IMG/VR virus record: IMGVR_UViG_3300043444_000400
Location: 7,061 to 71,060 of that record
DNA length: 64,000 nucleotides
Direction: 5' to 3' (one strand)
Origin: a virus
The notes below the pieces were generated by a model. The model was not told the origin of the DNA. It did not search any database and saw only the letters and a list, made by a program, of their open reading frames with translations. Both the position numbers and the translations under genes were made by a program. Each line of letters starts with the position of its first letter. Positions within the stretch are counted from its first letter, which is position 1. Below, piece after piece: positions 1 through 64,000 of this stretch.

Positions 1-2
1 AT

Positions 3-200
3 GGTAATGTTGGGGAAGCTGTATGTAGTGAAGAAGAACTACAGGAGATGTGTCCTGATATCTTCAGTGTATTTCCTAACAAAGTAAAAGAAGAACAAGC
101 TAAACTCGCGCAAGAACAAGCTGAACTGGAAGAGCTTCTGCGTCAAACTCAACTGACTATGCAAGCTGTCCAAGAAAAGCTGGATAGTCTGAAGATGTAA
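3..200 (+). CDS. 3' end of a coiled-coil protein (partial, starts before window)
   Basis: Open frame from pos 3 (GNVGEAVCSEEELQ...EQAKLAQEQAELEELLRQ...KM*), TAA at 198-200, followed by a hairpin. Confidence 0.7.
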   Translation, partial: GNVGEAVCSEEELQEMCPDIFSVFPNKVKEEQAKLAQEQAELEELLRQTQLTMQAVQEKLDSLKM

Positions 201-206
201 ATTTGT

Positions 207-242
207 AGGGAATCTGGGCCTCTCTGGGTTCCCTTAATTTTT
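207..242 (+). terminator. Rho-independent terminator-like hairpin
   Basis: AGGGAATC...GGTTCCCT stem followed by TAATTTTT, directly after a stop codon. Confidence 0.6.
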
Positions 243-260
243 GTTAGTAAAGGTAAACCA

Positions 261-407
261 ATGAATTCTTATTGTCACGATAAACGGATGGGTTGTTCTT
301 GGAGCTACGTTGCCGGGGGCTGTTTGTCTGCGAATCGCTACAGGTGGCTGCGCGGGGATTCCAGCAGCATCCTAGGTCTTCGTTTAATGTTAGTGGAGTT
401 TAACTAA
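261..407 (+). CDS. 48-aa microprotein, CLec/FGE variable-region-like motif (array unit A)
   Basis: Manual translation MNSYCHDKRMGCSWSYVAGGCLSANRYRWLRGDSSSILGLRLMLVEFN; AAGGT SD upstream; not in ORF track. Confidence 0.7.
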   Translation: MNSYCHDKRMGCSWSYVAGGCLSANRYRWLRGDSSSILGLRLMLVEFN

Positions 408-562
408 TGACTAAAGAATATATCCCCTATGCTGGGGGTACATGGTATCTTATCCCTAGAATCTGTAAGTCTGAGTCTCGTGATTGGTGGCAACGCAGTA
501 ATTCCCACGATAACGATAACGGGTTACGGCTAATGTTAATTGAGGTACAAAAAGATGAATGA
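407..562 (+). CDS. 51-aa microprotein, CLec/FGE variable-region-like motif (unit B)
   Basis: MTKEYIPYAGGTWYLIPRICKSESRDWWQRSNSHDNDNGLRLMLIEVQKDE; TAATG coupling with unit A, GGAG SD. Confidence 0.7.
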   Translation: MTKEYIPYAGGTWYLIPRICKSESRDWWQRSNSHDNDNGLRLMLIEVQKDE

Positions 563-698
563 TTACTATGGTGGTTCCTGGATTTACTTTGCTAAGTTTT
601 GTCGGTCTAATTATTGTTATTTAGCACGACACAACCACTCCTACAATTATGGTAGTTTCAGATTAATGTTAGTTAGGGTTAACAAAGATGGAAGATAA
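555..698 (+). CDS. 47-aa microprotein, CLec/FGE variable-region-like motif (unit C)
   Basis: MNDYYGGSWIYFAKFCRSNYCYLARHNHSYNYGSFRLMLVRVNKDGR; GAGGT SD lies inside the end of unit B. Confidence 0.7.
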   Translation: MNDYYGGSWIYFAKFCRSNYCYLARHNHSYNYGSFRLMLVRVNKDGR

Positions 699-759
699 GT
701 CTTATAAGTTTGGTCTTAGGTTAGCTTTAGTTGAGGTTATTCCTGATGCACTTAGTTAA
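688..759 (+). CDS. 23-aa truncated array unit D (only the GLRL-x-LVEV tail)
   Basis: MEDKSYKFGLRLALVEVIPDALS; overlaps units C and E with the same coupling pattern. Confidence 0.45.
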   Translation: MEDKSYKFGLRLALVEVIPDALS

Positions 760-916
760 ATACACAGGGGGTTCTTGGGTCTCATTTACTTGGCATTGTC
801 AATCGAACGAATATGGGAAATGTACAAGTTCTAGTAAGAATGTATATACGGGATTTCGTTTACTATTGATTGAGGTAAAAAACAATGGTATATATTCATG
901 TAGGTCGTTATCGTAA
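746..916 (+). CDS. 56-aa microprotein, CLec/FGE variable-region-like motif (unit E)
   Basis: MHLVKYTGGSWVSFTWHCQSNEYGKCTSSSKNVYTGFRLLLIEVK...; ATG 746 follows a GAGGT SD. Confidence 0.7.
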   Translation: MHLVKYTGGSWVSFTWHCQSNEYGKCTSSSKNVYTGFRLLLIEVKNNGIYSCRSLS

Positions 917-1094
917 GATTCCTTTCAAGTTATACACAATAGCTTTAGGTTCTTGTTGTAAAGGCGGAGGATGGAACAATAGCGCTTGGAACACAAGGTC
1001 TAAGTACATAAAAGAACAGGGGAATGGTCATAGTTCAAATCGTGGATTCCGCCTTATGTTAATTACGAAAGAAAATGAAAATAACAATCCTTAA
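885..1094 (+). CDS. 69-aa microprotein, CLec/FGE variable-region-like motif (unit F)
   Basis: ...KGGGWNNSAWNTRSKYIKEQGNGHSSNRGFRLMLITK; GAGGT SD. Confidence 0.7.
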   Translation: MVYIHVGRYRKIPFKLYTIALGSCCKGGGWNNSAWNTRSKYIKEQGNGHSSNRGFRLMLITKENENNNP

Positions 1095-1377
1095 GCATAT
1101 TGATATGATGTGTGAAAGAACAGCCCCTGGTGTAGGTTTAGAAATAGAATGGACTCACTTTTATCCAACTACTTTGAATGTAAGCCCTTATTTTAGAGAC
1201 CCTGATTTCAGACTAGAGATTTATGAAGATGATATGCCTTGGTATATCTTAAGAGATTATTATGGTCCTTATGTCATAAATATAAGTGCGGTTGAAGATC
1301 ATTTAGAAGAAGGTGACATAGAAATTTGTGATGCCCTTCGTGAATACCTAGTTAGATGGCAGAATGAGGATAACTGA
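1075..1377 (+). CDS. hypothetical protein
   Basis: ORF track, overlapping-gene packing. Confidence 0.65.
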   Translation: MKITILKHIDMMCERTAPGVGLEIEWTHFYPTTLNVSPYFRDPDFRLEIYEDDMPWYILRDYYGPYVINISAVEDHLEEGDIEICDALREYLVRWQNEDN

Positions 1378-1792
1378 TATGGAGCATAATGAGTATGATG
1401 GTTTTGAAGCCTTTCTTCCCATAGCAGAAGACTTTGACACTAAACATTGGCTTATTACCGATGATTACGGATATGGGATAAGAATTTTAACCAGAACCTA
1501 TTTTCTAGGACTTGCTTGGGTTAGTGTCGCTATTCAAGACCGTAAATCTTATGCAGAGGATGGAACCGAACTTAAGTACAAAGTATTTATTGAAATATAT
1601 ACTTTGATTGGGGCTAATATTAGATTCTGGTGTAAAACCAACTACCTGTTTTATCTTAGTAACCCGGATAAGAAATTTGGACCTTTCACTGCATCTAGAG
1701 ACAGGTTTTTCATTACGCCTAACTTTTGGTTTCACTTAATGGATAAAGTGCCTCAACCTATCAACTATATACGGAGCAAATTCAATGTATAA
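1364..1792 (+). CDS. hypothetical protein
   Basis: ORF track, operon packing. Confidence 0.65.
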   Translation: MRITDMEHNEYDGFEAFLPIAEDFDTKHWLITDDYGYGIRILTRTYFLGLAWVSVAIQDRKSYAEDGTELKYKVFIEIYTLIGANIRFWCKTNYLFYLSNPDKKFGPFTASRDRFFITPNFWFHLMDKVPQPINYIRSKFNV

Positions 1793-2474
1793 AGCAATTA
1801 GCCTTAGTCTTAAGTTGTTAGCCAATGCACTTGTAGAAACTGACCATACAATTGATAATGGTTTACTACTTCAAGACGAATACCTAAATATTTCTTTCGT
1901 TATAGATAAATTAGATTCTTCTCATGCGAATCTAATTCGTACTAACATAGGGATACATTCGGATTTTCTAGACCCTAAACAGCTTGTTAGCTGGATTTTA
2001 GAGACAAAACGGCTAACTATGAATGAACTAATAGAAATGCCAGAAAGTGAGATTCAAAAAGAGATTAATGAAATAGAACAACAACTTAGAGATATTTTAA
2101 CCTCAAGTCTTCCTAATTTTCTTTCCTCAGAAGACGTTGATAATAGTAAGCTCATGGATTGGTGTCTTAAGTATGCACAAGATAAAGTAGAGCCTCTCTT
2201 AGTAGGAGCTATGAATAAGCTATCTGAGACATCTTTAAGCCTCCCCAGTGGTCATTGCTACCCCGATATGGTACTTCTCTTCACTCCTATTTACGAAGAT
2301 GATGGTCTTTGTTACTTAAGGTTAACTAAAGAGACTTGCGAAAATATAGTTAACCAGTTTGGAATCTTTACTTTGTTTCTATCTCTAGCTGATGTAGCAA
2401 CTAGCCCTAATCACTTTGGTCAACTAATTGTTAATGAGGTACTTACAAGCGCGTTAGCTCAACTTATCAAGTAA
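1785..2474 (+). CDS. hypothetical protein
   Basis: 229-aa ORF, GGAG SD. Confidence 0.7.
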   Translation: MYKAISLSLKLLANALVETDHTIDNGLLLQDEYLNISFVIDKLDSSHANLIRTNIGIHSDFLDPKQLVSWILETKRLTMNELIEMPESEIQKEINEIEQQLRDILTSSLPNFLSSEDVDNSKLMDWCLKYAQDKVEPLLVGAMNKLSETSLSLPSGHCYPDMVLLFTPIYEDDGLCYLRLTKETCENIVNQFGIFTLFLSLADVATSPNHFGQLIVNEVLTSALAQLIK

Positions 2475-2488
2475 AGTGTGTATTCTTA

Positions 2489-2770
2489 ATGAGAAACAAG
2501 CCTAAACGTGAATGCGGAAGTTGCAGACACTGGGTAAAGATTAAGAATGAACGATTTGGTAGAGGACTATGCACTCTACTAGATGTTATGTCTAAGGCAC
2601 AACAAGGTAAGAAATGTAAACACTGGAAGGGGATTAAATACAAAATGTCACATTACTACTTTGAATTATCCATGGATGATGAGCAAGACTTAACAGAAGT
2701 AGGTCTAGAAGCTTTAGGTCTAACCTTTGTTAAAAGTAATGATGTTATTACTAAAGAAGACCTCTTATGA
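2489..2770 (+). CDS. small Cys-rich (Zn-binding) protein
   Basis: CGSCRHW...GLC...CKHW pattern. Confidence 0.55.
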   Translation: MRNKPKRECGSCRHWVKIKNERFGRGLCTLLDVMSKAQQGKKCKHWKGIKYKMSHYYFELSMDDEQDLTEVGLEALGLTFVKSNDVITKEDLL

Positions 2771-2791
2771 TAACCCTAACCTTAGCTGTAT

Positions 2792-3151
2792 ATGATAACT
2801 ATAACTTTTAAGTCTTTACAAGATGAATTCCCTAAACCAGGAGATGAAATAGCGTATATTACAAGTGAAGGGGGAATAACTAGTATAAGATTTTCTGAAG
2901 TCGTAATGTACTGGATGAAAGAAGAAGGGAATTGTATAGAGTATATAGATGAAGAGTGTGAAGGGTATACTCCGTTAACATTTCTTTCTGATGGAGAATG
3001 TCTAGACAATTACTTACTTGAGGGTGAGACTGATTTGTTCTATTGGACATATTTTAAGGAGTATTATGAAACAACGAAAGAAATATATGGAAAGGAACCT
3101 GAACCATATGATTATCTTAGAAGATTGCTATTTGACCCAATAGTAAAGTAA
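2792..3151 (+). CDS. hypothetical protein
   Basis: ORF track. Confidence 0.65.
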   Translation: MITITFKSLQDEFPKPGDEIAYITSEGGITSIRFSEVVMYWMKEEGNCIEYIDEECEGYTPLTFLSDGECLDNYLLEGETDLFYWTYFKEYYETTKEIYGKEPEPYDYLRRLLFDPIVK

Positions 3152-3188
3152 TATAAAGTTGTCCAGTAGTAAAGTAATATAAAGTTGT
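3141..3188 (+). repeat. 22-bp perfect direct repeat upstream of the tmRNA locus
   Basis: TAGTAAAGTAATATAAAGTTGT at 3141-3162 and 3167-3188; followed by inverted repeat TATAAGTA/TACTTATA (3193-3220). Confidence 0.85.
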
Positions 3189-3230
3189 TGGGTATAAGTA
3201 CACAGTCTTGTATACTTATATTTACGATAT

Positions 3231-3292
3231 GGTACTAAAAAGTATTAATGGAGTTAGCAAAGACAGCGGTTCAACTCCGCTCACCTCCACCA
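3231..3292 (+). ncRNA. ssrA: two-piece (permuted) tmRNA, acceptor piece
   Basis: GAC-A-GCGG-TTCAACT-CCGC-T-CACCTCC-A-CCA: T-arm plus 3' acceptor strand with encoded CCA; its 5' part (GGTAC, AGTATT, TTAGCAAA) pairs with the coding piece. 5' end approximate. Confidence 0.88.
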
Positions 3293-3385
3293 GGGGCAGT
3301 AGCTCAATTGGTAGAGCGAGAAGCTTATACCTTCTGTATGCACCAGATTAGTGCGCGGTTGTGGGTTCGAGTCCCTCCTGCCCTA
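3293..3385 (+). tRNA. trnI: tRNA-Ile(UAU) with long variable arm, forming the tmRNA intervening segment
   Basis: GGGGCAG/CTGCCCT acceptor, GCTC/GAGC D stem, AGAAG-CTTATAC-CTTCT anticodon arm (TAT 3326-3328), 25-nt V region, GTGGG-TTCGAGT-CCCTC T arm, discriminator A. Confidence 0.9.
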
Positions 3386-3389
3386 CCTT

Positions 3390-3600
3390 GGGGGTGTCCT
3401 GGTATCGATTTGTTAATGAAGTGAAATACTGTACCCGGTCTAGAGTCCAGGACCGACCCTATGTATATACTACATAGGTGAAGAAGGACAAAATCGTGTA
3501 AATGCGAATCAAATCAAACCTTTTGCTCGTAAGACCTCTCTTGCTGTAGCATAATCATTGAACTGGGGTAGCTCATAAGGGTTACCCTAGTTCTTCTTTT
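3390..3600 (+). ncRNA. ssrA: two-piece (permuted) tmRNA, coding piece
   Basis: 5' GGGGGTG-TCCTGGTATCGA pairs with CACCTCC giving G3.U70 (Ala identity); pk1-like pairings CGGTCT/GGACCG and GTCC/GGAC; tag frame after TAAAT; ends at terminator. Confidence 0.9.
3504..3554 (+). other. tmRNA proteolysis tag reading frame ANQIKPFARKTSLAVA*
   Basis: Resume codon GCG preceded by TAAAT; resembles cyanobacterial ANNIVxFARK...AA tags. Confidence 0.88.
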
Positions 3601-3601
3601 T
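3560..3601 (+). terminator. Rho-independent terminator ending the tmRNA transcript
   Basis: GAACTGGGGTAGCTC-ATAA-GGGTTACCCTAGTTC followed by TTCTTTTT. Confidence 0.85.
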
Positions 3602-3621
3602 GCTGTCATTTGGATTGTCTT

Positions 3622-3789
3622 ATGTTGGATCTTGCTTCGATTGGACAACTAGTTCGCCAACTATCTTTTGTTTATGCTGTATTTATGGCCTGTGACAGTA
3701 CCTATAAAAAGAATATTCATGCACAGATTTTTTTCTGTTCTATGGCCATAGTTATTCAACTACAACTTATTTTCGTTGGATTACGCTAA
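3622..3789 (+). CDS. small hydrophobic (membrane) protein, 55 aa
   Basis: Manual translation MLDLASIGQLVRQLSFVYAVFMAC...AIVIQLQLIFVGLR. Confidence 0.45.
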   Translation: MLDLASIGQLVRQLSFVYAVFMACDSTYKKNIHAQIFFCSMAIVIQLQLIFVGLR

Positions 3790-3932
3790 TGATGGACTTA
3801 TCTTTTTGGACTTATCTGGGTATAACTTGTTCTCTCTTTAATGCCTTAATTGACTTTGACCGTGAGAATTACTCGTGGTCTCTCTTCTGGGTTGTTTGGA
3901 CTATCTTGCTAGGAGTGAACAATTTGTATTAA
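3789..3932 (+). CDS. small hydrophobic (membrane) protein, 47 aa
   Basis: TAATG coupling; MMDLSFWTYLGITCSLFNAL...WSLFWVVWTILLGVNNLY. Confidence 0.45.
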   Translation: MMDLSFWTYLGITCSLFNALIDFDRENYSWSLFWVVWTILLGVNNLY

Positions 3933-4012
3933 AATGCTGTATAATTAACAGCAACACCTGTGAAAATCAGGTGTATATGCCCTGGTAGCTCAGTGGATAG
4001 AGCAATCGCCTT

Positions 4013-4657
4013 TGCAAAAACACCTAAGTAAGCTATAATTAACTTAGTTTATAAGGTGAACAAATGGAGCCTATTTGTTGGAAGGTTGAGAAGATTGTAA
4101 GTAAAGGTGACTATAACTATGCTGTGGTAAAAGGACACCCAAAAGCTAATAAGCTAGGGTATATTTTAGAACACAGAGTAGTTATGGAGAATCATCTTGG
4201 TAGACTTCTTAACTCTGATGAGGTTGTTCATCATATCAATCATGATAGAAAGGACAACAGGGTTGAAAACTTGGAAGTTATGACCGCAAAACAGCATCAA
4301 CTGCTACATGGAAAAGAGATAGGTAGGAAATACTGTCACTTAAAATGCCCTGAATGTGGTGTTGAATTTTGTAAAGAAATTAGAGATACTTTCTTACAAA
4401 AAGGGGGCAGGTTTACTACTTGTTCGGCAAAGTGTAGAGGAAAACTTTCAAGAAAAATCCAACTCGGAAGAGAAACTCAAATAGTGGAAGCCGCCATATC
4501 GGAGAACATCCTTGCTATTTTCAAAAGATACAAGGGCAACTCCGAGGTAACTGTCTTACAACAGGAACCGTAGAGACTATACGCGGCTCACCTGAAATGG
4601 TGAAGAAATAGTCCAGCCTACAACTCGAAAGAGGTCATAGTAATATGATGTGGGATG
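4013..4657 (+). mobile_element. group I intron carrying an HNH homing endonuclease
   Basis: Exon ends in U, intron ends in G; P3 GCCGC(4490)/GCGGC(4583), P4 TCGGAG/CTCCGA, P5 CCTTG/CAAGG, P7 GACTA(4575)/TAGTC(4609), P8 TCACC/GGTGA. Confidence 0.88.
4064..4573 (+). CDS. HNH homing endonuclease with C-terminal Zn finger
   Basis: EHRVVME...VVHHINHDRKDNRVENL HNH motif; CPEC...CSAKC. Confidence 0.9.
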   Translation: MEPICWKVEKIVSKGDYNYAVVKGHPKANKLGYILEHRVVMENHLGRLLNSDEVVHHINHDRKDNRVENLEVMTAKQHQLLHGKEIGRKYCHLKCPECGVEFCKEIRDTFLQKGGRFTTCSAKCRGKLSRKIQLGRETQIVEAAISENILAIFKRYKGNSEVTVLQQEP

Positions 4658-4715
4658 CTAAGCGATCGGTCGCAGGTTCGAGTCCTGCCCAGGGCGCTAA
4701 CTTTAGAGGTTAATA

Positions 4716-5039
4716 GTGATGGAAAAGATTAAGGTTGTAGATTACTATGACCATGAGCCTACTGCTTGGGATTCAGGTCTACGAGAAACCCCTATAGACC
4801 TCTATTTTGAGTTTGAGCCATATAGCGGTTTTTCTATAGTCAAAGGCTATAACTTTACTTGTGGGGAATATACTCTTACAGCTAAATGCCCCTATAGTGA
4901 CGAGACTTTTGACTTTGTTTATGAAGAATGGTGGGGAACATCTCTTCAAGAGTGGTTTGAGGATAGCGTAGATTCTTATCTAAATAAGAACAAAATGTCC
5001 CAAATGAAACTTAACTTACAAGGAGAAAATCATGACTAA
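4716..5039 (+). CDS. HicB-like domain protein (array member 1)
   Basis: PYSGFSI...FDFVY...SLQEWFEDSVDSYL, resembles the HicB N-terminal domain pattern. Confidence 0.5.
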   Translation: MMEKIKVVDYYDHEPTAWDSGLRETPIDLYFEFEPYSGFSIVKGYNFTCGEYTLTAKCPYSDETFDFVYEEWWGTSLQEWFEDSVDSYLNKNKMSQMKLNLQGENHD

Positions 5040-5655
5040 TCTGATTACTCTGTTTAAGAATTCTGAGAACGAGATTTCACATTTCAAGATTAACGGGGAC
5101 CAAGACTTTATTGAGGAGGTTCTTTTTGTTGTTGACTTTATTCAATATGAGAAATCAGAAGATGCCCTTACTTCAGGAAAGCCTCTTAGCTTTGATGTAA
5201 GTGGATGTTATGGCAATTACTACCTTCTTTTAGCTCTCTCCTCTATTACTCAGTATTTTGAATTTCAGATTGATGGAGTAACTAAACGAATTCCTTCTAC
5301 AGTTCTTCCTCCAGCTAAGGAAGTATTCGATAAATACCCTGATTATGAATATAAGAATTGGGGGAAAGATGACCTTGGGGTGGAGGAAATTCCTTGGCAA
5401 GATGTTATCCTTGCTAGCATTATTGAGGATTACATTCTAACTAATGAACCAATTGTTCTAGAGTATAAAGGTTTTACTTGTACTCTTACAAAAGACCCTG
5501 CGAACGACTGGAATTATACAGCAGTTGTAACTAATCAAGGTGTTGTTTCTTTTGAAGGTCAAGGTAATTTAACCTATCTTGAGACTCAATTTCCCGAATG
5601 TGTAGACTCAAAACTTCAAGGAAAGCGTATTTACACTATGTCCGTCTACTACTAA
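5032..5655 (+). CDS. protein with C-terminal HicB-like domain (member 2)
   Basis: LEYKGFTCTL...GVVSFEGQGNLTYLETQFPECVDSKL. Confidence 0.6.
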   Translation: MTNLITLFKNSENEISHFKINGDQDFIEEVLFVVDFIQYEKSEDALTSGKPLSFDVSGCYGNYYLLLALSSITQYFEFQIDGVTKRIPSTVLPPAKEVFDKYPDYEYKNWGKDDLGVEEIPWQDVILASIIEDYILTNEPIVLEYKGFTCTLTKDPANDWNYTAVVTNQGVVSFEGQGNLTYLETQFPECVDSKLQGKRIYTMSVYY

Positions 5656-5720
5656 ATTAGTTTTTTGTATTAGGGGTTCTTCATTGAGGAGAACCTCATT
5701 CATCAAAAAGGGGATTCACA

Positions 5721-6296
5721 ATGTCAAACTTCTTGTACATCAATAAAGATTTTGAGTGTTACGTTAAGGGTGATTCCACTTTTGTCTATGCCTTTATGAA
5801 AGCTGTTAAAGCTCAAGGCATAGCAGAGGTTGTGTTGAATGAAGAACAGCAAACCATATCCGCTAATTATTACCTCAATGCTCTTTATATCCTAGATATG
5901 ATAGCAACTATGAAGAAGCTATGTCCTGACTTCAAAGTTGTGTTTTGTAACGTCACAGACATTATTATGTCTAAGGAATTTCCAGATAAAGAATATCTGG
6001 ACTTCATTGAATTTAATCATGACATAATTCTGTCCTATATTGTTCATGCCAATACGAAGCGAGGAGCTAAAGCATTACGCTTTTGTTTCAACAATGACAT
6101 GATAGAAGATGTGCTGACATTTAGTTATAAGGATTTTCAGGTTTCTTCTGTTGAGTATAGCGAGATTTATGACAGTTTTGCAGGACTTGCAAGTCATAAA
6201 GATGATGTAACTAAAGAAGTTGCCTTTGTTGGTAAAGATGTAGAAGACCTAAAACAAGCTTTCCATGGTGCTGTAGATACGTATACGCAGACATAA
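5721..6296 (+). CDS. protein with C-terminal HicB-like domain (member 3)
   Basis: FSYKDFQVSSVEYSEIYDSFAG...VAFVGKDVEDLKQAFHGAVDTY; N-terminus paralogous to 5032..5655. Confidence 0.7.
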   Translation: MSNFLYINKDFECYVKGDSTFVYAFMKAVKAQGIAEVVLNEEQQTISANYYLNALYILDMIATMKKLCPDFKVVFCNVTDIIMSKEFPDKEYLDFIEFNHDIILSYIVHANTKRGAKALRFCFNNDMIEDVLTFSYKDFQVSSVEYSEIYDSFAGLASHKDDVTKEVAFVGKDVEDLKQAFHGAVDTYTQT

Positions 6297-6330
6297 GAGG
6301 TATAACAGTACAAAAATAAGAGGTATAACA

Positions 6331-6774
6331 GTGTTTGATTACATTCAGCCTTATGAAGGATACTCTTTCATCTGGAGTTATGTATGGCCTAGTCTTACAC
6401 AGAGAGGGCTTTCTACAGAAGTAAAAATACGAATCTGGTTTCCTTCTACTTCTTATCAACAGTTCTTTTCAACAGTAGACTATGTAAAAGCACATAATCT
6501 TAATCAATGGACTTTTAATTCCACCGTGGACTCATATATCAAGAGAATGGAACAAGAAGAACAAGGAGATTTTACTCTTATTAGCCAAGATGTAGGGATG
6601 GTTGATTTATTTACCCCTGTTATTACCCAGAAACACAATGAGGTATATCAAGGTACAGCTAAAGCAAATGACCTACAAGTTGATTTCTATGGACGTTCAG
6701 CGCTAGAATTAAAAGCTAGTTTGTACATGGAAGTACAAAGTCTATATCGTCGTATTCAAGGTTATGAGGACTAA
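6331..6774 (+). CDS. HicB-like domain protein, possibly two domains (member 4)
   Basis: QPYEGYSF...FNSTVDSYI and YQGTAKANDLQVDFYGRSALELKASL. Confidence 0.55.
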   Translation: MFDYIQPYEGYSFIWSYVWPSLTQRGLSTEVKIRIWFPSTSYQQFFSTVDYVKAHNLNQWTFNSTVDSYIKRMEQEEQGDFTLISQDVGMVDLFTPVITQKHNEVYQGTAKANDLQVDFYGRSALELKASLYMEVQSLYRRIQGYED

Positions 6775-6779
6775 GACGT

Positions 6780-6989
6780 ATGTTTGAATTAGAAGACTAT
6801 AAAGGATTCCATGTTGAGTGGATTGAACCTAATGATGATGGTTCTTTTACAGGGAAAGCCACAAAAGATAATTATCAAGTTACTTTCGTTGGTACAGATA
6901 AAGATTATCTGGAACAAGCTTTTCATGAATCAGTAGAAGATTTGTTTGAGTTTGTTGATGGGTTAGAGCAAGAAGGATTAGATGTATGA
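6780..6989 (+). CDS. stand-alone HicB-like domain (member 5)
   Basis: EDYKGFHVEWIEPNDDGSFTGKATKDNYQVTFVGTDKDYLEQAFHESVEDL. Confidence 0.7.
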   Translation: MFELEDYKGFHVEWIEPNDDGSFTGKATKDNYQVTFVGTDKDYLEQAFHESVEDLFEFVDGLEQEGLDV

Positions 6990-7399
6990 CAGAGAAATTC
7001 TTCAGTCTAGAACCTATCGATGGCTGTACCTGTGATTGTTATGTGGAAACTTATGAAGACACAAGTACTGTCTACTACGGGCTAGTTCAATTAGTTAACA
7101 GTGAAAGTTGTGCTGATATTAGTTCTTATACTTTAGATGGACTTAAAGAGAAGTTCAGATTGATTGTAGAGCTAGATGCACAAACTGCTAAATTGAATGA
7201 GACCTTGATTTTAGAGCAGGAAAACTGGACAGGTGAAATTGTAGCTTGCCTTATTGACGGGGTAGTCCTTGGTGTTTTCAAAGACGATTGGTGTAATGGT
7301 GAGTTCTTTATCCCGGTAGAGGTACTGAATCACATACAAACTTATTTTAAGACAATTGTTAGCTTACTAGAAGTTGGTATCACTGTTTACGGAGATTAA
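6986..7399 (+). CDS. divergent HicB-like domain protein (member 6)
   Basis: YVETYEDTSTVYYGLVQL...DISSYTLDGLKEKFRLIVE. Confidence 0.45.
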   Translation: MTEKFFSLEPIDGCTCDCYVETYEDTSTVYYGLVQLVNSESCADISSYTLDGLKEKFRLIVELDAQTAKLNETLILEQENWTGEIVACLIDGVVLGVFKDDWCNGEFFIPVEVLNHIQTYFKTIVSLLEVGITVYGD

Positions 7400-7404
7400 T
7401 CCTT

Positions 7405-7767
7405 ATGTCTGCTATGGAATCCCCTGCATCTCATTATCTTAAAAGCCCTCAATTATGGGTGAAGCATCCTAACGGAGAATACTCAATTCTTCCTAACGTA
7501 CATCACACTATTCCTGTAATTGACCATGTTGATTGGCGTTCATCTAAACGAGTTCCTGTTCTCTATGATTCAGAACCCTGTACAGGATTTAAGGTCCATA
7601 GTATCCCGGATACTTGTGCATTAATCGGATATGCTTGTAATGTCTTAGGGTTTGGTTTATATCGTGACGGAGATAAGTTAGACCATGACGCTTTTTGTGC
7701 TTCCTTGATGAATGAGTATCTTTCAAAAGGAGAGTCTGAAGATGAAAATCACCTTCCCCTTGTTTAA
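7405..7767 (+). CDS. hypothetical protein
   Basis: ORF track, GGAG SD. Confidence 0.65.
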   Translation: MSAMESPASHYLKSPQLWVKHPNGEYSILPNVHHTIPVIDHVDWRSSKRVPVLYDSEPCTGFKVHSIPDTCALIGYACNVLGFGLYRDGDKLDHDAFCASLMNEYLSKGESEDENHLPLV

Positions 7768-8125
7768 TTACACTCTTAGTATTGAGCTAACAACGAAAGA
7801 AAACTCTGTTAATCCTTCTGTAGCGGAAGTAGGAAAACAGATTCTTGAAGCTGTTTCTCTAACCACAAAGACTAAACCAATTCCATACCACTTAGACATT
7901 AAGAATTGGTACACCCCTTATGCCAGTGATTTCATTGTCCTTAATTCTGTAACCAAGGATATGGTGATTGAGCTAGAGAAATATTTATCTCACCTAGGGA
8001 TGAATAATAAAGCTCAAGTTTTCCATAATGAAGAAGACCACACTGTACGAATTAACTTTGCCTCCTCTTTGTTCAGTCGAGATAACTTTACCCATTACCT
8101 ACAATACATTCAAAAACATGTCTAA
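7742..8125 (+). CDS. hypothetical protein
   Basis: ORF track; start moved to MKITF after a GGAG SD. Confidence 0.6.
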   Translation: MKITFPLFNYTLSIELTTKENSVNPSVAEVGKQILEAVSLTTKTKPIPYHLDIKNWYTPYASDFIVLNSVTKDMVIELEKYLSHLGMNNKAQVFHNEEDHTVRINFASSLFSRDNFTHYLQYIQKHV

Positions 8126-8447
8126 AAAACACGCACCATCTCAACAAATTAAGCCCCTACAAGCTAAGAATACCTCTCACAATCGCTATAGTCGTGTAGG
8201 AGATTTGATTATTCCTGGAGTTCTTAAGCCCGGTCAAGTTGTTGTAGGTAAGTCTCAGTTCTTTGATAAGTGGTTTGTCTATCGAATTACCGATGGCCTC
8301 AAACCTCTAGCATCACGTTTTACATTTGACAGTCAACCGGAGGCTCAACATTATGCAAGTCAATGGACATACACTACAGGACGATGGTTCTTTTCCCCTA
8401 AAGTTTATATCCCACAAGATGATTCTTCCTTTGAGGGATTGGACTAA
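8118..8447 (+). CDS. hypothetical protein
   Basis: ORF track; likely start MSKKH overlapping previous stop. Confidence 0.6.
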   Translation: MSKKHAPSQQIKPLQAKNTSHNRYSRVGDLIIPGVLKPGQVVVGKSQFFDKWFVYRITDGLKPLASRFTFDSQPEAQHYASQWTYTTGRWFFSPKVYIPQDDSSFEGLD

Positions 8448-8760
8448 TCCAGGGTTATATGGGACTTGGAAAGAAGTTCACCACGATGTCACACAGGATT
8501 TTTATCTTTCGTGTGACTTCCCTGTTCTAGGGGTTAGTTTGAATGGCTCTGAGTTTCTTGCTCCTAATGTAGAACATGGAGTAATTAAGACTCTTGAGAA
8601 CGGTAAGACTTTGAACCTAAAGATTTCCCCTTGCCATAACATCTACTATCTGCATACGGTGGTAGCTCGTACCCTTGAAGGTACATATGGTATTCATGTA
8701 AAAAACGAGACAAAGGAGTACAGTGGTAACCAAAGGAGTGAACTCGCACTGTTGGTTTGA
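8419..8760 (+). CDS. hypothetical protein
   Basis: ORF track; likely start MILPL. Confidence 0.55.
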   Translation: MILPLRDWTNPGLYGTWKEVHHDVTQDFYLSCDFPVLGVSLNGSEFLAPNVEHGVIKTLENGKTLNLKISPCHNIYYLHTVVARTLEGTYGIHVKNETKEYSGNQRSELALLV

Positions 8761-9208
8761 TTCAACCCTGTGTGTAGTTTCTCTAGCTAAGAGCTTAGAC
8801 TCAAATACACAAGGTGCAATCGGCTTTGTCTATGTTTATGATGACACCGTATTTGAGAAATTAGTACAAGTCATCAAGAACATTGCGCCTTTACCTTGTG
8901 TAGCTACTAATATAGGGAAAGAATCTCAAATTAAGATATATTTCCCTACTACATGGACTGCACATAGGGTTTGTAGATTCCTAGACCAAGTTTCACAAGG
9001 AATTAGTAGTAAGGCAAAAGTAAATGTTGATAAACGTTTTAACTTTCCCTCTACTAAGATAACTAGGTATCAAATCTTCAACAAAGACGTAGATTATCAT
9101 CCTATTGATAGTTCATTTGTTGAATGGTGTGATGCTGTTCAAAAATTAGAAAGATTAACGGAGGAAGAAGAAGATGGCGAAGAAGGATTCCAGTTCTTCA
9201 TCGAATAG
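8723..9208 (+). CDS. hypothetical protein
   Basis: ORF track, GGAG SD plus GTG start. Confidence 0.65.
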   Translation: MVTKGVNSHCWFDSTLCVVSLAKSLDSNTQGAIGFVYVYDDTVFEKLVQVIKNIAPLPCVATNIGKESQIKIYFPTTWTAHRVCRFLDQVSQGISSKAKVNVDKRFNFPSTKITRYQIFNKDVDYHPIDSSFVEWCDAVQKLERLTEEEEDGEEGFQFFIE

Positions 9209-9368
9209 CACGAATAGTACCTCTCGTATTGCAATTGTTACTTGTAAATGCAATCATGCATTTCAAGACCTAACATACGGGATTAAGCGCCGTGTAGCAA
9301 ATCGGTGTGGTACTAAAGATAACTACAAATATCGTTGTACTGTGTGTCTTACTGAGCATAAGAAATAA
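9174..9368 (+). CDS. small basic Zn-binding protein
   Basis: CKCNHAFQD...YG...RVAN...YRCTVC. Confidence 0.65.
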   Translation: MAKKDSSSSSNSTNSTSRIAIVTCKCNHAFQDLTYGIKRRVANRCGTKDNYKYRCTVCLTEHKK

Positions 9369-9375
9369 CAACATG

Positions 9376-9411
9376 AAACTCCAGCTTAGTTATATCCCTA
9401 AGCTGGGTTTA
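9376..9411 (+). terminator. terminator-like hairpin
   Basis: CCAGCTTAG-TTATATCC-CTAAGCTGG followed by GTTT. Confidence 0.55.
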
Positions 9412-9453
9412 TAACAGGTAATCCTTTGCCCTACATTCTAATAGGTAATTCAC

Positions 9454-10041
9454 ATGCCTGTAATTCTTTCTTCCACAACCAAGAGTAGTACATATGACCT
9501 TAGTGAAATTCCTAAGGACTGTATACCCTTAGCACTTAAGGACCAAGAGGTTGCTAAGTTACTTCTTGATGCCTTCTACCAACAATGGTATAAGTTTGGT
9601 AGTCCACCATTTATTAAGGAGAAAACTCTTACACAGAACAAAATGGAGTGGGTATTTGTAGAACCTTACGGATATCTACATTTACCTAAAACCATTGGGC
9701 GTTACTTCCTACTTAAGGATAATACTTCAGCTAGTCTACCTTTACCTTGTCGTAATCTATTAAGCCGACATGATATGGGTACTGTTGACCTTAGTAAAGT
9801 AGAGGTTAAGAACTTCTTTCCTGAAGCACATATAAAACCTTTTGGGCAGGAATGTTCCACAATCTGTCTATATAGCCCTTCCTCCGTTGTTTCTCTTTTA
9901 GTTCAAACCCGAAGTTCTCGTCTAGAGAAAATTCTTCTAGGGTCTACTTTTCTTTCGTTTTTACACAGTCAAGGCTTTGAAGTACCTCTTCAAGGCTATT
10001 TTTGGCGCAATCTTAAATCAATGGAGTCCTCAAATGACTAA
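9454..10041 (+). CDS. hypothetical protein upstream of the Ubl cassette
   Basis: ORF track. Confidence 0.7.
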   Translation: MPVILSSTTKSSTYDLSEIPKDCIPLALKDQEVAKLLLDAFYQQWYKFGSPPFIKEKTLTQNKMEWVFVEPYGYLHLPKTIGRYFLLKDNTSASLPLPCRNLLSRHDMGTVDLSKVEVKNFFPEAHIKPFGQECSTICLYSPSSVVSLLVQTRSSRLEKILLGSTFLSFLHSQGFEVPLQGYFWRNLKSMESSND

Positions 10042-10636
10042 TCTCATGCCGATTTCTGAATGGCTTCCTTCTTTTAATAATGAAGGTCAAGAATTTATTG
10101 CTGACCAAATTGCTACATTCTTTATGGACCATGAAGAGATTCATAAGGAGTTGATTGCTGTTCGAGGCCGATATAACAGTCTAACGAAAGAAGACCTTGT
10201 TAACTGGGTTGAACACGAAGGTAATCTGTATAAGACTGCCTCTGATATGTCTTGGTTCATCATCCATCCAAACTCCTATCTTTGGACTAATGGGCATTGG
10301 AGTGAACGATATAACGCTACGGTTGGTCCACTTCGTACTAAGTGGTCTAAATCAGTCGGTGACTTAACTCTTTTGGGTTGCATGGAGATTACTCGTGATT
10401 GGCCTGAAGCTCAGTTGATCATGACTAAGATGGGAAATGCAAACCGTCTGTACAGTATGAATAAGGCAACCTTCTACTCTCCTCTGTTTTTGCTCTGTGC
10501 ATATCTGACAGGTTCTCAAAGTCAGAACTTTATGCACAATCACTTTCGTTCGTGGCTCATTAGCAAAGGGTATGATGTAAATTTTCATCCCTACAATGTT
10601 AATGAAATCCATGACTTTCTTTATGGGGCGGAGTAG
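10034..10636 (+). CDS. hypothetical protein upstream of the Ubl cassette
   Basis: ORF track; start MTNLM after GGAG SD. Confidence 0.7.
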   Translation: MTNLMPISEWLPSFNNEGQEFIADQIATFFMDHEEIHKELIAVRGRYNSLTKEDLVNWVEHEGNLYKTASDMSWFIIHPNSYLWTNGHWSERYNATVGPLRTKWSKSVGDLTLLGCMEITRDWPEAQLIMTKMGNANRLYSMNKATFYSPLFLLCAYLTGSQSQNFMHNHFRSWLISKGYDVNFHPYNVNEIHDFLYGAE

Positions 10637-11134
10637 ATGACGACGCAAAGCAAGTTGTGGCAGATTTGGGAACAGAATGCTCATTATCCAGAACGGCTAA
10701 ACATGAATAGCTGTGTTGTAATGCGGGTATTCTGTCCTTCAGCATTCTCTGAATTTAACTTTAACAAGCTTGATTTTGAGTGTCTTGTTAAAGCAGGTCT
10801 GGAAGTTATTACAAAAACTCAGCTTCCTTACTTTGAGAAGTTAATGGCTGTTCCTGATGAATGTATTTTTATCTCTAGCCCTCTAGAAAAGAATACACAA
10901 ACACAGGTAGCTAATTCTATCTTTGGTTTGTTTAATCAAGCTTGGACTATGCATGGAGGAAAATTAACACCTTTCTCCTACTATGTATGGGCTTCGGGGG
11001 ATAAACCAGAGACAGGTTTCTATGAAGACTTCATTGCATGGCGTATGCAACAGTGGAGTCATCGTTATCGAGTTCTAGAGCTTTCAAAGAAGTTTAACTT
11101 CAATGAGAGTATCTATAAGTTTACTAATGGCTAA
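10637..11134 (+). CDS. hypothetical protein upstream of the Ubl cassette
   Basis: ORF track, abuts previous stop. Confidence 0.7.
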   Translation: MTTQSKLWQIWEQNAHYPERLNMNSCVVMRVFCPSAFSEFNFNKLDFECLVKAGLEVITKTQLPYFEKLMAVPDECIFISSPLEKNTQTQVANSIFGLFNQAWTMHGGKLTPFSYYVWASGDKPETGFYEDFIAWRMQQWSHRYRVLELSKKFNFNESIYKFTNG

Positions 11135-11162
11135 CACCTACAAATCTTAAGGAGATTATCTC

Positions 11163-11486
11163 ATGTCTTTTCTTTCTAACCTTCTCGGTCGCATTTCTGG
11201 TCAGCAAGCTCCTGAGCAACTGAATATCCCTGCTATGGAGCCTCAGCACTACGTACAGGTAACACTGTCTACCAAATATGATGTGCAACTGACTGAAGAG
11301 CAAGAGGGATTGAACCTTGTTACCTATCTGACTGAGTACACTGGTCAGAACGTAGCTTCTCATAACCTTGTGATTGTCTTCCCTGAGGGTGAATCTCTCT
11401 ATGGTGAAGCAGCTAAAGCCTATGTTGTATCTAAGCCCTACCCTGTATCTGTCACTACGCAAGATAGCACTCAGGATAATGGGTAA
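11163..11486 (+). CDS. putative ubiquitin-like (beta-grasp) modifier with C-terminal Gly
   Basis: 107 aa, ends ...QDSTQDNG*; strong AAGGAG SD; directly upstream of JAB, E2 and E1 genes. Confidence 0.6.
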   Translation: MSFLSNLLGRISGQQAPEQLNIPAMEPQHYVQVTLSTKYDVQLTEEQEGLNLVTYLTEYTGQNVASHNLVIVFPEGESLYGEAAKAYVVSKPYPVSVTTQDSTQDNG

Positions 11487-11491
11487 ATAAG

Positions 11492-11565
11492 TTCCTAGAT
11501 TTTCTTTCGTGACATTTCTCTTACGACTACACTTCCTAGATTGTTACAAACAAGCTTCCTAGATT
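11492..11565 (+). repeat. three copies of TTCCTAGATT
   Basis: Exact copies at 11492, 11533 and 11556 in the Ubl-JAB intergenic region. Confidence 0.8.
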
Positions 11566-11582
11566 AACCCTGTGAACTGGTG

Positions 11583-11613
11583 AAGGAACCTCTTTAATTA
11601 GGGGTTCCTTTTA
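11583..11613 (+). terminator. terminator hairpin between the Ubl and JAB genes
   Basis: AAGGAACCTCT-TTAATT-AGGGGTTCCTT followed by TT. Confidence 0.7.
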
Positions 11614-11636
11614 TTTATAGCTAAGGACTATATATC

Positions 11637-12593
11637 ATGTTGATTGAAGATGGTGTACTTAACGCTGTTAAAGACCCTTACGGTACGATTTACACAGTAC
11701 GAGATAGTTTATGGTGTAACTATTTAGACAGAGCTACAATTCACGAAATTGTAGAAGCTGCTAAATTAATTGACCCTAACTTCTTTGTTACTAAACTTCC
11801 TATTGTTAATGATAATGATTTAACTGAAATTGAATACAATCTAGACATCCTTATTCCTAAAGAACAATTTCTTAGTCTTACTGGAATCTTTCTGTTGTAT
11901 GCGGAAGACCGTTTAGAAGTTGGTGCTTTAGGGTTATATAGGGAGTCTGATAGAGATTGGCAATATCTTATCCCTAAGCACAAGGTGACGAATTCAGTTA
12001 ATGTTCAATCGGGTAGTAATACGGAGACTTGGCCTTATGTAACTTTACAGGGGGAAGAGACTACCTTACGTGATATGTATGCTTCGGGCTATGTAATTGC
12101 CTCTCAGGAACATAGTCACCATTACATGTCCCCTACTCCAAGTGCTCAAGATGATATTGATGAAATCAAATCCTCTAAAGGTATTCGTCTTTGTAGAATC
12201 TTTGGTTCCGTTAATCACAGCAAAGGTGTATGGTCTTGGAAAAACAATTTCACTCTAGCTACCCCTTGGACTCGTTATACGGGATTGAAAGAACAGGATT
12301 ATGTTGAACCTTATCAACATCATGAAGCTCTAGAGTACTTTCCAAAAACGAAAGAAGATTTGCCCCCAAAGATTGTTGAATTTATTGAAGCAGGAATTCC
12401 TAAATACAAATCATTCTATGCGGGTGGACATTCAAATATTTCTACCCTTCTTAATGATGAATATGAGGAAGTTTGGGTGCGAAATGAAAAACAGTCGAAG
12501 ATTCCACCTGAATTTAATCCTTCCGACTACACACGATCTCAATTGCTAGATATCTCTAGTCTTATCATTAAGGAACTTCGTAAACGTCTATGA
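11637..12593 (+). CDS. JAB/MPN+ metallopeptidase (PRTRC protein A-like deconjugase)
   Basis: Upstream E (LEVGAL) plus HSHHYMSPTPSAQDDIDE = HxH-x7-S-x2-D JAMM motif. Confidence 0.85.
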   Translation: MLIEDGVLNAVKDPYGTIYTVRDSLWCNYLDRATIHEIVEAAKLIDPNFFVTKLPIVNDNDLTEIEYNLDILIPKEQFLSLTGIFLLYAEDRLEVGALGLYRESDRDWQYLIPKHKVTNSVNVQSGSNTETWPYVTLQGEETTLRDMYASGYVIASQEHSHHYMSPTPSAQDDIDEIKSSKGIRLCRIFGSVNHSKGVWSWKNNFTLATPWTRYTGLKEQDYVEPYQHHEALEYFPKTKEDLPPKIVEFIEAGIPKYKSFYAGGHSNISTLLNDEYEEVWVRNEKQSKIPPEFNPSDYTRSQLLDISSLIIKELRKRL

Positions 12594-13306
12594 ATATTGT
12601 GCTACCAACGGGAAAGCGTAAACCTGTAGCTTACGCTGTCAAAGAGAGTTATATTTACTTTGTTTTTGATGAGCGTGATGATCAATTCATTGTAAAGTCA
12701 AATAACAAAAGTACGTTCTTCTTTGATAATTGTCGAGATTGTCAGTTACTACTTAAAGGTCTATGTAGTGGGGGAAGTCCTACACCTCCTCCAATTATTC
12801 CTGACTCAACAATACGAGTTCCTTGTACTTATTATTATAAGTACGATGATAAACCCGTATTCTTTCGTGCCAAGTTACTACCCCATGTCTTTCGTTTCTA
12901 CTGTGGGTCTAGCTTAAATTATTCTCGTGTGAATTTCTACTTTGTTGGGTCTACTTCTACTACAGAATGTCTAGACTTATCCCCCTACCTAATTGGTAAC
13001 ATGATTGATACAGGACAACTATGTACTGAGGCAAGAGCTACTAATAATGATGTAGGTCTTTGTATTGATACTCTATTTGACAAATGCGTCTGGAATGCTG
13101 ACCATTGTGGTTATTGGTTAGACATCATTCAGCACCATTCAAAATCCGAAAAAGGAATCGATTATTCATCTCAGCTTCAGATTGAGTGGATTAAGGAGTT
13201 TAGTAATAATTCTCCTTTGGTACAAGAAACTTATCCGAAGATGGATTACATCAAATGTGATGACTTAGTTGAGATTGAAGCAAATCAAACACACATCAGC
13301 GTCTAA
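12590..13306 (+). CDS. prokaryotic E2-like conjugating enzyme (family D / PRTRC protein B-like)
   Basis: LLPHVFRF...PYLIGNMIDTGQLC resembles the PxxNxxxxGxxC E2 active-site motif; WNADH tail; gene context. Confidence 0.6.
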   Translation: MNIVLPTGKRKPVAYAVKESYIYFVFDERDDQFIVKSNNKSTFFFDNCRDCQLLLKGLCSGGSPTPPPIIPDSTIRVPCTYYYKYDDKPVFFRAKLLPHVFRFYCGSSLNYSRVNFYFVGSTSTTECLDLSPYLIGNMIDTGQLCTEARATNNDVGLCIDTLFDKCVWNADHCGYWLDIIQHHSKSEKGIDYSSQLQIEWIKEFSNNSPLVQETYPKMDYIKCDDLVEIEANQTHISV

Positions 13307-13327
13307 GAACCTATATCCTTATACAAT

Positions 13328-14350
13328 ATGACACGCAACATTGACATTTATCTAGTTGGCTGCGGTGGAATCGGTGCCAATTTTTTATCTAGTTTTTCTC
13401 AATTCATTCATGGTACAGTTGACCTTCAGAACAGACTTCGTACTTTCTATCTTTATGACGGTGATGTAATTGAGGGTAAAAACTTACAGCGTACCCCATT
13501 TGCACCTTATCAAGTTGGTAAGGCTAAGACTCAAGCCCTATATCAGAATTACAACAATACAAATCTACTCCCTCTGACTCCCTGTAATGTCTTTATCAAT
13601 GCTGAAAACATTAATCTTGTTTTTGAACGCTCAAATGATGAAGATGTTGATTTATTGGCTCTAGTTGTTACAGACCATGTATGGGAACGTGCCTATATTC
13701 TTAATTACCTTATGAACTCTATGGTAAATAAGAACATTATGTGGGCTACAGCGGGGAATTCTTTGGATAAGGGTACAGCTTTGTCTTGGATTAAGAAAGA
13801 TGGAGTAAATAACCCATTTGAATACAGTACTCCATTTGATTTCTCTGAGAAGTATCGAGATATGTTGAATTATCCTGGACGTGACCATTTAGGCGGTTTA
13901 GGGTGTGGCATGACTTGGGGTACAGAGCAAGAAGCAGGTCAGAGTCTTATGATTAACCTCATGTCTCAACTTGCCTTACTCTATATCGTTAAAGAGTACT
14001 TCACATCAAGACGCTGGGTTCCTTTCGTTGAATACCAGGATATTGATGGTCAGATTCAGCTAATTAATAAGCCTGGATGGGAACCTGTAAACCTAGATGA
14101 CGATGCTAGCTGCTTATGCACTATTAAGGAAGAACCTCCTTTTACAGCCCTTGCGTTGTTACGAGAGCTAGGAGTAACTTTTGATGACCCTTCTGATGAA
14201 GAGGAGGGTGACCTTTACACAGAGGAAGACCGTGAATTATACGATGATATGGAAGACGAGGACGATGACCCAGATTACAGAGATTACCCTGATGAAGACT
14301 TAGATTACCCAGAAGCCTATGACATGACTGACCTAGACTATATGAACTAA
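13328..14350 (+). CDS. ThiF/E1-like activating enzyme (PRTRC type) with acidic C-terminal tail
   Basis: LVGCGGIG, YDGDVIEGKNLQR, VGKAK, TDH..ER, WATAGN, candidate catalytic Cys in GLGCG, QSLMIN. Confidence 0.9.
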   Translation: MTRNIDIYLVGCGGIGANFLSSFSQFIHGTVDLQNRLRTFYLYDGDVIEGKNLQRTPFAPYQVGKAKTQALYQNYNNTNLLPLTPCNVFINAENINLVFERSNDEDVDLLALVVTDHVWERAYILNYLMNSMVNKNIMWATAGNSLDKGTALSWIKKDGVNNPFEYSTPFDFSEKYRDMLNYPGRDHLGGLGCGMTWGTEQEAGQSLMINLMSQLALLYIVKEYFTSRRWVPFVEYQDIDGQIQLINKPGWEPVNLDDDASCLCTIKEEPPFTALALLRELGVTFDDPSDEEEGDLYTEEDRELYDDMEDEDDDPDYRDYPDEDLDYPEAYDMTDLDYMN

Positions 14351-14383
14351 TAGACTCTCTAGAATATACAAGGAGAAATCACC

Positions 14384-14887
14384 ATGACTAAGCTCACCGA
14401 ATTACTAACTGCTGAACAAATTCAACAACTTAAGGAGGGTATCATCACTATTGACCAGATTGTAATTGCTACTCCTGAAAAATCTGAAGATAAATCTAAA
14501 AAGTACTATGATGTACTTGAAGGATGGCTTCAACAAGTGACGAAAGGAAAAACACCTGATGATAGCTGTGCTGAGTTCTGGTTCGTTCTATCCACTATTG
14601 GACGGATTAATTACCTAGAAGATAAGTTTAATAAAGAAGAGGAGTTGAGAGATTTCTCTTCTTTCGTTTCTGCTATTGAAGCAGAACATACGACAGCAGA
14701 AATCTTTGAAGCTTTAGTAAATACAGTTTCTCTGCATCCTAAATTCCTTAAGAGTTTAGTCAATAGTAGTTTGGTTACTAAACCTCGTCGTAAGCGAAAT
14801 GAGGTTAAGCAACCTATCGCTAATTCTGAACCCGTAGAACTTACTAAAGCTACAGAAGTTGTTTCTGATACACCATTTATTGCGTAA
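14384..14887 (+). CDS. hypothetical protein
   Basis: ORF track, AAGGAG SD. Confidence 0.7.
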   Translation: MTKLTELLTAEQIQQLKEGIITIDQIVIATPEKSEDKSKKYYDVLEGWLQQVTKGKTPDDSCAEFWFVLSTIGRINYLEDKFNKEEELRDFSSFVSAIEAEHTTAEIFEALVNTVSLHPKFLKSLVNSSLVTKPRRKRNEVKQPIANSEPVELTKATEVVSDTPFIA

Positions 14888-15212
14888 GGAGATTTATAAG
14901 GTGGGTTATAAAACTAATTATTACCCACCGCAACCTTTGTCTGAGAGTATTAAGCCTAAAGATAAAGTTATTGCGGTTCGTCAAGACATACCCTTCAACC
15001 CAAAGGATGATACTACTTATAGACCTGATATTGGTGATAAAAGCTGTTATCGTATCTACACAGTTCAACAGGTTTATGATACTTGGATTAAATTGTATCA
15101 AGTAGATGTGAATTTTAGTCGTAGTACAGGGGAACCCCTTCTACAAGATACTTCTTTTGTTTCTTTAGACTACAGATTTTGGGATAACTACACTATAAAA
15201 AGTCTATGTTAA
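14859..15212 (+). CDS. hypothetical protein
   Basis: ORF track; start uncertain. Confidence 0.55.
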   Translation: MFLIHHLLRKEIYKVGYKTNYYPPQPLSESIKPKDKVIAVRQDIPFNPKDDTTYRPDIGDKSCYRIYTVQQVYDTWIKLYQVDVNFSRSTGEPLLQDTSFVSLDYRFWDNYTIKSLC

Positions 15213-15988
15213 TTTCAATTCTTAATGCAGACTGTTCAGCTAGTGAGTTCATTATTGGTACTCCCAATGGTGAGCTAAGGCAAAAACATAATGTAAGAAA
15301 GCTTTACAGTGATGTAACTTTTGTAGCACAGGCACTCCTGAACAACCCTGCTTTTAGTAATAAGCCTCTTTTTGTAGAAGCTCTTATGCGAAATAAGATG
15401 CTAGATTCCTCATACTCTATCCTTGAAAGGTCTATTAAAGAGAGCTTTAACCATAGGGGTATTAATGTAGAGACCTTTAAGGAAAAAGTAGGTAGACACA
15501 GATGTTATAAGCTAGTAGAGAATCTATATAGAGGAGTATATAACCCTTATGTTTGGGATTTATACAGCCATCTAACTTCTGTTAATCTACAGACTCTTCT
15601 ATCTGATGAACTATATATTACTGATACAGGAATGGTTGTTGGCTACCTTAAAACATCTGCTAAAGGACACTTTAACGGAGGACAGGTAGTTCTTGATAAC
15701 GAGGTATATAGGATTGAATCAGAGGGACTTATTAAGGGGATTGTCTTTAGTCCTATAACAAAATCTAGTTTAGATGGAGGTAAATGTTATGTCTGTCTAA
15801 TTCCTATCTTTGCTTTTCGTGAAGATGGTATTGCAGCATTAAGAATTATTGGTCTACAACAAGATTCAATAACAAATACTAAAGTTAAAGCTAGTCAAAT
15901 GGAAAGTACAAAAGACCTTTCTTTTGATACAATGGTTCAGTCATACACAGACGTGCCAAGTATTTACACAAGCTTTTGGCACAATTAA
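15206..15988 (+). CDS. hypothetical protein, weak RIIB-like similarity
   Basis: LVENL...WDLYSHL...YITDTGMVVGYLK recalls the rIIB ELYxFL...ITxDGxFLAYK pattern. Confidence 0.4.
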   Translation: MLISILNADCSASEFIIGTPNGELRQKHNVRKLYSDVTFVAQALLNNPAFSNKPLFVEALMRNKMLDSSYSILERSIKESFNHRGINVETFKEKVGRHRCYKLVENLYRGVYNPYVWDLYSHLTSVNLQTLLSDELYITDTGMVVGYLKTSAKGHFNGGQVVLDNEVYRIESEGLIKGIVFSPITKSSLDGGKCYVCLIPIFAFREDGIAALRIIGLQQDSITNTKVKASQMESTKDLSFDTMVQSYTDVPSIYTSFWHN

Positions 15989-16008
15989 CGAAAGAAAAGG
16001 AACAAACT

Positions 16009-16449
16009 ATGTCAGTTGAAAATAAAATTACTGCTACTTTCTGGGTTACAGGTAAGAGTAAGCAGGTTAAGAATGTTAACGGGAAAACTCTTGTTAGCTT
16101 TTCCGGTGGTAAATTCGTGAGTGCTAAGACTTCCGAGTATCTTAAGAGTAAGAACCAATACCCTGAATACATTAATGTCAGTGTTTGGGAAGGAGATAAG
16201 ATGTTCGATGAAGTTAATGCTATCGAACTTGGTGAAAATGAAAGTCGATTGATGAAAGTCACCGGAGGTTTTGAAACTCGTGCATATATTGGTAAAGACC
16301 AAACTGCTAAAGCTCAACTAGATATCAAGTTTCTTGAGTCTATTGAATTGCTTGAAGCTAAGGGAGATACAAATAACAGCATGAGTAGTCGTGCAGCAGG
16401 AGCAGCTAGTCAAGCAGCAAATGCAGCTTCTGACGATATTCCCTTCTAA
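16009..16449 (+). CDS. ssb: single-stranded DNA-binding protein
   Basis: OB-fold-like (YINVSVW, VTGGFETRAY), acidic tail ending DDIPF. Confidence 0.85.
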   Translation: MSVENKITATFWVTGKSKQVKNVNGKTLVSFSGGKFVSAKTSEYLKSKNQYPEYINVSVWEGDKMFDEVNAIELGENESRLMKVTGGFETRAYIGKDQTAKAQLDIKFLESIELLEAKGDTNNSMSSRAAGAASQAANAASDDIPF

Positions 16450-16527
16450 TTAACCCTTCCCTCTTAATATCTACGTCAAACGGTTAGGCCATGGTAGTAT
16501 GTAGCTAACATTTAGTTACTTATTATC

Positions 16528-17469
16528 ATGGCTATTTCAAAATTAAGCGATATTGTGACCACTACAGACCCTGAAACAGGTATTCGGTCTTACATAGATA
16601 AAAACTCTCTAGAAACTCAATATAAGTCTGTAACAACTATTATTGGTAAGTTTGAAGACAAAGAGTTTCTAAAGGTATGGAGAAATCAAGTAGGAGAAGA
16701 TGCTGCAAAAGAAATTATGCAGAACTCAGCTTCTTTAGGGACTAGAGTACATAAAGCAAATGAGTTATATTTTACTTCCCCTTCAGATAAATACTTAAGT
16801 TATACTCATGACCTTGATACTCAAACTTATACTCGTCATCGTTGTTATTTACCTTTATTGGCAAACTTAACTGTTCTAGGACATTATGATACTCCTCTGC
16901 TAGAACAGAAGTTAATTACTGAAGTTGTTATTGAAGGTTCTAAATATGGATTTGGAGGGACACCCGATTTAGTTGGAACAATGGCAATTGATAGAGCTTG
17001 TAAATTGTTCTACCCTAATTGGCACCTTAAGAACACGATTGATGAATCTTTCTTTAATAAGCATGACTTAGAAAGAAAGCAAATTACTTTCGTTGCTGAC
17101 TATAAGAACTGGAGAGGTAATAGTAAAGGAAGTTCTGATTTACTTAAAACTTTCCTTCAGTTATCCGCCTATATGATTCTTGTTAATCAGTTCGTTGATG
17201 ACCCATTTAAGGTTCGTCATGGTTTTATCTTTGGGACTACAGGGGATAACAAGTTAGCAATTTATTATTTGAACTTTACCAAGATGTGCTGGTACGCACA
17301 ATGGTTTTTATATTTCTGTAAAGCTTTCTATGATGATACTCCTATGAGTTGGTCTGATTTTAAGTACGAATCATTCAAAGACAATAAATACAAACCTGTG
17401 AGGTTATATGTCAAAGGCGTTAACATGGGAGAAGATGAAGACCCTGATTCCACAGAATCTTCTGCATGA
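16528..17469 (+). CDS. PD-(D/E)XK exonuclease (phage exonuclease / Cas4-like)
   Basis: SVTTII...GTRVH...E...GTPD...DYK...QLSAY. Confidence 0.85.
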   Translation: MAISKLSDIVTTTDPETGIRSYIDKNSLETQYKSVTTIIGKFEDKEFLKVWRNQVGEDAAKEIMQNSASLGTRVHKANELYFTSPSDKYLSYTHDLDTQTYTRHRCYLPLLANLTVLGHYDTPLLEQKLITEVVIEGSKYGFGGTPDLVGTMAIDRACKLFYPNWHLKNTIDESFFNKHDLERKQITFVADYKNWRGNSKGSSDLLKTFLQLSAYMILVNQFVDDPFKVRHGFIFGTTGDNKLAIYYLNFTKMCWYAQWFLYFCKAFYDDTPMSWSDFKYESFKDNKYKPVRLYVKGVNMGEDEDPDSTESSA

Positions 17470-18271
17470 ACTAGACCCTGTATTAGCATTACTTAAATCC
17501 TATAATTATCGAGTATTTATCTCTGGAGGCACTCTAACAATTGGGTGCCTTAATTATTTCTGTAATAGGGAAATCCCTGATTCTCATATTGAAGACTTAG
17601 ATATCTTTGTTATAGGAGGTTATACTCAATCTTTTTATAAAGCTCTTAATGATATTGGTCTATATGAGGATAAGTATAATAACTCTTATCGGTATGCAAG
17701 TACCTTTGCAAATTATAAGACAAGAGACCACAAAATCAATGTTCTGTTATACGAAAGTAAATATGATGAAGAAGGAATACTGAATAGATTTGATTTGTTC
17801 TGTAATCAGATTGGATATAACGTAACTAATGAGTGCTTTCATTTTAGTAATCAGTTTATTAACTTTCTAGATACTGATGACCTATTAGTTCATAAGTGGC
17901 ATGATAACAGAACATTTGCAAGGATGTTTTATAAGCAAGCACAGTATAAGCTTAAGCCTAACTGTATGGACCCTTATCTGCTAAGCTTTATCACACCTGG
18001 GTATTTTACACTTAACTACAATAACAAGAGTAATGAATGGTTAAAAGCTAGTGCTATTCTTTCCATTAATACTTGGGTACAGGATAAACCTTATGTATCA
18101 GTTGAAAAAAGCAGTACTAATATGGTTCTTGTTTTTGATGAAGACAAATTCCCCGAAGACCTACATGTGCCAAAGCGAACTGTTACTTTTGATGAGGCTG
18201 GATCCTCCGAAGACTTATATAGATCAAAGCGAACTGTTATTTTCTATAGAGAACCTAGTCTAGACTTATAA
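17408..18271 (+). CDS. nucleotidyltransferase (CCA-adding / poly(A) polymerase head-like)
   Basis: FISGG...DLDIFV and RFDL motifs. Confidence 0.65.
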   Translation: MSKALTWEKMKTLIPQNLLHELDPVLALLKSYNYRVFISGGTLTIGCLNYFCNREIPDSHIEDLDIFVIGGYTQSFYKALNDIGLYEDKYNNSYRYASTFANYKTRDHKINVLLYESKYDEEGILNRFDLFCNQIGYNVTNECFHFSNQFINFLDTDDLLVHKWHDNRTFARMFYKQAQYKLKPNCMDPYLLSFITPGYFTLNYNNKSNEWLKASAILSINTWVQDKPYVSVEKSSTNMVLVFDEDKFPEDLHVPKRTVTFDEAGSSEDLYRSKRTVIFYREPSLDL

Positions 18272-18275
18272 AATT

Positions 18276-19145
18276 ATGTTTAGACTTATTGACCATATAC
18301 ACCTACTGGATGTACAAGAACGAAAGAATAGCTATGTAAAAGCTGTATGTCCAGTATGTCAAGGAATAATTAAGTTCAACACCAATACTCATAGTTCTTA
18401 TTATGGTGCTTATAGTTGTTATTCACAAGGATGTAGTTCTAAGGACATACGAAAAGCTTTAGGGTTAGTAGAAGATAATCCTTACGATTTCTATGTATCT
18501 TCAACACCTAATGAATTTATTCCTTCCCCTATAGATATACAAAAACCCGTTATTCTATGTAAGGTAACTAATTATGCTAAACCTAAGCAGTATTCTTTTT
18601 TCTCAATTGATTATCAAAACAATATTAACCTTACATATTATAAGTACACGGATAAAGTTAGAGTTAAGCGTATTGATACTCCAGATGAAAAAATCCCTGT
18701 ATTTGAAATCTTTGTAGATGGTCAATGGGTTAGCAAAGATACCGCTAAGTACATGGACTTATACCCTCTATATACAAATGGTACAGACCTAAGTACAGGT
18801 AATACAGTATTTATGGCAGAAGGTGAGAAGACTACAGATTATCTTTGTAGTTTAGGTCTACCTTGTTTTACACCTTGTGTAATTGGTTTTAACGTTGATT
18901 ATCTTTCGTTAACTCTTCAATCCTATTACGCAAGACACATAAAGAATGTGTATTATTTTCCTGATAATGACTTAGCCGGTGAGAGGAAAGCTAAAATAGT
19001 ATTACATGCTTGTTGGAATTCAGGCATAGGAGCTAAATCTATAAGCTTAAACGAGCTATTTCCTACTAAAGAGCTATTCAAAGGTATGGACTTAGCTGAT
19101 ATAGATAAAGAAGAATTATTATGTAATCTTAATGGATATTTTTAA
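18276..19145 (+). CDS. DNA primase (Zn finger + TOPRIM)
   Basis: CPVC...CYSQGC; EGEK; PDND..G; DLAD. Confidence 0.85.
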   Translation: MFRLIDHIHLLDVQERKNSYVKAVCPVCQGIIKFNTNTHSSYYGAYSCYSQGCSSKDIRKALGLVEDNPYDFYVSSTPNEFIPSPIDIQKPVILCKVTNYAKPKQYSFFSIDYQNNINLTYYKYTDKVRVKRIDTPDEKIPVFEIFVDGQWVSKDTAKYMDLYPLYTNGTDLSTGNTVFMAEGEKTTDYLCSLGLPCFTPCVIGFNVDYLSLTLQSYYARHIKNVYYFPDNDLAGERKAKIVLHACWNSGIGAKSISLNELFPTKELFKGMDLADIDKEELLCNLNGYF

Positions 19146-20784
19146 CATGGAAGAAAATATTTTTAACCCTAAAGAAGAACGGTCTTTTGTTATAACGAAA
19201 GAGAATATTGCTCTGCTATCAGATGATGAACGTTTAGCAATATTTGAAGCCCAGTGTAAAAGTATTGGTTCTGTTAAGGATATTCTAAAGAGAAAGTTCC
19301 TAATCAAGAAACTAGCTAGTTTGTTCTGGAATACTTTAGGGTTTAATGAGAAAGATATTAGAGATTGGATTCTTCTTAGTGAAAGAGAAGAAGAACGAGC
19401 TAAGTTTAAGCGTTTATGGAGTCTACAAGATATTGTTGACCATGATGTAACTTCAGCTTCCGATATTCTTCCAGGGGTCTTCCGTGATGGAGGACTACTC
19501 TATATTTTTGGAGGTAAAGCTAAGACTGGAAAAACTATTCTACTCTATTACATTGCAAGCTGTATTGTTCAAGGTAAAGAGTGCCTTGGTAGACCAGTGA
19601 AACGAGGTAAAGTTGATATCTTTCAGTTGGAAGAACCCCCTGGTCTATTTGTTAAGCGTCTACAAGAGGGTGGACTGGATAAAGACCAGCCTATTATTAA
19701 AGAACTTATTGATAATGATTATTTAAGAGTACATACAGATTTTAATATCACAACTGATTTACAGTGGCTTAAAGATTATTTGCTTGAGCGTAAACCACGT
19801 CTTGTCATTGTTGATTCCTTTCGTGCTGCTACACGCGATAGTGAGGTTAGTGAGAATAGTGCTGACTTTGGTAAATACGCCTATGCTCTACAGCGAATTG
19901 CTTCTATTACAGGGGTAACCATTGTTGTTATCCATCACCTTAACAAAAGTGCTGACCCTAGTAAAGGTGCGGATGGATTATCTGGTACAGGTTCTCTTGC
20001 GGGTGCTAATGATGGTATGGTGTTTCTCTACCCAGGTAATTCTGAATACAAGACTGATGAATGTACTCATGTAGTTGAATTATTGACAATTCCTCGTGAA
20101 GGTATTCCTTGTCATTTGGTTATTGGAAGAGACCCATATAGTAACCCTCATGGCTACTGGGAATATAAAGTACTTGATGAACTTAATGTAGACCCTGATA
20201 TTGTTAAATTCTCCAACCGTATTCTTAGTGTTCTATGTCGTCATGTTAATGAGCTTCTGTCTAAACATGATTTAGCTCAGAAACTTGGTATTGATTCAAG
20301 TAATAAACCCTTTAACTTTGCCTTAAGTCGTTTAGTTGAAGGTTGTCAAATTAATCGTACTAAGGAAAGAACCAATACGGGAACTATTTTTTATTACGGT
20401 GTAGATGATAATAACCCTTGGCCCTCGTACTTTAAGGGTTCTAGAGCTATGATTAATGACCTTGCTGATAAGGCTACGAGAATTACTACGGAGCAAGAGG
20501 CTAAGGATTTTGTAGGTAAGTTAACTCGTAGTGAACAAGCTTCTTTATGGGATGCCCTAGAAGAATCTGAACGTAATCGTTTCCTAAGACTTTATAATCC
20601 ACCTAAGTTTATTGAAGGTCAATGGGTGAGAAATACTGAAGGGGACATCTTATTGGTTACGAAAGTAGAGTTCTGTAATACTGCTAAAGTATGGAATTTC
20701 TATTGTGATAACAGTATGGATAAAAGTTATACAGCAGATATTCTTTCGTTAGAAACTAATTATAGTGAGGCAGCAGTTTTGTAA
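19132..20784 (+). CDS. RepA/AAA_25-type replicative helicase
   Basis: Walker A GKAKTGKT, Walker B VIVDS, VIHH..K, SGTGSL. Confidence 0.85.
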   Translation: MDIFNMEENIFNPKEERSFVITKENIALLSDDERLAIFEAQCKSIGSVKDILKRKFLIKKLASLFWNTLGFNEKDIRDWILLSEREEERAKFKRLWSLQDIVDHDVTSASDILPGVFRDGGLLYIFGGKAKTGKTILLYYIASCIVQGKECLGRPVKRGKVDIFQLEEPPGLFVKRLQEGGLDKDQPIIKELIDNDYLRVHTDFNITTDLQWLKDYLLERKPRLVIVDSFRAATRDSEVSENSADFGKYAYALQRIASITGVTIVVIHHLNKSADPSKGADGLSGTGSLAGANDGMVFLYPGNSEYKTDECTHVVELLTIPREGIPCHLVIGRDPYSNPHGYWEYKVLDELNVDPDIVKFSNRILSVLCRHVNELLSKHDLAQKLGIDSSNKPFNFALSRLVEGCQINRTKERTNTGTIFYYGVDDNNPWPSYFKGSRAMINDLADKATRITTEQEAKDFVGKLTRSEQASLWDALEESERNRFLRLYNPPKFIEGQWVRNTEGDILLVTKVEFCNTAKVWNFYCDNSMDKSYTADILSLETNYSEAAVL

Positions 20785-21035
20785 TGAATAAATTTGAATT
20801 CTTTCTAACTGAGTGTAAATTATATAATCCTAATATTTTATCTGGGTATAAGTTATGTGCAGGTACAGAAGAAGCAAGAGTGTATAACAACAACAAATAT
20901 AACCTACATATTAATCTTCGTAATGATGGAACTGTTACTGCTAGGGTTACTGAGCTATATACAAGTAAAACTAAGAGTTATGAATCTAAGCTATGTCCAA
21001 CTAAGTTCGTAGAGTTTATGAAACCTTATGCTTAA
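20784..21035 (+). CDS. hypothetical protein
   Basis: ORF track, TAATG coupling. Confidence 0.6.
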   Translation: MNKFEFFLTECKLYNPNILSGYKLCAGTEEARVYNNNKYNLHINLRNDGTVTARVTELYTSKTKSYESKLCPTKFVEFMKPYA

Positions 21036-23235
21036 GCAGCAATTAACTTGGAGTGACATTATTTCTCCTGATACTCCTCTACTCCCAAATATCTACTACC
21101 CATCCAATACAGAAGAATACAAGGAAGTTCTTACTGTTTTTAAGAACTCTAACGTTATTGCTTTTGATATTGAGACTTTTGGTGCTGAAAGTTGGGAAGC
21201 TCTATATGCTTGGAAAGGTAAGATTAGGTCTTTTCAAATTGGAATTAAATCAGATACACAGACATATGTAATTATTGTTGATTTAGGCGGTTGGAAAGAC
21301 CAGACTAATAAAACAACGAAAGAAAGAGTAGCTGAGCTTTGTGAAGACCCTATTTACAAAGAAACCATTGATACTCTAGAACAAAAACTATTTGATATTA
21401 ATGTTCAAGTTATTGGAGCTAATCTGGTCTTTGATGGTACTTATGTAAGAGTTCATCTGGGTTGGATTATTAGACAGATTAGAGATGTTGTAGTTTTATC
21501 TAGAGTTCTATGGGGAGGGGTTGGTAGCCGTAAGATTGACACTAAAGCAGTATGTGACTTATCTCATAGTTTCAAAGCTATTGCCTCTAGAGTTGGTATC
21601 AACATTGAGAAAGGTTTTGGTGCAAGTAACTGGGGATGGACTTTATCCAATGCTCAAGTTAACTATCAAGCCGAAGACGTTATATATCTCTTTCCCGTGT
21701 ATGAACGTCTTAAGTCTTTAATTATTCAAGCTGGTTGTGTTTATTCTGCTTATGTAGAGTGCCAATTTGTCACTACGGTTATTGAAATGCAGTATCAAGG
21801 TTTTCCAGTTGACTTAGAGTTAGCGGAAGAGTTTGTTACTAATAATAAATTACAAGTAGATAAATTAGTTGCTCTATGGGAAGAATGCTTTCCTAATATC
21901 TCTTATAGTTCTAATCCTCAAGTTCTTGATTGTCTTAACTCTAAGCTTACTCATAAGATTATGAGTGTAGATAAACAAGTTCTTAATACTCTAGATACAG
22001 AAGGTCTTAGTGATAAGGAGATAGAAGCTGTTGAAGGCTTAAAGAAAATTCGTAAGTTAGAAGTTTCTATTAAATACGTCCAAGGTATTTTAGATTATGC
22101 TTTTGACGGTGGTACTGGTAGAGTTGCTGTAAGAACACAATTTCATCAGAATGCTCCTGCTGGTACAGGTAGAACTTCTGTTACAGCTTCTATTGATAAA
22201 CATCCCATCGGGGTTCAATTACAGAATCCCGCTAAAGATATCCGTTATCTCTTTCGTCATACCAATCCTGATAAGGTCTTATTTACCTATGATGCCTCTG
22301 GTAGTCATATGCGTATTGCGGCTCAATATGCGGCTGATTATTGGTCCTCACTAGGTAATGACCCCTCTGAAATGCTTATTGTTAAGATTTTCAGAGATGA
22401 CTTTGATGGGCACTCTGTATTTGGAGTAGATATTGCTAATCGTTTATTTGGTAAGAACTGGACTGAAGCTCAGTTCATGGCTAAACGAAAGGAAACTGAT
22501 GCGGATGGTAACCCTACAGCAGATGCAGTGATTGCTAAGTTTTGTAGAGAGAAAGGAGCTAAACCAGGATTTTATTCTTGTATTAATGGAGCAGGATGGA
22601 ATAAGAATTTATCTACTTTTGTAGCTAATGGTTTTACTTGTGATGTAGAAGATGCTAAGTATATTACTTCTAGATTGGAATATCATCACCCTGGTCTCTT
22701 AGGTTTTATTAAATCTAGACCAGAAGTAATTAATAGTATTGATATATTATTCCCTTTCGTTGATCGTAATGGGAATGATATGAGTTCACAAAAGTATTCC
22801 TACGTTCAAGCTCTTACGGGTAGACGACAATATTTGCGAAAATATCCTAAACGTAAATATGATAGAGACCTTAAGAGATTTCTTGATAATGAATATGAGG
22901 TTAATAACAAGGGAGAGATTATTTATGAGGTTAACTATACCAATAGTATTGCTGCTCATTGGTTATTAGTAGAATCTGATGTTATGAAAGAGGTAGCTGC
23001 TAGACTTCAGAATGAATTTCATGAACATCCTGAATGGGGTGCGGTTATCTTTAATATGGTTCATGATGAATTTAATGGGGAGTGTAATGTAGAGTATAAA
23101 GAAGTTGTAGGTAAGTTAATTCAGACAATCTTCAGAGAATGTTTCTCTAAGTGGGTTAAGATTATTCCTGTCCTTGATGAAAAGTTTGAAGAAGACCCTT
23201 GTTGCGGTTTTATGGCTAGTTGGGATGAAAAATAA
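21028..23235 (+). CDS. polA: family A DNA polymerase with 3'-5' exonuclease (divergent motifs)
   Basis: ExoI DIET, ExoIII YQAED, TGRTS, LQN, motif A YDASGSHMR, motif C VHDE. Confidence 0.9.
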   Translation: MLKQQLTWSDIISPDTPLLPNIYYPSNTEEYKEVLTVFKNSNVIAFDIETFGAESWEALYAWKGKIRSFQIGIKSDTQTYVIIVDLGGWKDQTNKTTKERVAELCEDPIYKETIDTLEQKLFDINVQVIGANLVFDGTYVRVHLGWIIRQIRDVVVLSRVLWGGVGSRKIDTKAVCDLSHSFKAIASRVGINIEKGFGASNWGWTLSNAQVNYQAEDVIYLFPVYERLKSLIIQAGCVYSAYVECQFVTTVIEMQYQGFPVDLELAEEFVTNNKLQVDKLVALWEECFPNISYSSNPQVLDCLNSKLTHKIMSVDKQVLNTLDTEGLSDKEIEAVEGLKKIRKLEVSIKYVQGILDYAFDGGTGRVAVRTQFHQNAPAGTGRTSVTASIDKHPIGVQLQNPAKDIRYLFRHTNPDKVLFTYDASGSHMRIAAQYAADYWSSLGNDPSEMLIVKIFRDDFDGHSVFGVDIANRLFGKNWTEAQFMAKRKETDADGNPTADAVIAKFCREKGAKPGFYSCINGAGWNKNLSTFVANGFTCDVEDAKYITSRLEYHHPGLLGFIKSRPEVINSIDILFPFVDRNGNDMSSQKYSYVQALTGRRQYLRKYPKRKYDRDLKRFLDNEYEVNNKGEIIYEVNYTNSIAAHWLLVESDVMKEVAARLQNEFHEHPEWGAVIFNMVHDEFNGECNVEYKEVVGKLIQTIFRECFSKWVKIIPVLDEKFEEDPCCGFMASWDEK

Positions 23236-23513
23236 TGACAAAAGAAGATTTTATTACTGAAATACTCCCTATACTTGGTACTTTGGGTATTTCCAAAAAT
23301 TATGTAGAGAAAAATACAGTTATTCAAGAAATGGAGTATAGAGGGAAGCCGATGCTGCGGTATAATTTGGCTTTCGGTAACTGTGATTTATTTGTTGACG
23401 TAGGGGATGCAATATCTGCAACTTGGTACTTCTATAATGGCCGCTATGGGACTACCGGCTCTTCATTCAAACAAGTATTTATTGGTTATGCCTCTATAGT
23501 TAGTGAGACCTAA
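23235..23513 (+). CDS. hypothetical protein, MTKEDFIT paralog family
   Basis: First 25 nt identical to the next gene. Confidence 0.7.
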   Translation: MTKEDFITEILPILGTLGISKNYVEKNTVIQEMEYRGKPMLRYNLAFGNCDLFVDVGDAISATWYFYNGRYGTTGSSFKQVFIGYASIVSET

Positions 23514-23518
23514 GTTGT

Positions 23519-23818
23519 ATGACAAAAGAAGATTTTATTACTGTGATATGCCCGGTACTTAATCTTTTAGGTATTACGAAAGAAGATATTGAGAATCTTA
23601 CTGAAGCTCGTACTTATAAAGAGAAAGAACGGCTGTGGATAATCTATGGGTTTCACTATGGCCACTGTAGTATTGAGGCTCATTCACAAGAAGGTAGACC
23701 TGTAGGTTGGTCTATAACTAACAATCATGATAGATGTGAAATACAAGGCAATTCTTTTAATAGTTGTATTCTTGGTATGTTTGGCCTAGAATCCACTACT
23801 CTGTTTCATTTCTTTTAA
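23519..23818 (+). CDS. hypothetical protein, MTKEDFIT paralog family
   Basis: Paralog of 23235..23513. Confidence 0.7.
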   Translation: MTKEDFITVICPVLNLLGITKEDIENLTEARTYKEKERLWIIYGFHYGHCSIEAHSQEGRPVGWSITNNHDRCEIQGNSFNSCILGMFGLESTTLFHFF

Positions 23819-23821
23819 TTT

Positions 23822-24121
23822 ATGGGCACTAAAACTAGACGCACTATAGCTTTGGGTTTATTCTATAGCCCATTAAGTATACAGAATACGTATAATAATT
23901 TTCTTATGTGCGCAATTGATGTATACGATGACCTTTGGACTAAGTATGATGTTAACTGGAATTTTTGTTTTTATTCAGAAAAAGAGCGTAACATAACCTC
24001 TCATAATTGGGTTAGTTGGCATGATGACAATAGGTATGAAGGGTTTGTCTTAAGCCTAACGACACCCATTCTTAAAGTTATATTCTATTTTGGTAAAGAT
24101 ACAGGTGGGCCAGGATTTTGA
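23822..24121 (+). CDS. hypothetical protein
   Basis: ORF track. Confidence 0.6.
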   Translation: MGTKTRRTIALGLFYSPLSIQNTYNNFLMCAIDVYDDLWTKYDVNWNFCFYSEKERNITSHNWVSWHDDNRYEGFVLSLTTPILKVIFYFGKDTGGPGF

Positions 24122-24222
24122 TGATTTCCTAAGAGAAGATAATACCCTAGATGAATGTACTAAGGTTGCTTTATCTAGGGTTAATTTTTTCTGTAAATTA
24201 GTATTTTTTATTTTTATGATTA

Positions 24223-24522
24223 ATGAGCCATAAAGCTTTTACTAAAAACTTATCTAGAGTCTTAGACATCTTAGAGCTTAAGCTTAAGGATGGTGAACTA
24301 TATATTAATTCCAATACTAGATGTGGTGTGCTAAGTGAATACAGTTATGCTTGGACTTCAAAAGATAAAAATTTCCATGTGAGAGTTTTCTTAGCTGATT
24401 GGTATTCCCCTTTTACTCAAGCTTTATGGGAATTCTTTTATAAGGATAAGTTTATCTTTAGTAATGATTACTTTGTACAGTTCTTAATTGAATTAAGGAA
24501 ATGGAAAGATGAGTATAGTTGA
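24223..24522 (+). CDS. hypothetical protein
   Basis: ORF track; possibly a distant MTKEDFIT family member. Confidence 0.6.
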   Translation: MSHKAFTKNLSRVLDILELKLKDGELYINSNTRCGVLSEYSYAWTSKDKNFHVRVFLADWYSPFTQALWEFFYKDKFIFSNDYFVQFLIELRKWKDEYS

Positions 24523-24820
24523 ATTTATATCCGGTATTAAGATCATTATTAATAAACTTAAACTTCCTGTTGAAACCGACAACTTAATTGTTACCACTTC
24601 TCTTAAGGATATTAAGAGCTTTAATAGTAAAGGTGAATGTATAGATTGTATTGGCCCTTATGAAATCTTCGAGTGGGGGTTCGGTAACATAGAGATTCGC
24701 ACTACTAAGTATGATGAATGGGTCTTTATTGTTCGCCCTAGCGATGAAGTTTTAGCAATCTCAAACATTGGGGTTGACCACTTTATTAGTCTTTTGATGA
24801 AGAAGAAAAAAAGCGATTAA
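24509..24820 (+). CDS. hypothetical protein
   Basis: ORF track. Confidence 0.6.
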   Translation: MSIVEFISGIKIIINKLKLPVETDNLIVTTSLKDIKSFNSKGECIDCIGPYEIFEWGFGNIEIRTTKYDEWVFIVRPSDEVLAISNIGVDHFISLLMKKKKSD

Positions 24821-24832
24821 GGAACTTATACT

Positions 24833-25648
24833 GTGAGTAATAACAATGTAGCAGTAATCAGTGATATTCACCTTGAATATAGAACTGAAGATAATGTTAA
24901 TGAGGTTCTTGAATACCTAAGGTCTCTTAGCGGTAAAGCTATTTTTGTAGCAGGGGATGTATGTCCTGTAACAGCTCCTTGGTATAAAGACTTCTTTCTT
25001 TCGTTGTCTAACTTTAATCAAGTATTCTATGTCCCTGGTAATCATGAATACTATGGAACAACCTTAAGTGAAGGGAATAAGGTAATTAGTTCTGTGTTTA
25101 AGGAGTTAGGAAGTAAATATGTACGAGTTGAGTCTACTCGACAATACTTGTTAACTGTAGACCGGGCTGAGTATCATCCTTTATTACCTGAACAATACCT
25201 AGTGTTAGGTGATACCTTATGGTACGGGGGTACGGATAATAGATTTAGCCCTAAAGAAGATGGAAGTTACACTCTATATAATCCTGACTGTTATCTATTA
25301 CAAGATAACCTTAATGATTTTAGACATATTAAAGACTGTACTGTTAATGATTTCTTAAACTTAGGAACACAACAAATTAATAACATCTTAAGCTTAAGAG
25401 ATAATACACAAGATGTAATTCTCTTTACACATCATATTCCTTTCTCTTTTGCTGTATCAGATAAATATAAAGGTGAAAGACTTAACTGCTATTTTGTTAA
25501 TCACATTAGTAATAACTTTTATCCTAAAGTTGTTATTCATGGACATACACATGAAAAGCGATGTCACGAATATTTGTCCAACGGTAGCCTATTGATGTGT
25601 AATCCTCAGCCTTACAAAGATGTTTGTGTAGAGTGGTTTAATCTTTAG
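24833..25648 (+). CDS. calcineurin-like metallophosphoesterase
   Basis: SDIH, AGD, PGNHEYY, THH, HGHTH. Confidence 0.9.
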   Translation: MSNNNVAVISDIHLEYRTEDNVNEVLEYLRSLSGKAIFVAGDVCPVTAPWYKDFFLSLSNFNQVFYVPGNHEYYGTTLSEGNKVISSVFKELGSKYVRVESTRQYLLTVDRAEYHPLLPEQYLVLGDTLWYGGTDNRFSPKEDGSYTLYNPDCYLLQDNLNDFRHIKDCTVNDFLNLGTQQINNILSLRDNTQDVILFTHHIPFSFAVSDKYKGERLNCYFVNHISNNFYPKVVIHGHTHEKRCHEYLSNGSLLMCNPQPYKDVCVEWFNL

Positions 25649-25651
25649 CTT

Positions 25652-26125
25652 ATGGGAAGTATAGAGTTTGTTCTGTCTATTGTTAAAGATAGAGGGATGA
25701 TACATCAAGCTACTTTGTTTGATTTAGCACGTACTGAGTTTCCAGGTTCTATTGCCTATGAAGCTATGATTAGGCTGTTAGAAGAAGGTAAATTCCTAAA
25801 AGTTGGGTCGTACTTTGTATTTTTGGAAGACATCCACGGTGAGAAGTATCTAAAAGTAAAGGAGCCAAGACATCAAATGCCTACTGACGAAGATTTAACA
25901 CCTGTAGAAAAGTTTGTTGCTGATGAAGTCTATTCTTTTGGATATAGACGAGATTATGAACTATACCAGGAAGCAGCGTTAAACTATTCAATGAAAGAAA
26001 TTGACCAAGCTATCAAAAAGTTAGGTCTTGTAGAGGTTGAATACCCAACCCCATTTATGCCCGTTCCTTACAGGACATGTAAGATGTATTTTCCTAAAGG
26101 TACGAAAGTAAACTTTAACAACTAG
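25652..26125 (+). CDS. hypothetical protein (possible winged helix)
   Basis: ORF track. Confidence 0.6.
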   Translation: MGSIEFVLSIVKDRGMIHQATLFDLARTEFPGSIAYEAMIRLLEEGKFLKVGSYFVFLEDIHGEKYLKVKEPRHQMPTDEDLTPVEKFVADEVYSFGYRRDYELYQEAALNYSMKEIDQAIKKLGLVEVEYPTPFMPVPYRTCKMYFPKGTKVNFNN

Positions 26126-26135
26126 GAGACCTGGT

Positions 26136-27155
26136 ATGTTTGCAATTCAAGGTTCTGACTACACGCATTTTGTTCCTCCTACAGGTGTTACAAATAATCT
26201 TCCTGTTGGAATCTACCACTATTCTTACAATACTGTACGTGAACAGCATAGCTTATCATTAGAGACTAGTCAGCTTTGTGTTAAGAAAGACATTTATGGT
26301 TTTCATACACATTTTGAACAACGTATTCTTAATACGTGGAATAAAACAAGTAAGAATCTGGGAGTTATGCTATATGGTCCACGAGGAGTTGGTAAATCAT
26401 TCTTTCTTAATAACTTACTAGCTAAGTTGAGTCTTCCTGCCATCATCATAAATGATGGTGTATATGATAATTTAGAAGCCTTTACCAAATTTCTTTCGTG
26501 GTATCCTGAACAGAGTTTTGTTCTTTTGTTTGAAGAGTTTGATAAGCAAAGCTTAGATAATGGGTACTCTTGGCCTCTTTTAGGTATTCTTGATGGAGCT
26601 AATAATACAGCCCGTCTTCTCAGTATCTTCACTACTAATCATTATCGACTTAATGAGAGGATAAGCTTTGTTATTAACTTGACTAATCGTCCTGGGCGGA
26701 TTCGTTATAAGTTCTACTTCAAACCTCTTAGTGAACAACAGGTTAGTCAGATTACAGATAGCTTAACTTTAGACCCTGATATTAAAGCTAAAGCATTAAC
26801 TGTAATTAGCAAGTTAGATACAGCTTCTTTTGATTTGGTAAGTACTATTGTTAACGAAATCATTCTGTATCCTGACTTATCGGTTTCTGAAATTCTAGAC
26901 ACTCTTTGTATCTACACACAGAGTACTATTCTAATCCAGAGAAACTACTCAACAATCGGACATGTTTTAGGGGTTAATAAAGTTAGTGACTTGTATTACA
27001 AAAATGTAATTAAGTATTTTGAATACACAACAAACTCTACTCTCTCTTTTCAGGTTACAGAAAAATGGAAAGACACAAATGATGAATTGGTCGCAACTAT
27101 AAATGTAGGTGAGGATGTCTACACTTTTGTATACGACAATGGCTTGAATGATTAA
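26136..27155 (+). CDS. AAA+ ATPase
   Basis: GPRGVGKS, FEEFDK, TTN, NRPGRIRY. Confidence 0.85.
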   Translation: MFAIQGSDYTHFVPPTGVTNNLPVGIYHYSYNTVREQHSLSLETSQLCVKKDIYGFHTHFEQRILNTWNKTSKNLGVMLYGPRGVGKSFFLNNLLAKLSLPAIIINDGVYDNLEAFTKFLSWYPEQSFVLLFEEFDKQSLDNGYSWPLLGILDGANNTARLLSIFTTNHYRLNERISFVINLTNRPGRIRYKFYFKPLSEQQVSQITDSLTLDPDIKAKALTVISKLDTASFDLVSTIVNEIILYPDLSVSEILDTLCIYTQSTILIQRNYSTIGHVLGVNKVSDLYYKNVIKYFEYTTNSTLSFQVTEKWKDTNDELVATINVGEDVYTFVYDNGLND

Positions 27156-27362
27156 CTAACCAAAGGTAAAACAATGAAAGGGTGGTCTTTGTTTTTATTC
27201 AGCATCAAGTGTGCATTTATCTATACAGTGGTAGGTAGCATAGGAATACGTATGTTACAATACGACATAAACCCATTCCAAAGTATGCTTATTCTGTTGT
27301 TGATGTATATTGCTGTAGCGATTACCTACAAAGCATAGTAAGAGTAATCACCTATATTATGT

Positions 27363-27560
27363 ATGATAAGGCTTCAAATCAAATTCTATAACAAACCAAC
27401 GTATCTCCCTCTAGCAGCTAAGATTCTTCCTGATAACGTTGTAGAGTTTACGTTGCCTTATCATACTGACTTACCTAAATTTGAACAATTAGTTAGTTCT
27501 TGGGATACGTCTGGTAGAAAACCTGTAGTACAAAAGATAATTTATGAAACAGAATCATGA
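27363..27560 (+). CDS. hypothetical protein
   Basis: ORF track. Confidence 0.55.
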   Translation: MIRLQIKFYNKPTYLPLAAKILPDNVVEFTLPYHTDLPKFEQLVSSWDTSGRKPVVQKIIYETES

Positions 27561-27907
27561 TTAATACAATTTTAGCTTTAGGAATTACTTTCGTTGGACC
27601 CTATAACCAAGCTCTGTATGAACGGTCCCCTAGTCCAATGTATAGACCTGAGTATTATTTATGTTCAAATCTTCATACTAATTATGGACATTGCTATAAA
27701 GTAACGAATATTCCCGTAACAAATAAGCCTTACCCCTTTACAACTAACTTTCCTTATCAGCTACAGTTTACTTGCAATACCTATACATACTCGGTGTATG
27801 ATAGTAGGTTTAATGCTAATGGTTATTACTTCTATACAGATTGGTTTAACAATAATCCACCAGCAAAGCTTATTACAGACTGTACTGGTGGAGGATTACA
27901 ATTTTAA
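27557..27907 (+). CDS. hypothetical protein, possibly secreted
   Basis: Hydrophobic N-terminus, four Cys. Confidence 0.55.
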   Translation: MINTILALGITFVGPYNQALYERSPSPMYRPEYYLCSNLHTNYGHCYKVTNIPVTNKPYPFTTNFPYQLQFTCNTYTYSVYDSRFNANGYYFYTDWFNNNPPAKLITDCTGGGLQF

Positions 27908-28200
27908 TCAACTACAATCTTATACCCTTTACTAGACTCCTTTTTATTCATAATTACAGTGAGCATTCCATCTTGGTATGAAGCTGTAATTCTTTTTGTG
28001 TCTACAGAACTAGGGATACTATAGAGACCTGAGTTCTTTACATGCAGATAAGGACGTTCATCGTAGAAACGAACATTAACCTCTACATCTTCTTTCTTAG
28101 TACCAGCAATATTAAATTTAGCTGTAAAGGCATCTTTAGTTTCGTTATAAGAAGAAGTGAACATAGAATCGATTACATCAAATAAAGTGTAGTATTTCAT
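27904..28200 (-). CDS. hsp20: small heat-shock protein (Hsp20)
   Basis: NIAGTKKEDVEV...IPSSVDTKRITASYQDGMLTV alpha-crystallin motif. Confidence 0.88.
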   Translation of the reverse strand: MKYYTLFDVIDSMFTSSYNETKDAFTAKFNIAGTKKEDVEVNVRFYDERPYLHVKNSGLYSIPSSVDTKRITASYQDGMLTVIMNKKESSKGYKIVVD

Positions 28201-28289
28201 AATGCTTATCGGTATAGATTATCTTTAACCATATCGTATTTTATATTAACCATAAAGACAAGTAGAGTTTACCGTAATTGAGGTTTACC

Positions 28290-28544
28290 ATGTGGAATAA
28301 ATTAGAGGATTGTTATTTTAAGCTTGATTGTTACCTTGATAAAGTAGTATTTGAATTAAAGTCTAATGCTATTTTGTGGCATATTTACATCTTTCATATG
28401 CCAGAAGATGAGGATTTACAAAAAGCTTTCTTTAATATTCTCATGAATGCTCCTACTGTCTTCACGGATTATTATTTTTTTATTGCCTACATTCGTAAAG
28501 ACTCTTATCTTAATCATAAATTTTGGCTTAAGGATAAACTTTAA
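28290..28544 (+). CDS. hypothetical protein, LW(Y/H)xxxF paralog family
   Basis: Similar to the C-terminal part of 28544..29002; GAGGT SD. Confidence 0.6.
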   Translation: MWNKLEDCYFKLDCYLDKVVFELKSNAILWHIYIFHMPEDEDLQKAFFNILMNAPTVFTDYYFFIAYIRKDSYLNHKFWLKDKL

Positions 28545-29002
28545 TGAACAAGAATAAACAAGAACAATTAGAAGCTAACGGATGGAAAGTTGGGACTGTA
28601 GCAGAGTTCTTAGGGTTAACACCTGAGGAAGAAGACATGGTAGAGGAGCAACTTTATAATCAAGACTCTAACCTTTTAATTGGTATTGACCACGTACTTA
28701 GTTTCCTAAGTAGTATTTACCATTGGCCCTACAAAGTTGCTTGGGAGGTTGATCGTTGGGTAACGAATTCTTTTCGCTTTGATTGTCTTCTGTGGTATCG
28801 ATATATGTTTCATACGGACCATGAAGAGTATCATAATAGAGCCTATTTTGATCAGCTAGGTAATTTTGATTATTATGAAGAAAAAGAAGGCTATGCTGAT
28901 GCCTGGTGTAATTTTCTTGATGATGTAGAGGCTAGATTCGACTGGGACCATCCAGAAAATGAATTTAACTTATTGAAACCCACAACTACACACTTTAGAT
29001 AA
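28544..29002 (+). CDS. antitoxin-like N-terminal peptide fused to an LWYR-family domain
   Basis: MNKNKQEQLEANGWKVGTVAEFLGLTPEE matches the N-terminus of XRE-HTH antitoxins of RelE/HigB-type toxins; no HTH follows. Confidence 0.65.
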   Translation: MNKNKQEQLEANGWKVGTVAEFLGLTPEEEDMVEEQLYNQDSNLLIGIDHVLSFLSSIYHWPYKVAWEVDRWVTNSFRFDCLLWYRYMFHTDHEEYHNRAYFDQLGNFDYYEEKEGYADAWCNFLDDVEARFDWDHPENEFNLLKPTTTHFR

Positions 29003-29005
29003 ATA

Positions 29006-29014
29006 TGTTATAGT
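29006..29014 (+). promoter_or_regulatory. extended -10 promoter for the tRNA pair
   Basis: TGTTATAGT ending 7 nt before tRNA-fMet. Confidence 0.5.
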
Positions 29015-29021
29015 GGTCAAT

Positions 29022-29094
29022 AGCGGAGTGACGCAGTGGTTAGCGTGACGGGTTCATACCCCGTAAGTCCTAGGTTCAAATCCTAGCTCCGCCA
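29022..29094 (+). tRNA. trnfM: initiator tRNA-fMet(CAU)
   Basis: A1xC72 mismatch, three G-C pairs closing the anticodon stem ACGGG-TTCATAC-CCCGT, CTAGG-TTCAAAT-CCTAG T arm. Confidence 0.92.
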
Positions 29095-29095
29095 C

Positions 29096-29200
29096 GACTA
29101 GGTGCCGGAGTGGTTGAACGGTGATACATACTAAAGACTCTTGAGGGAGGTATGATACTCAATTCTTAGGAGTCCCTGGGTTCGGATCCCAGTCTAGTCT
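29096..29200 (+). ncRNA. tRNA-Ser-like RNA lacking a canonical anticodon arm
   Basis: GACTAGG/TCTAGTC acceptor, Ser-type D arm CCG-GAGTGGTTGAA-CGG, T arm CTGGG-TTCGGAT-CCCAG; central part is a 12-bp hairpin plus a potential pseudoknot. Confidence 0.7.
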
Positions 29201-29360
29201 TTTCATAAACTTAATATGAGGTTTCACCAATGGAAATTGCTCCTTTTGTGATTGCATTCTTTCTGTTTTGGGATTTTTCCAAACCAACGAAAGAAAAGAA
29301 GAAACCAAAGAAAGAAGCTCTTTACACAATTGAAGTCTACGAAAATAAGGAGTCTAAGTA

Positions 29361-29768
29361 ATGGCTATCCAGTTTCTTAAAGTAGAAGTTACTAAGTACG
29401 CTAAGTGTGGAACTATTAACCCTTATTCAGACCAATGCTGTGTTGTTAAGATTTGGTCTCGTTGGATAGAGGGTACAGAAGCTCTTAGCACTGTGTATGC
29501 TCCTAGCTATAAGCCTGTTCTTTATTACGATTCAGACTTAGAAGTTGTTGATTGGGATACTACATCTAAACAATACTGGATTGAACATCCTACTATGCCT
29601 TATCTACGAACTCGTAATGACCTGATTAAATACCAAGAGTATATTCAACTTAACCCAATTACTACAACTACTCTTGACTTAATTAGTGAACACATTAAGA
29701 AGAAAGACCAATTAGACAATCGTAGTTGGTTGGAGTTAATTCGAGTCCTTGATATATTTTTGGATTAA
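29361..29768 (+). CDS. hypothetical protein
   Basis: ORF track, AAGGAG SD. Confidence 0.65.
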   Translation: MAIQFLKVEVTKYAKCGTINPYSDQCCVVKIWSRWIEGTEALSTVYAPSYKPVLYYDSDLEVVDWDTTSKQYWIEHPTMPYLRTRNDLIKYQEYIQLNPITTTTLDLISEHIKKKDQLDNRSWLELIRVLDIFLD

Positions 29769-29770
29769 TA

Positions 29771-30211
29771 ATGCATAACTTTCTAATTACTTGTGTTAAG
29801 CATAATTTTGTAACGGTTGGACTTAGAGAGAATCTAGACAATCTTCACTTCTGGTTAAAACTAATGTTCACATTGGAATCAGATGTTAGATATAGTAGAG
29901 TATTTTTTGATTGGTTAGCCGGTGAATATGATACTACGGAGGATTATCCTGAGTGTGACCCTTTCCATATGAACTATATTGACTTTCTAGATGATTCTGA
30001 TACATCTCATCCAGTAGGGGTTATTGCTCATGAATTAAGTCATTTTACAAATGATTTAATCTTTACCCTAGTTCTTTGGTATAGGATTGTTTTCTTTCGT
30101 GGGGGTGAAAACTTTACGGAGTTGTTCTATTATTTTTTAGGGCATACCCCATGCAATGACTTATACAATACTCCTCTGCGTAACCAATATATGTTTTGGA
30201 ATCATCTATGA
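29771..30211 (+). CDS. hypothetical protein, LWYR family
   Basis: Clear tandem duplicate of 30208..30648. Confidence 0.7.
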   Translation: MHNFLITCVKHNFVTVGLRENLDNLHFWLKLMFTLESDVRYSRVFFDWLAGEYDTTEDYPECDPFHMNYIDFLDDSDTSHPVGVIAHELSHFTNDLIFTLVLWYRIVFFRGGENFTELFYYFLGHTPCNDLYNTPLRNQYMFWNHL

Positions 30212-30648
30212 ACAATTCCCTAATCTCAGGTCTTTCAGATAATCTTGAAAACTTCAGTGCCTGGTTACGCCTACTCTGGACTTTAGATACAGACCCTAAG
30301 TACACTAGAGTGTTTTTTAATCTCATATCAGGTGAGTATTCTCTATCTGAATATCCTGATAGTGACCCTTTTAGTGAAGACTATATGGATTTTATCCGTG
30401 ATTGCTACTATGACCATCCGGTATGGCCAATTGCTTATGAGCTAGGTTGGTTCATGGATGACTTAGTTCTTACTATTCGTCTTTGGTATCGAATCATTTT
30501 CTTTCGGGATGGTGAGAATTATACAGACCTACTGTATTACTATCTGGGTCATACACGATGTGGGAACTTAGATGATGATTGTGGCATCTTAGGACATCAG
30601 TATATGTTCTGGGACTATGTTTGGTGGTGTGATACGTACTTTATCTAA
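30208..30648 (+). CDS. hypothetical protein, LWYR family
   Basis: Clear tandem duplicate of 29771..30211; ATGA overlap. Confidence 0.7.
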   Translation: MNNSLISGLSDNLENFSAWLRLLWTLDTDPKYTRVFFNLISGEYSLSEYPDSDPFSEDYMDFIRDCYYDHPVWPIAYELGWFMDDLVLTIRLWYRIIFFRDGENYTDLLYYYLGHTRCGNLDDDCGILGHQYMFWDYVWWCDTYFI

Positions 30649-30663
30649 GAAGGGGTTATTACC

Positions 30664-32001
30664 ATGAGCTATGAAGCTATTGTTTGTCGAATTAAGACCT
30701 ACCCTCATCCTAATGCGGATAAGATTCAGTTAGGGATGGCTCAGGGTAGTCAAGTTGTGATTGGTCTTGATATTAAAGACCAACAGTTAGGGGTATTCTT
30801 TCCTTCTGATGGTGCATTGACGGATGAGTTCTGTACGGCCAACAACCTATATCCCATATATGATGAGAATGGAAAAAAGACTGGAGGAGGTTTTATTGAT
30901 CCTAAGCAGCGACGTGTTAAAGCTCAAACTTTTCGAGGTCAACGTTCTGAAGGATTCTGGTTACCTTTATCTCATTTCACCTATACGGGATATCCTCTAG
31001 GCGCATTTCGAGAGGGGTATACGTTTACAAGTCTTAACGGGCATGAGATTTGTTACAAGTATGTTGTACCTAGTGAAAGGCTACATATATCTCATTTCTC
31101 ATCTACCGGGTATCTCCTAGGGGCATTTCAAGGAAGAAAGATTCTTTCTAATAAGAAAGAGCTAACTCAGCTTCCTATGCACTTAGAGACTAAGAAGTTC
31201 CGATATGAAGTAGAGGCACTTAAGCACAAAAAGAATTGTACTTTCTATGTTACAGAGAAGCTACATGGTACATCGGGTCGTACAGGGTATGTACAGGTAG
31301 AACGAAAGAAAACTTGGTGGATGAATCTACTTGAGAAATATCTGAAAATTAAGATTGATACAAATGAGTATCAACTAGTTACAGGTACACGACAAACACT
31401 CCAATTTGGTTATTCTGGACGTGATTCTTATCGTTATCTTGTAAGTGATGTTCTTGCTCCTTTTATCAAGAAAGGAGAATCCGTTTATTATGAGATTCTA
31501 GGGTATAAGTTGGATGGGGGTAAGATTCAACATGATATGTCCCCTAAGGCAGTAGATAAGGAGTTTGCTGAACAATGGGGTGACAGTATGAACTGGTGTT
31601 ATGGGCGTACACCAGAATCCCCCCTATTGGTAGCAATTTATAACTGGACCCTTATTACAGAGACAGGAACTAAATTTACTTACCCTTGGGACTACATTAC
31701 CTACAGAGTGAATAAGATTGCTCAAGTTCTAAATAATCCTAAAGTTGAGGTAATTACTGTGCCTATGCTACACAGGTTCACCTCAGAGGATTTGAATATT
31801 ATGAACTTATCGGGTTTCATTGAACTGCTAACAGAACAACCTTCTACTTTTAATACATGTTATCGAGAAGGTGTCTGTATCCGAGTAGAACGGAATGGAA
31901 CTCTGTATGATATTTACAAGAACAAATCTTTTCCCTTTCGTATGATGGAACAAGGGAATAAGGATAAAGATATTATTGACATTGAAGAAACCGAGGGATA
32001 A
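30664..32001 (+). CDS. RNA ligase (Rnl2 / DRB0094 family)
   Basis: N-terminal HPNADKIQL OB-like domain; TEKLHGTS, YYEI, EGVCIR, KNKS motifs. Confidence 0.88.
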   Translation: MSYEAIVCRIKTYPHPNADKIQLGMAQGSQVVIGLDIKDQQLGVFFPSDGALTDEFCTANNLYPIYDENGKKTGGGFIDPKQRRVKAQTFRGQRSEGFWLPLSHFTYTGYPLGAFREGYTFTSLNGHEICYKYVVPSERLHISHFSSTGYLLGAFQGRKILSNKKELTQLPMHLETKKFRYEVEALKHKKNCTFYVTEKLHGTSGRTGYVQVERKKTWWMNLLEKYLKIKIDTNEYQLVTGTRQTLQFGYSGRDSYRYLVSDVLAPFIKKGESVYYEILGYKLDGGKIQHDMSPKAVDKEFAEQWGDSMNWCYGRTPESPLLVAIYNWTLITETGTKFTYPWDYITYRVNKIAQVLNNPKVEVITVPMLHRFTSEDLNIMNLSGFIELLTEQPSTFNTCYREGVCIRVERNGTLYDIYKNKSFPFRMMEQGNKDKDIIDIEETEG

Positions 32002-32380
32002 TTCTAATCCAATAAGGTATACCAGAAACTTAAAAGACGGTATACATTATTTCACACCTTATTACAATGAGGAGAAAAACAATTTGGATGTTACATTACC
32101 ATCTAAATTAGTTGAGTTTATAGCTTCCTGTGATAGCCCTTGCATATCTATAGACTTACATGACAGAACTCTTAGATTAAATATTAACCATGATGAACTT
32201 TGCCTAGAGCTTAGTTTTGATAATCTTACTAACGAGAGTTTCTTGCACGAACTAAAGCTAAAAGTTAGTGCTCTTATGGAATCAGAATATGTCTGTTTTA
32301 TAGACCTACTAAATGATGACCATGTTTTTCTTAAGTATCTAGTTGAGAATGAGGTTCTAAATGGAAATCACCATCCCTGA
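31976..32380 (+). CDS. hypothetical protein, family shared with 34476 and 34766
   Basis: ESFLHELK...FLKYLVENEVL pattern. Confidence 0.6.
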   Translation: MTLKKPRDNSNPIRYTRNLKDGIHYFTPYYNEEKNNLDVTLPSKLVEFIASCDSPCISIDLHDRTLRLNINHDELCLELSFDNLTNESFLHELKLKVSALMESEYVCFIDLLNDDHVFLKYLVENEVLNGNHHP

Positions 32381-33545
32381 AACTATTGCGTCATGGTTAA
32401 AGCTATTCCCTAACAGTGAACTAGGAGTAGACTTCGAGGAGATTTATCTTAATTTTGGAGGCTATATTATTGTAAGAGTTGATAGAGGGAAAGACTTAGA
32501 ATTTCCTCTAGTTGATGGTCTTAAGCACTATGTGGATTGTGTACGTTCTTCAAAGAATGAAGAGCTAAAAAAGATGAGTATTCCAGAAAAATCTCTGGAA
32601 CAAATATTTACTAAAGAACAATTTGACTTTCTATGTTCTTTAGGAGTGATTACCCTTAGTAAAGAATACATTATTGCACCTTATATGGAGAACCAAATTA
32701 TGCCTTTACAATTACCTACTGCTCCTCTTGCTCCTACTAACTTAGAGCCTTCCTTAATGCTTCTTTCTGGTCCTCCTAAATTAGGTAAGACCTCTGCAAC
32801 CTTACAACTTCCTAATAGTTTTCTTATTGACTTAGAAGGTAGTGCTACTAAGTTTGGAGGGAATTACATTAATCTTATTGAACAACTTCCTTTAATTAAC
32901 CACGAAAGAAAATTGGCTAAACAATCACCTGTAGGTCTTGGTACTCTATACTTTGAAAGTATAGAGCTTATTAAGACTGCTAATATTGACGCGGGTAAAC
33001 CCATTTATGACTTCATTATTCTAGATAATACTTCTGTAATTGGTGAACTAGCTTATCCTTTAGCTACAAAGATGTATAAGGAGACACTAGCGGGTAAGAA
33101 TTTTAGAGGGTCTGATGTTACAGCAGAACTTCCTATGGGTGCTGGATGGAATTGGTATTCCAAAGCTTTTCTTTCGTTAGTTAAACCTTTAGAGTCTCTT
33201 GCTAATAAGTGTGTAATTATTCTTGCTCATACTAAGAATACTGAGGTTACTAAAAATGGGTATGGGACTTTCTCTATTACAGACCTAGAGATTTCTGGTA
33301 ATAAGAGTAAAGCGAGTATTCTTCGTAATTGTGATACTCAAGGACTACTGGTTCGTGCTAAAGAGTTAACTGATGATGGACGATACCAGAATATGATTAC
33401 CTTCCGTAGTCGTGATGAAGGTGACATTATTGGTTGTCGGTCTCCCTACCTAGCTAATAAAGACATTATTATCTCTGATTGGCATCCTGAGACCTATGAG
33501 GTACGGACTTACTGGGAACGTATTTTTCCTTCTATTAAGGAGTAG
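32361..33545 (+). CDS. AAA_24/Sak4-like ATPase with N-terminal paralog-family extension
   Basis: GPPKLGKT, LIDLEG, IILDN, IILAH; second possible start at 32700 after GGAG. Confidence 0.8.
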   Translation: MEITIPETIASWLKLFPNSELGVDFEEIYLNFGGYIIVRVDRGKDLEFPLVDGLKHYVDCVRSSKNEELKKMSIPEKSLEQIFTKEQFDFLCSLGVITLSKEYIIAPYMENQIMPLQLPTAPLAPTNLEPSLMLLSGPPKLGKTSATLQLPNSFLIDLEGSATKFGGNYINLIEQLPLINHERKLAKQSPVGLGTLYFESIELIKTANIDAGKPIYDFIILDNTSVIGELAYPLATKMYKETLAGKNFRGSDVTAELPMGAGWNWYSKAFLSLVKPLESLANKCVIILAHTKNTEVTKNGYGTFSITDLEISGNKSKASILRNCDTQGLLVRAKELTDDGRYQNMITFRSRDEGDIIGCRSPYLANKDIIISDWHPETYEVRTYWERIFPSIKE

Positions 33546-33550
33546 TTTTT

Positions 33551-34474
33551 ATGCATGAAGCTTACAAGGTTTGGAAGTCTCTTATGTTCGTTAAAGGGCA
33601 AACTGAAAGTGGGACTAACTGGAGACGGGATAAGTTCTTTAAGGTTCTAAATCAGCCTTTTTACCAAAGAGATTATAAGTATGGACCTAAGAAAGCATTT
33701 ACTGAAGCTGTATGGGTATTTGTTAAGTTTATCTCAAAGGATGTAATAACCCCTAAAGTAGAAGACCTGGTATACCTATATTTCAAACACTTTGATTTTG
33801 TTGCTGACCTTTTAGAAAGAGAACACTGGGATAGGGTATATTATATTTACTTCCTTTTAGGTCTTCCTTTTAAGAACTTTAATAGCTGGAAATGCCTGAT
33901 TTGCAATAAAGATATTAAGTCTCTTTACTTATATCGAAATAGTTTTTGGAATTACCTTAATTTTGGTTATTTTGAAATAATTCATGAAGTTGGATACTCT
34001 AATGATATTTATCATCAAGGTATTCCAATCATTCATCATCTTCCTAGTGATAGAGCTTTATCTTGGGAAGAGTGGGTTGAATACTATGGGGCTTATGAAG
34101 ATGAACAGAGTCTACAGAGTCTTAGGTATTTCTACAATAAAACTAACTCTACCGGCTATCTTGAGAACGGTATTGTTAGATGTTGGGATGACTTTACTCA
34201 GAGCCACACGACCTTTGATGGTTTAGACTGGGGTATCTTAGAGCTACGAGATTGGAATCCTGGATATGAATATAGTAGAAAGTATGGCATAGAGGTAGAC
34301 ACATCGGGTAAATATCAATTTACAGTGACTATCCGAGGTATTGATGATTATAGTTGGACTAAGGACCATACTACTTTAGAAGAAGCTTATGAAACACATA
34401 GGTTAGTAGCTAAAGCTCAACCCATTACTTATGGGTATCTTGTTAAGGATTTAGGTTTTCACTTCAGTAACTAG
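33551..34474 (+). CDS. hypothetical protein
   Basis: 307-aa ORF. Confidence 0.7.
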   Translation: MHEAYKVWKSLMFVKGQTESGTNWRRDKFFKVLNQPFYQRDYKYGPKKAFTEAVWVFVKFISKDVITPKVEDLVYLYFKHFDFVADLLEREHWDRVYYIYFLLGLPFKNFNSWKCLICNKDIKSLYLYRNSFWNYLNFGYFEIIHEVGYSNDIYHQGIPIIHHLPSDRALSWEEWVEYYGAYEDEQSLQSLRYFYNKTNSTGYLENGIVRCWDDFTQSHTTFDGLDWGILELRDWNPGYEYSRKYGIEVDTSGKYQFTVTIRGIDDYSWTKDHTTLEEAYETHRLVAKAQPITYGYLVKDLGFHFSN

Positions 34475-34475
34475 T

Positions 34476-34775
34476 ATGATTTTTATATCTTTAGCATCAG
34501 GTGGATGTGATTACAGATGTGTAGGTTTTGATATAGAGGTCTTACAGCTTATTGACTTACTTAAGGATAACTACATTGAGTGGGATGACATATTTCACCG
34601 AGTAAATGTAGAAATCTACGATATAGTGATTACCCCAGATGTAGGACTACATGTAACTATGGAATCTTTTATCAATAGCCTAAAGGATAAGAAAGTTCAT
34701 GAGAGGCTAGTTAAATATCAAGAGACGGCTTTTCTAGATAAGTTGGAAGAATTAGGTGTTAACCCATGGGAATAA
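34476..34775 (+). CDS. hypothetical protein (paralog family)
   Basis: TMESFINSLKD...YQETAFLDKLEELG. Confidence 0.65.
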   Translation: MIFISLASGGCDYRCVGFDIEVLQLIDLLKDNYIEWDDIFHRVNVEIYDIVITPDVGLHVTMESFINSLKDKKVHERLVKYQETAFLDKLEELGVNPWE

Positions 34776-35086
34776 GCTATCTACGTATTCCATTTGAAGA
34801 AAATACCCCTGTTTATTTGGATTGTCGAATTGTAGAACTTCTCTCTTATTTGAACTATCCAAAGATTATTAATGCGGGGTCTTTGCTCTTAGAGATTGAG
34901 CTAACAGACTATACGAGTATCCATTTCTATATATGTGACCAAGGAAAAATCACATTAGAAGCTTTTCTAGATAGACTGAAAGATGTTTATGACCATCTGC
35001 TTGATTATGGAGAGACACGATTTCTTGATAGACTAGTTGAGCTTGGTCACTTAAAAACTAATATCGTGTACGAGTGGCCTCAATAA
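34766..35086 (+). CDS. hypothetical protein (paralog family)
   Basis: TLEAFLDRLKD...YGETRFLDRLVELG. Confidence 0.65.
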   Translation: MGISYLRIPFEENTPVYLDCRIVELLSYLNYPKIINAGSLLLEIELTDYTSIHFYICDQGKITLEAFLDRLKDVYDHLLDYGETRFLDRLVELGHLKTNIVYEWPQ

Positions 35087-35138
35087 TATAAGGTAACTTC
35101 CTGGATATTTCTCTTTCGTTGTTTGTATATTAGATTTT

Positions 35139-38100
35139 ATGACTTTTAATCTTTCTAATCCATTAACTCGTTATCCTGTAAATGCTCGTACTTATCGACG
35201 AATTGAGGACCGATGGGAGTTTCTAGAGCAAGACCAAAAGAAAAGACAACTTGATTTCACTCTTCGTATGGGAGAGTATACACAGGAACAAGAAGAACTT
35301 GTATCTGATTTCTTTAATAAGGAAATTTCTAATACTAGTGGACGTGTTTGGTGGGCAGCCGGTAGTAATAAAGAGAATGACCCGTTTGGTTATTATGCTT
35401 TCTATAACTGCTCAGGAACTATGTTTGTTAGTTTCTATGATTTTATTCGGTCTTTTAACAATCTATTTCTGGGTTGTGGACAAGGTGAGGTTATTCGAGA
35501 AGTTAATCTTAAGAAGCTTTCTAAAGTAGTAAATGTATTTAATCTTGAATTTACAGGTTATTTTGGTGAATACGGATTTGATAACCCTTCCTACACTGAA
35601 CACACTAAGTTATATCTAAGTGAAGACCAATCCTTAATCACTATTGAAGTTGGTGATAGTAGAGAAGGTTGGGCAAGTGCAACTAATGCATTGTTTGAGC
35701 TTTACACAAATGGAGCATACTTTTTAGAGGATAAAGATAAACTTGGTATCCCTTTACTTACGAATGTAACGAAAGAAAAATTACAAGAGGCTCTTCTTAA
35801 TGGGTACACCATCCATGTATGTCTAAGTTCTATTCGTCCTTACGGTACTCCCTGTAAAGGATTTGGTGGAATTGCTAATCCTGTATATACGGAAGAGTTC
35901 TTTACACGACTAACTAATATTCTTAACCGTGTAGCACTTACTGAATCCCAACAAATCAATACTTTAGATTGTGCTCTTATTAATAATGAGTTTGCAGCAT
36001 GGGCTGTAGCGGGAGGACAGCGACGAAGTGCAAAGATTGAACAGTTTGACTTTGATGACCCTACGGCTGATGCCAAGATGAATCTGTGGACTCAGCTTGA
36101 TGATGGGACTTGGGTAGCTGATGAAGAGAAGAAATCACTCAAGTTCTCTAACTTTACTAAGTTGTATTTTCATAAACCTACACTAGAAGAAGTAGAGAAT
36201 GCAGTTCGTACACAATTTATTTGTGGTGAAGGAGCTATTCAGTACGTACCCGTAGCTTTAGCACGAGCAAATGTTGATTTGTTTGAAAATGAAGATGCAA
36301 TTGTTAAAGTTAACGAAGCTGTAGATAATCAAATTAGTTTTGAAGAACTATTTAGTACAGCATATAAGGATAAGTTTGGTAAGGAAATTGATGAACGAGA
36401 GTTAACCCATAGAGTCAGTAGATATCAGCTTAACCCTTGTTTTGCTCCCGGTACTATTGTAATGACTCGTGAGGGCTACTTCCCTATTGAAACTCTCGTA
36501 GGTAAGGAAGTTGAAGTTTATGATGGTACAGAATGGCGTAAAGTAGATAACTTCCGTGTTACAGCTACCGACCAAGATGTTTATGATGTAGAACTTCATG
36601 ATGGGTCTATTATCACAGCAACCGCATACCATAAGTTTATTCTTGTTGATGGTACTGAAAAACAACTTAAAGACTTGGAAGTTGGTGATGAGTTAATGAC
36701 CACAGATATTCCTCCTGTAGAAGGTACTATTAAAGCTAAAGGAGCTTACCTTAAAGGTTTCCTTATTGGTGATGGTACTAGTTCAAATGGAAAAGGTGCC
36801 ATGTGTAAAATCTATGCACCAAAGATGGTCTGTCTTGACCGGCTATTTGCCTCCCAACGTGAAATGAATGGCCGTACAGGTAGTTATGAAGTTGGACTTA
36901 CACCTTCAGATCGTCTGAAAAGCCTAACTGCTGTAGAAGAAGACCTTAATCCTTGGTGTTACAAGTATAAGCATGAATTCCCTTACGAAGTTCTTAACTG
37001 GGACAACGAAAGTAAAGCTAATTTTATTGCAGGTTTGTTTGATGCTGATGGAACTGCTCAAGATAGCAATAGTGGTTTCCGTTATCAACTTACAAGTATC
37101 TCTCGTCCATTCTTAGAGGGTCTAGTCTTACTCCTCCGTACTCTAGGAATTAATTCTAAGATTGGGCCTGCTCGTAAAGGAGGTGTTAAGGATTTTGGTC
37201 CTGAAAGAGGAGGTTTGTGTAACTGTAAAGATACTTATCGGATTAGTCTAAGTCAAAAAGATTCCATTAAGCTTGGTCAATTGTGTACTTTTGAACGGCT
37301 TAAGGACTTAGGAGACAAAGCTACTCTTAATAGCTTTAAGAATAAGACAAACCAAGTTAAACAGATTTCTTTTAACAGTAATGCTCCTGAAGTCTATTGT
37401 TGTACTGTAGAAGGGACCAACAGATTCAGTATTCATGCGGGTTTGTTAGTGGGCAACTGTGGTGAAGTAGAAGGTAGTGACTTCATGTGCAACTTATCTT
37501 CTACCCACTTACGCCCTCTTATTAGAGAATTTATTGTTAACAAACTTAATGCTAGTGACTTAGCACCTCTAATGTATAAGGCTTTCTATGCTTCTGCTTT
37601 GATTATGACCCCATTGCTTAAGCATAAATTTCCTGATGAGAAATTTGCCTACTCACGAGAGATTGACCCTATTGTCCTTGCAAGCTTCACAGAGGGCTTT
37701 GAATTCTTCTCATGGCTATTCGGACCTAAGTGGTGTGAATGGTGGCTTGCTGCGCCTTCTGGATACGAATCAGACGATATTACATGTCCTCCAGAATTGT
37801 ATGGAAGACCTGATGAGTGGGTTCAAGAACATTATGATTTTAGTGAGGAAGAACATGAGCGAATTTCTTTCGTCACCTCTGTAGTTAAGACTATTCTGTC
37901 TAGTAAACCAGAAGTTAAAGAGCTACTTAAAAATGATGTAAGCTTTAATATTTTTGATACAATTGACTCCTTCTTATCTAATAAGAGTTGGGGTCTAGAT
38001 TTGGGTTGGATGTTCACTACTTATGAACGTATTATCCTTACCTATTGGAAATTAGCTGTACGAGATGGTGTATTTGATTATTGTGATGAACAAGGTCTAA

Positions 38101-38756
38101 AGCGCCCTAATCGTTATAGTGGGTTAAAGCCTGAAGGTTCTCAAACTCTTCTTACTGGATACACTAATAGCTGGGAACCCCCTAAAGCTGCTTACTATAT
38201 CCGTCGTATTACGATGGACCCTGCAACGGCTGTAGCTAAAGCATGTTATGACTTTGGTTATGAAGTAGTACCTGGACAAACTGATACCGATGAGAATGGT
38301 GTTCTTCTTAACGACCCATTTGACCCTCGTGTTAAGACTTGGCTCGTAGAAATTCCAATTCATGTAGACACAGTTCCTGATTGGTTTGATGGTAGTGAAG
38401 TTAGTGCATTAGCTCAATATAAGTTCTGGATGCAATGTCAGACCTACTATACGACTCATAATACGTCGAGTACGATTTTGCTTAAGGAGAATGAGGTTGA
38501 AACTCTAGCGGCTCAAATCTACGCTGATATTCATAACAACAAACCCTATATTTCTACAGCCCTACTTTCTCGTATGGGAGATACATTCCCTCGTCTACCC
38601 TATGAGAAGTGTACGAAAGAAGAATATGAGCGGCGTATGAATAAAATTGATACATCGATTGATTTCTACAAGTTAGTTGCTAAATATGATTCAGCTAAGG
38701 ACTCCTTTAGTGGCCCTAGTGGATGTGATAGTGACTTCTGTGAAATTAAGTTTTAA
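35139..38756 (+). CDS. nrdJ: class II (B12-dependent) ribonucleotide reductase, intein-containing
   Basis: SGRVWW, YNCS, GDSREGW, VAGGQRRSA, NP|CGE split by intein, KPEGS, C-terminal CDSDFC. Confidence 0.93.
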   Translation: MTFNLSNPLTRYPVNARTYRRIEDRWEFLEQDQKKRQLDFTLRMGEYTQEQEELVSDFFNKEISNTSGRVWWAAGSNKENDPFGYYAFYNCSGTMFVSFYDFIRSFNNLFLGCGQGEVIREVNLKKLSKVVNVFNLEFTGYFGEYGFDNPSYTEHTKLYLSEDQSLITIEVGDSREGWASATNALFELYTNGAYFLEDKDKLGIPLLTNVTKEKLQEALLNGYTIHVCLSSIRPYGTPCKGFGGIANPVYTEEFFTRLTNILNRVALTESQQINTLDCALINNEFAAWAVAGGQRRSAKIEQFDFDDPTADAKMNLWTQLDDGTWVADEEKKSLKFSNFTKLYFHKPTLEEVENAVRTQFICGEGAIQYVPVALARANVDLFENEDAIVKVNEAVDNQISFEELFSTAYKDKFGKEIDERELTHRVSRYQLNPCFAPGTIVMTREGYFPIETLVGKEVEVYDGTEWRKVDNFRVTATDQDVYDVELHDGSIITATAYHKFILVDGTEKQLKDLEVGDELMTTDIPPVEGTIKAKGAYLKGFLIGDGTSSNGKGAMCKIYAPKMVCLDRLFASQREMNGRTGSYEVGLTPSDRLKSLTAVEEDLNPWCYKYKHEFPYEVLNWDNESKANFIAGLFDADGTAQDSNSGFRYQLTSISRPFLEGLVLLLRTLGINSKIGPARKGGVKDFGPERGGLCNCKDTYRISLSQKDSIKLGQLCTFERLKDLGDKATLNSFKNKTNQVKQISFNSNAPEVYCCTVEGTNRFSIHAGLLVGNCGEVEGSDFMCNLSSTHLRPLIREFIVNKLNASDLAPLMYKAFYASALIMTPLLKHKFPDEKFAYSREIDPIVLASFTEGFEFFSWLFGPKWCEWWLAAPSGYESDDITCPPELYGRPDEWVQEHYDFSEEEHERISFVTSVVKTILSSKPEVKELLKNDVSFNIFDTIDSFLSNKSWGLDLGWMFTTYERIILTYWKLAVRDGVFDYCDEQGLKRPNRYSGLKPEGSQTLLTGYTNSWEPPKAAYYIRRITMDPATAVAKACYDFGYEVVPGQTDTDENGVLLNDPFDPRVKTWLVEIPIHVDTVPDWFDGSEVSALAQYKFWMQCQTYYTTHNTSSTILLKENEVETLAAQIYADIHNNKPYISTALLSRMGDTFPRLPYEKCTKEEYERRMNKIDTSIDFYKLVAKYDSAKDSFSGPSGCDSDFCEIKF
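36438..37457 (+). mobile_element. intein with LAGLIDADG homing endonuclease (340 aa)
   Basis: Starts CFAPGT after NP, ends LLVGN before CGE; LKGFLIGDG and IAGLFDADG motifs. Confidence 0.92.
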
Positions 38757-38769
38757 CCAATAGAATCCA

Positions 38770-38812
38770 ATATGTACCCTCTAGGAAGTACCCTCTTAGA
38801 GGGTATATTTTA
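38770..38812 (+). terminator. terminator after nrdJ
   Basis: TACCCTCTAGGA...TCTTAGAGGGTA followed by TATTTT. Confidence 0.75.
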
Positions 38813-38831
38813 TAGTTACAGGAAGGAATAA

Positions 38832-39180
38832 ATGACGACAACATTACAGACTTTGCATTACACAAAAGAGGGCTTGTCTATGCCTATTGCTACTATGACT
38901 GACCAGCATTTAGTAGCAACTATCAAGCTGAAATGTTCTCAAATTAAAAACCTACGCAAAGCCGACACCTCGACTATTCCTAATCACTTAAAGGTATTTG
39001 TTAAAGAGACTGCTATGACAGAGGAGCAGTTAGAAAAAGAAATGCTTAAGGAGACTGATAGACTTCTTCCTTACTTGTTTTTTTGCAATTCTTCGTCCAT
39101 CAATTAAAGATGACGTGATTAGTCTAGTTTATGACGCTCTTGGAGTAGTTGAACCTGAACCTGCGGAGACCTACTTTTAA
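38832..39180 (+). CDS. hypothetical protein with probable frameshift at a T7 run (39078-39084)
   Basis: Track ORF ends at 39107; removing one T extends it to TAA 39178-39180, overlapping the next ATG. Confidence 0.55.
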
Positions 39181-39578
39181 TGGTAAGAAAAATCTATGTC
39201 TGTGAAATTTGCCAAGAGGAATATGATACGGAGGAAGAAGCACTAGAGTGTGAAGCTCAAGGGTATATCCCCGCATTATTCCCTATTGGTACAGTACTAG
39301 AGTTACATGAGCGTTATCCTAAAGACTCTGATAATCCTTATGTAGAACGTACAATTGTTGAGATTGTAAAGGGTTATGTAGAGAATTACACTTGTTATCT
39401 AGGACGTAAGCCTGTACATGAACAGGGGTATATACTTGATGAGGAAATTCAGATTGGTAAAGAGCTATATGTAGGAGAAAATATTCCTCTATTAGACTCA
39501 CATATTAAATGGGTGGGTAAACATACAAATGAAGTAGACGCTTTTACCTACATTAAAACTAAAAACAATTTACCTTAG
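39180..39578 (+). CDS. hypothetical protein (N-terminal CxxC)
   Basis: YVCEICQEEYDTEEEALECE. Confidence 0.65.
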   Translation: MVRKIYVCEICQEEYDTEEEALECEAQGYIPALFPIGTVLELHERYPKDSDNPYVERTIVEIVKGYVENYTCYLGRKPVHEQGYILDEEIQIGKELYVGENIPLLDSHIKWVGKHTNEVDAFTYIKTKNNLP

Positions 39579-39586
39579 GAGTAGTT

Positions 39587-39997
39587 ATGCGAATTAAACA
39601 GATTGATGATACGGTTGTTTTTGATAACGGTGCGGTACTCTCTTATTTTCATGACCAGGATTGCTGTGAATATGTTGAAGCTGATTTCAGCTATTTGAAA
39701 GTTCCTAATTACCCTTATTCTATCTATGATGAGTACTTTGATGACGATTTAGTAATTAAGAAGGTGGATAATATAGGGTTCTGCCTAGTTGGAATTACAG
39801 GAAATAAATGGTTAGTCCCTTGTTATAATGTGCAGAATGGTTATTACAATGATGCTTTGGATTTGATTTTTGAAGCTCCCGGAAAAGAGAAAGTTGTTAT
39901 CGATGTTTCTGACTGCACTTCCGAAGAAGAGTATGATGACTCACAGGAGGCTCTGTTAAAAGAAGCTCTGGCCTTATTTCCGTTTGAAGAAGTATAA
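39587..39997 (+). CDS. phage hypothetical protein
   Basis: HDQDCCEYV...NGYY motif, recalled as common in phage ORFs. Confidence 0.7.
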   Translation: MRIKQIDDTVVFDNGAVLSYFHDQDCCEYVEADFSYLKVPNYPYSIYDEYFDDDLVIKKVDNIGFCLVGITGNKWLVPCYNVQNGYYNDALDLIFEAPGKEKVVIDVSDCTSEEEYDDSQEALLKEALALFPFEEV

Positions 39998-40027
39998 ACT
40001 GTAAATAATACTAAAGAGGATGATTCC

Positions 40028-40255
40028 ATGGACCAAGCACTTAAAGTTTTATTAGCACACAAGACACAGCAAGCTAAGAAGAAGGTCATTGCAATGCGTA
40101 ATGTTCTTAATGCTGTTGAATATACACCTCCTACACTCTATGTTGTAGAGGATAAGATGGTAGAAGTTACTGATGTTCAAGAACCTGTAAAACATCCTTT
40201 ACTTTCGTGGTCTGGAATTAAGGCACTTGTAGTAAAACTTATTTTAGCTAACTAA
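40028..40255 (+). CDS. hypothetical protein
   Basis: ORF track, GAGG SD. Confidence 0.6.
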   Translation: MDQALKVLLAHKTQQAKKKVIAMRNVLNAVEYTPPTLYVVEDKMVEVTDVQEPVKHPLLSWSGIKALVVKLILAN

Positions 40256-40265
40256 CAGAGGTAAA

Positions 40266-41078
40266 TTGATGGGGCTAGATACTGATTCTAGCCTTACTCG
40301 TATTCATACCGGATACAGTAAGGTTACAGCGAATGCAAAGATTTTAGGATGTTCTACTCTATTACGAGGAAATAAGATTGCTAAGTCTGACCCTGCATGT
40401 AAAGCTTATAGCAATACAGAATGGTTAAGAATTTGTGCATCTAAGTGTTTAAGTCTTCCTCTATTTAATGAATATGAGTATCTAAATCTCGATATTGACC
40501 AGCCTAACGTAACATATCTTCTTCATTGGGTTGAAGAGAATATTATTGGTTTAGGCTCATACCTCTTTAATAAAGGAAACACTGACCGATATCATTTTCC
40601 TGGTACGCTGTTATCTTTTCTCAACGAAAGAAAAGCTTACTATGAGGAAGAGTTCTATAAAGGTACAGGTAAACAAGGGATGAACTTCCCTATTGTTACA
40701 GACCCACAGTTACGTCAGCTAGATGAATTTAGAGTCTATGTTAGAGAACTAGAATCTAACTATGTACAGTGGTTAACTGATTCTCGTGTAGTTCTAGATT
40801 TATTCACTTCATTTAGTAAACCTTTAGACTCTCTTGTATTAGAGACTAGTGAAGTTGATGAAGTTAAGGATAATGAAGAACTTCATGTAGTTCTATACCG
40901 TACAGCTAGTATGATTAGGTCTCAGAAGATTCTTAATGACCTCAGTAACTTCTTCTGGTGGTATACTCAGTTTGCTTGGTTAAAGATGTACCCTCAATCA
41001 CCTATGAGGGAATGGACAAACACATATAACCCAGTGTTTGACCCAACTAAAAACAATACAGAGAATAAGAATGATTAA
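40266..41078 (+). CDS. divergent PduO-type cob(I)alamin adenosyltransferase-like protein
   Basis: STLLRGNKIAKSDPACKAYSNTEWL, RVYVRELE and ILNDLSNFFW parallel the PduO motifs TSLxxGxRVxKxxxRIEAYGTVDEL, RTVCRRAE and YLNRLSDxLF. Confidence 0.55.
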   Translation: MMGLDTDSSLTRIHTGYSKVTANAKILGCSTLLRGNKIAKSDPACKAYSNTEWLRICASKCLSLPLFNEYEYLNLDIDQPNVTYLLHWVEENIIGLGSYLFNKGNTDRYHFPGTLLSFLNERKAYYEEEFYKGTGKQGMNFPIVTDPQLRQLDEFRVYVRELESNYVQWLTDSRVVLDLFTSFSKPLDSLVLETSEVDEVKDNEELHVVLYRTASMIRSQKILNDLSNFFWWYTQFAWLKMYPQSPMREWTNTYNPVFDPTKNNTENKND

Positions 41079-41658
41079 TTTTACCTACGAACTAGTAACA
41101 GAAACAGCTAAGGTTCCTACTAAAGCACATGATAGTGATTATTGCTATGACGTATTTGCAAGTCTTACAGCGGGAAGAAAGCTAGAGTTTATTGTTGGGG
41201 ATAAACCTGATAATGCGGGAACTATGCATGTTGTTCCCTTTCGTGATAAAGATGACCAGTTATATATTGATATTGCTCCTAATCATCATGTACAGATTCC
41301 TTTGGGTTTCAAAGCTCAATTATCTCCCTGTACTGTGTATGTACCCTATAAGGTAACGCTTGATGATACCGAACTTTCCTATATGCCGGTAACTTTAGGG
41401 GCTAAGATGTATGTCCGGTCTAGTACAGCTATTATTAAGGGTTTACAGTTACAAAATAGTGTAGGTGTTATTGATTCCACTTATCCTAATGAGTGGATTA
41501 TGTGGGCACGAAATACGAGTACTCGTGTTATTCGTCTGTATGATGGGCATAAAGTAGCTCAAGTTGAATTTGGCTTCTCTCTAAATCCTAATTTTGTACA
41601 AGGTGAGGTTACGGTGAAAGACCGTACAGGTGGTTTTGGTTCTACGGGAACAGTATAA
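41071..41658 (+). CDS. dut: dUTPase (trimeric)
   Basis: YDV, RSS, GVIDSTY, VAQ, RTGGFGSTG. Confidence 0.92.
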   Translation: MINFTYELVTETAKVPTKAHDSDYCYDVFASLTAGRKLEFIVGDKPDNAGTMHVVPFRDKDDQLYIDIAPNHHVQIPLGFKAQLSPCTVYVPYKVTLDDTELSYMPVTLGAKMYVRSSTAIIKGLQLQNSVGVIDSTYPNEWIMWARNTSTRVIRLYDGHKVAQVEFGFSLNPNFVQGEVTVKDRTGGFGSTGTV

Positions 41659-41660
41659 AA

Positions 41661-41978
41661 ATGTCCTATCTCTGGTTAATTAAACAAGTTAATACACTTA
41701 ATAACCAGATGTTTGATGCCGTCCCACAGAGATATTCTGATAGAAAGAAATTTCTGTGGGATTGTTTATGCTTGCTCTATAGTGAGGGGTTAACAGAGAT
41801 TGAGAAAGAAAGAATCTTACAATCTGAGTATTATCCTTGTCTTAAGAAATTATTTCCTGGCATTAAAATTAGTTCTGCTTTATTAAGTGTCTCTATTCTT
41901 TCGTTTTCACATCCTAGACTTAAGCATGTTAAGTATTGGGATTGTAGAAGTAACAAAACAGCAAAGTGTGATTTGTGA
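41661..41978 (+). CDS. hypothetical protein
   Basis: ORF track. Confidence 0.6.
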   Translation: MSYLWLIKQVNTLNNQMFDAVPQRYSDRKKFLWDCLCLLYSEGLTEIEKERILQSEYYPCLKKLFPGIKISSALLSVSILSFSHPRLKHVKYWDCRSNKTAKCDL

Positions 41979-41981
41979 TAT

Positions 41982-42656
41982 ATGATTTATCTTTTTCTTG
42001 GTTTATCAGCATCAGGGAAGACTACGGCGGCAAACCTACTTGATAAAATGTGTAAGCATGACTTAGTTTGTGCTGTTCTAGAAATTATCCACCCTTTTGA
42101 TGAAGGAAAACGATTTCTAGAAAAAGTATATGGGTTACAGCTAGGGTTCTTAGATGACCAAAATAAGAAACATCAACTTGTATTAGGTTTAGATGGTATG
42201 CCTATGATATGGAATGATGGCCATAGTCCTACTTATCAAGACTTAATGGTTAAAGAGTATTTGTTTCGTGAAGAAGTAGACCCATTCTTTTCTAGTAGAT
42301 ATTTGAAACGTAAACTAGAGGCATACTTTAAGGTTAAGGATTACGGTGTTAATCATTTAGCTATTCACGGAGTACGAAAGAAAGAAGAGGTTGAACTTCT
42401 TGTTGATTTTAATAACTTTGATGCAAACTATAGTGGTTATTACAAGAATGAAGTAGAAGTATTATATTTCACTAGAGATACGGAATACGCTAAACCTAGT
42501 GATATTAATCTTCAAGATAATCTGAAATACCTTAAGGATAATGGTATTAAGGTGTATGAGATTGAGAATAACTTTACAACAGAAGATGAACTTAAGCATT
42601 ACTTAGGTCATCTGTTATTTCCTAAGCGGGATTTTCTAAAAGAGAGTCGAGTCTAA
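41982..42656 (+). CDS. deoxynucleoside monophosphate kinase-like P-loop protein
   Basis: GLSASGKTTAA, GVR..E, IENN. Confidence 0.7.
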   Translation: MIYLFLGLSASGKTTAANLLDKMCKHDLVCAVLEIIHPFDEGKRFLEKVYGLQLGFLDDQNKKHQLVLGLDGMPMIWNDGHSPTYQDLMVKEYLFREEVDPFFSSRYLKRKLEAYFKVKDYGVNHLAIHGVRKKEEVELLVDFNNFDANYSGYYKNEVEVLYFTRDTEYAKPSDINLQDNLKYLKDNGIKVYEIENNFTTEDELKHYLGHLLFPKRDFLKESRV

Positions 42657-42862
42657 GAATATAGTCAAGATGATGAGGGCAAAGTATTTGTTTATAGTCT
42701 TTTTCTAAAGTCTTAAGCTTAATATGTTTTGTACTCCCTTGACTATCAATTAGAAATACTCTAGTTTCACAACTGTTAGACAATAGGCTTCTGGTCTCTA
42801 CTATATCTTGTAGAAACCAGAGCTTATTATTCTTGTCAATAAATGTAGTTTCGTTATCCATT

Positions 42863-43684
42863 ATGACTTTCAAATTACCTTCCCTCCCTGTATTTGATTT
42901 ATCTTTAGTATTTTATGTTGATTCTAACACAAAGGAATTCGTTAAGCCTAAGAATCACATTTTCCCTAATGCTTACTGGATTAGCTCTGAGATTACCGAT
43001 GAAAATCAACATCTCTTTTTAGGATTTAATAAAGAAGAAATTGGAAATTGGGTTAGTAACGACTATGAGCTTAAAGCCAGTATTAACTCTAGACTTAGAG
43101 ATGGCGGAGGCTTATACTTAAGCTTTAGCAAATACCCAGAATATTACTATCCTTATCTTCATATTGCTACTGACTTATTCATTGTTGAATTACAAGAGTC
43201 AGAGTATGAAGAGAAGTATCATTATACTTCTATGCCTTATGTAGATAACACCTTTATCCTTAAGGATGCGGAAGAACATTTTAATTTATTTCCAGACCAC
43301 CCTAATATTAGTGATTATACGAATGTTACGTATTATCAGAACATTAATTACACTTATGATGACTCTACTTCTCTTCTAGCTCCTACTATTCCTAAAGTTT
43401 TAGACTTAGAACTAACTAAGAAGTGTTTAGTTCTACAAGTTGATAATCTTACCCACTTATATGTGAATAATACTTTGTGTGGTACTAAGATTAACGATGT
43501 TTGGTTCTTTATCTATGGTAGTGATATTCTTCAGTCCTCTTGTGTAAGAGACTTCAATAAACTAACGAAAGATAATGGCTATATGACTGTGCGTAGTGAA
43601 TTTGAATTACTAGATAGAGAGATTCCTAATCAACAAGCTAATATTCTACGTAGCTATCTGTTAGCTATTTTACAAGTTCTATAG
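42863..43684 (+). CDS. hypothetical protein
   Basis: ORF track; start set at MTFKLP. Confidence 0.65.
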   Translation: MTFKLPSLPVFDLSLVFYVDSNTKEFVKPKNHIFPNAYWISSEITDENQHLFLGFNKEEIGNWVSNDYELKASINSRLRDGGGLYLSFSKYPEYYYPYLHIATDLFIVELQESEYEEKYHYTSMPYVDNTFILKDAEEHFNLFPDHPNISDYTNVTYYQNINYTYDDSTSLLAPTIPKVLDLELTKKCLVLQVDNLTHLYVNNTLCGTKINDVWFFIYGSDILQSSCVRDFNKLTKDNGYMTVRSEFELLDREIPNQQANILRSYLLAILQVL

Positions 43685-43709
43685 TGAGATATTTTAGTTA
43701 AGAGGTCAT

Positions 43710-44777
43710 ATGTTCTTAAGTGTTCTAGATACAAAGGTCTTTGTTAGTCAGATTAAGCTACTTAATCATTGCAAAGAGGATAAATTATTTCTTTCGTTCT
43801 ATCCTGATAAGTTTGTCTTTGGTAATAACACATTATGTTTTATTTATTATCAGGACAATACTAATGGTGTTCTTGATAACACTTACGAATCTTGTACCTT
43901 TATCCTTGATAGCCAGATGCTAATTAAGGCTAAGGATACTAAAACTCCTAAAGGTAATTCTTATCTATTTGTAGATGAAGAGACCTTACAAGGAGGCTTA
44001 TATGTTGAGTGTCAAGGTACAGGGTATCAGTTAGCATTAGAGACTATAGAGAATACAGAGATAACAATTACCAACATTTCTTCTGAGAGTAGTAAGATTA
44101 TCCTTTCTCCTCAAGCTCTAACTAATCTGTATAACCTTAGTCGTAATTATGGTAAGGCTTATCTAACTTCTTCCTATTTAGTAGGTTTCTCTGATATAGC
44201 TTGTGGCTTTTCTAAATTAGGACTAGCAGATGAAGAGTTCTGTTATTCCTTTGAACTTAAAGCTTCTCTAATTAATGGACTGAATAAGCTTACAGACTTC
44301 TTTTTTCTTTCGTTAGAAGATAATGTTAAATTCTTTGATAACATTGAACGTCCAAGTTTTATCTTTATCAATGGTGTACAAGATAGTTTGGATGAGACAC
44401 AAAAGCTTATCTTAGAGTTATTTAACAGTATTGAACAATGTACGAAAGTTGAACTTGGTTCAGGTAAAGAATTCTATAGTATTATCAATACGGCTAAGTC
44501 TTTCTCTGATACTCTAGTTCTTACCGAGACTGGGAGTATTGGGTATATTCAAGATAGCCAAGTTATTGAATATGCCAATATTGATATAGTACTTGAGCGG
44601 GATTTGTATTTTAGTCAAAAAGAATTAGATAAGTGTCTGTATAACTTTAAGGCAAGTAAAGCCTTATCTATGTATTACGATTCTTTGGTATTCTTTAGTG
44701 CTGATAATAACTCACATTATGAGGTTATAATACCTTACAGAGTTATTAATATACATAATGAGAATACTGGGAATTGA
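43710..44777 (+). CDS. hypothetical protein, possible divergent beta sliding clamp
   Basis: 355 aa, acidic, near its end YEVIIPYR like DnaN Y(V/L)xMPxR; replication context. Confidence 0.35.
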   Translation: MFLSVLDTKVFVSQIKLLNHCKEDKLFLSFYPDKFVFGNNTLCFIYYQDNTNGVLDNTYESCTFILDSQMLIKAKDTKTPKGNSYLFVDEETLQGGLYVECQGTGYQLALETIENTEITITNISSESSKIILSPQALTNLYNLSRNYGKAYLTSSYLVGFSDIACGFSKLGLADEEFCYSFELKASLINGLNKLTDFFFLSLEDNVKFFDNIERPSFIFINGVQDSLDETQKLILELFNSIEQCTKVELGSGKEFYSIINTAKSFSDTLVLTETGSIGYIQDSQVIEYANIDIVLERDLYFSQKELDKCLYNFKASKALSMYYDSLVFFSADNNSHYEVIIPYRVINIHNENTGN

Positions 44778-45201
44778 TATAGGTACTGTGAATCTAGGGT
44801 TTGCTGTACTAGAGTTATCTAATAAAGAACTTATACACTCTAGTACGGTTAAGCTTGATAATAAAACATCATTAGGGGATAGATTAGTTAAGTTAGAATC
44901 TATCTTTAAGACTTATATAGATAAGAACAAAGTTAATGGTGTGATTATAGAAAAGCCTAATATACCTAAGGTTAACCTCTATTATCCTTGTGGCTTATTC
45001 TGTTACCTTAGTGCTAAGTCTAAATTAGAGTATCAAGAAGTTGGACCTACACAAGTTAAGAAGTTAGTTTGTGGTAACGGTAAAGCAACGAAAGAAGAAT
45101 TAGAAGACTCAATCAGATTATCAGTAAATAACATTCCCTCTGTATTTAGTAGTAATCATGAAAGTGACTCTGTAGGAATTGCACTATGTTGGAAGATTTA
45201 A
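44758..45201 (+). CDS. ruvC: RuvC Holliday junction resolvase
   Basis: ILGIDIG, IIEKP, PTQVKKLVCGNGKATKEE, HESDSVGIA. Confidence 0.92.
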   Translation: MRILGIDIGTVNLGFAVLELSNKELIHSSTVKLDNKTSLGDRLVKLESIFKTYIDKNKVNGVIIEKPNIPKVNLYYPCGLFCYLSAKSKLEYQEVGPTQVKKLVCGNGKATKEELEDSIRLSVNNIPSVFSSNHESDSVGIALCWKI

Positions 45202-45594
45202 TAATGCAACATCTGTATTTGTAGTTTTAAGTAAAGATGCAACTAAACCCTGGGAATTAGGATTATGTGAACCTTATTATGAACTAGAGACAGAAGCTGA
45301 AGAGATGTGTAAGCAACTAAATCTTACAGCAGATAAGACTATAGCTCCTTATTTTGTCGGCACTAAATTACTTTACGATTTTTAATATGACTTGGAAACC
45401 TGGAAACCCTGACATTGTTTGGTTTATTTCTAAAAAGTATAAATTTCCAACACCAATAGGTGAATATTATTGGAAAGACTTAGGTATTGGGGATGAATAT
45501 ACTGACTACTTTGATGATTATGATAAGGCTAAAGAAATTTTAGATTTCTTTATTAGAGAAGGTTATTATGTTGAGGTTTTACCCGGTTTGAAAG

Positions 45595-45813
45595 ATGAAA
45601 ATATCTAAACTTAAGTCTGATATTCTAAGTGATAATCTTCTTCTTTTAACAGAAGAAGAAAAAGATTGTGCATACAGCTTAGAGAAAATGTTAGCTTGGC
45701 AAGAAGACTACAGTGAGAATGTAGAGTGGGATGAGTTTAATCACTCTTACCTACAATGTCCTTATTGTTCTCACTGGGATGATAGCCCTTGTATCTGTTA
45801 TGCAAGATACTAA
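45595..45813 (+). CDS. hypothetical Cys-rich protein
   Basis: CPYCSHWDDSPCICYAR. Confidence 0.55.
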   Translation: MKISKLKSDILSDNLLLLTEEEKDCAYSLEKMLAWQEDYSENVEWDEFNHSYLQCPYCSHWDDSPCICYARY

Positions 45814-45815
45814 TT

Positions 45816-46211
45816 ATGAAAGTCTTTAGTATATACCTTGAAGATAATCCTCATTATTTTCGAGTTAAGTCATCTAGAGAAGATGACCCTAATAAGCCTC
45901 ACTATCAGATATTAGCTTCATCCTATGATGAAGCTTATGCTATGGCTTTAAGTAAGCATCAGTATGGAATTAATCTACCGGCTATGGCACCTGATGTTTT
46001 TGATAGAGAGGGGGTATTTCATATTCGTAAATCCTTTCGTCTGTCAGATACATCTTATACAGGTCCACGTTGGGATGTAGCTGGTATTAGAGACAAATGT
46101 AAGCCTTTCTATACAAGTTATAAAGAGGCTATGGATTTATGTGATTTATTGAATGAAGCTAATGGTGTTCCAATTTACAAAGTATATGAGGTTAAAAATG
46201 ATGAACTATAA
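45816..46211 (+). CDS. hypothetical protein
   Basis: ORF track; start set at MKVFS. Confidence 0.6.
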   Translation: MKVFSIYLEDNPHYFRVKSSREDDPNKPHYQILASSYDEAYAMALSKHQYGINLPAMAPDVFDREGVFHIRKSFRLSDTSYTGPRWDVAGIRDKCKPFYTSYKEAMDLCDLLNEANGVPIYKVYEVKNDEL

Positions 46212-46385
46212 CGAAGTTAATAATTTTGAACATCGTGGAAGTGGACGATAGAGGCATATTGATATAGGAGTACATAGGATGTTAACTATGAAAGATAAAG
46301 ACGATCAGAGTAAACCTATTAAGCGGGATGATAAATGGAAACCCGGACCTAAAGACCCTAAACCTAAACCTAAAGACAAATAACA

Positions 46386-47228
46386 ATGAAAGCCCCCTGT
46401 AAATGGACAGGAGGTAAATCAAGGGAAGCTACCAACATTATTAGGTACTTCCCTTCTACTATGCCTACAAACTATTATGAACCCTTTGTAGGCATGGGTA
46501 GTTTACTTCTTGCATATAAACCAACAAACCATATCTATCTCAATGACATTAACTCTTTTGTTAACCTACTGTGGAGATGCTTAAGGAATAAAGAACTACT
46601 TCATATAATGCTATATGAGTTAGATTGTCTCTTTCTTTTATCTAATACAGAGGAAGAATATTATAAACAGAGAGATATCTTTAATAAGTATGGAAGTTTA
46701 GATAATTCTCTAGAAGAGAATATATTTCCTAAGTTAGCAGAACAATCTGCTAGATTTATTTATCTCTTAAACTTTGGTTATAACGGTCTCTGTAGATTTA
46801 ATAAACAAGGTAAGTTTAATGTTCCTTACGGTAAACAATCCCCTAACATTGACCCTATAGTAAATAACTTAGTAAAAATTCATAATTATCTAAACTCCGT
46901 AGACTTAGTAATAACAAATACAAGCTATAGTCAAGTAGATACAGAGTTTGACCTTAGTAGTAGCTTCTTCTACCTAGACCCTCCTTATGACCAAACCTTT
47001 AACTCTTACTGGAATGATTCTGTATTTGATCAAGTTCAATTATTTAATTGGATAAACCATAGTCTAAATAAAGCTAAATGGTTAATGACTAACTCAGGAA
47101 CTGATTTAATACGAGAACTATATAGAGATTATGAGATTATTGACTTATCTTCCTTTCGTTGTGTTGGTGCTACTAAAGAGAGTAGAGTTAAGGTTAATGA
47201 TGTGATTATTAGAAATTATAAAGACTAG
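46386..47228 (+). CDS. dam: Dam-family N6-adenine DNA methyltransferase
   Basis: KWTGGKS, YYEPFVGMGS, NGLCRFNKQGKFNVPYG, YLDPPY. Confidence 0.9.
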   Translation: MKAPCKWTGGKSREATNIIRYFPSTMPTNYYEPFVGMGSLLLAYKPTNHIYLNDINSFVNLLWRCLRNKELLHIMLYELDCLFLLSNTEEEYYKQRDIFNKYGSLDNSLEENIFPKLAEQSARFIYLLNFGYNGLCRFNKQGKFNVPYGKQSPNIDPIVNNLVKIHNYLNSVDLVITNTSYSQVDTEFDLSSSFFYLDPPYDQTFNSYWNDSVFDQVQLFNWINHSLNKAKWLMTNSGTDLIRELYRDYEIIDLSSFRCVGATKESRVKVNDVIIRNYKD

Positions 47229-47236
47229 TATCAGGT

Positions 47237-47929
47237 ATGAAATATATGGGAAGTAAGTCTAGATTAGTTAAGGACATAGTTCCACTAATGCTAGCTTATA
47301 GACAACCTGATGATGTATGGGTAGAACCATTTGTAGGAGGGGCTAATGTATTTAGTCAAGTAGCTAATCCTAGACTTGGTTCTGATGCTAATCCTTATAC
47401 AATCCAAGCTCTTATCTCTATAAGAGATTATGTTAATGAACTTCCTAAGAATAACTTAGAGTTTACTGAGGAAGACTATAGAAAGCTTAGACATAGTGAT
47501 GCTTATCCTCATAAGGGTTTTGCTTCATTTACTTATAGTTATGGTGCTAAGTTTTTAGGGGGATGGGCTAGGAATAAATCCAATAGAGATTACGTTACCG
47601 AAGCATATAATAGTGCGGTTAAACAATCTCCTTTACTACAAGGAAGTGATTTAATTTGTTGTGATTATAAAGATTTAGTTATTCCTTCCAATGCAATTGT
47701 GTATTGTGACCCACCTTATAAGAACACAACTCAATACAGTAAGATAGCTAAGTTTAATCATGATGAGTTCTGGGATTGGTGTAGAAACCTACCCTGTAAA
47801 GTCTTCGTTAGTGAATATGAAGCACCCGATGATTTTACCTGTATTTACGAAAGAGAAATTGACACTTGGGTAAATAAGAAAGAGGGTAAGTATAAGAAAG
47901 CTAGTGAGAAATTATTTACTTATGCGTAA
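47237..47929 (+). CDS. D12-class N6-adenine DNA methyltransferase
   Basis: MKYMGSK, EPFVGGAN, YCDPPY, FVSEY. Confidence 0.9.
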   Translation: MKYMGSKSRLVKDIVPLMLAYRQPDDVWVEPFVGGANVFSQVANPRLGSDANPYTIQALISIRDYVNELPKNNLEFTEEDYRKLRHSDAYPHKGFASFTYSYGAKFLGGWARNKSNRDYVTEAYNSAVKQSPLLQGSDLICCDYKDLVIPSNAIVYCDPPYKNTTQYSKIAKFNHDEFWDWCRNLPCKVFVSEYEAPDDFTCIYEREIDTWVNKKEGKYKKASEKLFTYA

Positions 47930-48123
47930 TCGTTATAAATATAAACTATCTTCTAGAAGTAGATATCAAGGATTTTGTTCTTATTGTGATAGATGTTATG
48001 TAGAGAATAATAAGAAATGTGACCTTTGTGGAAGACGTAATAAAGAGAGTAAGAGCAGAGTTAAACCTCCTAAATCTTGTTTACTAGGAAATTGGTAGCC
48101 TATGATATGGAAATTGATAGTTT

Positions 48124-48852
48124 ATGGTAGAGTATAAAGTTTTTAATCTTAGAAACAAGGATTCTATCTTAGGATTTAGATGTGATAGAGGTAGTTCTTT
48201 AGGTAATCCTTATAAATTAACTAGAGATACAGAAGAGAATAGAGCTAAGGTTATTAACTTACATAATCAGTACTTTAGAGCTATCTTATTAGGAAGTTCT
48301 ATCGAGGTTGATTCTTCTCTATTAAGCTCTAAATATAAGCCCTGTGATAGATATAATTATCTTTCGTTGTTAGGTAAAGCTTTCCAAACTAATGGTTTCT
48401 CATGTTGGTGTAATCCACAACCTTGTCATTGTGATACTTATTTAGAATTTGCTAATTCTCCTAGAGTCTGTATTTCAGGTTCTAGAACTATTAAGGATAA
48501 AGATAAGATTTATTCTATTTTAGATAAATATTTAGTAAATCTTAATACACAAGCTACTAAGAGATATATTATCGGAGGAGACTGTAGTACAGGGGTGGAT
48601 GCTGTACTAAGAGAATATGCAGAAGCTAATGAGTATATGTATGTGCCCGTAGCTGCAAAGTGGAATGAACTTGGTAGAAGTGCTGGTATGCAAAGGAATC
48701 AAGTCCTAGTTAACTTATGCAATTACTTTATTGCTGTATGGGATGGACAAAGTAAGGGTACAGAAAATGCTATTAAGTTAGCTAGAAACAACGAAAGTAA
48801 AGGTACAATTAAACGTTTAGCAATAGAGGTACTAACTAATGAGTGTAAATGA
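48124..48852 (+). CDS. DUF4326-like + SLOG (YspA/DUF2493-like) fusion
   Basis: RGSSLGNPY...CWCNPQPCHCD; then ISGSR...GVD...GRSAGMQRN...WDGQSKGT. Confidence 0.75.
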   Translation: MVEYKVFNLRNKDSILGFRCDRGSSLGNPYKLTRDTEENRAKVINLHNQYFRAILLGSSIEVDSSLLSSKYKPCDRYNYLSLLGKAFQTNGFSCWCNPQPCHCDTYLEFANSPRVCISGSRTIKDKDKIYSILDKYLVNLNTQATKRYIIGGDCSTGVDAVLREYAEANEYMYVPVAAKWNELGRSAGMQRNQVLVNLCNYFIAVWDGQSKGTENAIKLARNNESKGTIKRLAIEVLTNECK

Positions 48853-49312
48853 GATTCCTAAAGTTAAGCTATATAAGATTGTAGATAGTACTCAGTTGTA
48901 TGAGTTTGAAAGTATAGATTTTAAGCATCTTAAGACAACTACACGTTCCGTTCTCTATGGTCTAGGATTAGATGATGGAGAAGAAGATGTTATATATACC
49001 TTTAAGAATTTAGAAGATGCACAGTATGCTGTTGATAATGTCACAGTAGATAGTGATACTTATGAGGAATATACGTTAGGCTCTAAATGGTATATGCGTT
49101 ACTATGGCCAACAAACTATTCATGTAAAAGTTACTGAAAATGTTTGGATTCTAGAATCTGATGGCATGTTACACGATAACATAGACCCGATATTCCTATG
49201 TAAGCTAATTGTGGTTAAAGATAAAGAGGGTTGTAGCTATTCTCTTACTTCTATTAATGATGAAATTAGAACTAATTTGAAAAAAGAAATTAAGGAATTT
49301 GGTAATGAATAA
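48839..49312 (+). CDS. hypothetical protein, GS(K/E)W family
   Basis: FKNLEDAQ...YTLGSKWY. Confidence 0.65.
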   Translation: MSVNEIPKVKLYKIVDSTQLYEFESIDFKHLKTTTRSVLYGLGLDDGEEDVIYTFKNLEDAQYAVDNVTVDSDTYEEYTLGSKWYMRYYGQQTIHVKVTENVWILESDGMLHDNIDPIFLCKLIVVKDKEGCSYSLTSINDEIRTNLKKEIKEFGNE

Positions 49313-49455
49313 ACAAGATAGTAAAGTAATGATAAATAAACAAGATAACTGGCTATTTCTTAAGCTATTATTAGCCGCTTTAACTCTTACGAGCTTAATT
49401 ATTGTTCCTGTAATTGGTTTAGCTTTAATTCTTAACCCTTAAGTTGTAAAGGTAT

Positions 49456-49929
49456 ATGTGTATTGAGATTGTTAGAGATTATATAGATATTGAAATTGTT
49501 AGTATTAAGAAACAGATTAAAACAATTATTGGTAATGTAGAAAATATTAGTGAAATTATAGATGGGTACCAATTAGTTATTGATGGTGAACTTCTTGATT
49601 ATGAATTTCTAACAGAAGAATCAGCACAACAAGCTAGTCAGAATGTAATTGATAAACGACTCCCTGTAGACCATCCTTATCAAGTAGGGTCAGAGTGGTA
49701 CTATTACACACATCGTAAGAACTTAAATAAAATTGTTAAGGTTACTGTTACTAACGTAGTACCTTGGCATACGTGGGAAGAAGACGATGATGAAGTTTAT
49801 CACTTATATCTAGGTAACCTTATTAGCTGGGTAGACAAATATGGTGAAGACTATAGTGCAAGAACTGCATATGGAAATGATGTAACCGAGATTTTACGAA
49901 AAAATATTGAGGATTTCATTGATGTCTAA
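49456..49929 (+). CDS. hypothetical protein, GS(K/E)W family
   Basis: FLTEESAQ...YQVGSEWY. Confidence 0.65.
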   Translation: MCIEIVRDYIDIEIVSIKKQIKTIIGNVENISEIIDGYQLVIDGELLDYEFLTEESAQQASQNVIDKRLPVDHPYQVGSEWYYYTHRKNLNKIVKVTVTNVVPWHTWEEDDDEVYHLYLGNLISWVDKYGEDYSARTAYGNDVTEILRKNIEDFIDV

Positions 49930-49980
49930 TAAGAATAAGGAAAAAGTTATCAAAACTGAAGCCAGAGGAATTTATTCGCT

Positions 49981-50457
49981 ATGAATAGGTATGGTGCCCG
50001 TGGGGAAAAGATTATCTATACTGAACCTTTCGTGTCTAACAATAGAGACTTTACTTTATGTCAATATGAAGAAGACTATTGGGTATATGCATTAGGGGAT
50101 AGTTATACTGAAGTCGCTTTTGAAAGTAAAGAAGAGGCAATTAAACATATTGAATCTCTTATCTACATTGATGACGTTCCCGACTACTTTACCGTAGGGT
50201 CTGAATGGTGGGTATCCGTACTACTTAACCGTAAGCCAATTATTACTAAAGCAGAGATTTTTGATATCACTACAATTTTTTGTGAGAATTACTTAGGCTT
50301 ACAGGTTACCTATACTTTTGGTTCAGAATACCGGAAGTTCTACAATATAGATTTTGAGAGAGTATGTGAAGGATATTGGGCTAAAGATAGGAAAACCCCT
50401 ATTGTAGAGTTAAGTGATTTCTTTAAGTCTAATCCAGAAGATTTTATAGTTCCTTAA
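49981..50457 (+). CDS. hypothetical protein, GS(K/E)W family
   Basis: FESKEEAI...FTVGSEWW. Confidence 0.65.
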   Translation: MNRYGARGEKIIYTEPFVSNNRDFTLCQYEEDYWVYALGDSYTEVAFESKEEAIKHIESLIYIDDVPDYFTVGSEWWVSVLLNRKPIITKAEIFDITTIFCENYLGLQVTYTFGSEYRKFYNIDFERVCEGYWAKDRKTPIVELSDFFKSNPEDFIVP

Positions 50458-50505
50458 AGTCAAGGTGCATCTACATCAAACACCTACACATACATATACC
50501 TAATA

Positions 50506-51738
50506 ATGAAAAGTTTTGTAATTGAGACTTCTTATCCCAATCTAAGTATCGTTGGTTTAGAGAACGAAAGTAATCAGAGAGTTCAGAGATTTTTTACCCC
50601 AAAGAATGAAAATGAAGGTCTTACAGGTGAGGATTTCTGTTTTGTAGCCGCACGATATTCACGTTCTGATAAGAATGTACTTGGAATTATAGACGAGATT
50701 GTAGACAAGAGTGTATCTATGTCTGAGAGAGCAAGTAAGATTGCTATTGACTACGGGCATTCTTCAGTAGCTGAGTTTGCTCAAGTTGGTATCTCCTTTG
50801 AAGGAGTGAGTGAGCTACTAGCTATGTTTATGTTAAATAAAATTAATACTTATGGGGCTTCACAACGAAGTACAAGATATCAAAAAATGGATACAGAAGG
50901 TCTTATCGGAACTAAATCTGATACAGACTTCTATAGAGAAGTACTGGAACGAGCCAAACCCTATGGTAAAGATGCTTATGATTCTATTAGATATCTACTT
51001 CTTATGGGTACTCGTACCTCTTTGTGGATTAGCACTAACCTACGTGAGTGGGCTATGCTTATTAGTCTTCTCAAAGGTTATGATGAGCTAGAGGAATTCG
51101 TAAGTATTGGAAATCTTATTGAAGAATTACTGACGAAAGAAATTGAGGGTGTTAGTCCTCCAGGAGCTAATCTTGTTCGTCATACTGAACCTCATGACTA
51201 TAAGAAAGACGTAGCTTTTACTGAAGAACTAAGCAAACGGTATCGATTGGATGACCATAATAGAGATGGGTTACTGGAATTAGTACAATCATATTACCCT
51301 CACCACTATGATGTAGTCCCTGGAATCATCGAGTTATATGCTAATCCCCTTAGCACTAACTACATGGCAACAATTCTAGACTTAGGACAGATTAGAGATT
51401 GGAATCGTCATCGTTCCCTATTACGCTACATTCCCTTTATTGAATATGGTTGTAATAAAGAACAATTATTTGAACTAGGTATTGATATTGGTATCTCTGT
51501 AGTTAATGATAAGGTAGATACTAAGTTTAATAATTATATTGAAGAGGTGTTAGCTCATGTATATTCTTTCGTTAATCCCAGTAATTTATACTCTTATCCT
51601 ATGGGATTCCATACACCAATCTACATTTCAGGCCCGATTAGCAAACAGTATTATACATATAAGTTAAGAAGTAATGATGGTGGACATACAGCTTATCGTC
51701 AGCAAGCCGCTAAGTTTCTTGCTACGTTGTTTGCTTAA
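50506..51738 (+). CDS. thyX: FAD-dependent thymidylate synthase (long, two-domain type)
   Basis: ARYSRS, YGHSSVAE, QRSTRY, TNLREW, RDWNRHR, GHTAYR. Confidence 0.88.
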   Translation: MKSFVIETSYPNLSIVGLENESNQRVQRFFTPKNENEGLTGEDFCFVAARYSRSDKNVLGIIDEIVDKSVSMSERASKIAIDYGHSSVAEFAQVGISFEGVSELLAMFMLNKINTYGASQRSTRYQKMDTEGLIGTKSDTDFYREVLERAKPYGKDAYDSIRYLLLMGTRTSLWISTNLREWAMLISLLKGYDELEEFVSIGNLIEELLTKEIEGVSPPGANLVRHTEPHDYKKDVAFTEELSKRYRLDDHNRDGLLELVQSYYPHHYDVVPGIIELYANPLSTNYMATILDLGQIRDWNRHRSLLRYIPFIEYGCNKEQLFELGIDIGISVVNDKVDTKFNNYIEEVLAHVYSFVNPSNLYSYPMGFHTPIYISGPISKQYYTYKLRSNDGGHTAYRQQAAKFLATLFA

Positions 51739-51897
51739 TGTAGAACTTCATTATGACGACTCTCTAGTTATATCTCGCTTTCCTATATATGTTATGTACC
51801 ACAAAGGGTATATGTACGTGGGTAGGTCTTTATGGGGTGTAATTAGAGAGTTTATTATTGAATTTCAAGATGATAAACATTTAGTTGGGTAAATCCT

Positions 51898-52131
51898 ATG
51901 TTTGATGATTTTGTATCTATTCGTCGATATACCAGTGACAGTGACTCTTTATTAGATGGGTACTATACACTAGGAGAATTTATCCCTAGCCCAGACCCCG
52001 TAAATATTAGTTGTACTCTAGAAACTAAATATGTTCATGTGGCTAAAGAACAATTAGCTAAATGGCAAGAAGTTTTTAGCCTGTGGAAACAATTGCAAGA
52101 GGAAATGTACGAGGTTTATTGGAAGGATTGA
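51898..52131 (+). CDS. hypothetical protein (family with the next two genes)
   Basis: EQLAKWQEVFSLWKQLQ helix shared with neighbours. Confidence 0.55.
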   Translation: MFDDFVSIRRYTSDSDSLLDGYYTLGEFIPSPDPVNISCTLETKYVHVAKEQLAKWQEVFSLWKQLQEEMYEVYWKD

Positions 52132-52136
52132 ATTTG

Positions 52137-52358
52137 ATGCCTAAAATCTATATTCATGAGAGTGATGCTGTCTACTGTTATTTTGAGACAGCGGAAGACT
52201 TTGAGAAAGAATGGGGTGTTCCTTATGATGAAGACTTACATGGAAGTGTGAGTGTTAATGTTAGTGATGAGTTATTAGAAAAGTATCGACAAATCACGAA
52301 AGAATATAGTGATATGCAATCTTTTCTATTTCAAGCTAAAAGAGATTTTTATGAGTAA
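52137..52358 (+). CDS. hypothetical protein (paralog)
   Basis: MPKIYI...ELLEKYRQITKEYSDMQ. Confidence 0.6.
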   Translation: MPKIYIHESDAVYCYFETAEDFEKEWGVPYDEDLHGSVSVNVSDELLEKYRQITKEYSDMQSFLFQAKRDFYE

Positions 52359-52572
52359 AATCCATATCTTTATAAATGACAAAGATGATTATGATTTTGA
52401 TACAAATTCTGTTTATACTGATTTCTGGGGTTCAGACATAGAAGAACATATCCCAGGGGTAATTGCTGAGTTAGATGATGATTTAATACTTAAGTATAAA
52501 GAAATTATGTCTGGTTATGAACAGATGCAGAATCATTTGTGGAAATTGTATTTTCAGAATAAATCTAAATAA
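52351..52572 (+). CDS. hypothetical protein (paralog)
   Basis: MSKIHI...DLILKYKEIMSGYEQMQ. Confidence 0.6.
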   Translation: MSKIHIFINDKDDYDFDTNSVYTDFWGSDIEEHIPGVIAELDDDLILKYKEIMSGYEQMQNHLWKLYFQNKSK

Positions 52573-52751
52573 GAGGTGTAAGTAATGCTTTACATTAATG
52601 ATATTGATAAGAAACTTTCCTTTCGTTGTAACACTAATCGTCAAAGTGTAGCAACATCACAAGCAGAAGAGTTAGATATTATAAACTTTACAATTACATC
52701 GACCCCAGACTATAAAGTTTTTGTACTAGAGGATTAAATAGAGGATTATAT

Positions 52752-53024
52752 TTGATTATGATGTTAGAGTTAAGCTCTTGTTATTACAAGGATAATGATT
52801 ATAAGGCAGTACAGATTAAGCTTAATCGTTGTCTCTTGTATATGAGTTATGAAACTTGTATTGCTTTCTTTAAGCGAGATGAACAAATTCTTTATGTTTT
52901 AGACACTAAGATTAGTAACACTACGAGTAGACATCGGAAATCTATTACGGATAGATATGTTATGAATCAGATTGTTAATCTTAAGACAGAAGAATTTAAG
53001 GAACGTTTAGCAGAGGTTATTTAA
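52752..53024 (+). CDS. hypothetical protein
   Basis: SYETCIA...SNTTSRH motif. Confidence 0.6.
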   Translation: MIMMLELSSCYYKDNDYKAVQIKLNRCLLYMSYETCIAFFKRDEQILYVLDTKISNTTSRHRKSITDRYVMNQIVNLKTEEFKERLAEVI

Positions 53025-53332
53025 TGTTAGGGCTTTATAAGTTTGAATACAATGTTTCTAGGTTTGGAACTCTTAGTGGGTTATTTATTGTTAGTAAAGA
53101 AGATTTAGATAGAGCTAATGAAATTTATCCTACAATTGGATTTTCTGAATGTCTGGGTAAGCACTCTGAGTTTGATGTTGACTGGTTTGAACACGTAACC
53201 CTAGTTAGTGAAGATGAAGAACTAATTGATAAGCTTCTTAAGACTTTTCAAAGTACAACACTAATAGGGTATGACCCTTTTGAACGAGCATTAGACCAAT
53301 ACCAGTATTCTATAGAGGATGAGGATGATTAA
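53024..53332 (+). CDS. phage hypothetical protein
   Basis: RFGTLSGLF...ECLGKHSE...GYDPF. Confidence 0.65.
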   Translation: MLGLYKFEYNVSRFGTLSGLFIVSKEDLDRANEIYPTIGFSECLGKHSEFDVDWFEHVTLVSEDEELIDKLLKTFQSTTLIGYDPFERALDQYQYSIEDEDD

Positions 53333-53504
53333 CAATTTACAGTGGTTTATTAAGACTTCCTTACTTCTAGGGTTCCTATATGGTTCTCTAGAACGTACAT
53401 CTGTGTTTATGAGCGATAATGTATTAGTAGCTACCGAAATCGCTCAATTGGTTTTAGTTGCTCTTTGTCTAGTCGGGATTATGTTCCTGTATATTAAGGA
53501 TTAA
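53319..53504 (+). CDS. small two-TM membrane protein
   Basis: Two hydrophobic segments. Confidence 0.55.
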   Translation: MRMINNLQWFIKTSLLLGFLYGSLERTSVFMSDNVLVATEIAQLVLVALCLVGIMFLYIKD

Positions 53505-53508
53505 AAAT

Positions 53509-54009
53509 ATGAAGATTAAAAATACTGTGCTTAGTCTTAGTTTGATTGGTCTATCAAGTTTTCTAGTGTCTTGTGAGGATGATCGATATGAGAACTATGA
53601 TAGTACACCATCGGGAAGTACAGAATTTACTCCCCCTGTAAATAAAGCTGAGTTTACTATTGAAGTTGCTGTAGTTGGAAATGAAGGTCAGATTGTAAGT
53701 GCTGTAGGACATCCTTTTGTAGCTGTACCTACAACTGAGGGTTCTTGTCCTTCTGATATTACAACTCTAGATGCTTCTATGGCAATTCCTCTATCTCTTA
53801 AGTCTAACAATACAGCAACTTTTAGCTCAGGTACAGCTAACGATAATAATTATTGTGTAACCAATACACATACAGTTAGTGGAGGCCAATGGATTCCTAA
53901 TGACGCTCAAATCAATGGGTGTTCTTATTATTGGACCACTATGTTAACCTTCCAAGGCTCTAGCGTTGTTCTAACGAAAGAGGATGCCTCTGTAGAGATT
54001 TGTTTGTAA
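53509..54009 (+). CDS. putative lipoprotein
   Basis: Signal peptide with lipobox LVSC. Confidence 0.7.
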   Translation: MKIKNTVLSLSLIGLSSFLVSCEDDRYENYDSTPSGSTEFTPPVNKAEFTIEVAVVGNEGQIVSAVGHPFVAVPTTEGSCPSDITTLDASMAIPLSLKSNNTATFSSGTANDNNYCVTNTHTVSGGQWIPNDAQINGCSYYWTTMLTFQGSSVVLTKEDASVEICL

Positions 54010-54022
54010 TACATGTAGTGTC

Positions 54023-55426
54023 TTACATTTGCCCATACATAGCTTGGTTAACCATAGTCTGTTTAGCAATATCTCTTTGTACTTGATAAGCCCAATCTGT
54101 TTCTGTTAGTGTAGGAACATCTAGCAGAGATAACAAGCTATTGATTACATTAAGGTTAGTTGTAGGGATAACCTGAGCAGACATAGCAGAAATTAGACTC
54201 TGAATGCGAATATTTGCTACTTCAGGGTCTAATGTTCTGTCTGATTGAAATTCACCAAAGTCATCCTTAATTCCAAAGTTATATACCAATAGGGGACGTA
54301 CTATCTTTTCAATTAGTTGGTCCTGTAGTTGTTGTACTAAACTTTCAATCTGTGCATCCAGTACCGTACTATGTTGTTTTCCTAAACTATTCATACCCAT
54401 ACTGCTACTTCCTTCCTCAAACATAAGAGATGGGATACCGTAGGCTCTTTGAATATGCTTATTTAGAATTTCAATACTCATATTCCAGAAACCTTCACTT
54501 GTAGGCATGATTAGTGGAGTTACATTGTTCTTATTATCAGTAACAATTACAGAATTATTCTCAGTAGCAATAAGTTGTCTTAGTAAGTTCATTGCAGCCG
54601 GTTCAGTCTTACTTTGACCATCATTACCTACAATAGGTTTACCTTGAGCATCAGTCATCTCAACCCATTCATTACTATCAACTTTCCCTAGCAATATCCC
54701 TGTAGCATTATTCTTAGCTGCAATCATCATCTCAGCAAGAATAGCTTGTTTAGCTAGATAATATTTATACGCAGTTTTAGCTTCAGGGTCACCAAATACG
54801 AAGTCTGAATTATATATATTAGACGAATACCCATTTACTAGATGTAAACAACTCTCATAAGGGACACGAGTTTTTACATTCTTACCATCTCTATAGACCA
54901 GATATTTGACTTCACCATCAAGACCTTCAAAAGTAGTTCTAGTTTGATCGAGTACGTTAAGACCCTTAAGTCTCCATTGCCCTTTATGTCCAGGAATCTT
55001 AGCACTAAAGATAATCTCTGCATTAGAGAATCCGTAGGCCATAGCTGAACCTAATCTACCTACAATATGGTGTAGACGACCGTTAATGTTATCAAAATTA
55101 CTTCTAACCCAAGCTTGTATGGAAGCATCACTATGGGTATACTTTCCAATCTTATTTGCTAAACGTAAACACTTAAGTTCTTGACAACTACGGATATAGG
55201 AGTCGGTCTTAGCTGCTTCAATATATTTAGGAAGGTCTCGATCATTATTAAATAACTCTTGTAGAAAGTTTTGAGTAAGCCTATTAATAGTTCGAGTACG
55301 TTGACCTTCATGAGGTACAGGGATAGAAGGTTTGAATTCTCGTAGTCTAATTCCTTGCTTCTCTCTTTCTTCAGCACTATAAGAGGGTCTGTTAGTCTCA
55401 GAATTATCCATATTTCTAGTTGACAT
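54023..55426 (-). CDS. portal protein (DUF935 / Mu gp29-like)
   Basis: 467 aa; D..I.SC.E, AMAYGFSNAEI, G..H, QLIEKIVRPLLVYNFG typical of DUF935 portals. Confidence 0.75.
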   Translation of the reverse strand: MSTRNMDNSETNRPSYSAEEREKQGIRLREFKPSIPVPHEGQRTRTINRLTQNFLQELFNNDRDLPKYIEAAKTDSYIRSCQELKCLRLANKIGKYTHSDASIQAWVRSNFDNINGRLHHIVGRLGSAMAYGFSNAEIIFSAKIPGHKGQWRLKGLNVLDQTRTTFEGLDGEVKYLVYRDGKNVKTRVPYESCLHLVNGYSSNIYNSDFVFGDPEAKTAYKYYLAKQAILAEMMIAAKNNATGILLGKVDSNEWVEMTDAQGKPIVGNDGQSKTEPAAMNLLRQLIATENNSVIVTDNKNNVTPLIMPTSEGFWNMSIEILNKHIQRAYGIPSLMFEEGSSSMGMNSLGKQHSTVLDAQIESLVQQLQDQLIEKIVRPLLVYNFGIKDDFGEFQSDRTLDPEVANIRIQSLISAMSAQVIPTTNLNVINSLLSLLDVPTLTETDWAYQVQRDIAKQTMVNQAMYGQM

Positions 55427-55479
55427 AATTGTTTTTACTGTATGATATCTTCAGACATTATAACTCTATAGATATTTAA

Positions 55480-57090
55480 GTGAATACTGAACAGAGAAAC
55501 CTACTACGAAGCCTGATTGAACCTTTAATTAAAAATACCAATGATAATTTAGTTATAAATGCTACGGTAGGATGTAAAGCTAATAATTCCTTTCGTTATC
55601 AAGGTTTATCAGTTACAGCTTTATGTGACATATATCCAGGAAATAAAGTATGGGTATTTAGAGATACCAAGAATGGTACGTACTATGGGGTGAGAGAAGA
55701 GTTTAATCCCGTACTTAACGAAAGAACATTTACAAGGAAGTATATTGCTCCAGAGCCTGTACGACGAAACATAGTGCCTTCTGTGGGATTGCTGTATCGG
55801 TATGTGCCTAGTATCAGACGGGATGAGATGGTGACCCCTACATTCAACCCGTACTATGAACAAAACCCTGAACTCCTAAATGATATTGAAATTTATCTAC
55901 TAATTGATGGCAAATACACACTGGCCACGTCAATACCTTTGGAATGGAGAGACTTGGGGACGCTAGAGTTTGTTGGGGGAGTTAGTATTGGTAGCATCTT
56001 CCCCGTTGGTCCTCCCCCTACTGGCTCAGCAACATTCAATCAAACGGGTAATTCAGTCTCGATATCTACGAGCGCATCTATGGGCACTGATACGACAGGG
56101 TGGTTTATAGAGGCCACTTACTCAGCAACGTTCAGCGGGCTAGCACTTAGGGGGTCTGTTAGTGCATCACGGTCTTTTGCAATATCGTCCGAGAATAATG
56201 GAGGGTCTGCTATTGAACTGATTCCTTTTGAAAGTCAAACTGACGTAGGTGCTTTCTTTGATGGAGTAAACACGATCGGGGGGTCATCATTCGATTTTGC
56301 GTTTACAGGGCAAAGTTCAGATACCGCGCCTTATGTTGACGAATTCAGGATCCACGCTCTGTCTAGTCTCGATTCAGCCGCAACCCTAATTATTGATGCC
56401 AGTGCTAGCGCCAGTATCAGCCTGTCCGATGTTGAAATATTGTGTGATCGTCAATGGGGTCGGTCATGGTCATACATAGACTCTCAGGGGTGGATTACGT
56501 GGGTAATTGTTTATGAAACTCCATCAGGGTCTGCTGGATACCCCACAGAGGAAGTCAGAACAGATGGCCCTAGCTACCTAGAGGAGCGAATCTACGGATT
56601 TTACGGCAAGAAGAACATCCAACGCCGTAAAATATATGCTCGTCGCTACTACGACGATGGAACCTCACAGTATGCCGAAGGTCAAGCCTTAGAGGATTTG
56701 GTCTTCAGCCCTGATCCTGTCACCCTTGAGGACTTCCGGGATAATCCCAAGAGCGTAAACCTGGAATGGGGGGCAACGGTTACCCCTCCGGTGTCCCCTG
56801 ATGAGTGCCTGAACGATTATCAGACTGACCGATTACTCAACTATCTACCAACCCGACGCAAAGCCTACGACCCCCCCACGTTCGGCATAATCAATGACAG
56901 CATCATCTCTGGGGATCCCCTCACTATCGAAGGCTATCGGGTCTCCAGTACTAACCCTACCTGTGACCTAGTGCCAGACCGTGAGTACCAGCAACGGATT
57001 CAAGCTTGGGCTAATTCAAAATTTGGGAGTGATCCAGAATCTGTAGATAATCCACCTGAGGTGTTAACTTTCTCTTACTATTCTCCGTAA
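55480..57090 (+). CDS. putative virion structural / receptor-binding protein (mosaic GC)
   Basis: S/T/G-rich beta-type middle; located in the tail locus. Confidence 0.55.
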   Translation: MNTEQRNLLRSLIEPLIKNTNDNLVINATVGCKANNSFRYQGLSVTALCDIYPGNKVWVFRDTKNGTYYGVREEFNPVLNERTFTRKYIAPEPVRRNIVPSVGLLYRYVPSIRRDEMVTPTFNPYYEQNPELLNDIEIYLLIDGKYTLATSIPLEWRDLGTLEFVGGVSIGSIFPVGPPPTGSATFNQTGNSVSISTSASMGTDTTGWFIEATYSATFSGLALRGSVSASRSFAISSENNGGSAIELIPFESQTDVGAFFDGVNTIGGSSFDFAFTGQSSDTAPYVDEFRIHALSSLDSAATLIIDASASASISLSDVEILCDRQWGRSWSYIDSQGWITWVIVYETPSGSAGYPTEEVRTDGPSYLEERIYGFYGKKNIQRRKIYARRYYDDGTSQYAEGQALEDLVFSPDPVTLEDFRDNPKSVNLEWGATVTPPVSPDECLNDYQTDRLLNYLPTRRKAYDPPTFGIINDSIISGDPLTIEGYRVSSTNPTCDLVPDREYQQRIQAWANSKFGSDPESVDNPPEVLTFSYYSP

Positions 57091-57100
57091 ACCAGAATAC

Positions 57101-57412
57101 CTAGTTAGCTAAATTACTAAGTAGATTATTTTTAGTAGATTCAGTAAGTATTCCTGTAACTGTATATAGATTGATTAGGTTGGTTTTAACTTCATCATTT
57201 CTTTCATTAAACACAGAGAGAAATACACTATAGAGTGTGTAGTTATCTTTAGGTTGACAACCTCCTAATACACTATCTAACCAAGTTGTATCTACTGCAA
57301 TATTTGTATACTGTGAGCTACACCACGAAAGAAAAGAGGATGTTTCTCCTAACATATTACTTTTATCTTGTGGTGTAAGAATATGAAAAGCTTCTTTTGC
57401 ATTTAAGGTCAT
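57101..57412 (-). CDS. hypothetical protein
   Basis: ORF track. Confidence 0.6.
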   Translation of the reverse strand: MTLNAKEAFHILTPQDKSNMLGETSSFLSWCSSQYTNIAVDTTWLDSVLGGCQPKDNYTLYSVFLSVFNERNDEVKTNLINLYTVTGILTESTKNNLLSNLAN

Positions 57413-57417
57413 AGTAA

Positions 57418-58212
57418 TTAAATCTGTACCAAATGAATGTTAAAACTTGAGTTAGCAATAGCGGCTAGGCTACCAGAGATTGCGGATACTTTGATTCGGG
57501 TCCGTGGCTTGAACAGTAAAGGTGAAATTTCTCTGCTATGAGTAGCATTGTCTAGCACGATTTGGTCTTGAAACAGGTACACCGGGGGCACCCCATCGAG
57601 CAAATCTCTCGAATCACGTTCACAGGTAGCTCGCAATCGAAAGTCTTGGCTGTGGTTTGTGGAGACTCCAGCGCCCCATCTATCGACTACGGCATAGTAG
57701 CCCTCAGGCACGGTGAACAAGCTTGATAGACTTTGGTTTCCGCCTGCTGTAATACGCTCATGGATTGCCCCACCCCCTGCAACTCGAAGGTCAATATTCC
57801 CCGCAGCCTTGCCCCCACTTCCTACGGTTTTACTGTGCAGCCAGTTGATTGCCCGACAATTGGCCATAGCTGCAATAGCTACGGGTGTTGTTCCGTTGAG
57901 CGTAACCGTTGCCGTTTGTGACAGCCAGGAATTATCCAGATAATGCACCTCTACGGTCCTTGTTCCCGTTCCCGCAGCCGCATCATTAGCAGAACTGCTC
58001 ACGACTTCCCAGGATTGTGCTCCTGTGGGTTCAGGAATGCTTGGCGTAGTTAGGTATTCTGCAATATCTTCAAGCTCAGTAGTGGTAGAAAATGCGGAGC
58101 GTCTTGCAGGGATGTTGAAGCTTTGGAAAATCTTCCCATCTAGTTGGCCCTCATAAAGCGCCCTCCAAGAATCAAAGCCATTATAAGTATTAACTCGTCG
58201 CAATAAAGCCAT
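57418..58212 (-). CDS. putative tail-associated structural protein
   Basis: VVSSSANDAAAGTGTRTV...LNGTTPV motif, recalled from phage virion proteins. Confidence 0.6.
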   Translation of the reverse strand: MALLRRVNTYNGFDSWRALYEGQLDGKIFQSFNIPARRSAFSTTTELEDIAEYLTTPSIPEPTGAQSWEVVSSSANDAAAGTGTRTVEVHYLDNSWLSQTATVTLNGTTPVAIAAMANCRAINWLHSKTVGSGGKAAGNIDLRVAGGGAIHERITAGGNQSLSSLFTVPEGYYAVVDRWGAGVSTNHSQDFRLRATCERDSRDLLDGVPPVYLFQDQIVLDNATHSREISPLLFKPRTRIKVSAISGSLAAIANSSFNIHLVQI

Positions 58213-58223
58213 AAATAAATCTC

Positions 58224-58544
58224 CTATGAAATGAACCAGTTAGAAACACCATCGGCCTCAACAATAACAGCTTCATAGGGCTGAAGCGTAAAGGAGGTTT
58301 CCCCATCAATTAGGTCTGATCCCGATCTAACAACAGTAACTGTATTGGCAGCGTTGTCAATCCGTTTTAATGTATGCAGGATGGTCGCAGATGATGCAGC
58401 AAGAGGAAGGGTAAGAACTATATTCCCCCCAGTTGCATTCAGCCTGTAACGATAGGAGTTAGTGCTAGAGAGCGTGGTGCTTGTCGAGATGGTTGCGACA
58501 GGGAAAGAGTCGATTCGAGTGTAAAGAGAAGTTAGGGTTGCCAT
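58224..58544 (-). CDS. small tail-fibre-module protein
   Basis: LTLP...RSGSDLIDG...DGVSNW module also present in 59277..63587. Confidence 0.65.
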   Translation of the reverse strand: MATLTSLYTRIDSFPVATISTSTTLSSTNSYRYRLNATGGNIVLTLPLAASSATILHTLKRIDNAANTVTVVRSGSDLIDGETSFTLQPYEAVIVEADGVSNWFIS

Positions 58545-58547
58545 GGG

Positions 58548-59273
58548 TTAGGGTCCAGTGGGGAATGGTGCTGTGGGGACAATGGAAACATTGCGGGCAA
58601 CGCCCTTGGTAATACGGACTGGGCCGATATACCCTTGAAAATAGTAAAGAGAATTTGCACCTCCCAAAATCAGGGGGAGTGTGCTGTTGTAGGGTGTGCC
58701 TGAATATGTGCCCGTGCCTATCAGGTACTGTGTTGTTGCTCCAGAGACCCCAATCCAGCATCGCCACGAATTCCCAGATCGGGTAAATGCAATATATACC
58801 CATGTACTCAGTGCTAGGGAGGGAGCACCGGTCGCAAAGTTGTTGATGAACCAGCTAGAACCAGTGGCGGATGCTGCAATTCCTAGCCCACCACTGGCGA
58901 CAAAAGGTAATACTGGGGCATACGTGTTTGCCACTGTCTGACCCAGCAGGTAGACAACGCTAGGGTTCGCTGAGGGATAAAGCCAAAATTCCGCAGTAAA
59001 ATCCCCAGAAAGATTAAATGCTTCCGAGTCGGGGGACTGGATTGAATCTCCTGTCCCATCCAGCGCGAGGCTACTCCCACCCGCAAAAGGACTCTGCGCC
59101 GTACTAATTACAGCGTCCCCATTCCAGGTTATGGGAAGGGCTAGTGGGCCTTGCTCTGTAGCGGGCTTGGAGCCATTTGTGCCCTGGAAGTTTTGCAGAA
59201 AAACCACGTTGGCCCAAAAAGGATCTCCTGTTTGTCTAAAGGCTTTTCTTCGATGTAATAAATATGGATTCAT
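58548..59273 (-). CDS. LamG / concanavalin A-like lectin domain tail protein
   Basis: GDPFWANVV, SLALDGTGD, DFTAEFW, W.YIAFTRSG, GYIGPVRITKGVAR. Confidence 0.8.
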   Translation of the reverse strand: MNPYLLHRRKAFRQTGDPFWANVVFLQNFQGTNGSKPATEQGPLALPITWNGDAVISTAQSPFAGGSSLALDGTGDSIQSPDSEAFNLSGDFTAEFWLYPSANPSVVYLLGQTVANTYAPVLPFVASGGLGIAASATGSSWFINNFATGAPSLALSTWVYIAFTRSGNSWRCWIGVSGATTQYLIGTGTYSGTPYNSTLPLILGGANSLYYFQGYIGPVRITKGVARNVSIVPTAPFPTGP

Positions 59274-59276
59274 CTT

Positions 59277-62200
59277 TTACCACCCTGTCGGCTCTGTCGT
59301 GAGTTCTAGGTATTGGATTTTGACCCCAATGAGCCGTGCATCCACTGCCAAGGTATCAGCTATATCTCGACTTACTTCAAAATAAATCCAGTCTTGTAAT
59401 GCCGGTGAACCCGCAACCGTCACGGATGCTGTGGCAGAAGTTATGTGCATTTCGTTGACTGCAATCAAGGTGTCAGTTACGGATTGAGCCGTACCATAAG
59501 CTGTGTCTAGCAGGTCGTCATCTGACAGGCTCCCTCCCTTGATAGCCCATGTTACGGTTCCGCTGCCACTCGTTGCGGTCCAATAGAAACGAGCCTTGAT
59601 TGTACCCCGGTCCCAAGAGTCAGGCATTGAAATTTGAAAACAGGCACCCTCGGAAGTCGTAGCGTCAAAATCTAGGGTGTCATAAGCAATGTCATTCGTC
59701 GTGGTCTCTACTGTAGCAATAGCGGCCCCGCTTGTTGCTCTAGGGGTCATGGCTCCCGCACCAATCCAAATCTCTCTGTATACTCCCGTTCTGGTCAATG
59801 GCCCAGTATTGGATATGGTAAGAGCATCTGTAGCGGCATTGGTTGTGAGAGAAATCCCACTTCCTGCGACGAAAGTAACCGTATCGTTTGCAGAATCAGC
59901 CACGATATTGGACTGCCCTGATACAGCAATTGTGTTGAACGAGGTCAGAGATGCGCTTCCACCTCCCGCACTGTAGTCTGTGAAAGATTCAGCGGCAACA
60001 ATAGCCCAGTTCGTGCCATAGAAAACCAGCCAAACACAGGCATTGTCGCTATCTAAAACTAGGGAAGATTGTCCTGCAATGGTTTGAACACCGTTGGGAT
60101 TGATTGTGAGTGGGGCAGCGGTAAAGTTGGGAAGTTGGTCAACAATGGCAATTTGGTCCCCGTTAGCCCCCGCTGGTAGATTTAATGTGGTTGTCCCTGC
60201 AATTTGGTACAGATTGCCTTTGACCCCCAAAACTGTAGGGGCCGTGACATAGACCGGTGTTAGTCCACCTCCACCAGGAATATTAATTGTGGCTGTGTTA
60301 CCCGAAACACTAACTGAAGCACCTTCCCCTGTGATGTTATAAATGGTTGCCTGTCCCGCTGTACCTTGGTTTACACCCTCATCCTGTAGTTGAACAAGTC
60401 TCTGCCCTCTTCCCGTGGTATACCAGTTACCTTGACCATCAGAATGAACTATAACTGATTCACCTTGATAGAAGACAACTGAAGTACTTCCATCAATCAA
60501 GTCTGAGCCAGAACGAGCTAAGGTCAGGGTGTTGTTACTGTTCCCCGGTATGACCTTGAACAGGTAGTGCAAGGAATCATCATAGTTTGGGCCGCTTCCC
60601 GTATTTGGCAAAGTCGCAGTAACAGATCCGCCTGAGACATTCACGAAAAATCTTTCGGAATTTAATCCTGGTGAGAAGTTGGCGTTTTTGGTTGTATATA
60701 GAGGGGCTGTGCTAGGTAGTATTTGAACACTCACAGCTTCTCCAGGGACAAATTCACCACTTCCTCCTGAAAGTAGACTAATCCCCCATGTTCTGTAAGA
60801 GCCTGAATCCACAGCACTAAAGATTCGGGCGTATGTGAACGCACCTGAGTCTTGTCCCGTAAGCTTAACGTAACCCCCTTGTGTTACAGAGCTTAAGACA
60901 TATCCAACAAAAACCCCGTTGCCATCAGTCTCACTAATTCTGATAGTGTCTCCAAATCCGCCCCCTGCACTTCCAAAGTTAAGTGCATCAAGACTAGACA
61001 ATTTAATCTCACCGGAAGCGGGTGTTGCATTACTGGTCAATGTGTATGTCATGTCAGACCCACCTCCACCAGAACCTCCACCAGAAACCTCAACTAATGC
61101 CCCCAAGGTTGTACCTGTGGCCCGGTAAAGTTTATTATTATCAGTTGCTATATAGAGCAATCCCGTATGTGTTGGTGTAACTAACGTAGGGTCTCCCGTG
61201 AAAGTTCGATAGCTACCGATGGGGGATAGGTTGCCTGGACCTGTGCCCGTAGAGCGATAAAGCAAGTTGGGAGTGGTGTCTGTGGATACAAAAAGTTGTT
61301 CCGTAGCGGTGGGAGTAACAATAGAAGGACTTCCCGTAAATGTATTATATGCTCTGATGTCAACTATGGTGTCTGGACTAGCATCAGTAGCGTTAACAGC
61401 CGGTCCAACAAAATTGATATTACTACGTTGAGGTAAAGGGGTTCCTTCATTCTCTACAGTTATTGCTGGAGGAGCATTAATCTCTATACTTTCGTTAGCC
61501 CCTGAATTAAGTGTAGTAAGTGTTATTCCTGTACCCGCTACAAGCTTATTACTAAGAAATCCAGGGGTTGTATCATTGGTACTGTTTTTTACCTTATAAC
61601 TTACGTTACTAAAATTAGTCCATTGTGCTGCTCCAACCGCAGGAGTCACCCCCGTACTCGTATTTGTTGCAATCCACCACATACCATTATGGGATACAAC
61701 ATCACCAGCACCATAAGCTGTACCTGAATCCCAAGCACCTTCATAACGTAAGGAATTAGCAATTACTTCTGTTAGAGTTGTAGAGATTTCTTGAATACAG
61801 CCATCATTAGGAGAATGACTAATGTTTGTAATACTTGTACCTGTGTATACGAAACAATAGCAGACTTCGTAAGTGTAATTCTCAGCAGGAATTGTGTTTG
61901 TTATAGAAGATATTACAGGGGTTACGGGGCTATAGAGACCATAGGGAGTATTTGTGGGAATCGCCGTATCCGTAGTCCCATCTTCATAAGTCAGCGTATA
62001 TATGTCAGAGGCTAAGGACGGGGTAACTCCTTGGTCAAAATAACGAAAGGAAATGGAAGAATCACCTAAATTAGTTCTCTTTATATAAAACCTAATACTC
62101 TCTGCAAAGAATGTTCCTTTAGTAGAACTCGCAATAACATCAGAATAATTACTTCTAATTTGTGTAGGGTATGTGACGGTAATGTTTAGAGTAGAATTTG

Positions 62201-63587
62201 CATCCCCATTACCTACAGAACTTAATGTACTGTATGCACTTTGTCCACTTAATGTAGAAACTAATGCACGTTGAGCTAGATTAGCTGTAAGAGATAAAGA
62301 CGTAAATACAGAACCATTCCCATCTATACTAATAATTTGGTCTTGTGTATTACTTAACAACCCTCCTACCGTAGTAGATGGAACGTTTTCAAATAAAAAC
62401 TGCTTAACAATCCCGCTACCGCTATCAACAATTACTTCTAAACCTTCATTAGGATATACACGACGAAGATTAGGGTCATCTCCTCCTAGAATTGCATCTC
62501 CTGTAAATGCACCTACACCAACTTGTACTCCTCTATTGCTATAAATAAAGGGAATTATACTTATGGTGCTATTGTAAGCGGGAATTAGTCCATTACGAGC
62601 AAGGTCTGAGTTAGTAAAGTTAGCATAAATCTTTAATTGATAAGCCTCATTAGTACCTAGAGTCTTAGGAATTGATAATGAACTACTTTTACCACCTGTA
62701 TAACTCTGTAATACCCCTACATAAGGAAGTAAAGTTACACCATCATCTTCATAAATATCAAGTTCAGCAGTAGTTTTTTCTACATAACCTTCAAACACTA
62801 GGGTTAATAAGTCAGTAAAACTAGCACTAACATCTACACCTTGTAAATCTATGGTTACTCCTACACGTTCACCTTCAGCAACATCTACAGTTGTGTCATT
62901 AAATAACCATACACGTCTAAACTTACTATCACTACCATCTACACCGTAATAATTCTGTATTAGATATTGTGCATTTAAGTCTTCAATAGCTACGTCACAA
63001 CCAAGTACAGATGAGGTGGTGTCATTAACATAAATATCAAAAGTGTTGGTTTCATAAAAAGCTAACCAATTACCACTAGGAGATGCAGCAATAACATCAT
63101 CACCATTAGGAAGAGCTACGGAAGTACTACTGTATCTGTATAGATTTCCTTTCGTTGTGTACTCTAGAACAAACCCATTTGGCATCCCTGTAGGAAGAGT
63201 AGCCGTAGAAGTTTCTATATCAAGATGAGAGTCACTACTAAGGGTTATAGAGTAGGGAAGTGTGATGGGGGCTTGAGTTAAAGTTGTTGCATCAATTTCA
63301 ATTAGTAAACTCGCATTACTAGCATCATTGATAGTGTTTACCGTAACAGCAAATCTTTCCCAATTCTCACCAGAACGAAAACAATCTGTAGGAAATACAA
63401 GTTCAATACCTTGTCCAGCAGCTACAGTACAAGAAGAAACTGTACTCGGTAAGTTATATCCAATACAGTTACGAGCTTGTAACCAGAAGTAATAAGTACC
63501 AGCTACAGCACTTGTAAAACTACCAGATACAACATTAACTGTAATGGGACATATTTGTTCTCTTCCTGAAGCGAATTGAGACCTCAT
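59277..63587 (-). CDS. long tail fibre / receptor-binding protein
   Basis: 1436 aa, T/S/G-rich, YEGAWDSGTAYGAGDVV carbohydrate-binding-like motif, AGTGITL linkers, internal repeats. Confidence 0.8.
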   Translation of the reverse strand: MRSQFASGREQICPITVNVVSGSFTSAVAGTYYFWLQARNCIGYNLPSTVSSCTVAAGQGIELVFPTDCFRSGENWERFAVTVNTINDASNASLLIEIDATTLTQAPITLPYSITLSSDSHLDIETSTATLPTGMPNGFVLEYTTKGNLYRYSSTSVALPNGDDVIAASPSGNWLAFYETNTFDIYVNDTTSSVLGCDVAIEDLNAQYLIQNYYGVDGSDSKFRRVWLFNDTTVDVAEGERVGVTIDLQGVDVSASFTDLLTLVFEGYVEKTTAELDIYEDDGVTLLPYVGVLQSYTGGKSSSLSIPKTLGTNEAYQLKIYANFTNSDLARNGLIPAYNSTISIIPFIYSNRGVQVGVGAFTGDAILGGDDPNLRRVYPNEGLEVIVDSGSGIVKQFLFENVPSTTVGGLLSNTQDQIISIDGNGSVFTSLSLTANLAQRALVSTLSGQSAYSTLSSVGNGDANSTLNITVTYPTQIRSNYSDVIASSTKGTFFAESIRFYIKRTNLGDSSISFRYFDQGVTPSLASDIYTLTYEDGTTDTAIPTNTPYGLYSPVTPVISSITNTIPAENYTYEVCYCFVYTGTSITNISHSPNDGCIQEISTTLTEVIANSLRYEGAWDSGTAYGAGDVVSHNGMWWIATNTSTGVTPAVGAAQWTNFSNVSYKVKNSTNDTTPGFLSNKLVAGTGITLTTLNSGANESIEINAPPAITVENEGTPLPQRSNINFVGPAVNATDASPDTIVDIRAYNTFTGSPSIVTPTATEQLFVSTDTTPNLLYRSTGTGPGNLSPIGSYRTFTGDPTLVTPTHTGLLYIATDNNKLYRATGTTLGALVEVSGGGSGGGGSDMTYTLTSNATPASGEIKLSSLDALNFGSAGGGFGDTIRISETDGNGVFVGYVLSSVTQGGYVKLTGQDSGAFTYARIFSAVDSGSYRTWGISLLSGGSGEFVPGEAVSVQILPSTAPLYTTKNANFSPGLNSERFFVNVSGGSVTATLPNTGSGPNYDDSLHYLFKVIPGNSNNTLTLARSGSDLIDGSTSVVFYQGESVIVHSDGQGNWYTTGRGQRLVQLQDEGVNQGTAGQATIYNITGEGASVSVSGNTATINIPGGGGLTPVYVTAPTVLGVKGNLYQIAGTTTLNLPAGANGDQIAIVDQLPNFTAAPLTINPNGVQTIAGQSSLVLDSDNACVWLVFYGTNWAIVAAESFTDYSAGGGSASLTSFNTIAVSGQSNIVADSANDTVTFVAGSGISLTTNAATDALTISNTGPLTRTGVYREIWIGAGAMTPRATSGAAIATVETTTNDIAYDTLDFDATTSEGACFQISMPDSWDRGTIKARFYWTATSGSGTVTWAIKGGSLSDDDLLDTAYGTAQSVTDTLIAVNEMHITSATASVTVAGSPALQDWIYFEVSRDIADTLAVDARLIGVKIQYLELTTEPTGW

Positions 63588-63594
63588 AAACTCT

Positions 63595-63777
63595 CTATCT
63601 TGTAAACGTATTTCTCGATGACATTATACTACGTTCAGAACTCTTAGGTAAAAGTATAGACTCACCATTAACATTAACAGTGTTAGTTCCTTTCTCGTAA
63701 GTAATTGATTGCTTATTGTATTTTTCTAAAATATCTTTCATTAAAGACTTTAGAATATTTCTTTGTTCATTATTCAT
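63595..63777 (-). CDS. hypothetical protein; N-terminus paralogous to 55480..57090
   Basis: MNNEQRNILKSL vs MNTEQRNLLRSL. Confidence 0.6.
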   Translation of the reverse strand: MNNEQRNILKSLMKDILEKYNKQSITYEKGTNTVNVNGESILLPKSSERSIMSSRNTFTR

Positions 63778-64000
63778 TTTAATTCTATTTCGTATAGGTT
63801 ATCTATTTCTTCTAGAATAAGGTCTAAAGTTATAAGTTTGTGCTAATTCTTCAGCGTCAAATACTTTAGGTTTAATCTTTAACTTAGACTCTTCTTCATC
63901 CTTATCCTTAGTAATAAGGTCTACACTAAGAGATTCGTTCCAATAACCACAAGTTATAGATGTACCATCACAAATAACAATATCAGTTCCTTCTACATTA

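What the first reader, a model, noticed from the sequence alone, without database searches (positions are those of the whole stretch)
261..1094. Tandem array of ~50-aa microgenes made only of the DGR-target (CLec/FGE) variable-region motif
Seen: six translationally coupled ORFs (261-407, 407-562, 555-698, 688-759, 746-916, 885-1094), four of them below the ORF-track cutoff. Five share G(G/C)(S/T/G)W-x6-(C/T)-x-S-x2-(R/C/Y/I)-x11-13-(G/S)(F/L)RL(M/L)L, with fully divergent residues between the anchors. The conserved tail ML(I/V)EV often encodes the GAGGT Shine-Dalgarno of the next unit, so the unit is self-concatenating. Known: RGGSW...CRSAxR...GFR is the C-terminal ligand-binding segment of FGE-subtype C-type-lectin domains, the segment diversified by diversity-generating retroelements, and cyanobacteria carry it on many multidomain signalling/conflict proteins. 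Inference: stand-alone VR peptides without the rest of the fold could be decoys or dominant-negative inhibitors of host CLec immune receptors, or a silent cassette library recombined into a full-length CLec gene elsewhere in the phage. I know of no described system like this.
Basis: partly seen in the sequence, partly recalled or inferred. Interest (0 to 1): 0.87.

Follow-up and report, generated by a model that had tools for sequence, protein, structure and literature searches.

The report
Split lectin-fold gene with microgene library
An uncultured freshwater phage encodes one binding-protein core that lacks its variable end, flanked by about sixteen tiny genes that each encode a different version of that missing end, which may be a new way to get many binding specificities from one scaffold.

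Summary
The six microgenes at window 261-1094 are the right-hand part of an array of 17 tail motifs (15 full units, 2 truncated) on the + strand of the contig, G000:C1:4966-8154. In the middle sits a 275-aa gene that ends at window 200. It holds the FGE-sulfatase/C-type-lectin core, Pfam PF03781 positions 38-191 of 255, without its normal C-terminal segment. One unit is fused at its N-terminus and a helical tail follows the core.

The units are homologous to the missing segment (hhalign 96%, E 3e-9). A structure model places unit 555-698 on the core with score 0.95 against 0.17 for the best control. This pass may only reflect likeness to intact FGE folds. Contigs of other freshwater samples show whole-unit deletions, swaps and replacements with break points in the conserved tails.

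A second phage lineage, whose core is 45% identical to this one, has the same split layout. No reverse transcriptase or template repeat was found, but the record is only about half a genome.

Best reading: one scaffold plus a hard-coded library of alternative binding tips. Whether the tips join as free peptides or by DNA recombination is not settled. Five literature searches found no description.

The parts
1..200 (+). Last 66 codons of the 275-aa scaffold gene (whole gene G000:C1:6433-7260, so it starts 627 bases left of the window). Layout: N-terminal fused unit (aa 1-47), FGE-sulfatase core (aa 76-219, ending HGNVGEAV), helical C-terminal tail.
   Evidence: PF03781 at 48.2 bits (cut-off 23.3) over profile positions 38-191 of 255. 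ORF. AF2 helices at 236-258 and 263-274. Best PDB fold hit is TvpA 2y3c.
207..244 (+). Terminator-like hairpin (12-pair stem, then a T-run) directly after the scaffold stop. It separates the left array plus scaffold from the six units of the finding.
   Evidence: C1:7267-7294 plus tail. The number of such sites in the region is not above shuffles (5 against 3.2 +/- 1.6), so this is a consensus match only.
261..407 (+). Unit U11, 48 aa, full unit (GCSW..C.S..GLRLMLVEF).
   Evidence: In run X7 its body is replaced by 110 other letters between 7318 and 7451 of the contig.
407..562 (+). Unit U12, 51 aa, full unit. Its ATG shares a base with the U11 stop.
   Evidence: Relative P0156 is identical over the first 47 aa and differs in the last four residues, after the conserved IEV.
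555..698 (+). Unit U13, 47 aa, full unit. This is the unit used in the complex prediction.
   Evidence: Complex score 0.95 against 0.17 for the best control; its residues 35-39 (FRLML) touch core strands 76-82 and 151-156.
688..759 (+). Unit U14t, 23 aa, truncated unit that keeps only the start and the tail (GLRLALVEV). Probably a recombination scar.
   Evidence: A like tail (GFRLALVEVI...) sits on unit U1 of a relative, P0002.
746..916 (+). Unit U15, 56 aa, full unit.
   Evidence: Relatives P0004 (6 differences) and P0006 (12 differences) keep every anchor residue.
885..1094 (+). Unit U16, 69 aa, last unit. It has a longer N-terminal part. Its 3' end overlaps the start (1075) of the next, unrelated gene.
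   Evidence: Relative P0008 has an unrelated body with the same 16-residue tail.

Best explanation
The locus encodes a split binding domain. One constant gene supplies the core of an FGE-sulfatase-type C-type-lectin fold but not its last ~45 residues. In this fold those residues supply two core strands and the ligand-binding variable surface. About 15 co-oriented microgenes, nine on the left and six on the right, each encode one alternative version of that segment. The structural anchors (GGSW, C.S, GFRLML) are conserved and everything between them differs.

I think the units are translated separately by termination-reinitiation coupling. Each can then complete a core molecule non-covalently, either the core made from the internal start Met48 or the core with its fused unit displaced. 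One infection would then produce a panel of binders with different specificities. The conserved tail has three roles: a core beta-strand, the ribosome-binding site and start context of the next unit, and the homology at which units are deleted, duplicated and swapped between genomes. That includes swaps into the one slot where a unit is fused to the N-terminus of the core. The target of the binders is unknown. The neighbourhood (small early-type genes, a DNA-binding protein, tRNAs) suggests an intracellular rather than a virion role.

Shown: the architecture, the homology, protein-level conservation, and unit-scale recombination in nature. Inferred: translation of the units, complementation in trans, and binding function.
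For: 1. The core lacks its C-terminal segment. PF03781 matches positions 38-191 of 255 only, and homologues continue with RGGxW..CRSAxR..GFR where this protein has a helical tail.

2. The units are that segment.
- The unit profile aligns to the C-terminal columns of 50 scaffold homologues with hhalign probability 96.1% and E 3.4e-9 over 41 columns.
- The top 6 of 8 PDB profile hits are FGE-fold chains matched at their extreme C-termini.
- The same profile finds multi-unit proteins, and for 6 of 6 tested the best-scoring stretch lies within PF03781 positions 208-255; in one of them, which also holds a complete domain, that stretch spans positions 4-254.

3. Complex prediction of core residues 48-228 with unit 555-698:
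- Score 0.95 in 3 of 3 runs; best of 3 controls 0.17.
- That mark was reached by 58 of 80 solved complexes and 2 of 110 mismatched pairs.
- Runs agree in at least 97% of contacts.
- Partner pLDDT is 83-85.
- Core pLDDT is 93-94 with the unit, but 51-62 with unrelated partners.
- The unit's FRLML tail sits between core strands 76-82 and 151-156.

4. A unit-only protein (3 units, 13-row alignment) gets no confident fold of its own, mean pLDDT 39.

5. Translation signals: 15 of the 16 unit starts I specified read ATG (my U7 coordinate fell on a CTG, and the ATG lies one codon on, by reading). Stops overlap the next start. An SD lies at -9 to -13 for 11 of 16. There is no stop in 807 unit codons (P about 5e-27). 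Anchors are written with synonymous codons.

6. An SD-like GAGGA lies before the internal Met48 of the scaffold (sequence). One relative's gene, P0292, is called from that Met.

7. Natural turnover.
- Joints at tails in contigs of three other runs: skips of 185, 144, 130 and 188 nt, one back-step of 285 nt, and one body replaced by 110 letters.
- P0012 is identical at 232 of 240 residues after GFRT but has an unrelated fused unit.

8. The core is under purifying selection: 34 of the 40 listed differences in relatives fall on third codon positions. A further 158 differences were not shown.

9. An independent lineage has the same layout. L003 (P0015 family) has a core ending right after the HGNVWEW block, a unit fused in front, and at least 5 free unit ORFs with ATGA overlaps and GFRLVLPQ tails.
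Against: - No expression data exist. No RNA run holds the stretch, so translation is inferred only.
- The complex pass is what one expects for two pieces of a known fold. It shows likeness, not binding in a cell (the tool's own caveat).
- The scaffold already has a unit fused in cis, conserved in 3 of 4 cluster members. In the second lineage that fused unit is the hypervariable part while the core is nearly invariant. So the cis unit may be the only working tip and the free units only a store.
- AF2 of the whole scaffold did not place the fused unit with confidence either way. pLDDT is under 50 for residues 1-30 and about 63 for residues 31-40.
- In a relative two units are fused in one frame (P0002). 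Elsewhere up to 9 units are fused with a core in one polypeptide (P0132). So separate translation is not essential to the family.
- The split layout is rare. 72 of 79 related viral loci, 62 of 80 metagenome loci and 66 of 80 genome loci hold only ordinary complete domains.
Confidence: 0.42

Rival explanations
1. Recombination cassette store only. The working protein is the circularly permuted form, with a unit fused in front of the core. The free units are donor cassettes that reach this one slot by homologous recombination at the conserved tails. This resembles pilS/vls cassettes or the orphan C-terminal cassettes of polymorphic toxin loci. Any free peptides made are by-products.
For: - The fused slot differs by whole units between near-identical scaffolds. 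P0001 and P0012 are identical at 232 of 240 residues after the junction and unalignable before it.
- Run X4 joins 6349 to 6538 at the GFRT tail.
- In the P0015 family four unit types sit on a nearly invariant core.
- Joints lie in tails with 9-14 shared letters.
- L003 tails are 93-96% identical at the DNA level in three of the other four copies (79% and 68% in the two most diverged), good substrates for recombination.
- The phage encodes a Sak4-like annealing protein.
Against: - Each unit carries its own start, stop and mostly an SD. They sit in one co-oriented block, so they should be translated anyway.
- The six right-hand units lie behind the scaffold and a terminator-like hairpin. A simple deletion cannot bring them into the slot.
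- DNA identity of tails in this phage is only 60-79%.
- No recombinase or inverted repeats flank the array.
Confidence: 0.27
2. First reader's decoy model. The free peptides act on host proteins, for example by inserting into or competing with the FGE-type sensor domains of cyanobacterial conflict systems. They would not act on the phage's own core.
For: - FGE-type (FGS) domains are common sensor or effector parts of cyanobacterial conflict systems (PMC7159879, passages read).
- The nearest cellular relatives of the core are mostly cyanobacterial.
- Unit U3 resembles a cyanobacterial variable region (by eye).
Against: - A cognate core that lacks exactly this segment is encoded inside the array and is predicted to accept a unit.
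- Host domains are complete and have no free slot.
- No test with a host protein was possible.
Confidence: 0.08
3. DGR-linked locus. The units are variable regions, or old copies of them, written by a diversity-generating retroelement whose reverse transcriptase and template lie in the missing half of the genome.
For: - The fold and the segment are those that DGRs diversify (PMC5758913 and PMC7159879, passages read).
- In the P0015 family the fused unit shows point-wise variation at many positions on an otherwise identical background. This looks DGR-like at the protein level.
- The record is only about 53% complete.
Against: - No RVT_1 match at E<=1 in the 71,060 bases.
- No two units resemble a template/variable pair. 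The best pair is 68% identical over 109 nt, with mismatches spread over all bases (A share 11-39%).
- Units differ by indels and at every position, unlike the variable regions of one template.
Confidence: 0.06
4. Debris. The units are remnants of repeated partial duplications of the 3' end of a once complete gene, and have no present function.
For: Two truncated units exist (tail only). The unit count varies between relatives.
Against: - 807 unit codons have no stop (P about 5e-27).
- Anchors are conserved through synonymous codons.
- Starts are kept.
- Units are kept identical or nearly so in relatives from other samples: P0156, P0157 and P0009.
- The same layout occurs in a second lineage.
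Confidence: 0.04

Closest known systems
DGR variable proteins with the FGE-type C-type-lectin fold (TvpA of Treponema denticola, PDB 2y3c; cyanobacterial FGS-domain DGR targets)
   Same: Same fold: the best fold hit of the scaffold model is 2y3c, and TvpA is among the profile hits of the units. The same C-terminal segment carries the variation, on a conserved core.
   Different: Here the variants are hard-coded side by side as separate small ORFs instead of being written by a reverse transcriptase from a template. The domain is split between genes. No RT or TR was found in the half genome held.
Cassette-based variation: orphan C-terminal cassettes of polymorphic toxin loci (PMC3482391, search listing and abstract start only), and pilE/pilS or vlsE-type systems (recalled)
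   Same: One expressed gene plus an array of alternative end-modules that share a conserved junction. Natural recombinants have break points at that junction.
   Different: The modules here are a piece of a single fold, not a whole toxin domain with an immunity gene. They lie on both sides of the gene. They carry their own translation signals. The fused slot is at the N-terminus, so the domain is circularly permuted.
Ordinary phage and cyanobacterial FGE-sulfatase domain genes, including tandem arrays of complete paralogues
   Same: Homologous core, 32-57% identity. Some phages also multiply the domain: locus L031 has about 9-10 complete copies in a row.
   Different: Those genes each hold the whole domain in the normal order. 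This was so for 72 of 79 viral loci and for Microcystis phage MaMV-DL02. Here only the last ~45 residues are multiplied.
Tandem complete CLec domains in single DGR target genes (PMC5758913 and PMC10907252, passages read)
   Same: The diversified module is repeated within one locus.
   Different: Those repeats are complete domains in one polypeptide, each with its own core.
Lamprey VLR loci (recalled, no call): an incomplete germline gene flanked on both sides by partial-domain cassettes
   Same: Formal layout: an incomplete scaffold gene with donor pieces upstream and downstream.
   Different: Different fold and a eukaryotic somatic assembly process. There is no evidence of programmed assembly here.

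Membership tests
FGE-sulfatase / FGE-type C-type-lectin fold (Pfam PF03781) | Sequence match above the Pfam gathering score | tested here: met
   The scaffold P0001 scores 48.2 bits against a cut-off of 23.3. Top fold hits are TvpA, PvdO, PorK and FGE, with weak TM of about 0.37 from an incomplete model.
FGE-sulfatase / FGE-type C-type-lectin fold (Pfam PF03781) | Whole domain (profile 1-255) in one polypeptide in the usual order | tested here: not met
   Only profile positions 38-191 match. The C-terminal ~60 positions are absent from their place. A unit precedes the core instead.
FGE-sulfatase / FGE-type C-type-lectin fold (Pfam PF03781) | The microgene products are the C-terminal segment of the domain | tested here: met
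   hhalign probability 96.1%, E 3.4e-9, against the C-terminal columns of scaffold homologues. PDB profile hits lie at the C-termini of PorK, TvpA and EgtB. Taken singly, none of the six window peptides reaches PF03781 at E<=10.
Catalytic formylglycine-generating enzyme | Pair of catalytic cysteines in the C-terminal segment (recalled from the human FGE literature, not from a call) | not tested
   By eye, only U13 and U4b of the 15 units have two Cys spaced C-x4-C after the GGSW motif. No alignment to a catalytic FGE was made.
Diversity-generating retroelement (DGR) | Reverse transcriptase in the element | tested here: inconclusive
   No PF00078 match at E<=1 in the 71,060-base record, but the record is estimated to be 53% complete.
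Diversity-generating retroelement (DGR) | Template repeat and variable region that are nearly identical, with differences at template adenines | tested here: not met
   The best unit pair is 68% identical over 109 nt. The A share of mismatches is 11-39%. Repeat families reach only 60-79% identity over 38-50 nt.
Silent-cassette variation systems (pilS, vls, orphan toxin cassettes) | Recombination between cassettes and the expression site at conserved junctions | tested here: met
   Joints at tails in runs X4, X5 and X7, including one into the fused slot. The slot unit is swapped in P0012 and in the P0015 family.
Silent-cassette variation systems (pilS, vls, orphan toxin cassettes) | Cassettes lack their own translation signals (are silent) | tested here: not met
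   15 of the 16 starts I specified read ATG (the U7 coordinate fell on a CTG one codon before its ATG). 11 of 16 have an SD at -9 to -13, and each unit has its own stop. Expression itself could not be tested.

The most novel reading that the evidence does not exclude
A phage makes a germline-encoded repertoire of binders by protein fragment complementation. One invariant lectin-fold core is completed in trans by any of about 15 separately translated ~50-aa 'tip' peptides. The conserved tail of each tip is at once a core strand, the ribosome-binding site of the next tip, and the recombination handle that reshuffles the library. This would be a retroelement-free counterpart of DGR diversification and a natural split-protein display system. 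The many unit-only and multi-unit proteins in metagenomes (54 of the best 150 profile hits) may work the same way.
Probability: 0.35. Interest if true: 0.92.

Novelty: new variant of a known kind. Interest (0 to 1): 0.84.

Why it matters
Diversifying a binding surface is central to phage-host conflict. The known routes are DGR hypermutation, invertible or shufflon-type tail-fibre ends, and silent cassettes.

This locus shows another layout on the very fold that DGRs use. The constant 80% of the domain is encoded once, and only the ligand-binding last ~45 residues are multiplied, as stand-alone microgenes. If the tips join the core as free peptides, this would be the first natural library built on fragment complementation. 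It would also be a ready-made scaffold for engineered binders. If the tips join by recombination, it is a compact cassette system in a virus that couples translation signals to recombination sites.

Either way, most of these genes are about 50 codons long (23 to 71 aa) and such short genes are easily missed by ordinary annotation. That suggests similar split domains are being overlooked.

Tried and rejected
- **Pfam on single peptides.** None of the six window peptides hit PF03781 at E<=10. Homology needed profiles.
- **Close relatives in IMG/VR.**
  - The scaffold gave no pattern match.
  - A degenerate DNA pattern for the tail gave 0 matches.
  - The upstream neighbour gene gave none.
  - The multi-unit proteins P0167 and P0200 gave none.
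  - The unit alignments A2 and A5 were too variable for the search for related loci (errors).
- **Megablast of window 1-6000 against isolated phages.** Only the tRNA-Ile matched.
- **DGR reading.** No RT, no TR-like pair, and no TR-like repeat in L003.
- **Expression.** No RNA holder was listed among the 10 runs. This is a blank, not evidence.
- **Parts of the array without contig cover** in runs X3, X5 and X7 are not interpreted.
- **AF2 of the whole scaffold.** It did not settle whether the fused unit docks in cis, because confidence over residues 1-47 is low.
They returned only 37-56% relatives, not the family itself. So the wider context of the second lineage rests on the 6-kb locus L003 alone.
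- **ESM Atlas.** Clusters of 44-aa look-alikes carry PF03781 on 19-55% of members. This is a lead only; they may be gene fragments.
- **RiPP-precursor reading of the units.** Considered and dropped, because the units are homologous to part of the fold itself.
- **Literature.** Five searches and passages of three papers found complete tandem CLec domains and DGR targets. None described stand-alone C-terminal segments or a split domain. Supplements were not seen and could hold such cases.
Full report
**Where the window lies.** The window is bases 7061-71060 of a 71,060-base IMG/VR virus record, estimated about 53% complete.
- It encodes a DNA polymerase, a primase/helicase, ribonucleotide reductase, an RNA ligase, a Sak4-like annealing protein and a portal.
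- Ten sequencing runs hold the array stretch or a part of it. All are freshwater or freshwater-sediment metagenomes, from 5 studies.
- The polymerase finds only Nodularia phages among isolated phages, at about 27% identity.
- The FGE core finds Microcystis phages.
- The nearest cellular relatives of the core are mostly cyanobacteria.
- A cyanophage is therefore likely but not shown.

**The observation.**
- Five carry the stated anchor pattern, and 688-759 is a tail-only remnant.
A scan of all six frames of the record finds 17 tail motifs, all on the + strand, between C1:5080 and C1:8107. Only 4 context-less hits of the short regex occur elsewhere.
- Reading the region left of the window gives nine more unit ORFs at C1:4966-6436. 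One of them is a tail-only remnant fused to a full unit.
- Across the array, 15 of the 16 starts I specified read ATG; my U7 coordinate fell on a CTG, one codon before its ATG (by reading).
- Neighbouring units overlap by 1-32 nt or are separated by short gaps. An SD-like GAGG/AGGT inside the previous tail lies 9-13 nt upstream for 11 of 16.
- There is no stop in 807 unit codons, P about 5e-27 at this genome's stop frequency.
- The anchor residues are written with many synonymous codons. So the conservation is on protein.

**The missing piece.** A Pfam search of the whole record finds one FGE-sulfatase match, at C1:6658-7089, just left of the window.
- It belongs to a 275-aa ORF, C1:6433-7260, that ends at window 200.
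- The match covers profile positions 38-191 of 255 at 48.2 bits, against a cut-off of 23.3.
- Fifty homologues continue after the HGNVxEW block with ...RGGxW..CRSAxR..GFR. This protein continues instead with a helical tail.
- Its first 47 residues are themselves a unit (GGSW...GFRTLLIQEDTT) fused in frame, followed by Met48 with a GAGGA a few bases upstream.
- So the locus reads: nine units, then the unit-fused core without a C-terminal segment, then a terminator-like hairpin at window 207-234, then the six units of the finding.

**Homology of the units.**
- Singly they miss Pfam.
- A profile of six units finds 8 PDB sequences at E<=10. The best six are FGE-fold chains matched at their very C-termini: PorK/GldK at E 0.0035, TvpA at 0.065 and EgtB-IV at 0.58. 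The other two are unrelated.
- A 15-unit profile gives the same families with weaker E-values, plus the FGE-fold chain 5aoh (listed as CarF) and one antibody chain.
- Against 1.84 billion representatives the 15-unit profile finds 2277 proteins at E<=1e-3.
- Six multi-unit hits were scanned, and all six match PF03781. In five the best stretch is at profile positions about 208-255. In P0132 it spans the complete domain, 4-254.
- hhalign of the units against the alignment of scaffold homologues gives 96.1% probability and E 3.4e-9 over 41 columns. These are exactly the C-terminal RGGxW..GFR columns.

**Does a unit fit the core?** One complex job was allowed.
- Core residues 48-228 with unit 555-698 scored 0.95 in each of three runs. 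The best of three controls scored 0.17.
- That mark was reached by 58 of 80 solved complexes and 2 of 110 mismatched pairs.
- The runs share at least 97% of contacts, and partner pLDDT is 83-85.
- The core itself is confident (pLDDT 93-94) only with the unit. With unrelated partners it is 51-62.
- The unit's FRLML tail lies between core strands 76-82 and 151-156.
- This is a split of a fold with many solved structures. The pass may come from that likeness and does not show binding in a cell.
- AF2 of the whole scaffold gave mean pLDDT 67, with residues 1-30 under 50 and the fused unit's tail at about 63. So cis docking is neither shown nor excluded.
- The model's best PDB matches are TvpA, CarF, PvdO, PorK and FGE, with TM about 0.3-0.37.
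- A protein made of three units only, folded with a 13-row alignment, got mean pLDDT 39. This is weak evidence that units do not fold on their own.

**Relatives.** IMG/VR holds no close relative. Proteins and contigs from other samples do.
- The 90% cluster of the scaffold has 4 members.
  - P0291 carries the same fused unit.
  - P0012 has an unrelated fused unit but is identical at 232 of 240 residues from GFRT onward.
  - P0292 is called from Met48.
- Free units recur in other samples.
  - P0157 equals U8.
  - P0156 equals U12 over its first 47 residues and differs in the last four.
  - P0009 is U5 with one change and another tail end.
  - P0004 and P0006 are U15 with 6 and 12 changes, none at an anchor.
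  - P0008 has a different body on the exact U16 tail.
  - P0002 is U1 and U2 fused in one frame, ending with the U3 tail.
- Contigs of four other runs laid on C1:4900-8200 show unit-scale joints.

| Run | Joint (contig coordinates) | Kind |
|---|---|---|
| X4 | 5218>5404 | skips 185, 9 shared letters |
| X4 | 5535>5680 | skips 144, 14 shared letters |
| X4 | 5866>5997 | skips 130 |
| X4 | 6349>6538 | skips 188, landing at the GFRT tail of the fused slot |
| X5 | 5679>5395 | goes back 285, 12 shared letters |
| X7 | 7318>7451 | 132 letters replaced by 110 others, the body of U11 |

- In the scaffold core, 34 of the 40 listed differences are at third codon positions. A further 158 were not shown.

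**A second lineage.** The scaffold's nearest other relatives are the P0015 family, 45% identical over the core, with 18 members on contigs up to 77 kb. Some are labelled as a Verrucomicrobia MAG.
- These proteins also start with a unit and stop shortly after the HGNVWEW block.
- In 11 aligned members the core is almost invariant. The fused unit comes in four types, with many point differences within a type.
- The one viral contig of this family, L003 (6 kb), shows free unit ORFs at 771-944, 941-1105, 2355-2585, 2552-2713 and 2710-3054. They have ATGA overlaps. Three of the other four copies of the 28-nt tail repeat are 93-96% identical in DNA to the reference copy; the remaining two are 79% and 68%.
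- So the split layout arose or persisted in two lineages that differ widely in sequence.

**How rare the layout is.**
- 72 of 79 viral loci with related cores hold only complete domains. One of the other seven, L031, has about 9-10 complete copies in a row.
- 62 of 80 metagenome loci are plain, and none has two or more free units.
- 66 of 80 genome loci are plain. The only one with several free units (L197) reads, by eye, as an Asn-rich DGR template with variable-region copies.
- Microcystis phage MaMV-DL02 has an ordinary complete gene.

**DGR.**
- No RVT_1 match in the record.
- No unit pair resembles a template/variable pair. The best is 68% over 109 nt, with mismatches not biased to adenines.
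- Tail repeats are 60-79% identical.
- Half the genome is missing and could not be fetched. So a DGR elsewhere is not excluded.
- The point-wise variation in the P0015 family keeps that door open for the second lineage.

**Reading.**
- The architecture is certain: a fold split into one core gene and a library of alternative last segments.
- I think it most likely (0.42) that the units are translated and complete the core in trans, with recombination at the tails reshuffling the library.
- Next (0.27) is that only the fused slot works and the free units are donors.
- The remaining readings are decoys of host sensors (0.08), a hidden DGR (0.06) and debris (0.04).
- The binding target and the role in infection are unknown.
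- The neighbours are a phrog_624 DNA-binding protein upstream and small unknown genes downstream. This does not look like a virion module.

**Prior description.** Five full-text searches and passages of PMC7159879, PMC5758913 and PMC10907252 describe the following:
- FGS/CLec domains as DGR targets;
- a syntax in which other domains always lie N-terminal to the FGS domain;
- tandem complete CLec domains.

None describes stand-alone C-terminal segments or a split domain. Supplements were closed. Earlier notes of this scan report circularly permuted FGE domains in other uncultured phages. I did not test those. Their permutation point, as described, differs from the one here.

Noticed in passing
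not in the window; proteins P0132, P0136, P0146, P0149, P0167, P0200 and others: Metagenomes hold many proteins made only of 2-6 tandem copies of the FGE C-terminal unit. By my count, 54 of the best 150 profile hits are 300 aa or shorter with 2 or more matched stretches, and I read 23 of these. At least one 731-aa protein has 4 units, a core, then 5 units in one frame. I found no description of them.
   Followed up: partly
P0015 family, alignment A6; locus L003:2-730: In 11 near-identical proteins (89-98% identity) the fused N-terminal unit varies point by point at many positions while the 228-aa core is almost invariant. At the protein level this looks like DGR-type hypermutation. The DNA could not be fetched to test for adenine specificity.
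   Followed up: partly
L031:2156-8332 (IMG/VR contig of 121 kb): Seven to ten complete FGE-sulfatase domain genes of about 250 aa lie in a row in one phage contig. This is a whole-gene paralogue array, a contrasting way to multiply this binding fold.
   Followed up: no
window 555-698 (U13) and G000:C1:5578-5721 (U4b): Two of the 15 units have a C-x4-C pair right after the GGSW motif. From memory this resembles the spacing of the catalytic cysteine pair of true formylglycine-generating enzymes. The other units lack it.
   Followed up: no
window 3200-3645: ARAGORN calls a permuted tmRNA (tag peptide ending ...LAVA) with a tRNA-Ile(UAU) at 3293-3387 inside its span. The tRNA is 96-97% identical to those of two Synechococcus phages.
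   Followed up: no
L197 (Leptolyngbyaceae MAG contig), 7941-11853: Free unit-like ORFs beside FGE genes read as an Asn-rich DGR template repeat with variable-region copies. This shows what an ordinary DGR locus looks like under the same unit HMM, and it differs from the phage array.
   Followed up: partly

Follow-up and report, generated by a model that had tools for sequence, protein, structure and literature searches.

The window analyzed here, a stretch of 64,000 nucleotides, covers positions 7,061 to 71,060 of IMG/VR record IMGVR_UViG_3300043444_000400 (71,060 bp, GC content 0.37), which belongs to an uncultured, freshwater, cyanophage-like virus and probably makes up about half of the genome, whose size would be approximately 130-136 kb. 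A conserved replication module begins on the + strand with an exonuclease gene (16528-17469; phrog_298, E 4e-21). On the same strand lie the gene of a 289-amino-acid protein with a Cys4 zinc ribbon (CPVC...CxxxxC) and a TOPRIM domain (EGEKT, PDxD) at 18276-19145, a replicative helicase gene (19132-20784; AAA_25, E 5e-24) that overlaps the stop of the preceding gene by 14 nt, and the gene of a family A DNA polymerase with a 3'-5' exonuclease domain (21028-23235). In an alignment of 60 sequences of the 289-amino-acid protein, the first two ribbon cysteines (C25 and C28), E182-G-E184 and D230xD232 were invariant, and C48 and C53 were kept in at least 90% of the sequences. The AF2 model of the protein had a pLDDT of 93.8, and its best Foldseek matches were DnaG catalytic cores, the Aquifex primase ZBD+RPD, T7 gp4 and Twinkle. 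Residues, model and matches together identify the protein as a ZBD+TOPRIM primase; its gene overlaps that of the AAA_25 helicase. The phage also encodes a Sak4-like annealing protein (phrog_124, E 2.7e-20) and two D12 adenine methyltransferases (46386-47228 and 47237-47929; E 5e-38 and 3e-15, respectively).

The heptamer ACGAAAG was present in the window in 74 exact copies, 36 on the + strand and 38 on the - strand. The + strand copies were located at 1065-1071, 3074-3080, 7793-7799, 10184-10190, 12348-12354, 14540-14546, 15988-15994, 17751-17757, 18320-18326, 19195-19201, 20659-20665, 21316-21322, 22485-22491, 23576-23582, 26102-26108, 29287-29293, 31302-31308, 32902-32908, 35769-35775, 37006-37012, 38613-38619, 40624-40630, 42374-42380, 43565-43571, 44442-44448, 45088-45094, 47847-47853, 48791-48797, 50564-50570, 51133-51139, 52296-52302, 53974-53980, 55718-55724, 57325-57331, 59869-59875 and 62043-62049. 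The - strand copies were located at 1894-1900, 6883-6889, 8506-8512, 9952-9958, 10543-10549, 11504-11510, 12862-12868, 12889-12895 (27 nt past the preceding copy, the only very short same-strand gap), 14022-14028, 14661-14667, 17087-17093, 18903-18909, 19818-19824, 20743-20749 (84 nt from the + copy at 20659, the closest opposite-strand pair), 22251-22257, 22754-22760, 24998-25004, 26493-26499, 27588-27594, 30094-30100, 31935-31941, 33171-33177, 35113-35119, 37867-37873, 40202-40208, 41238-41244, 41898-41904, 43791-43797, 44307-44313, 46034-46040, 47153-47159, 48361-48367, 50027-50033, 51566-51572, 52620-52626, 55590-55596, 61489-61495 and 63149-63155. An earlier note on this DNA, made by eye, had counted 69 copies (33 and 36); the excess that it reported stood and the exact count did not, and all 18 of its example coordinates were present in the computed list. 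The thinning that it described was found as well. No copy occurred between 3081 and 6882, a 3.8-kb tRNA/HNH-intron/small-ORF region that forms the longest gap, and only three (at 57325, 59869 and 61489) fell in the GC-rich segment at 56-62 kb.

The number of copies expected in the window under dinucleotide shuffling was 5.70 ± 2.15 (maximum 11), and none of 100 shuffles reached 74; the earlier note had estimated approximately 8 copies and a GC content of about 0.35, compared to 0.37 in the record. In the full 71,060-bp record, 83 copies were found (39 on the + strand and 44 on the - strand), which corresponds to 1.17 per kb and a 14-fold enrichment. The earlier note had named a codon-aware null as the comparison under which the enrichment might vanish. 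The enrichment stayed, with 83 copies compared to 19.4 ± 3.4 under synonymous-codon shuffles of the record (maximum 30, n=300) and 13.6 ± 3.0 under whole-codon shuffles. By the codon-aware score ACGAAAG was the top 7-mer (z 14.2, compared to 5.9 for the next unrelated word), and all 21 of its one-mismatch variants were near expectation. The copies lie inside coding sequences in either orientation, as had been claimed (36 sense, 42 antisense and 5 intergenic), and all six frame and orientation classes were occupied (sense 23/9/4, antisense 15/11/16). A role at the RNA level was considered and is unlikely, given the 36 sense and 42 antisense copies. These findings support the general inference of the earlier note that ACGAAAG is a real DNA-level signal under selection. 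Neither the word nor a pattern of this kind was found in the literature searched.

The signal extends beyond the seven fixed bases. Among the 83 copies, A was found 52 times at position -1, 50 times at +7, 64 times at +8, 62 times at +9 and 57 times at +10, giving the full consensus A-ACGAAAG-d-AAA with approximately 11 informative positions. These counts bear out the extended consensus AACGAAAGAAA proposed earlier, and it also held when sense and antisense copies were taken separately. The A-rich tail is directional, lying only on the 3' side of the word in sense and antisense copies alike, and beyond positions -3 to +10 the flanks carried no information.

The spacing of the copies was more regular than random, strand by strand. 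Mean same-strand gaps were 1775 and 1626 nt, or approximately 1.7 kb per strand. The coefficient of variation (CV) was 0.48 on the + strand, which was reached in none of 20,000 simulations, and 0.67 on the - strand (p 0.003). Same-strand gaps shorter than 500 nt numbered 0 compared to 9.2 expected on the + strand and 2 compared to 11.5 on the - strand; there were also too few gaps longer than 3 kb (3 compared to 7.1 expected and 2 compared to 6.4, respectively). In contrast, distances between copies on opposite strands fitted a shift null (median 514 compared to 438, p 0.16), such copies lay as near to each other as 84-135 nt, and the CV of the pooled gaps was the value given by two independent strands. 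Each strand is regular on its own, with a same-strand exclusion zone of approximately 500 nt. The frequent alternation of orientation noticed earlier was confirmed as a fact, occurring at 64 of 82 steps compared to 41.3 ± 4.5, a value reached by none of 20,000 label shuffles. It is mostly a by-product of the per-strand regularity, however (64 compared to 57.6 ± 3.1 under a circular-shift null, p = 0.039).

A similar word was found in relatives of the phage. In the 67%-PolA relative (REL), S-TCGAAAG-A takes the place of ACGAAAG, at non-orthologous places; 26 TCGAAAG copies were found compared to 4.3 expected, with a CV of 0.54 on the + strand (p 0.036). Only 2 of 28 mappable ACGAAAG sites coincided with NCGAAAG in this relative: the copy at 21316 is the only one still ACGAAAG at the orthologous place, and the copy at 38613 is TCGAAAG there. 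The earlier note had held that selection would be refuted if sites were not conserved among relatives. Positions are indeed lost, yet selection is not refuted, because the relative keeps its sister word at a similar density; what selection maintains is density and spacing, not position. In a more distant genome (G001, PolA 34%) the word TACGAAAGAAA occurred 9 times compared to 0.19 expected, but it was sparse: only 30-32 word copies were counted over 121 kb, and their spacing was not regular. In two cultured phages of Pseudanabaena, Pam2 and PA-SR01, the word is RCAGAAAA followed by a purine tail, in 100 and 102 copies, respectively, compared to 42 under synonymous shuffles. No regular spacing of RCAGAAAA was detected in Pam2 (CV 0.92 and 0.97), and in PA-SR01 one strand was regular (CV 0.70, p 0.006) and the other was not. 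The same zinc-ribbon and TOPRIM primase was encoded beside the helicase in all five genomes. Across these few lineages the words ACGAAAG, TCGAAAG, TACGAAAGAAA and RCAGAAAA make up three or four types, and the primase is homologous throughout. The word family seems to track a replication module, which we count in favor of a role in priming.

Per-strand regularity together with same-strand exclusion favors, among the five candidates of the earlier note, those that are strand-specific, led by primase start sites and followed by Chi-like sites; the pattern is not predicted for a binding or packaging protein that ignores orientation, nor for a methyltransferase target. We tentatively propose, at somewhat short of an even chance, that ACGAAAG copies are the preferred start sites of a DnaG/T7-gp4-type phage primase that makes an all-purine primer. 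In this proposal A-ACGAAAG-d-AAA would be recognized strand-specifically, in single-stranded DNA, by the 289-amino-acid primase acting together with the adjacent helicase. The lagging-strand template would be the pyrimidine-rich 5'-TTThCTTTCG(T)T-3', in which 5'-TCG-3' would be the recognition triplet; its G, facing the sole C of the word, would be cryptic, and the primer would consist of purines only, GAAAG(A)AAA. The zinc-binding domain would read the adjoining one or two bases on the 3' side of the template, which are A/T and lineage-specific. One point against the proposal is that the primer start had to be put inside the word, as a primer begun at the first letter of the REL word would start with U. 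The word is rare by chance (approximately 6 copies expected in 71 kb), so selection would have sown the copies across coding sequence at approximately 1.6-1.8 kb on each strand, a typical Okazaki spacing. The primase as reader, the choice of template strand and the primer start are all three our deductions from sequence.

The observed gaps of 1775 and 1626 nt fall within the 1-6 kb given for T7 Okazaki fragments in PMC12839067. According to the same source, T7 primase recognizes 5'-GTC-3', extended to 5'-(G/T)2GTC-3', and uses approximately 26 of 177 pentamer sites, chosen through a 10-nt flank; for AtTwinkle, the site 5'-(G/C)GGA-3' with the cryptic dinucleotide 5'-GA-3' is described (PMC5737085). 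Flank selection by T7 primase and the cryptic GA of AtTwinkle provide precedent for extended recognition. Read as template, the Pam2 word ends in 5'-CTG-3', the triplet of E. coli DnaG (PMC12839067). Several observations count against the primase proposal. The primase sites named in PMC12839067 are trinucleotides with soft flanks, and ACGAAAG is unlike a trinucleotide with a cryptic 3' base, having seven fixed bases and one-mismatch variants at background. In a control on the T7 genome, TGGTC was found 79 times on the top strand compared to 42 expected and GGGTC had a CV of 0.74 (p 0.035), while the other pentamers were at chance; T7 priming pentamers leave no footprint comparable to that of ACGAAAG. 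To our knowledge, no primase requires seven or more fixed bases. The sparse or irregular words of G001, Pam2 and PA-SR01 weigh on the same side, since an obligatory word would leave these genomes short of start sites. For the two strands to be used equally, forks must also move both ways along the whole genome, which is assumed here, and with roughly half of the genome probably lying outside the record, a different reader of the word could be encoded in that part.

A Chi-like signal, at which a helicase-nuclease coming from a DNA end, be it host RecBCD/AddAB or an enzyme of the phage, stops degrading and turns to recombination, would likewise be directional, strand-specific, regular on each strand and balanced between strands, and even copies in both orientations would protect or recombine a genome with ends anywhere. 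One copy per approximately 1.7 kb per strand is near the densities reported for the phages LLS (1 per 1.86 kb) and P1 (1 per 1.90 kb) in PMC12315714, and a lineage-specific word could mirror different hosts. We nevertheless consider this rather unlikely. Among 201 Cyanobacteriota genomes, ACGAAAG occurred at no more than 0.32 per kb compared to 1.17 in the phage, although the host may lie outside this sample, and in most of them the word was rarer than its reversed control (best ratio 2.7-fold, in one genome). Of 101 sampled Cyanobacteriota, 12 had a match to RecC (PF04257), and none of the 12 showed ACGAAAG enrichment. The Chi-rich phages described by Zheng et al. 2025 (PMC12315714) are without a recombination module of their own, whereas this phage has its own Sak4-like annealing protein and exonuclease. 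In LLS, 20 of 23 Chi sites are in one orientation and half cluster at one end (PMC12315714), unlike the evenly spaced 39/44 split found here. Programmed single-strand interruptions, in which a phage nickase cuts at or beside ACGAAAG as in T5, phiKMV-like and tf-like phages, would also be strand-specific by acting on whichever strand has the word, and the nicks could provide 3'-OH starts for strand-displacement synthesis or recombination. The word is asymmetric, exact and short-flanked like the tf consensus 5'-TACT/RTGMC-3' (PMC3517423), and at least one putative HNH-type ORF was noted earlier, at 4064-4573. The localized-nick motifs of T5-, phiKMV- and tf/LUZ24-like phages are, however, described on one strand only, at 4-14 per genome (PMC3517423), and not on both; a duplex nicked at every copy would be fragile where opposite-strand copies are 84-135 nt apart, and no nickase was identified beside the replication module, so that we regard nicking as distinctly unlikely.

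It is hardly probable that ACGAAAG is a binding site for genome organization, packaging or transcription control, or a target of DNA modification, for instance by a D12 methyltransferase. The exactness and high enrichment of the word would suit either function; two D12-class enzymes are encoded, the word offers A on one strand only, and a large share of the phage proteome is without a family match. An orientation-blind duplex binder, however, predicts pooled regularity and not same-strand exclusion with free opposite-strand distances, and the alternation that label shuffling never matched in 20,000 trials speaks against it as well. A modification target gives no reason for a 14-fold enrichment or even spacing, and targets of the restriction-modification type are avoided in the genome (GATC 37 compared to 229 expected, TTCGAA 0 compared to 13.4). 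Iterated short words are a known trait of cyanobacteria and of cyanophages, and a repair bias resembling very-short-patch repair has been proposed for the highly iterated palindromes of cyanobacteria. A functionless by-product of such a bias toward ACGAAAG, or a dispersed repeat, would agree with this background and with the lack of positional conservation (2 of 28), but it is very improbable. Mutational bias yields neither even per-strand spacing nor a 500-nt same-strand exclusion; the one-mismatch neighbors were not depleted (21 of 21 near or above expectation), the uninformative flanks outside -3 to +10 show that no longer repeat element contains the copies, and HIP1 (GCGATCGC) was present in 0 copies in the phage genome.

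Returning to the primase proposal, a broader form of it is that a clade of large freshwater cyanophages, including Pam2 and PA-SR01, has a primase with an unusually long template code of 7-11 bases and that each lineage has rewritten its whole genome accordingly; this we hold with slightly more reserve, as a possibility somewhat further short of an even chance. If true, the code would be a single C and then a stretch of purines, repeated every 1.5-3 kb per strand through protein-coding genes, and it would be far more specific than that used by any known primase. Priming of the lagging strand would in that case be hard-wired and confined to phage DNA, with the code marking self against non-self in replication, and word and primase would co-evolve by lineage (ACGAAAG, TCGAAAG, RCAGAAAA).

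Compared to known systems, DNA uptake sequences of the Neisseriaceae and Pasteurellaceae resemble ACGAAAG in density (approximately one per kb), in occurring in both orientations and inside genes, and in being more even than chance. In contrast, they belong to a bacterial genome and its competence machinery, while ACGAAAG belongs to a phage lineage, changes between related phages and is not enriched in the 201 sampled cyanobacteria. Chi (E. coli GCTGGTGG; LLS, P1) is likewise a short asymmetric word, the most frequent oligomer of the phage genome in the cases described, at approximately 1 per 1.9 kb (PMC12315714), but it is the word of the host and enriched there, whereas no host-wide excess of ACGAAAG was found in the 201 cyanobacterial genomes sampled. 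Localized-nick motifs share an exact asymmetric consensus that is phage-specific, lies inside genes and is of unknown purpose in the account of PMC3517423; they differ in being confined to one strand with 4-14 sites per genome, compared to 83 copies on both strands. The sites of DnaG/T7 gp4-type primases are alike in being strand-specific with a directional flank, and the phage encodes a primase of the same fold beside its helicase. T7 primase picks a small subset of sites (approximately 26) by flanking sequence (PMC12839067), and the template reading of the Pam2 and PA-SR01 word ends in CTG like the E. coli DnaG site. Known primase sites, however, turn up by chance at intervals of a few hundred bases, with no marked footprint in the genome, whereas ACGAAAG has seven fixed bases, is 14-fold enriched and is evenly spaced on each strand, and its role in priming is a proposal.

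The heptamer ACGAAAG (CTTTCGT on the plus strand where the copy lies on the minus strand) was found 74 times in the window, compared to 5.70 ± 2.15 copies in dinucleotide shuffles, in which the largest count was 11. In the complete virus record of 71,060 bp (G000), of which the window is bases 7061-71060, there were 83 copies, 39 on the plus strand and 44 on the minus strand, and the enrichment was 14-fold. The earlier note had read the word as a DNA-level signal under selection, and its excess persisted in codon-aware comparisons: synonymous-codon shuffles within genes gave 19.4 ± 3.4 copies (maximum 30, n = 300) and whole-codon shuffles 13.6 ± 3.0, compared to the 83 observed. When all 7-mers were ranked without bias in a codon-aware scan, ACGAAAG came first (z 14.2), and the next unrelated word reached 5.9. 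All 21 single-mismatch variants occurred near expectation, indicating that the exact heptamer is the enriched item; in the record, TCGAAAG was present in three copies compared to 6.0 expected, and A preceded CGAAAG in 83 of its 89 occurrences. The extended consensus was A-ACGAAAG-d-AAA, and since the flanks carried no information outside positions -3 to +10, the copies do not belong to a longer repeat element. Sense and antisense copies alike had the A-rich tail, and copies fell in every frame class (sense 23, 9 and 4; antisense 15, 11 and 16), with five being intergenic or at a gene edge. No link to gene boundaries was found (median distance 116 compared to 132, p = 0.25), and a GNRA-type hairpin, C(GAAA)G, was rejected because its flanks, judged by eye, were non-complementary. 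In the titles and abstracts of the literature searched, no mention was found of this motif or of strand-specific words at regular intervals along phage genomes.

The copies were spaced more evenly than random placement allows, with a pooled coefficient of variation (CV) of gaps of 0.70 compared to 0.98 (p = 2e-4), and orientation alternated at 64 of 82 steps compared to 41.3 ± 4.5. On the plus strand alone the CV was 0.48, a value reached in 0 of 20,000 simulations, and on the minus strand it was 0.67 (p = 0.003). When the copies of one strand were slid around the genome, the pooled CV stayed as observed and alternation was 57.6 ± 3.1 compared to the observed 64 (p = 0.039); pooled regularity and, for the most part, alternation therefore arise because each strand is regular by itself. 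Same-strand gaps shorter than 500 nt numbered 0 and 2 on the plus and minus strands, compared to 9.2 and 11.5 expected, respectively, and gaps longer than 3 kb numbered 3 and 2, compared to 7.1 and 6.4. In contrast, opposite-strand copies occurred as near as 84 nt, and the nearest was no farther than chance (median 514 compared to 438 nt), indicating that the strands ignore each other. Cross-strand coordination by paired inverted sites was rejected as the primary feature, as plus-minus and minus-plus gaps showed no difference (Mann-Whitney p = 0.55) and the shift null gave only p = 0.039. These findings show that the word signal is real, non-random and strand-specific, and that its spacing is the signature of single-strand reading or of a machine moving in one direction, not of a duplex-binding protein blind to orientation.

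Two stretches were thin in the word. The first, window 3081-6882, holds tRNAs, an HNH intron and small ORFs. The second, window 56000-62000, has a GC content of 0.45-0.49 compared to 0.32-0.39 elsewhere and carries minus-strand genes for a Laminin_G_3 protein and a 1436-aa protein, the N-terminal 600 aa of which are common to G001, a complete 121-kb IMG/VR genome with a PolA at 34% identity. This GC-rich stretch could represent a host-recognition module that was exchanged not long ago, and both stretches may be younger DNA that has so far not acquired the word.

The record has a GC content of 0.37 and carries nearly all of its genes on the plus strand. Among isolates, two Pseudanabaena phages, Pam2 (ON014754.1, 142.9 kb) and PA-SR01 (MT234670.1, 137.0 kb), are the best matches for its portal, primase and helicase, and its PolA matches Nodularia phages. 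G000 is probably about half of a cyanophage-like genome of approximately 130-140 kb, since a 136,124-bp contig on record carries an identical PolA and a 26.5-kb relative was rated 20% complete by CheckV. The scanned ORFs included no recognisable gene for a terminase or a major capsid protein. Ten public runs matched the virus, all of them freshwater or sediment metagenomes and none an RNA data set, and window 12001-32000 showed 1,139 differences from the contigs of four public runs. Megablast of the virus against phages returned no match, and neither did PolA alone against viral contigs; alignments of PolA, helicase and primase against viral contigs each returned only the same four contigs, and a scan of a single metagenome for relatives gave two remote matches, which were left aside. 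One related-strain contig from a freshwater run joins window 26121 to 27162 with seven other letters between, so that almost exactly the AAA-ATPase ORF at 26136-27155 is missing from it, and another contig skips 23276-23568. The ribonucleotide reductase ORF at window 35139-38756 encodes 1205 aa, compared to 863 aa for the orthologue in REL, a closer IMG/VR relative, and 888 aa for that in G001; the RNR profile matches it in three stretches, and it may contain an intein or other insertion.

REL was merged for counting from two overlapping IMG/VR contigs, 99.65% identical over 9.8 kb, into 34.9 kb. It aligns colinearly with positions 15-50 kb of the record; proteins are 25-67% identical, and aligned codons share 58% of their nucleotides. 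Its enriched word was S-TCGAAAG-A (26 copies compared to 4.3 expected), while ACGAAAG occurred six times compared to 3.6 expected. Among the 28 G000 copies that could be mapped in REL, one reads ACGAAAG there and one TCGAAAG, and two of the 23 NCGAAAG copies of REL map onto a G000 copy. The places of the word thus turn over between the two genomes while its density is kept. Spacing in REL was regular on the plus strand (CV 0.54, p = 0.036), with a CV of 0.71 on the minus strand (p = 0.17). In G001, the codon-aware scan found no dominant 7-mer; the top 9- to 11-mers were ACGAAAGAA (18 copies compared to 1.9) and TACGAAAGAAA (9 compared to 0.19), and the G001 word was present in approximately 30 copies inside genes, in both orientations and without regular spacing. 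An unrelated G001 11-mer, GCATATTCCCA, was found eight times, at several places, compared to 0.03 expected; neighbouring top 11-mers suggest longer shared flanks around it, and a repeat or an element resembling a promoter may explain it. CGAAAG was not enriched in Pam2 or PA-SR01, where the top word was RCAGAAAA with a purine tail (100 and 102 copies, respectively, compared to 42 in synonymous shuffles), divided 52/48 and 53/49 between the strands, in sense and antisense, with weak or absent regularity. This word was not found mentioned in the titles and abstracts of the literature searched, and neither CRTAGAA... nor GTAAGAAAA was enriched in any of the five genomes. At the level of sequence, the words of G000, REL, G001 (other than GCATATTCCCA), Pam2 and PA-SR01 all take the form of a single C with a run of purines after it.

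The same five genomes have in common a module of exonuclease, primase, helicase and PolA. The primase of G000 (289 aa, window 18276-19145), the candidate reader of the word, combines a Cys4 ribbon with two TOPRIM signatures, EGEKT and PDxD. Across 60 homologues, C25, P26, C28, E182, G183, E184, D230 and D232 were invariant, and C48 and C53 were kept in at least 90%. The family comprised 952 representatives at E <= 1e-3, of which most stand alone, at 270-320 aa, and some are fused to long proteins. The AlphaFold2 model was confident (pLDDT 93.8, pTM 0.76), and its best PDB matches were DnaG catalytic cores, the Aquifex primase ZBD+RPD, T7 gp4 and Twinkle. Probabilities were 0.95-1.0, and the TM-scores, at just 0.3-0.4, were in line with two domains joined by a flexible linker.

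We tentatively propose that the word works like a putative start signal, of unusual length, for the phage's own primase, a reading that we regard as plausible but a little short of probable. The template would be the pyrimidine-rich strand, with the single-stranded form 5'-TTTCTTTCGTT-3'; the most stable short hybrids are those of purine-rich RNA on pyrimidine-rich DNA. By the DnaG rule, in which synthesis begins at the central base of the triplet and the 3' base is cryptic (PMC12839067), the recognition triplet in G000 would be 5'-TCG-3' and the primer GAAAG(A)AAA. For Pam2, the same rule would give 5'-CTG-3', which is the triplet of E. coli DnaG, and a primer AGAAAA.... The letters that vary on the 5' side of the C (A, T or R) would fall in the 3' flank of the template; in T7, this flank governs binding, and the zinc-binding domain is thought to read it (PMC12839067). 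A T7-type primase, AtTwinkle, is described in PMC5737085 as able to use a cryptic dinucleotide. The word is not a proven member of the primase-start class, whose trinucleotide feature it does not show, and the reading assumes forks travelling both ways over the whole genome. To our knowledge, no primase needs seven fixed bases, which counts against the reading, as does the finding that G001, Pam2 and PA-SR01 are sparser in their words and mostly not regular. As a control, T7 priming pentamers left no strong footprint in the T7 genome and none comparable to that of the word, which neither supports nor refutes primase recognition.

A Chi-like signal would also be directional, and the density of the word is similar to that of Chi in phages LLS and P1 (PMC12315714). 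The Chi of LLS, however, is oriented and clustered, unlike the word, and the Chi-rich phages in that paper are without a Rec module, whereas G000 encodes both a Sak4-like protein and an exonuclease. ACGAAAG was without comparable excess in 201 Cyanobacteriota genomes, and RecC was found in only 12 of 101; the Chi-like explanation is weakened and keeps a small probability. In many of the same 201 genomes GCAGAAAA reached 3-6 times its reversed control, but this control, with its CpG, is poorly matched, and the ratio carries no weight here. Programmed nick sites agree less well with copies on both strands, as the published systems in PMC3517423 use one strand only, with 4-14 sites.

Neither a duplex-binding protein nor a methyltransferase target predicts regularity limited to the same strand. 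The latter gains from two adjacent D12-class N6-adenine methyltransferases encoded at window 46386-47228 and 47237-47929, but GATC (37 compared to 229 expected, approximately sixfold under-represented) and TTCGAA (0 compared to 13.4) are strongly avoided in the record while the word is enriched. This scarcity, together with the two enzymes, suggests that the phage both avoids restriction and methylates its own DNA. A search of genome contigs with a D12 methyltransferase gave no clue to the host (64 loci spread over widely differing taxa, at most 36% identity). Repair bias or a repeat element, by which the word would be a by-product, is opposed by undepleted neighbour words, random flanks and regular spacing.

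The choice of Okazaki start points by primases is still open according to the T7 paper (PMC12839067). If primase recognition is the true explanation, start-site choice would be written into the phage genome as an exact word, and a single small enzyme together with short oligonucleotides would allow a direct test, while the cultured Pam2 and PA-SR01 would allow mapping in vivo. A replication enzyme would then constrain coding sequence across the whole genome (83 words in 71 kb, in every frame), and this constraint would evolve by site turnover and by word shifts between lineages. If primase recognition is wrong, a 14-fold enriched word, evenly spaced per strand and without a known reader, remains an unexplained signal. 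Among known systems, the closest published work is a 2026 T7 study of primase site selection.

What the first reader, a model, noticed from the sequence alone, without database searches (positions are those of the whole stretch)
3231..3600. Circularly permuted phage tmRNA whose intervening sequence is a complete tRNA gene
Seen: the tmRNA 3' part (T-arm, CACCTCC-A-CCA ending at 3292) comes first. tRNA-Ile(UAU) starts at the very next base (3293-3385). After a 4-nt spacer the tmRNA 5' part starts (GGGGGTG at 3390), followed by pk1, the tag ANQIKPFARKTSLAVA and a terminator. The two pieces pair through the acceptor stem (with G3.U70) and helix 2 (GGTAC/GTACC, AGTATT/AATACT, TTAGCAAA/TTTGTTAA). 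Known: two-piece tmRNAs occur in alpha-proteobacteria, some beta-proteobacteria and picocyanobacteria, with short disposable intervening segments. Inference: one RNase P cut at the tRNA 5' end would also liberate the mature CCA end of the tmRNA acceptor piece, so tRNA maturation does the tmRNA processing and one transcript yields both RNAs. I am not aware of this nested architecture having been described.
Basis: partly seen in the sequence, partly recalled or inferred. Interest (0 to 1): 0.9.

Follow-up and report, generated by a model that had tools for sequence, protein, structure and literature searches.

The report
tRNA nested inside phage two-piece tmRNA
An uncultured freshwater phage carries its ribosome-rescue RNA (tmRNA) as a rearranged two-piece gene, and the spacer that is normally cut out holds a complete isoleucine tRNA gene; this layout recurs in other cyanophage-like contigs but has been mentioned only once in print.

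Summary
ARAGORN calls a permuted tmRNA with tRNA-Ile(UAU) inside it. Rfam RF04321 scores 83.6 bits against a cut-off of 47, and RF00005 scores 57.7 bits for the tRNA.

A 1105-nt contig from another study spans the whole unit. It shows no listed change in 3228-3457 but dense changes upstream, and its terminator changes keep the pairing.

The layout is not unique. Pattern scans found nine more IMG/VR loci with tRNA-Tyr or tRNA-Asn in the spacer of cyano-type tmRNAs. Their closest cultured counterparts (S-SSM7, S-CAM1, Sf-FS3) have a 5-nt spacer and no tRNA.

One 2025 paper calls a tRNA-Ala case "unique". This scan also noted the nesting earlier on other DNA.

Only this window has CCA directly abutting tRNA base 1, so the single-cut idea is a special case. 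It remains untested. Verdict: real, probably functional, a new variant of a known kind, of moderate interest.

The parts
3217..3222 (+). TATATT, a possible -10 box about 8 nt upstream of the first paired base of the acceptor piece
   Evidence: Read from the sequence. It is unchanged in the X3 variant, while 3202-3213 carries indels and 3226/3227 differ. The consensus scan did not list it. Related loci have TATATA at a similar distance. This is inference only.
3231..3292 (+). tmRNA acceptor piece (62 nt): helix-2 5' strands, T-arm 3265-3281, acceptor 3' strand 3282-3288 with T3286 as U70, discriminator A3289, encoded CCA 3290-3292
   Evidence: RF04321 alignment, ARAGORN, cofold. No listed change in the X3 variant.
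3293..3385 (+). tRNA-Ile(UAU), 93 nt, anticodon 3326-3328, 25-nt variable region, G1.U72, A73, no complete CCA encoded
   Evidence: RF00005 at 57.7 bits, ARAGORN. The body is 96-97% identical to free-standing tRNA-Ile of two Kyanoviridae. The acceptor stem is exchanged with pairing kept.
3386..3389 (+). 4-nt spacer CCTT between tRNA A73 and tmRNA G1
   Evidence: Sequence. Spacers of 4-5 nt sit at the same place in all nine other nested loci.
3390..3602 (+). tmRNA coding piece: acceptor 5' strand 3390-3396 (G3392 = G3), helix-2 3' strands 3409-3435, pk1 hairpin 3436-3455, extra hairpin 3458-3478, tag ORF 3504-3551 (ANQIKPFARKTSLAVA) with TAA at 3552-3554, terminator hairpin 3560-3593 with T-run
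   Evidence: RF04321 alignment, ARAGORN tag, cofold and fold, terminator scan. Variant changes in the terminator hairpin keep the pairing. An X6 contig replaces 3626-3791 with 26 other letters, so the unit ends by 3625.

Best explanation
Window 3231-3602 is one transcription unit of an uncultured freshwater phage, probably a cyanophage. It encodes three RNAs in the order tmRNA acceptor piece, tRNA-Ile(UAU), tmRNA coding piece.

The precursor folds so that the tmRNA acceptor stem and helix 2 close around the tRNA cloverleaf. Host RNase P cuts at 3292/3293 (the tRNA 5' end) and at 3389/3390 (the tmRNA 5' end). The first cut leaves the 62-nt acceptor piece ending in CCA-3'OH. The second cut releases the roughly 210-nt coding piece and a tRNA with a CCUU trailer, which host 3' enzymes finish.

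The two tmRNA pieces stay paired. They are charged by host AlaRS through G3.U70 and, with host SmpB, rescue stalled ribosomes, adding A-NQIKPFARKTSLAVA. The tRNA reads AUA codons.

What is shown: the sequence, the model matches, the folds, conservation in an independent sample, and recurrence of the layout. What is inferred: the promoter, co-transcription, both cuts, charging, tagging and the benefit to the phage.
For: ARAGORN and Rfam both call the RNAs. The canonical tRNA-like domain is the minimum-energy cofold, z about -3. The sequence carries G3.U70, A73 and CCA, a tag with a cyanobacterial-style start and a hydrophobic end, and a terminator.

Selection: a 1105-nt contig of run X3, from another study, spans 3053-3899 with 22 listed substitution places. 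None falls in 3228-3457. Twelve fall in 3088-3227, together with all 12 listed indels. By my arithmetic, no hit in 230 of 847 nt has a chance of about 1e-3.

In the terminator hairpin, 3561 A>G pairs with 3592 T>C, 3588 T>C turns G.U into G-C, 3585 C>T turns G-C into G.U, and in X6 3565 G>A turns G.U into A-U. An 80-nt X6 contig is identical across 3263-3342, bridging the CCA/tRNA joint.

The tRNA acceptor stem differs from its Kyanoviridae homologues at 5 of 7 pairs, all still paired. ATA makes up 83 of 659 Ile codons in 23 long ORFs.

Nine other IMG/VR loci have a tRNA (Tyr or Asn) in the same slot of tmRNAs that score 100-163 bits on RF01851, or 67 bits on RF04321 for the truncated L275. 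So a tRNA in the slot is compatible with an intact tmRNA gene.
Against: There is no RNA evidence: the runs laid were DNA contigs, which cannot show ends or expression. The consensus scan did not list a promoter at this site.

RF01851 cyano_tmRNA did not reach its cut-off here. The best clan model was RF01850 at 49.4 bits against 84. So the tmRNA is divergent, only 57-61% identical to the Kyanoviridae types.

The tag ends in AVA rather than the usual AA. One low-depth 202-nt X9 contig follows 3236-3385 and then runs into unrelated sequence after the tRNA. That could be a variant without the coding piece, or an assembly chimera.

No SmpB or CCA-adding enzyme lies in the 71-kb record, which is about 53% complete, so all cofactors must come from an unknown host. 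The 25-nt variable region is unusual for tRNA-Ile, so which amino acid it carries is not settled.
Confidence: 0.72

Rival explanations
1. The genes are real, but the exact CCA/tRNA abutment has no special role. It reflects the tight packing of phage tRNA arrays. The acceptor piece 3' end is made by the usual host route (endonuclease, exonuclease trimming, CCA repair), as in relatives without an encoded CCA.
For: In the nine other nested loci, 1-5 nt separate the discriminator or CCA from the tRNA, and 8 of 9 encode no CCA. Cultured relatives manage with a 5-nt spacer and no CCA. Zero-spacer tRNA neighbours are common in these phages: DSL-LC02 has Asn/Val and Ile/Met pairs, and G001 has Asp/Tyr/Thr.
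Against: RNase P cuts at +1 of any pre-tRNA (established knowledge), so the cut at 3292/3293 should occur anyway and would give the CCA end. The joint is identical in two other studies' contigs.
Confidence: 0.3
2. The tmRNA is a decaying or non-rescuing relic. Its pieces may serve only as flanks of a useful tRNA, or act as a decoy for host SmpB or AlaRS rather than as a tagging RNA.
For: Divergent sequence, with RF01851 not reached. The tag end is unusual. The X9 contig appears to leave the unit after the tRNA. A CDS-less phage tmRNA that inhibits host tmRNA is cited in PMC11915505 (passage).
Against: There is a full-length RF04321 match with only two non-standard pairs flagged. The tag frame is intact with a stop. 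No change is listed in the tRNA-like domain or in the tag (3504-3554) in the X3 variant, and the terminator changes are compensatory.
Confidence: 0.12
3. The call is a false positive: a tRNA flanked by chance tRNA-like fragments.
For: ARAGORN makes false tmRNA calls next to tRNAs, for example in L150, L213, L247 and L251.
Against: Infernal E 1.6e-14 over the whole model. Both halves, the tag and the terminator lie in the right order. The pattern gives 0 of 100 shuffles. The unit is conserved against its flanks.
Confidence: 0.02

Closest known systems
Permuted tmRNA 'GCA-2688965 sp002688965.2' with an intact tRNA-Ala in its intervening sequence (PMC11915505, passages read)
   Same: A complete, high-scoring tRNA gene lies between the acceptor and coding pieces of a permuted tmRNA gene.
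   Different: Different tRNA (Ala, not Ile). It was found in a nominally archaeal MAG that the authors suspect of misbinning, and they called it a unique feature. I could not fetch it: two genome contigs pattern scans did not find it. So its spacers and CCA status are unknown to me. The paper's supplements were closed.
Nested tRNA-Tyr / tRNA-Asn in cyano-type tmRNAs of IMG/VR contigs (L194/L249, L261-L264, L268, L271, L274, L275)
   Same: Same order of parts, the same 4-5 nt spacer before tmRNA G1, and a phage setting next to tRNA genes.
   Different: Different tRNAs. The tmRNAs are only 57-61% identical to the window's. CCA is absent or followed by an extra A, and 1-5 nt lie before the tRNA. 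They match RF01851, which the window does not.
Two-piece tmRNAs of cultured Kyanoviridae: S-SSM7, S-SSM6a, S-CAM1, S-CAM3, Sf-FS3, AG-345-P14
   Same: Phage-borne permuted tmRNA beside tRNA genes, with an ANNIV-type tag core.
   Different: The spacer is only 5 nt (CTCAG or CTCAT) in the three I examined (S-SSM7, Sf-FS3, S-CAM1), with no tRNA inside and no CCA encoded. None of the 16 GenBank records shows an ~85-nt insert. In the three records I opened (S-SSM7, Sf-FS3, S-CAM1) no tmRNA is annotated; in S-SSM7 and S-CAM1 hypothetical proteins are annotated over it.
Two-piece tmRNAs of marine myophages such as OM43 phage Melnitz and pelagimyophages (PMC9004378, passages read)
   Same: Phage-encoded permuted ssrA. 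That paper counts 53 two-piece forms among 133 unique phage tmRNAs, mostly from marine or aquatic phages.
   Different: They are of the alphaproteobacterial type. A glutamine riboswitch is described there, and no tRNA in the spacer is mentioned in the passages I read. Table S1 was not visible to me.
Bacterial two-piece tmRNA (Caulobacter; Keiler, Shapiro and Williams 2000; Sharkady and Williams 2004). Recalled; neither paper is held.
   Same: One precursor is cut by tRNA-processing enzymes into an acceptor piece and a coding piece held together by pairing (wording from PMC11915505).
   Different: The spacer there is discarded and encodes no RNA.

Membership tests
Permuted (two-piece) tmRNA, Rfam RF04321 | Covariance-model score at or above the gathering cut-off over the full model | tested here: met
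   83.6 bits against 47, model positions 1-213, E 1.6e-14
Permuted (two-piece) tmRNA, Rfam RF04321 | Gene order is acceptor (3') piece, then intervening segment, then coding (5') piece, with the two pieces pairing through the acceptor stem and helix 2 | tested here: met
   Alignment. The cofold gives this structure as its minimum, -34.3 against -23.7 (sd 3.5) for shuffles.
Permuted (two-piece) tmRNA, Rfam RF04321 | Alanine identity: G3.U70, discriminator A, CCA end | tested here: met
   G3392 opposite T3286, A3289, CCA 3290-3292. Actual charging is not testable here.
Permuted (two-piece) tmRNA, Rfam RF04321 | Tag reading frame that starts at an Ala resume codon and ends in a hydrophobic tail plus stop | tested here: met
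   GCG at 3504 through TAA at 3552-3554, ANQIKPFARKTSLAVA. The tail is AVA rather than AA.
Permuted (two-piece) tmRNA, Rfam RF04321 | Mature two-piece RNA, SmpB-dependent trans-translation | not testable with these tools
   No RNA reads were laid, and no SmpB lies in the record.
Cyanobacterial tmRNA, Rfam RF01851 | Model score at or above 70 bits | tested here: not met
   Not listed for the window at gathering or at E up to 10. The best model in the clan was RF01850 at 49.4 bits against 84. The nested Kyanoviridae-type loci score 100-163 bits. I therefore file the window only under the generic permuted form.
tRNA, Rfam RF00005 (isoleucine, anticodon UAU) | Cloverleaf with a score above the cut-off | tested here: met
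   57.7 bits against 29. ARAGORN calls tRNA-Ile(tat).
tRNA, Rfam RF00005 (isoleucine, anticodon UAU) | Isoleucine identity (charged by IleRS) | tested here: inconclusive
   Anticodon UAU and A73 fit. The 25-nt variable region resembles class II tRNAs, and the acceptor stem differs between homologues. Charging was not testable.
tmRNA gene with a tRNA nested in the intervening segment | A complete tRNA gene lies between the tmRNA discriminator/CCA and tmRNA G1, on the same strand | tested here: met
   3293-3385 lies between 3292 and 3390. The same holds in nine IMG/VR loci.

The most novel reading that the evidence does not exclude
The spacer of permuted phage tmRNA genes is a selected slot for tRNAs and tRNA-like cloverleaves. 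These act as built-in processing handles, a form of tRNA punctuation, and are gained, lost and exchanged repeatedly. The window would be the extreme form: one RNase P cut at tRNA +1 delivers a ready CCA-3'OH acceptor piece, so the phage tmRNA needs neither host 3' trimming nor CCA addition.

Support: three tRNA species in at least four tmRNA lineages, each nested form having a closer non-nested counterpart. Cloverleaf-like spacers with a T-arm and a 10-13 bp closing stem occur in alpha- and beta-type phage tmRNAs. That last set was picked by a pattern that demanded a T-loop, so it is biased.
Probability: 0.35. Interest if true: 0.7.

Novelty: new variant of a known kind. Interest (0 to 1): 0.55.

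Why it matters
Two-piece tmRNA genes were thought to carry a throw-away spacer. Here the spacer is a working gene slot, so one short transcript gives a ribosome-rescue RNA and a decoding tRNA, and tRNA maturation is tied to tmRNA maturation.

The layout recurs in cyanophage-like contigs with different tRNAs, yet the closest cultured phages lack it. These pairs with and without the tRNA offer a natural experiment on how RNase P and the 3' enzymes define tmRNA ends.

There is also a practical point. tmRNA pipelines reject calls that overlap a tRNA (PMC11915505 describes such a filter, with an exception for strong permuted hits). In the three GenBank cyanophage records I opened no tmRNA is annotated, and in two of them hypothetical proteins are annotated over it. 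So such genes are easily missed.

Tried and rejected
Close relatives of the window's tmRNA were sought in several ways.
- An exact 25-mer of the acceptor end gave 0 hits in viral contigs.
- A degenerate tag pattern gave 0.
- A 19-mer of the coding-piece start gave 0 in viral contigs. It gave 3 unrelated hits in metagenome contigs: two with no RNA gene and one standard tmRNA.
- A 28-mer of the tRNA start gave 0.
- blastn against GenBank phages matched only the tRNA body.
So the only relatives I saw are Logan contigs, which I could not fetch as loci.

Among 38 other permuted tmRNAs called in the first set and 7 in the second, ARAGORN found no tRNA in the spacer. L194 was in the second set but was missed there, because the stored locus stopped inside the tmRNA. 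It was recognised only.

The strict nested pattern found 0 in genome contigs. The relaxed one found 3, none a nested tmRNA:
- L253 is a tRNA array with a 66-nt tmRNA-like element.
- L254 and L255 have no tmRNA.
The published tRNA-Ala case was therefore not recovered, and the pattern's demands (two T-loops, TCCA, GGGG-N6-TGG-NN-TCGA) limit what 'none in bacteria' can mean.

Of 24 viral hits of the relaxed pattern, 9 are truly nested. Five have tRNA-like spacers (L246, L247, L248, L257, L266). Seven are a tRNA-Ala followed by a short permuted tmRNA. L256 and L259 are a standard tmRNA after tRNAs. L265 is a tRNA-Ala before a short-spacer tmRNA.

Neighbour synteny led nowhere. PHROGs gave nothing for 7 of 8 flanking ORFs and HNH for the eighth. 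The upstream 119-aa ORF has two homologues, but their contigs could not be fetched. The PolA is only 26-27% identical to Nodularia phages, so the host remains a guess.

X9 covers both flanks but shows no contig over 3410-3511, and one contig leaves after 3385. I draw no conclusion from the missing cover. I did not follow up the repeat at about 3133-3190.

Supplements of PMC11915505 and PMC9004378 were closed. They may list further nested cases.

Full report
What is there. The window is part of a 71-kb IMG/VR virus record, about 53% complete. ARAGORN reports a permuted tmRNA at 3200-3645 whose tag ends ANQIKPFARKTSLAVA*. Inside it lies tRNA-Ile(tat) at 3293-3387. Infernal against Rfam 15 gives RF04321 tmRNA_permuted at 3231-3554: 83.6 bits, gathering 47, E 1.6e-14, full model. 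It gives RF00005 tRNA at 3293-3385 at 57.7 bits.

Read from the sequence:
- T-arm 3265-3281
- acceptor 3' strand CACCTCC 3282-3288
- discriminator A3289 and CCA 3290-3292
- tRNA G1 at 3293, anticodon TAT at 3326-3328, A73 at 3385
- spacer CCTT 3386-3389
- GGGGGTG 3390-3396, with G3392 opposite T3286
- tag ORF 3504-3551 with TAA at 3552-3554
- a 15-pair hairpin at 3560-3593 followed by a T-run

The cofold of the acceptor piece with the first 47 nt of the coding piece gives the canonical tRNA-like domain as its minimum. Energy is -34.3 kcal/mol against -23.7 (sd 3.5) in 300 shuffles, of which 3 reach it.

Is it under selection? No close relative exists in IMG/VR, the JGI metagenome contigs or GenBank phages. 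However, public runs from at least four other studies, mostly freshwater, hold parts of the stretch. I laid the contigs of four runs.
- A 1105-nt X3 contig spans 3053-3899. Its 22 listed substitution places include 12 in 3088-3227, with all 12 listed indels there too. None falls in 3228-3457, which holds the acceptor piece, the tRNA, the spacer, the tRNA-like domain and the pk1 stem. None falls in the tag either.
- Its four changes in the terminator hairpin all keep the pairing. One is a double change (3561 A>G with 3592 T>C). A fifth change, in X6, turns G.U into A-U.
- An 80-nt X6 contig is identical over 3263-3342, across the CCA/tRNA joint.
- An X8 contig covers 3361-3599. That gives 29 letters on the tRNA side of 3389/3390, just under the tool's 31-letter rule for bridging.
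- An X6 contig replaces 3626-3791 with 26 other letters, which bounds the unit on the right.
- Against this, a 202-nt, depth-3 X9 contig follows 3236-3385 and then continues into unrelated sequence. I cannot tell a variant from a chimera.

The tRNA. Its body is 96-97% identical to free-standing, 93-95-nt tRNA-Ile genes of two Kyanoviridae, SynMITS9220M01 and the freshwater DSL-LC02. Its acceptor stem is different: GGGGCAG/CTGCCCT against GGAAGTG/CACTTCC. Five of seven pairs changed, and all remain paired. That argues for a working tRNA and for exchange between tRNA genes. All copies share a 25-nt variable region, which is unusual for tRNA-Ile. First-stage notes on this and other genomes say the same. 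ATA accounts for 83 of 659 Ile codons in 23 long ORFs.

The phage. GC is about 0.35. The flanking ORFs have no PHROG match apart from an HNH nuclease. The PolA is 26-27% identical to Nodularia siphophages. No SmpB or CCA-adding enzyme lies in the record. The cyanobacterial-style tag, the shared tRNA and the freshwater runs suggest a cyanophage, but this is inference.

Is the layout unique? No. A pattern for T-arm, TCCA, a second T-loop 50-80 nt on, then GGGG-N6-TGG-NN-TCGA hits the window once and none of 100 shuffles. In IMG/VR it hit 24 loci (a stricter form hit 4).

ARAGORN and Rfam show nine of these to be cyano-type permuted tmRNAs with a tRNA in the spacer. They score 100-163 bits on RF01851, or 67 bits on RF04321 for the truncated L275.
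- tRNA-Asn in L194/L249 and in L262.
- tRNA-Tyr in L261, L264, L268 and L275, which are identical over the stretches I printed.
- tRNA-Tyr in L263, L271 and L274.

Their junctions differ:
- L194 has CCA, then A, then the tRNA.
- The Tyr loci have A73, then TC or TT, then the tRNA.
- L262 has A73, then TTCCT, then the tRNA.
- All nine keep 4-5 nt before tmRNA G1.
Only the window has an encoded CCA directly against tRNA +1.

Cultured Kyanoviridae carry the same tmRNA type with a 5-nt spacer, no tRNA and no CCA. In the three records I opened no tmRNA is annotated; in two of them hypothetical proteins are annotated over it. Among 16 GenBank records with this type, none shows an ~85-nt insert.

Each nested tmRNA is closer to a non-nested cultured one than to other nested ones:
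- G001 to S-SSM7: 87%
- L261 to S-CAM1: 91%
- L271 and L274 to Sf-FS3: 86-87%
- L261 to L271: 74%
So the tRNA has been gained or lost several times. The window's tmRNA is only 57-61% identical to all of them, which makes it a separate lineage.

In 185,579 species genomes the patterns found no nested tmRNA. The patterns are narrow, and they also failed to recover the published case.

Prior knowledge. PMC11915505 (passages) defines the permuted form as cut by tRNA-processing enzymes. It reports, as a unique feature, an intact tRNA-Ala in the intervening sequence of one nominally archaeal MAG's tmRNA. PMC9004378 (passages) counts 53 two-piece forms among 133 unique phage tmRNAs, mostly from marine or aquatic phages. 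Full-text searches found no other description of a tRNA in the spacer: 'permuted tmRNA' plus phage; tmRNA plus cyanophage plus two-piece; tmRNA plus intervening plus 'tRNA gene' plus permuted; and 'two-piece tmRNA', 'RNase P', intervening. Earlier agents of this scan noted the same nesting on other DNA, with Glu, Tyr/Asn/Asp and one other tRNA. I reached my set before reading those notes.

Mechanism. The best reading is one transcript from about 3229-3231 (TATATT at 3217-3222 is inferred as the -10 box) to the terminator at about 3600. RNase P would cut at 3292/3293 and at 3389/3390. Because RNase P leaves a 3'-OH on the leader, the first cut would leave the acceptor piece ending in CCA. The tRNA keeps a CCUU trailer for host 3' enzymes. 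This is established enzyme behaviour applied to this sequence and is not shown here.

Verdict. This is a real, conserved, probably functional two-piece phage tmRNA gene with a tRNA in its spacer. It is a new variant of a known kind, with one printed precedent and a recurrent but undescribed distribution in uncultured cyanophage-like contigs.

Noticed in passing
window 3979-4697: ARAGORN with introns allowed finds a split tRNA with a 645-nt insert in the anticodon loop. The insert holds the HNH endonuclease ORF (4064-4573). A first-stage note (e1-6184533) reads it as tRNA-Arg(UCU) with a group I intron. Rfam listed no intron family at gathering. ARAGORN's Ser(gct) label depends on where it places the intron.
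   Followed up: partly
window 3293-3385; L002 2995-3087; L003 2995-3087: The tRNA(UAU) family has a conserved 25-nt variable region with a GCAC/GTGC stem, a class II-like feature on an Ile anticodon. Its amino-acid identity is untested.
   Followed up: partly
L246 5905-6003, L248 5233-5330, L257 1127-1219, L266 245-340: The spacers of alpha- and beta-type permuted phage tmRNAs fold as cloverleaf-like elements with a 10-13 bp closing stem and a GGTTCGA T-arm (z -4.7, -1.1, -3.3, -2.7). ARAGORN at a relaxed threshold calls three of the four tRNA-like. They were picked by a pattern that requires a T-loop, so their frequency is unknown.
   Followed up: partly
L250 1179-1481 (S-SSM7), L251 1121-1410 (Sf-FS3), L252 1128-1396 (S-CAM1): Cultured Kyanoviridae genomes carry cyano-type two-piece tmRNA genes (RF01851, 109-143 bits) with a 5-nt spacer. 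No tmRNA is annotated in these GenBank records; in S-SSM7 and S-CAM1 hypothetical proteins are annotated over it.
   Followed up: yes
L253 6308-6373 and surroundings: A contig of a MAG labelled Candidatus Iainarchaeum holds a long tRNA array, a 66-nt tmRNA-like element without a coding part (RF00023, 75 bits) and a ROOL RNA (298 bits). It looks like phage or bacterial DNA binned with an archaeon.
   Followed up: no
L258, L260, L267, L269, L270, L272, L273: In seven IMG/VR contigs, a tRNA-Ala is followed about 45 nt later by a very short (152-156 nt) permuted tmRNA match (RF04321, 59-64 bits) that ARAGORN does not call.
   Followed up: no
window 3124-3213: A repeated stretch upstream of the tmRNA (about 3133-3190, seen by eye) is where the X3 variant has nearly all its indels.
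   Followed up: no
window 3236-3385 (X9 contig): A low-depth contig from another study follows the acceptor piece and the tRNA, then leaves the window's sequence right after the tRNA discriminator and enters a stretch with a ribosome-binding site and an ATG. It is either a variant lacking the coding piece or an assembly chimera.
   Followed up: no
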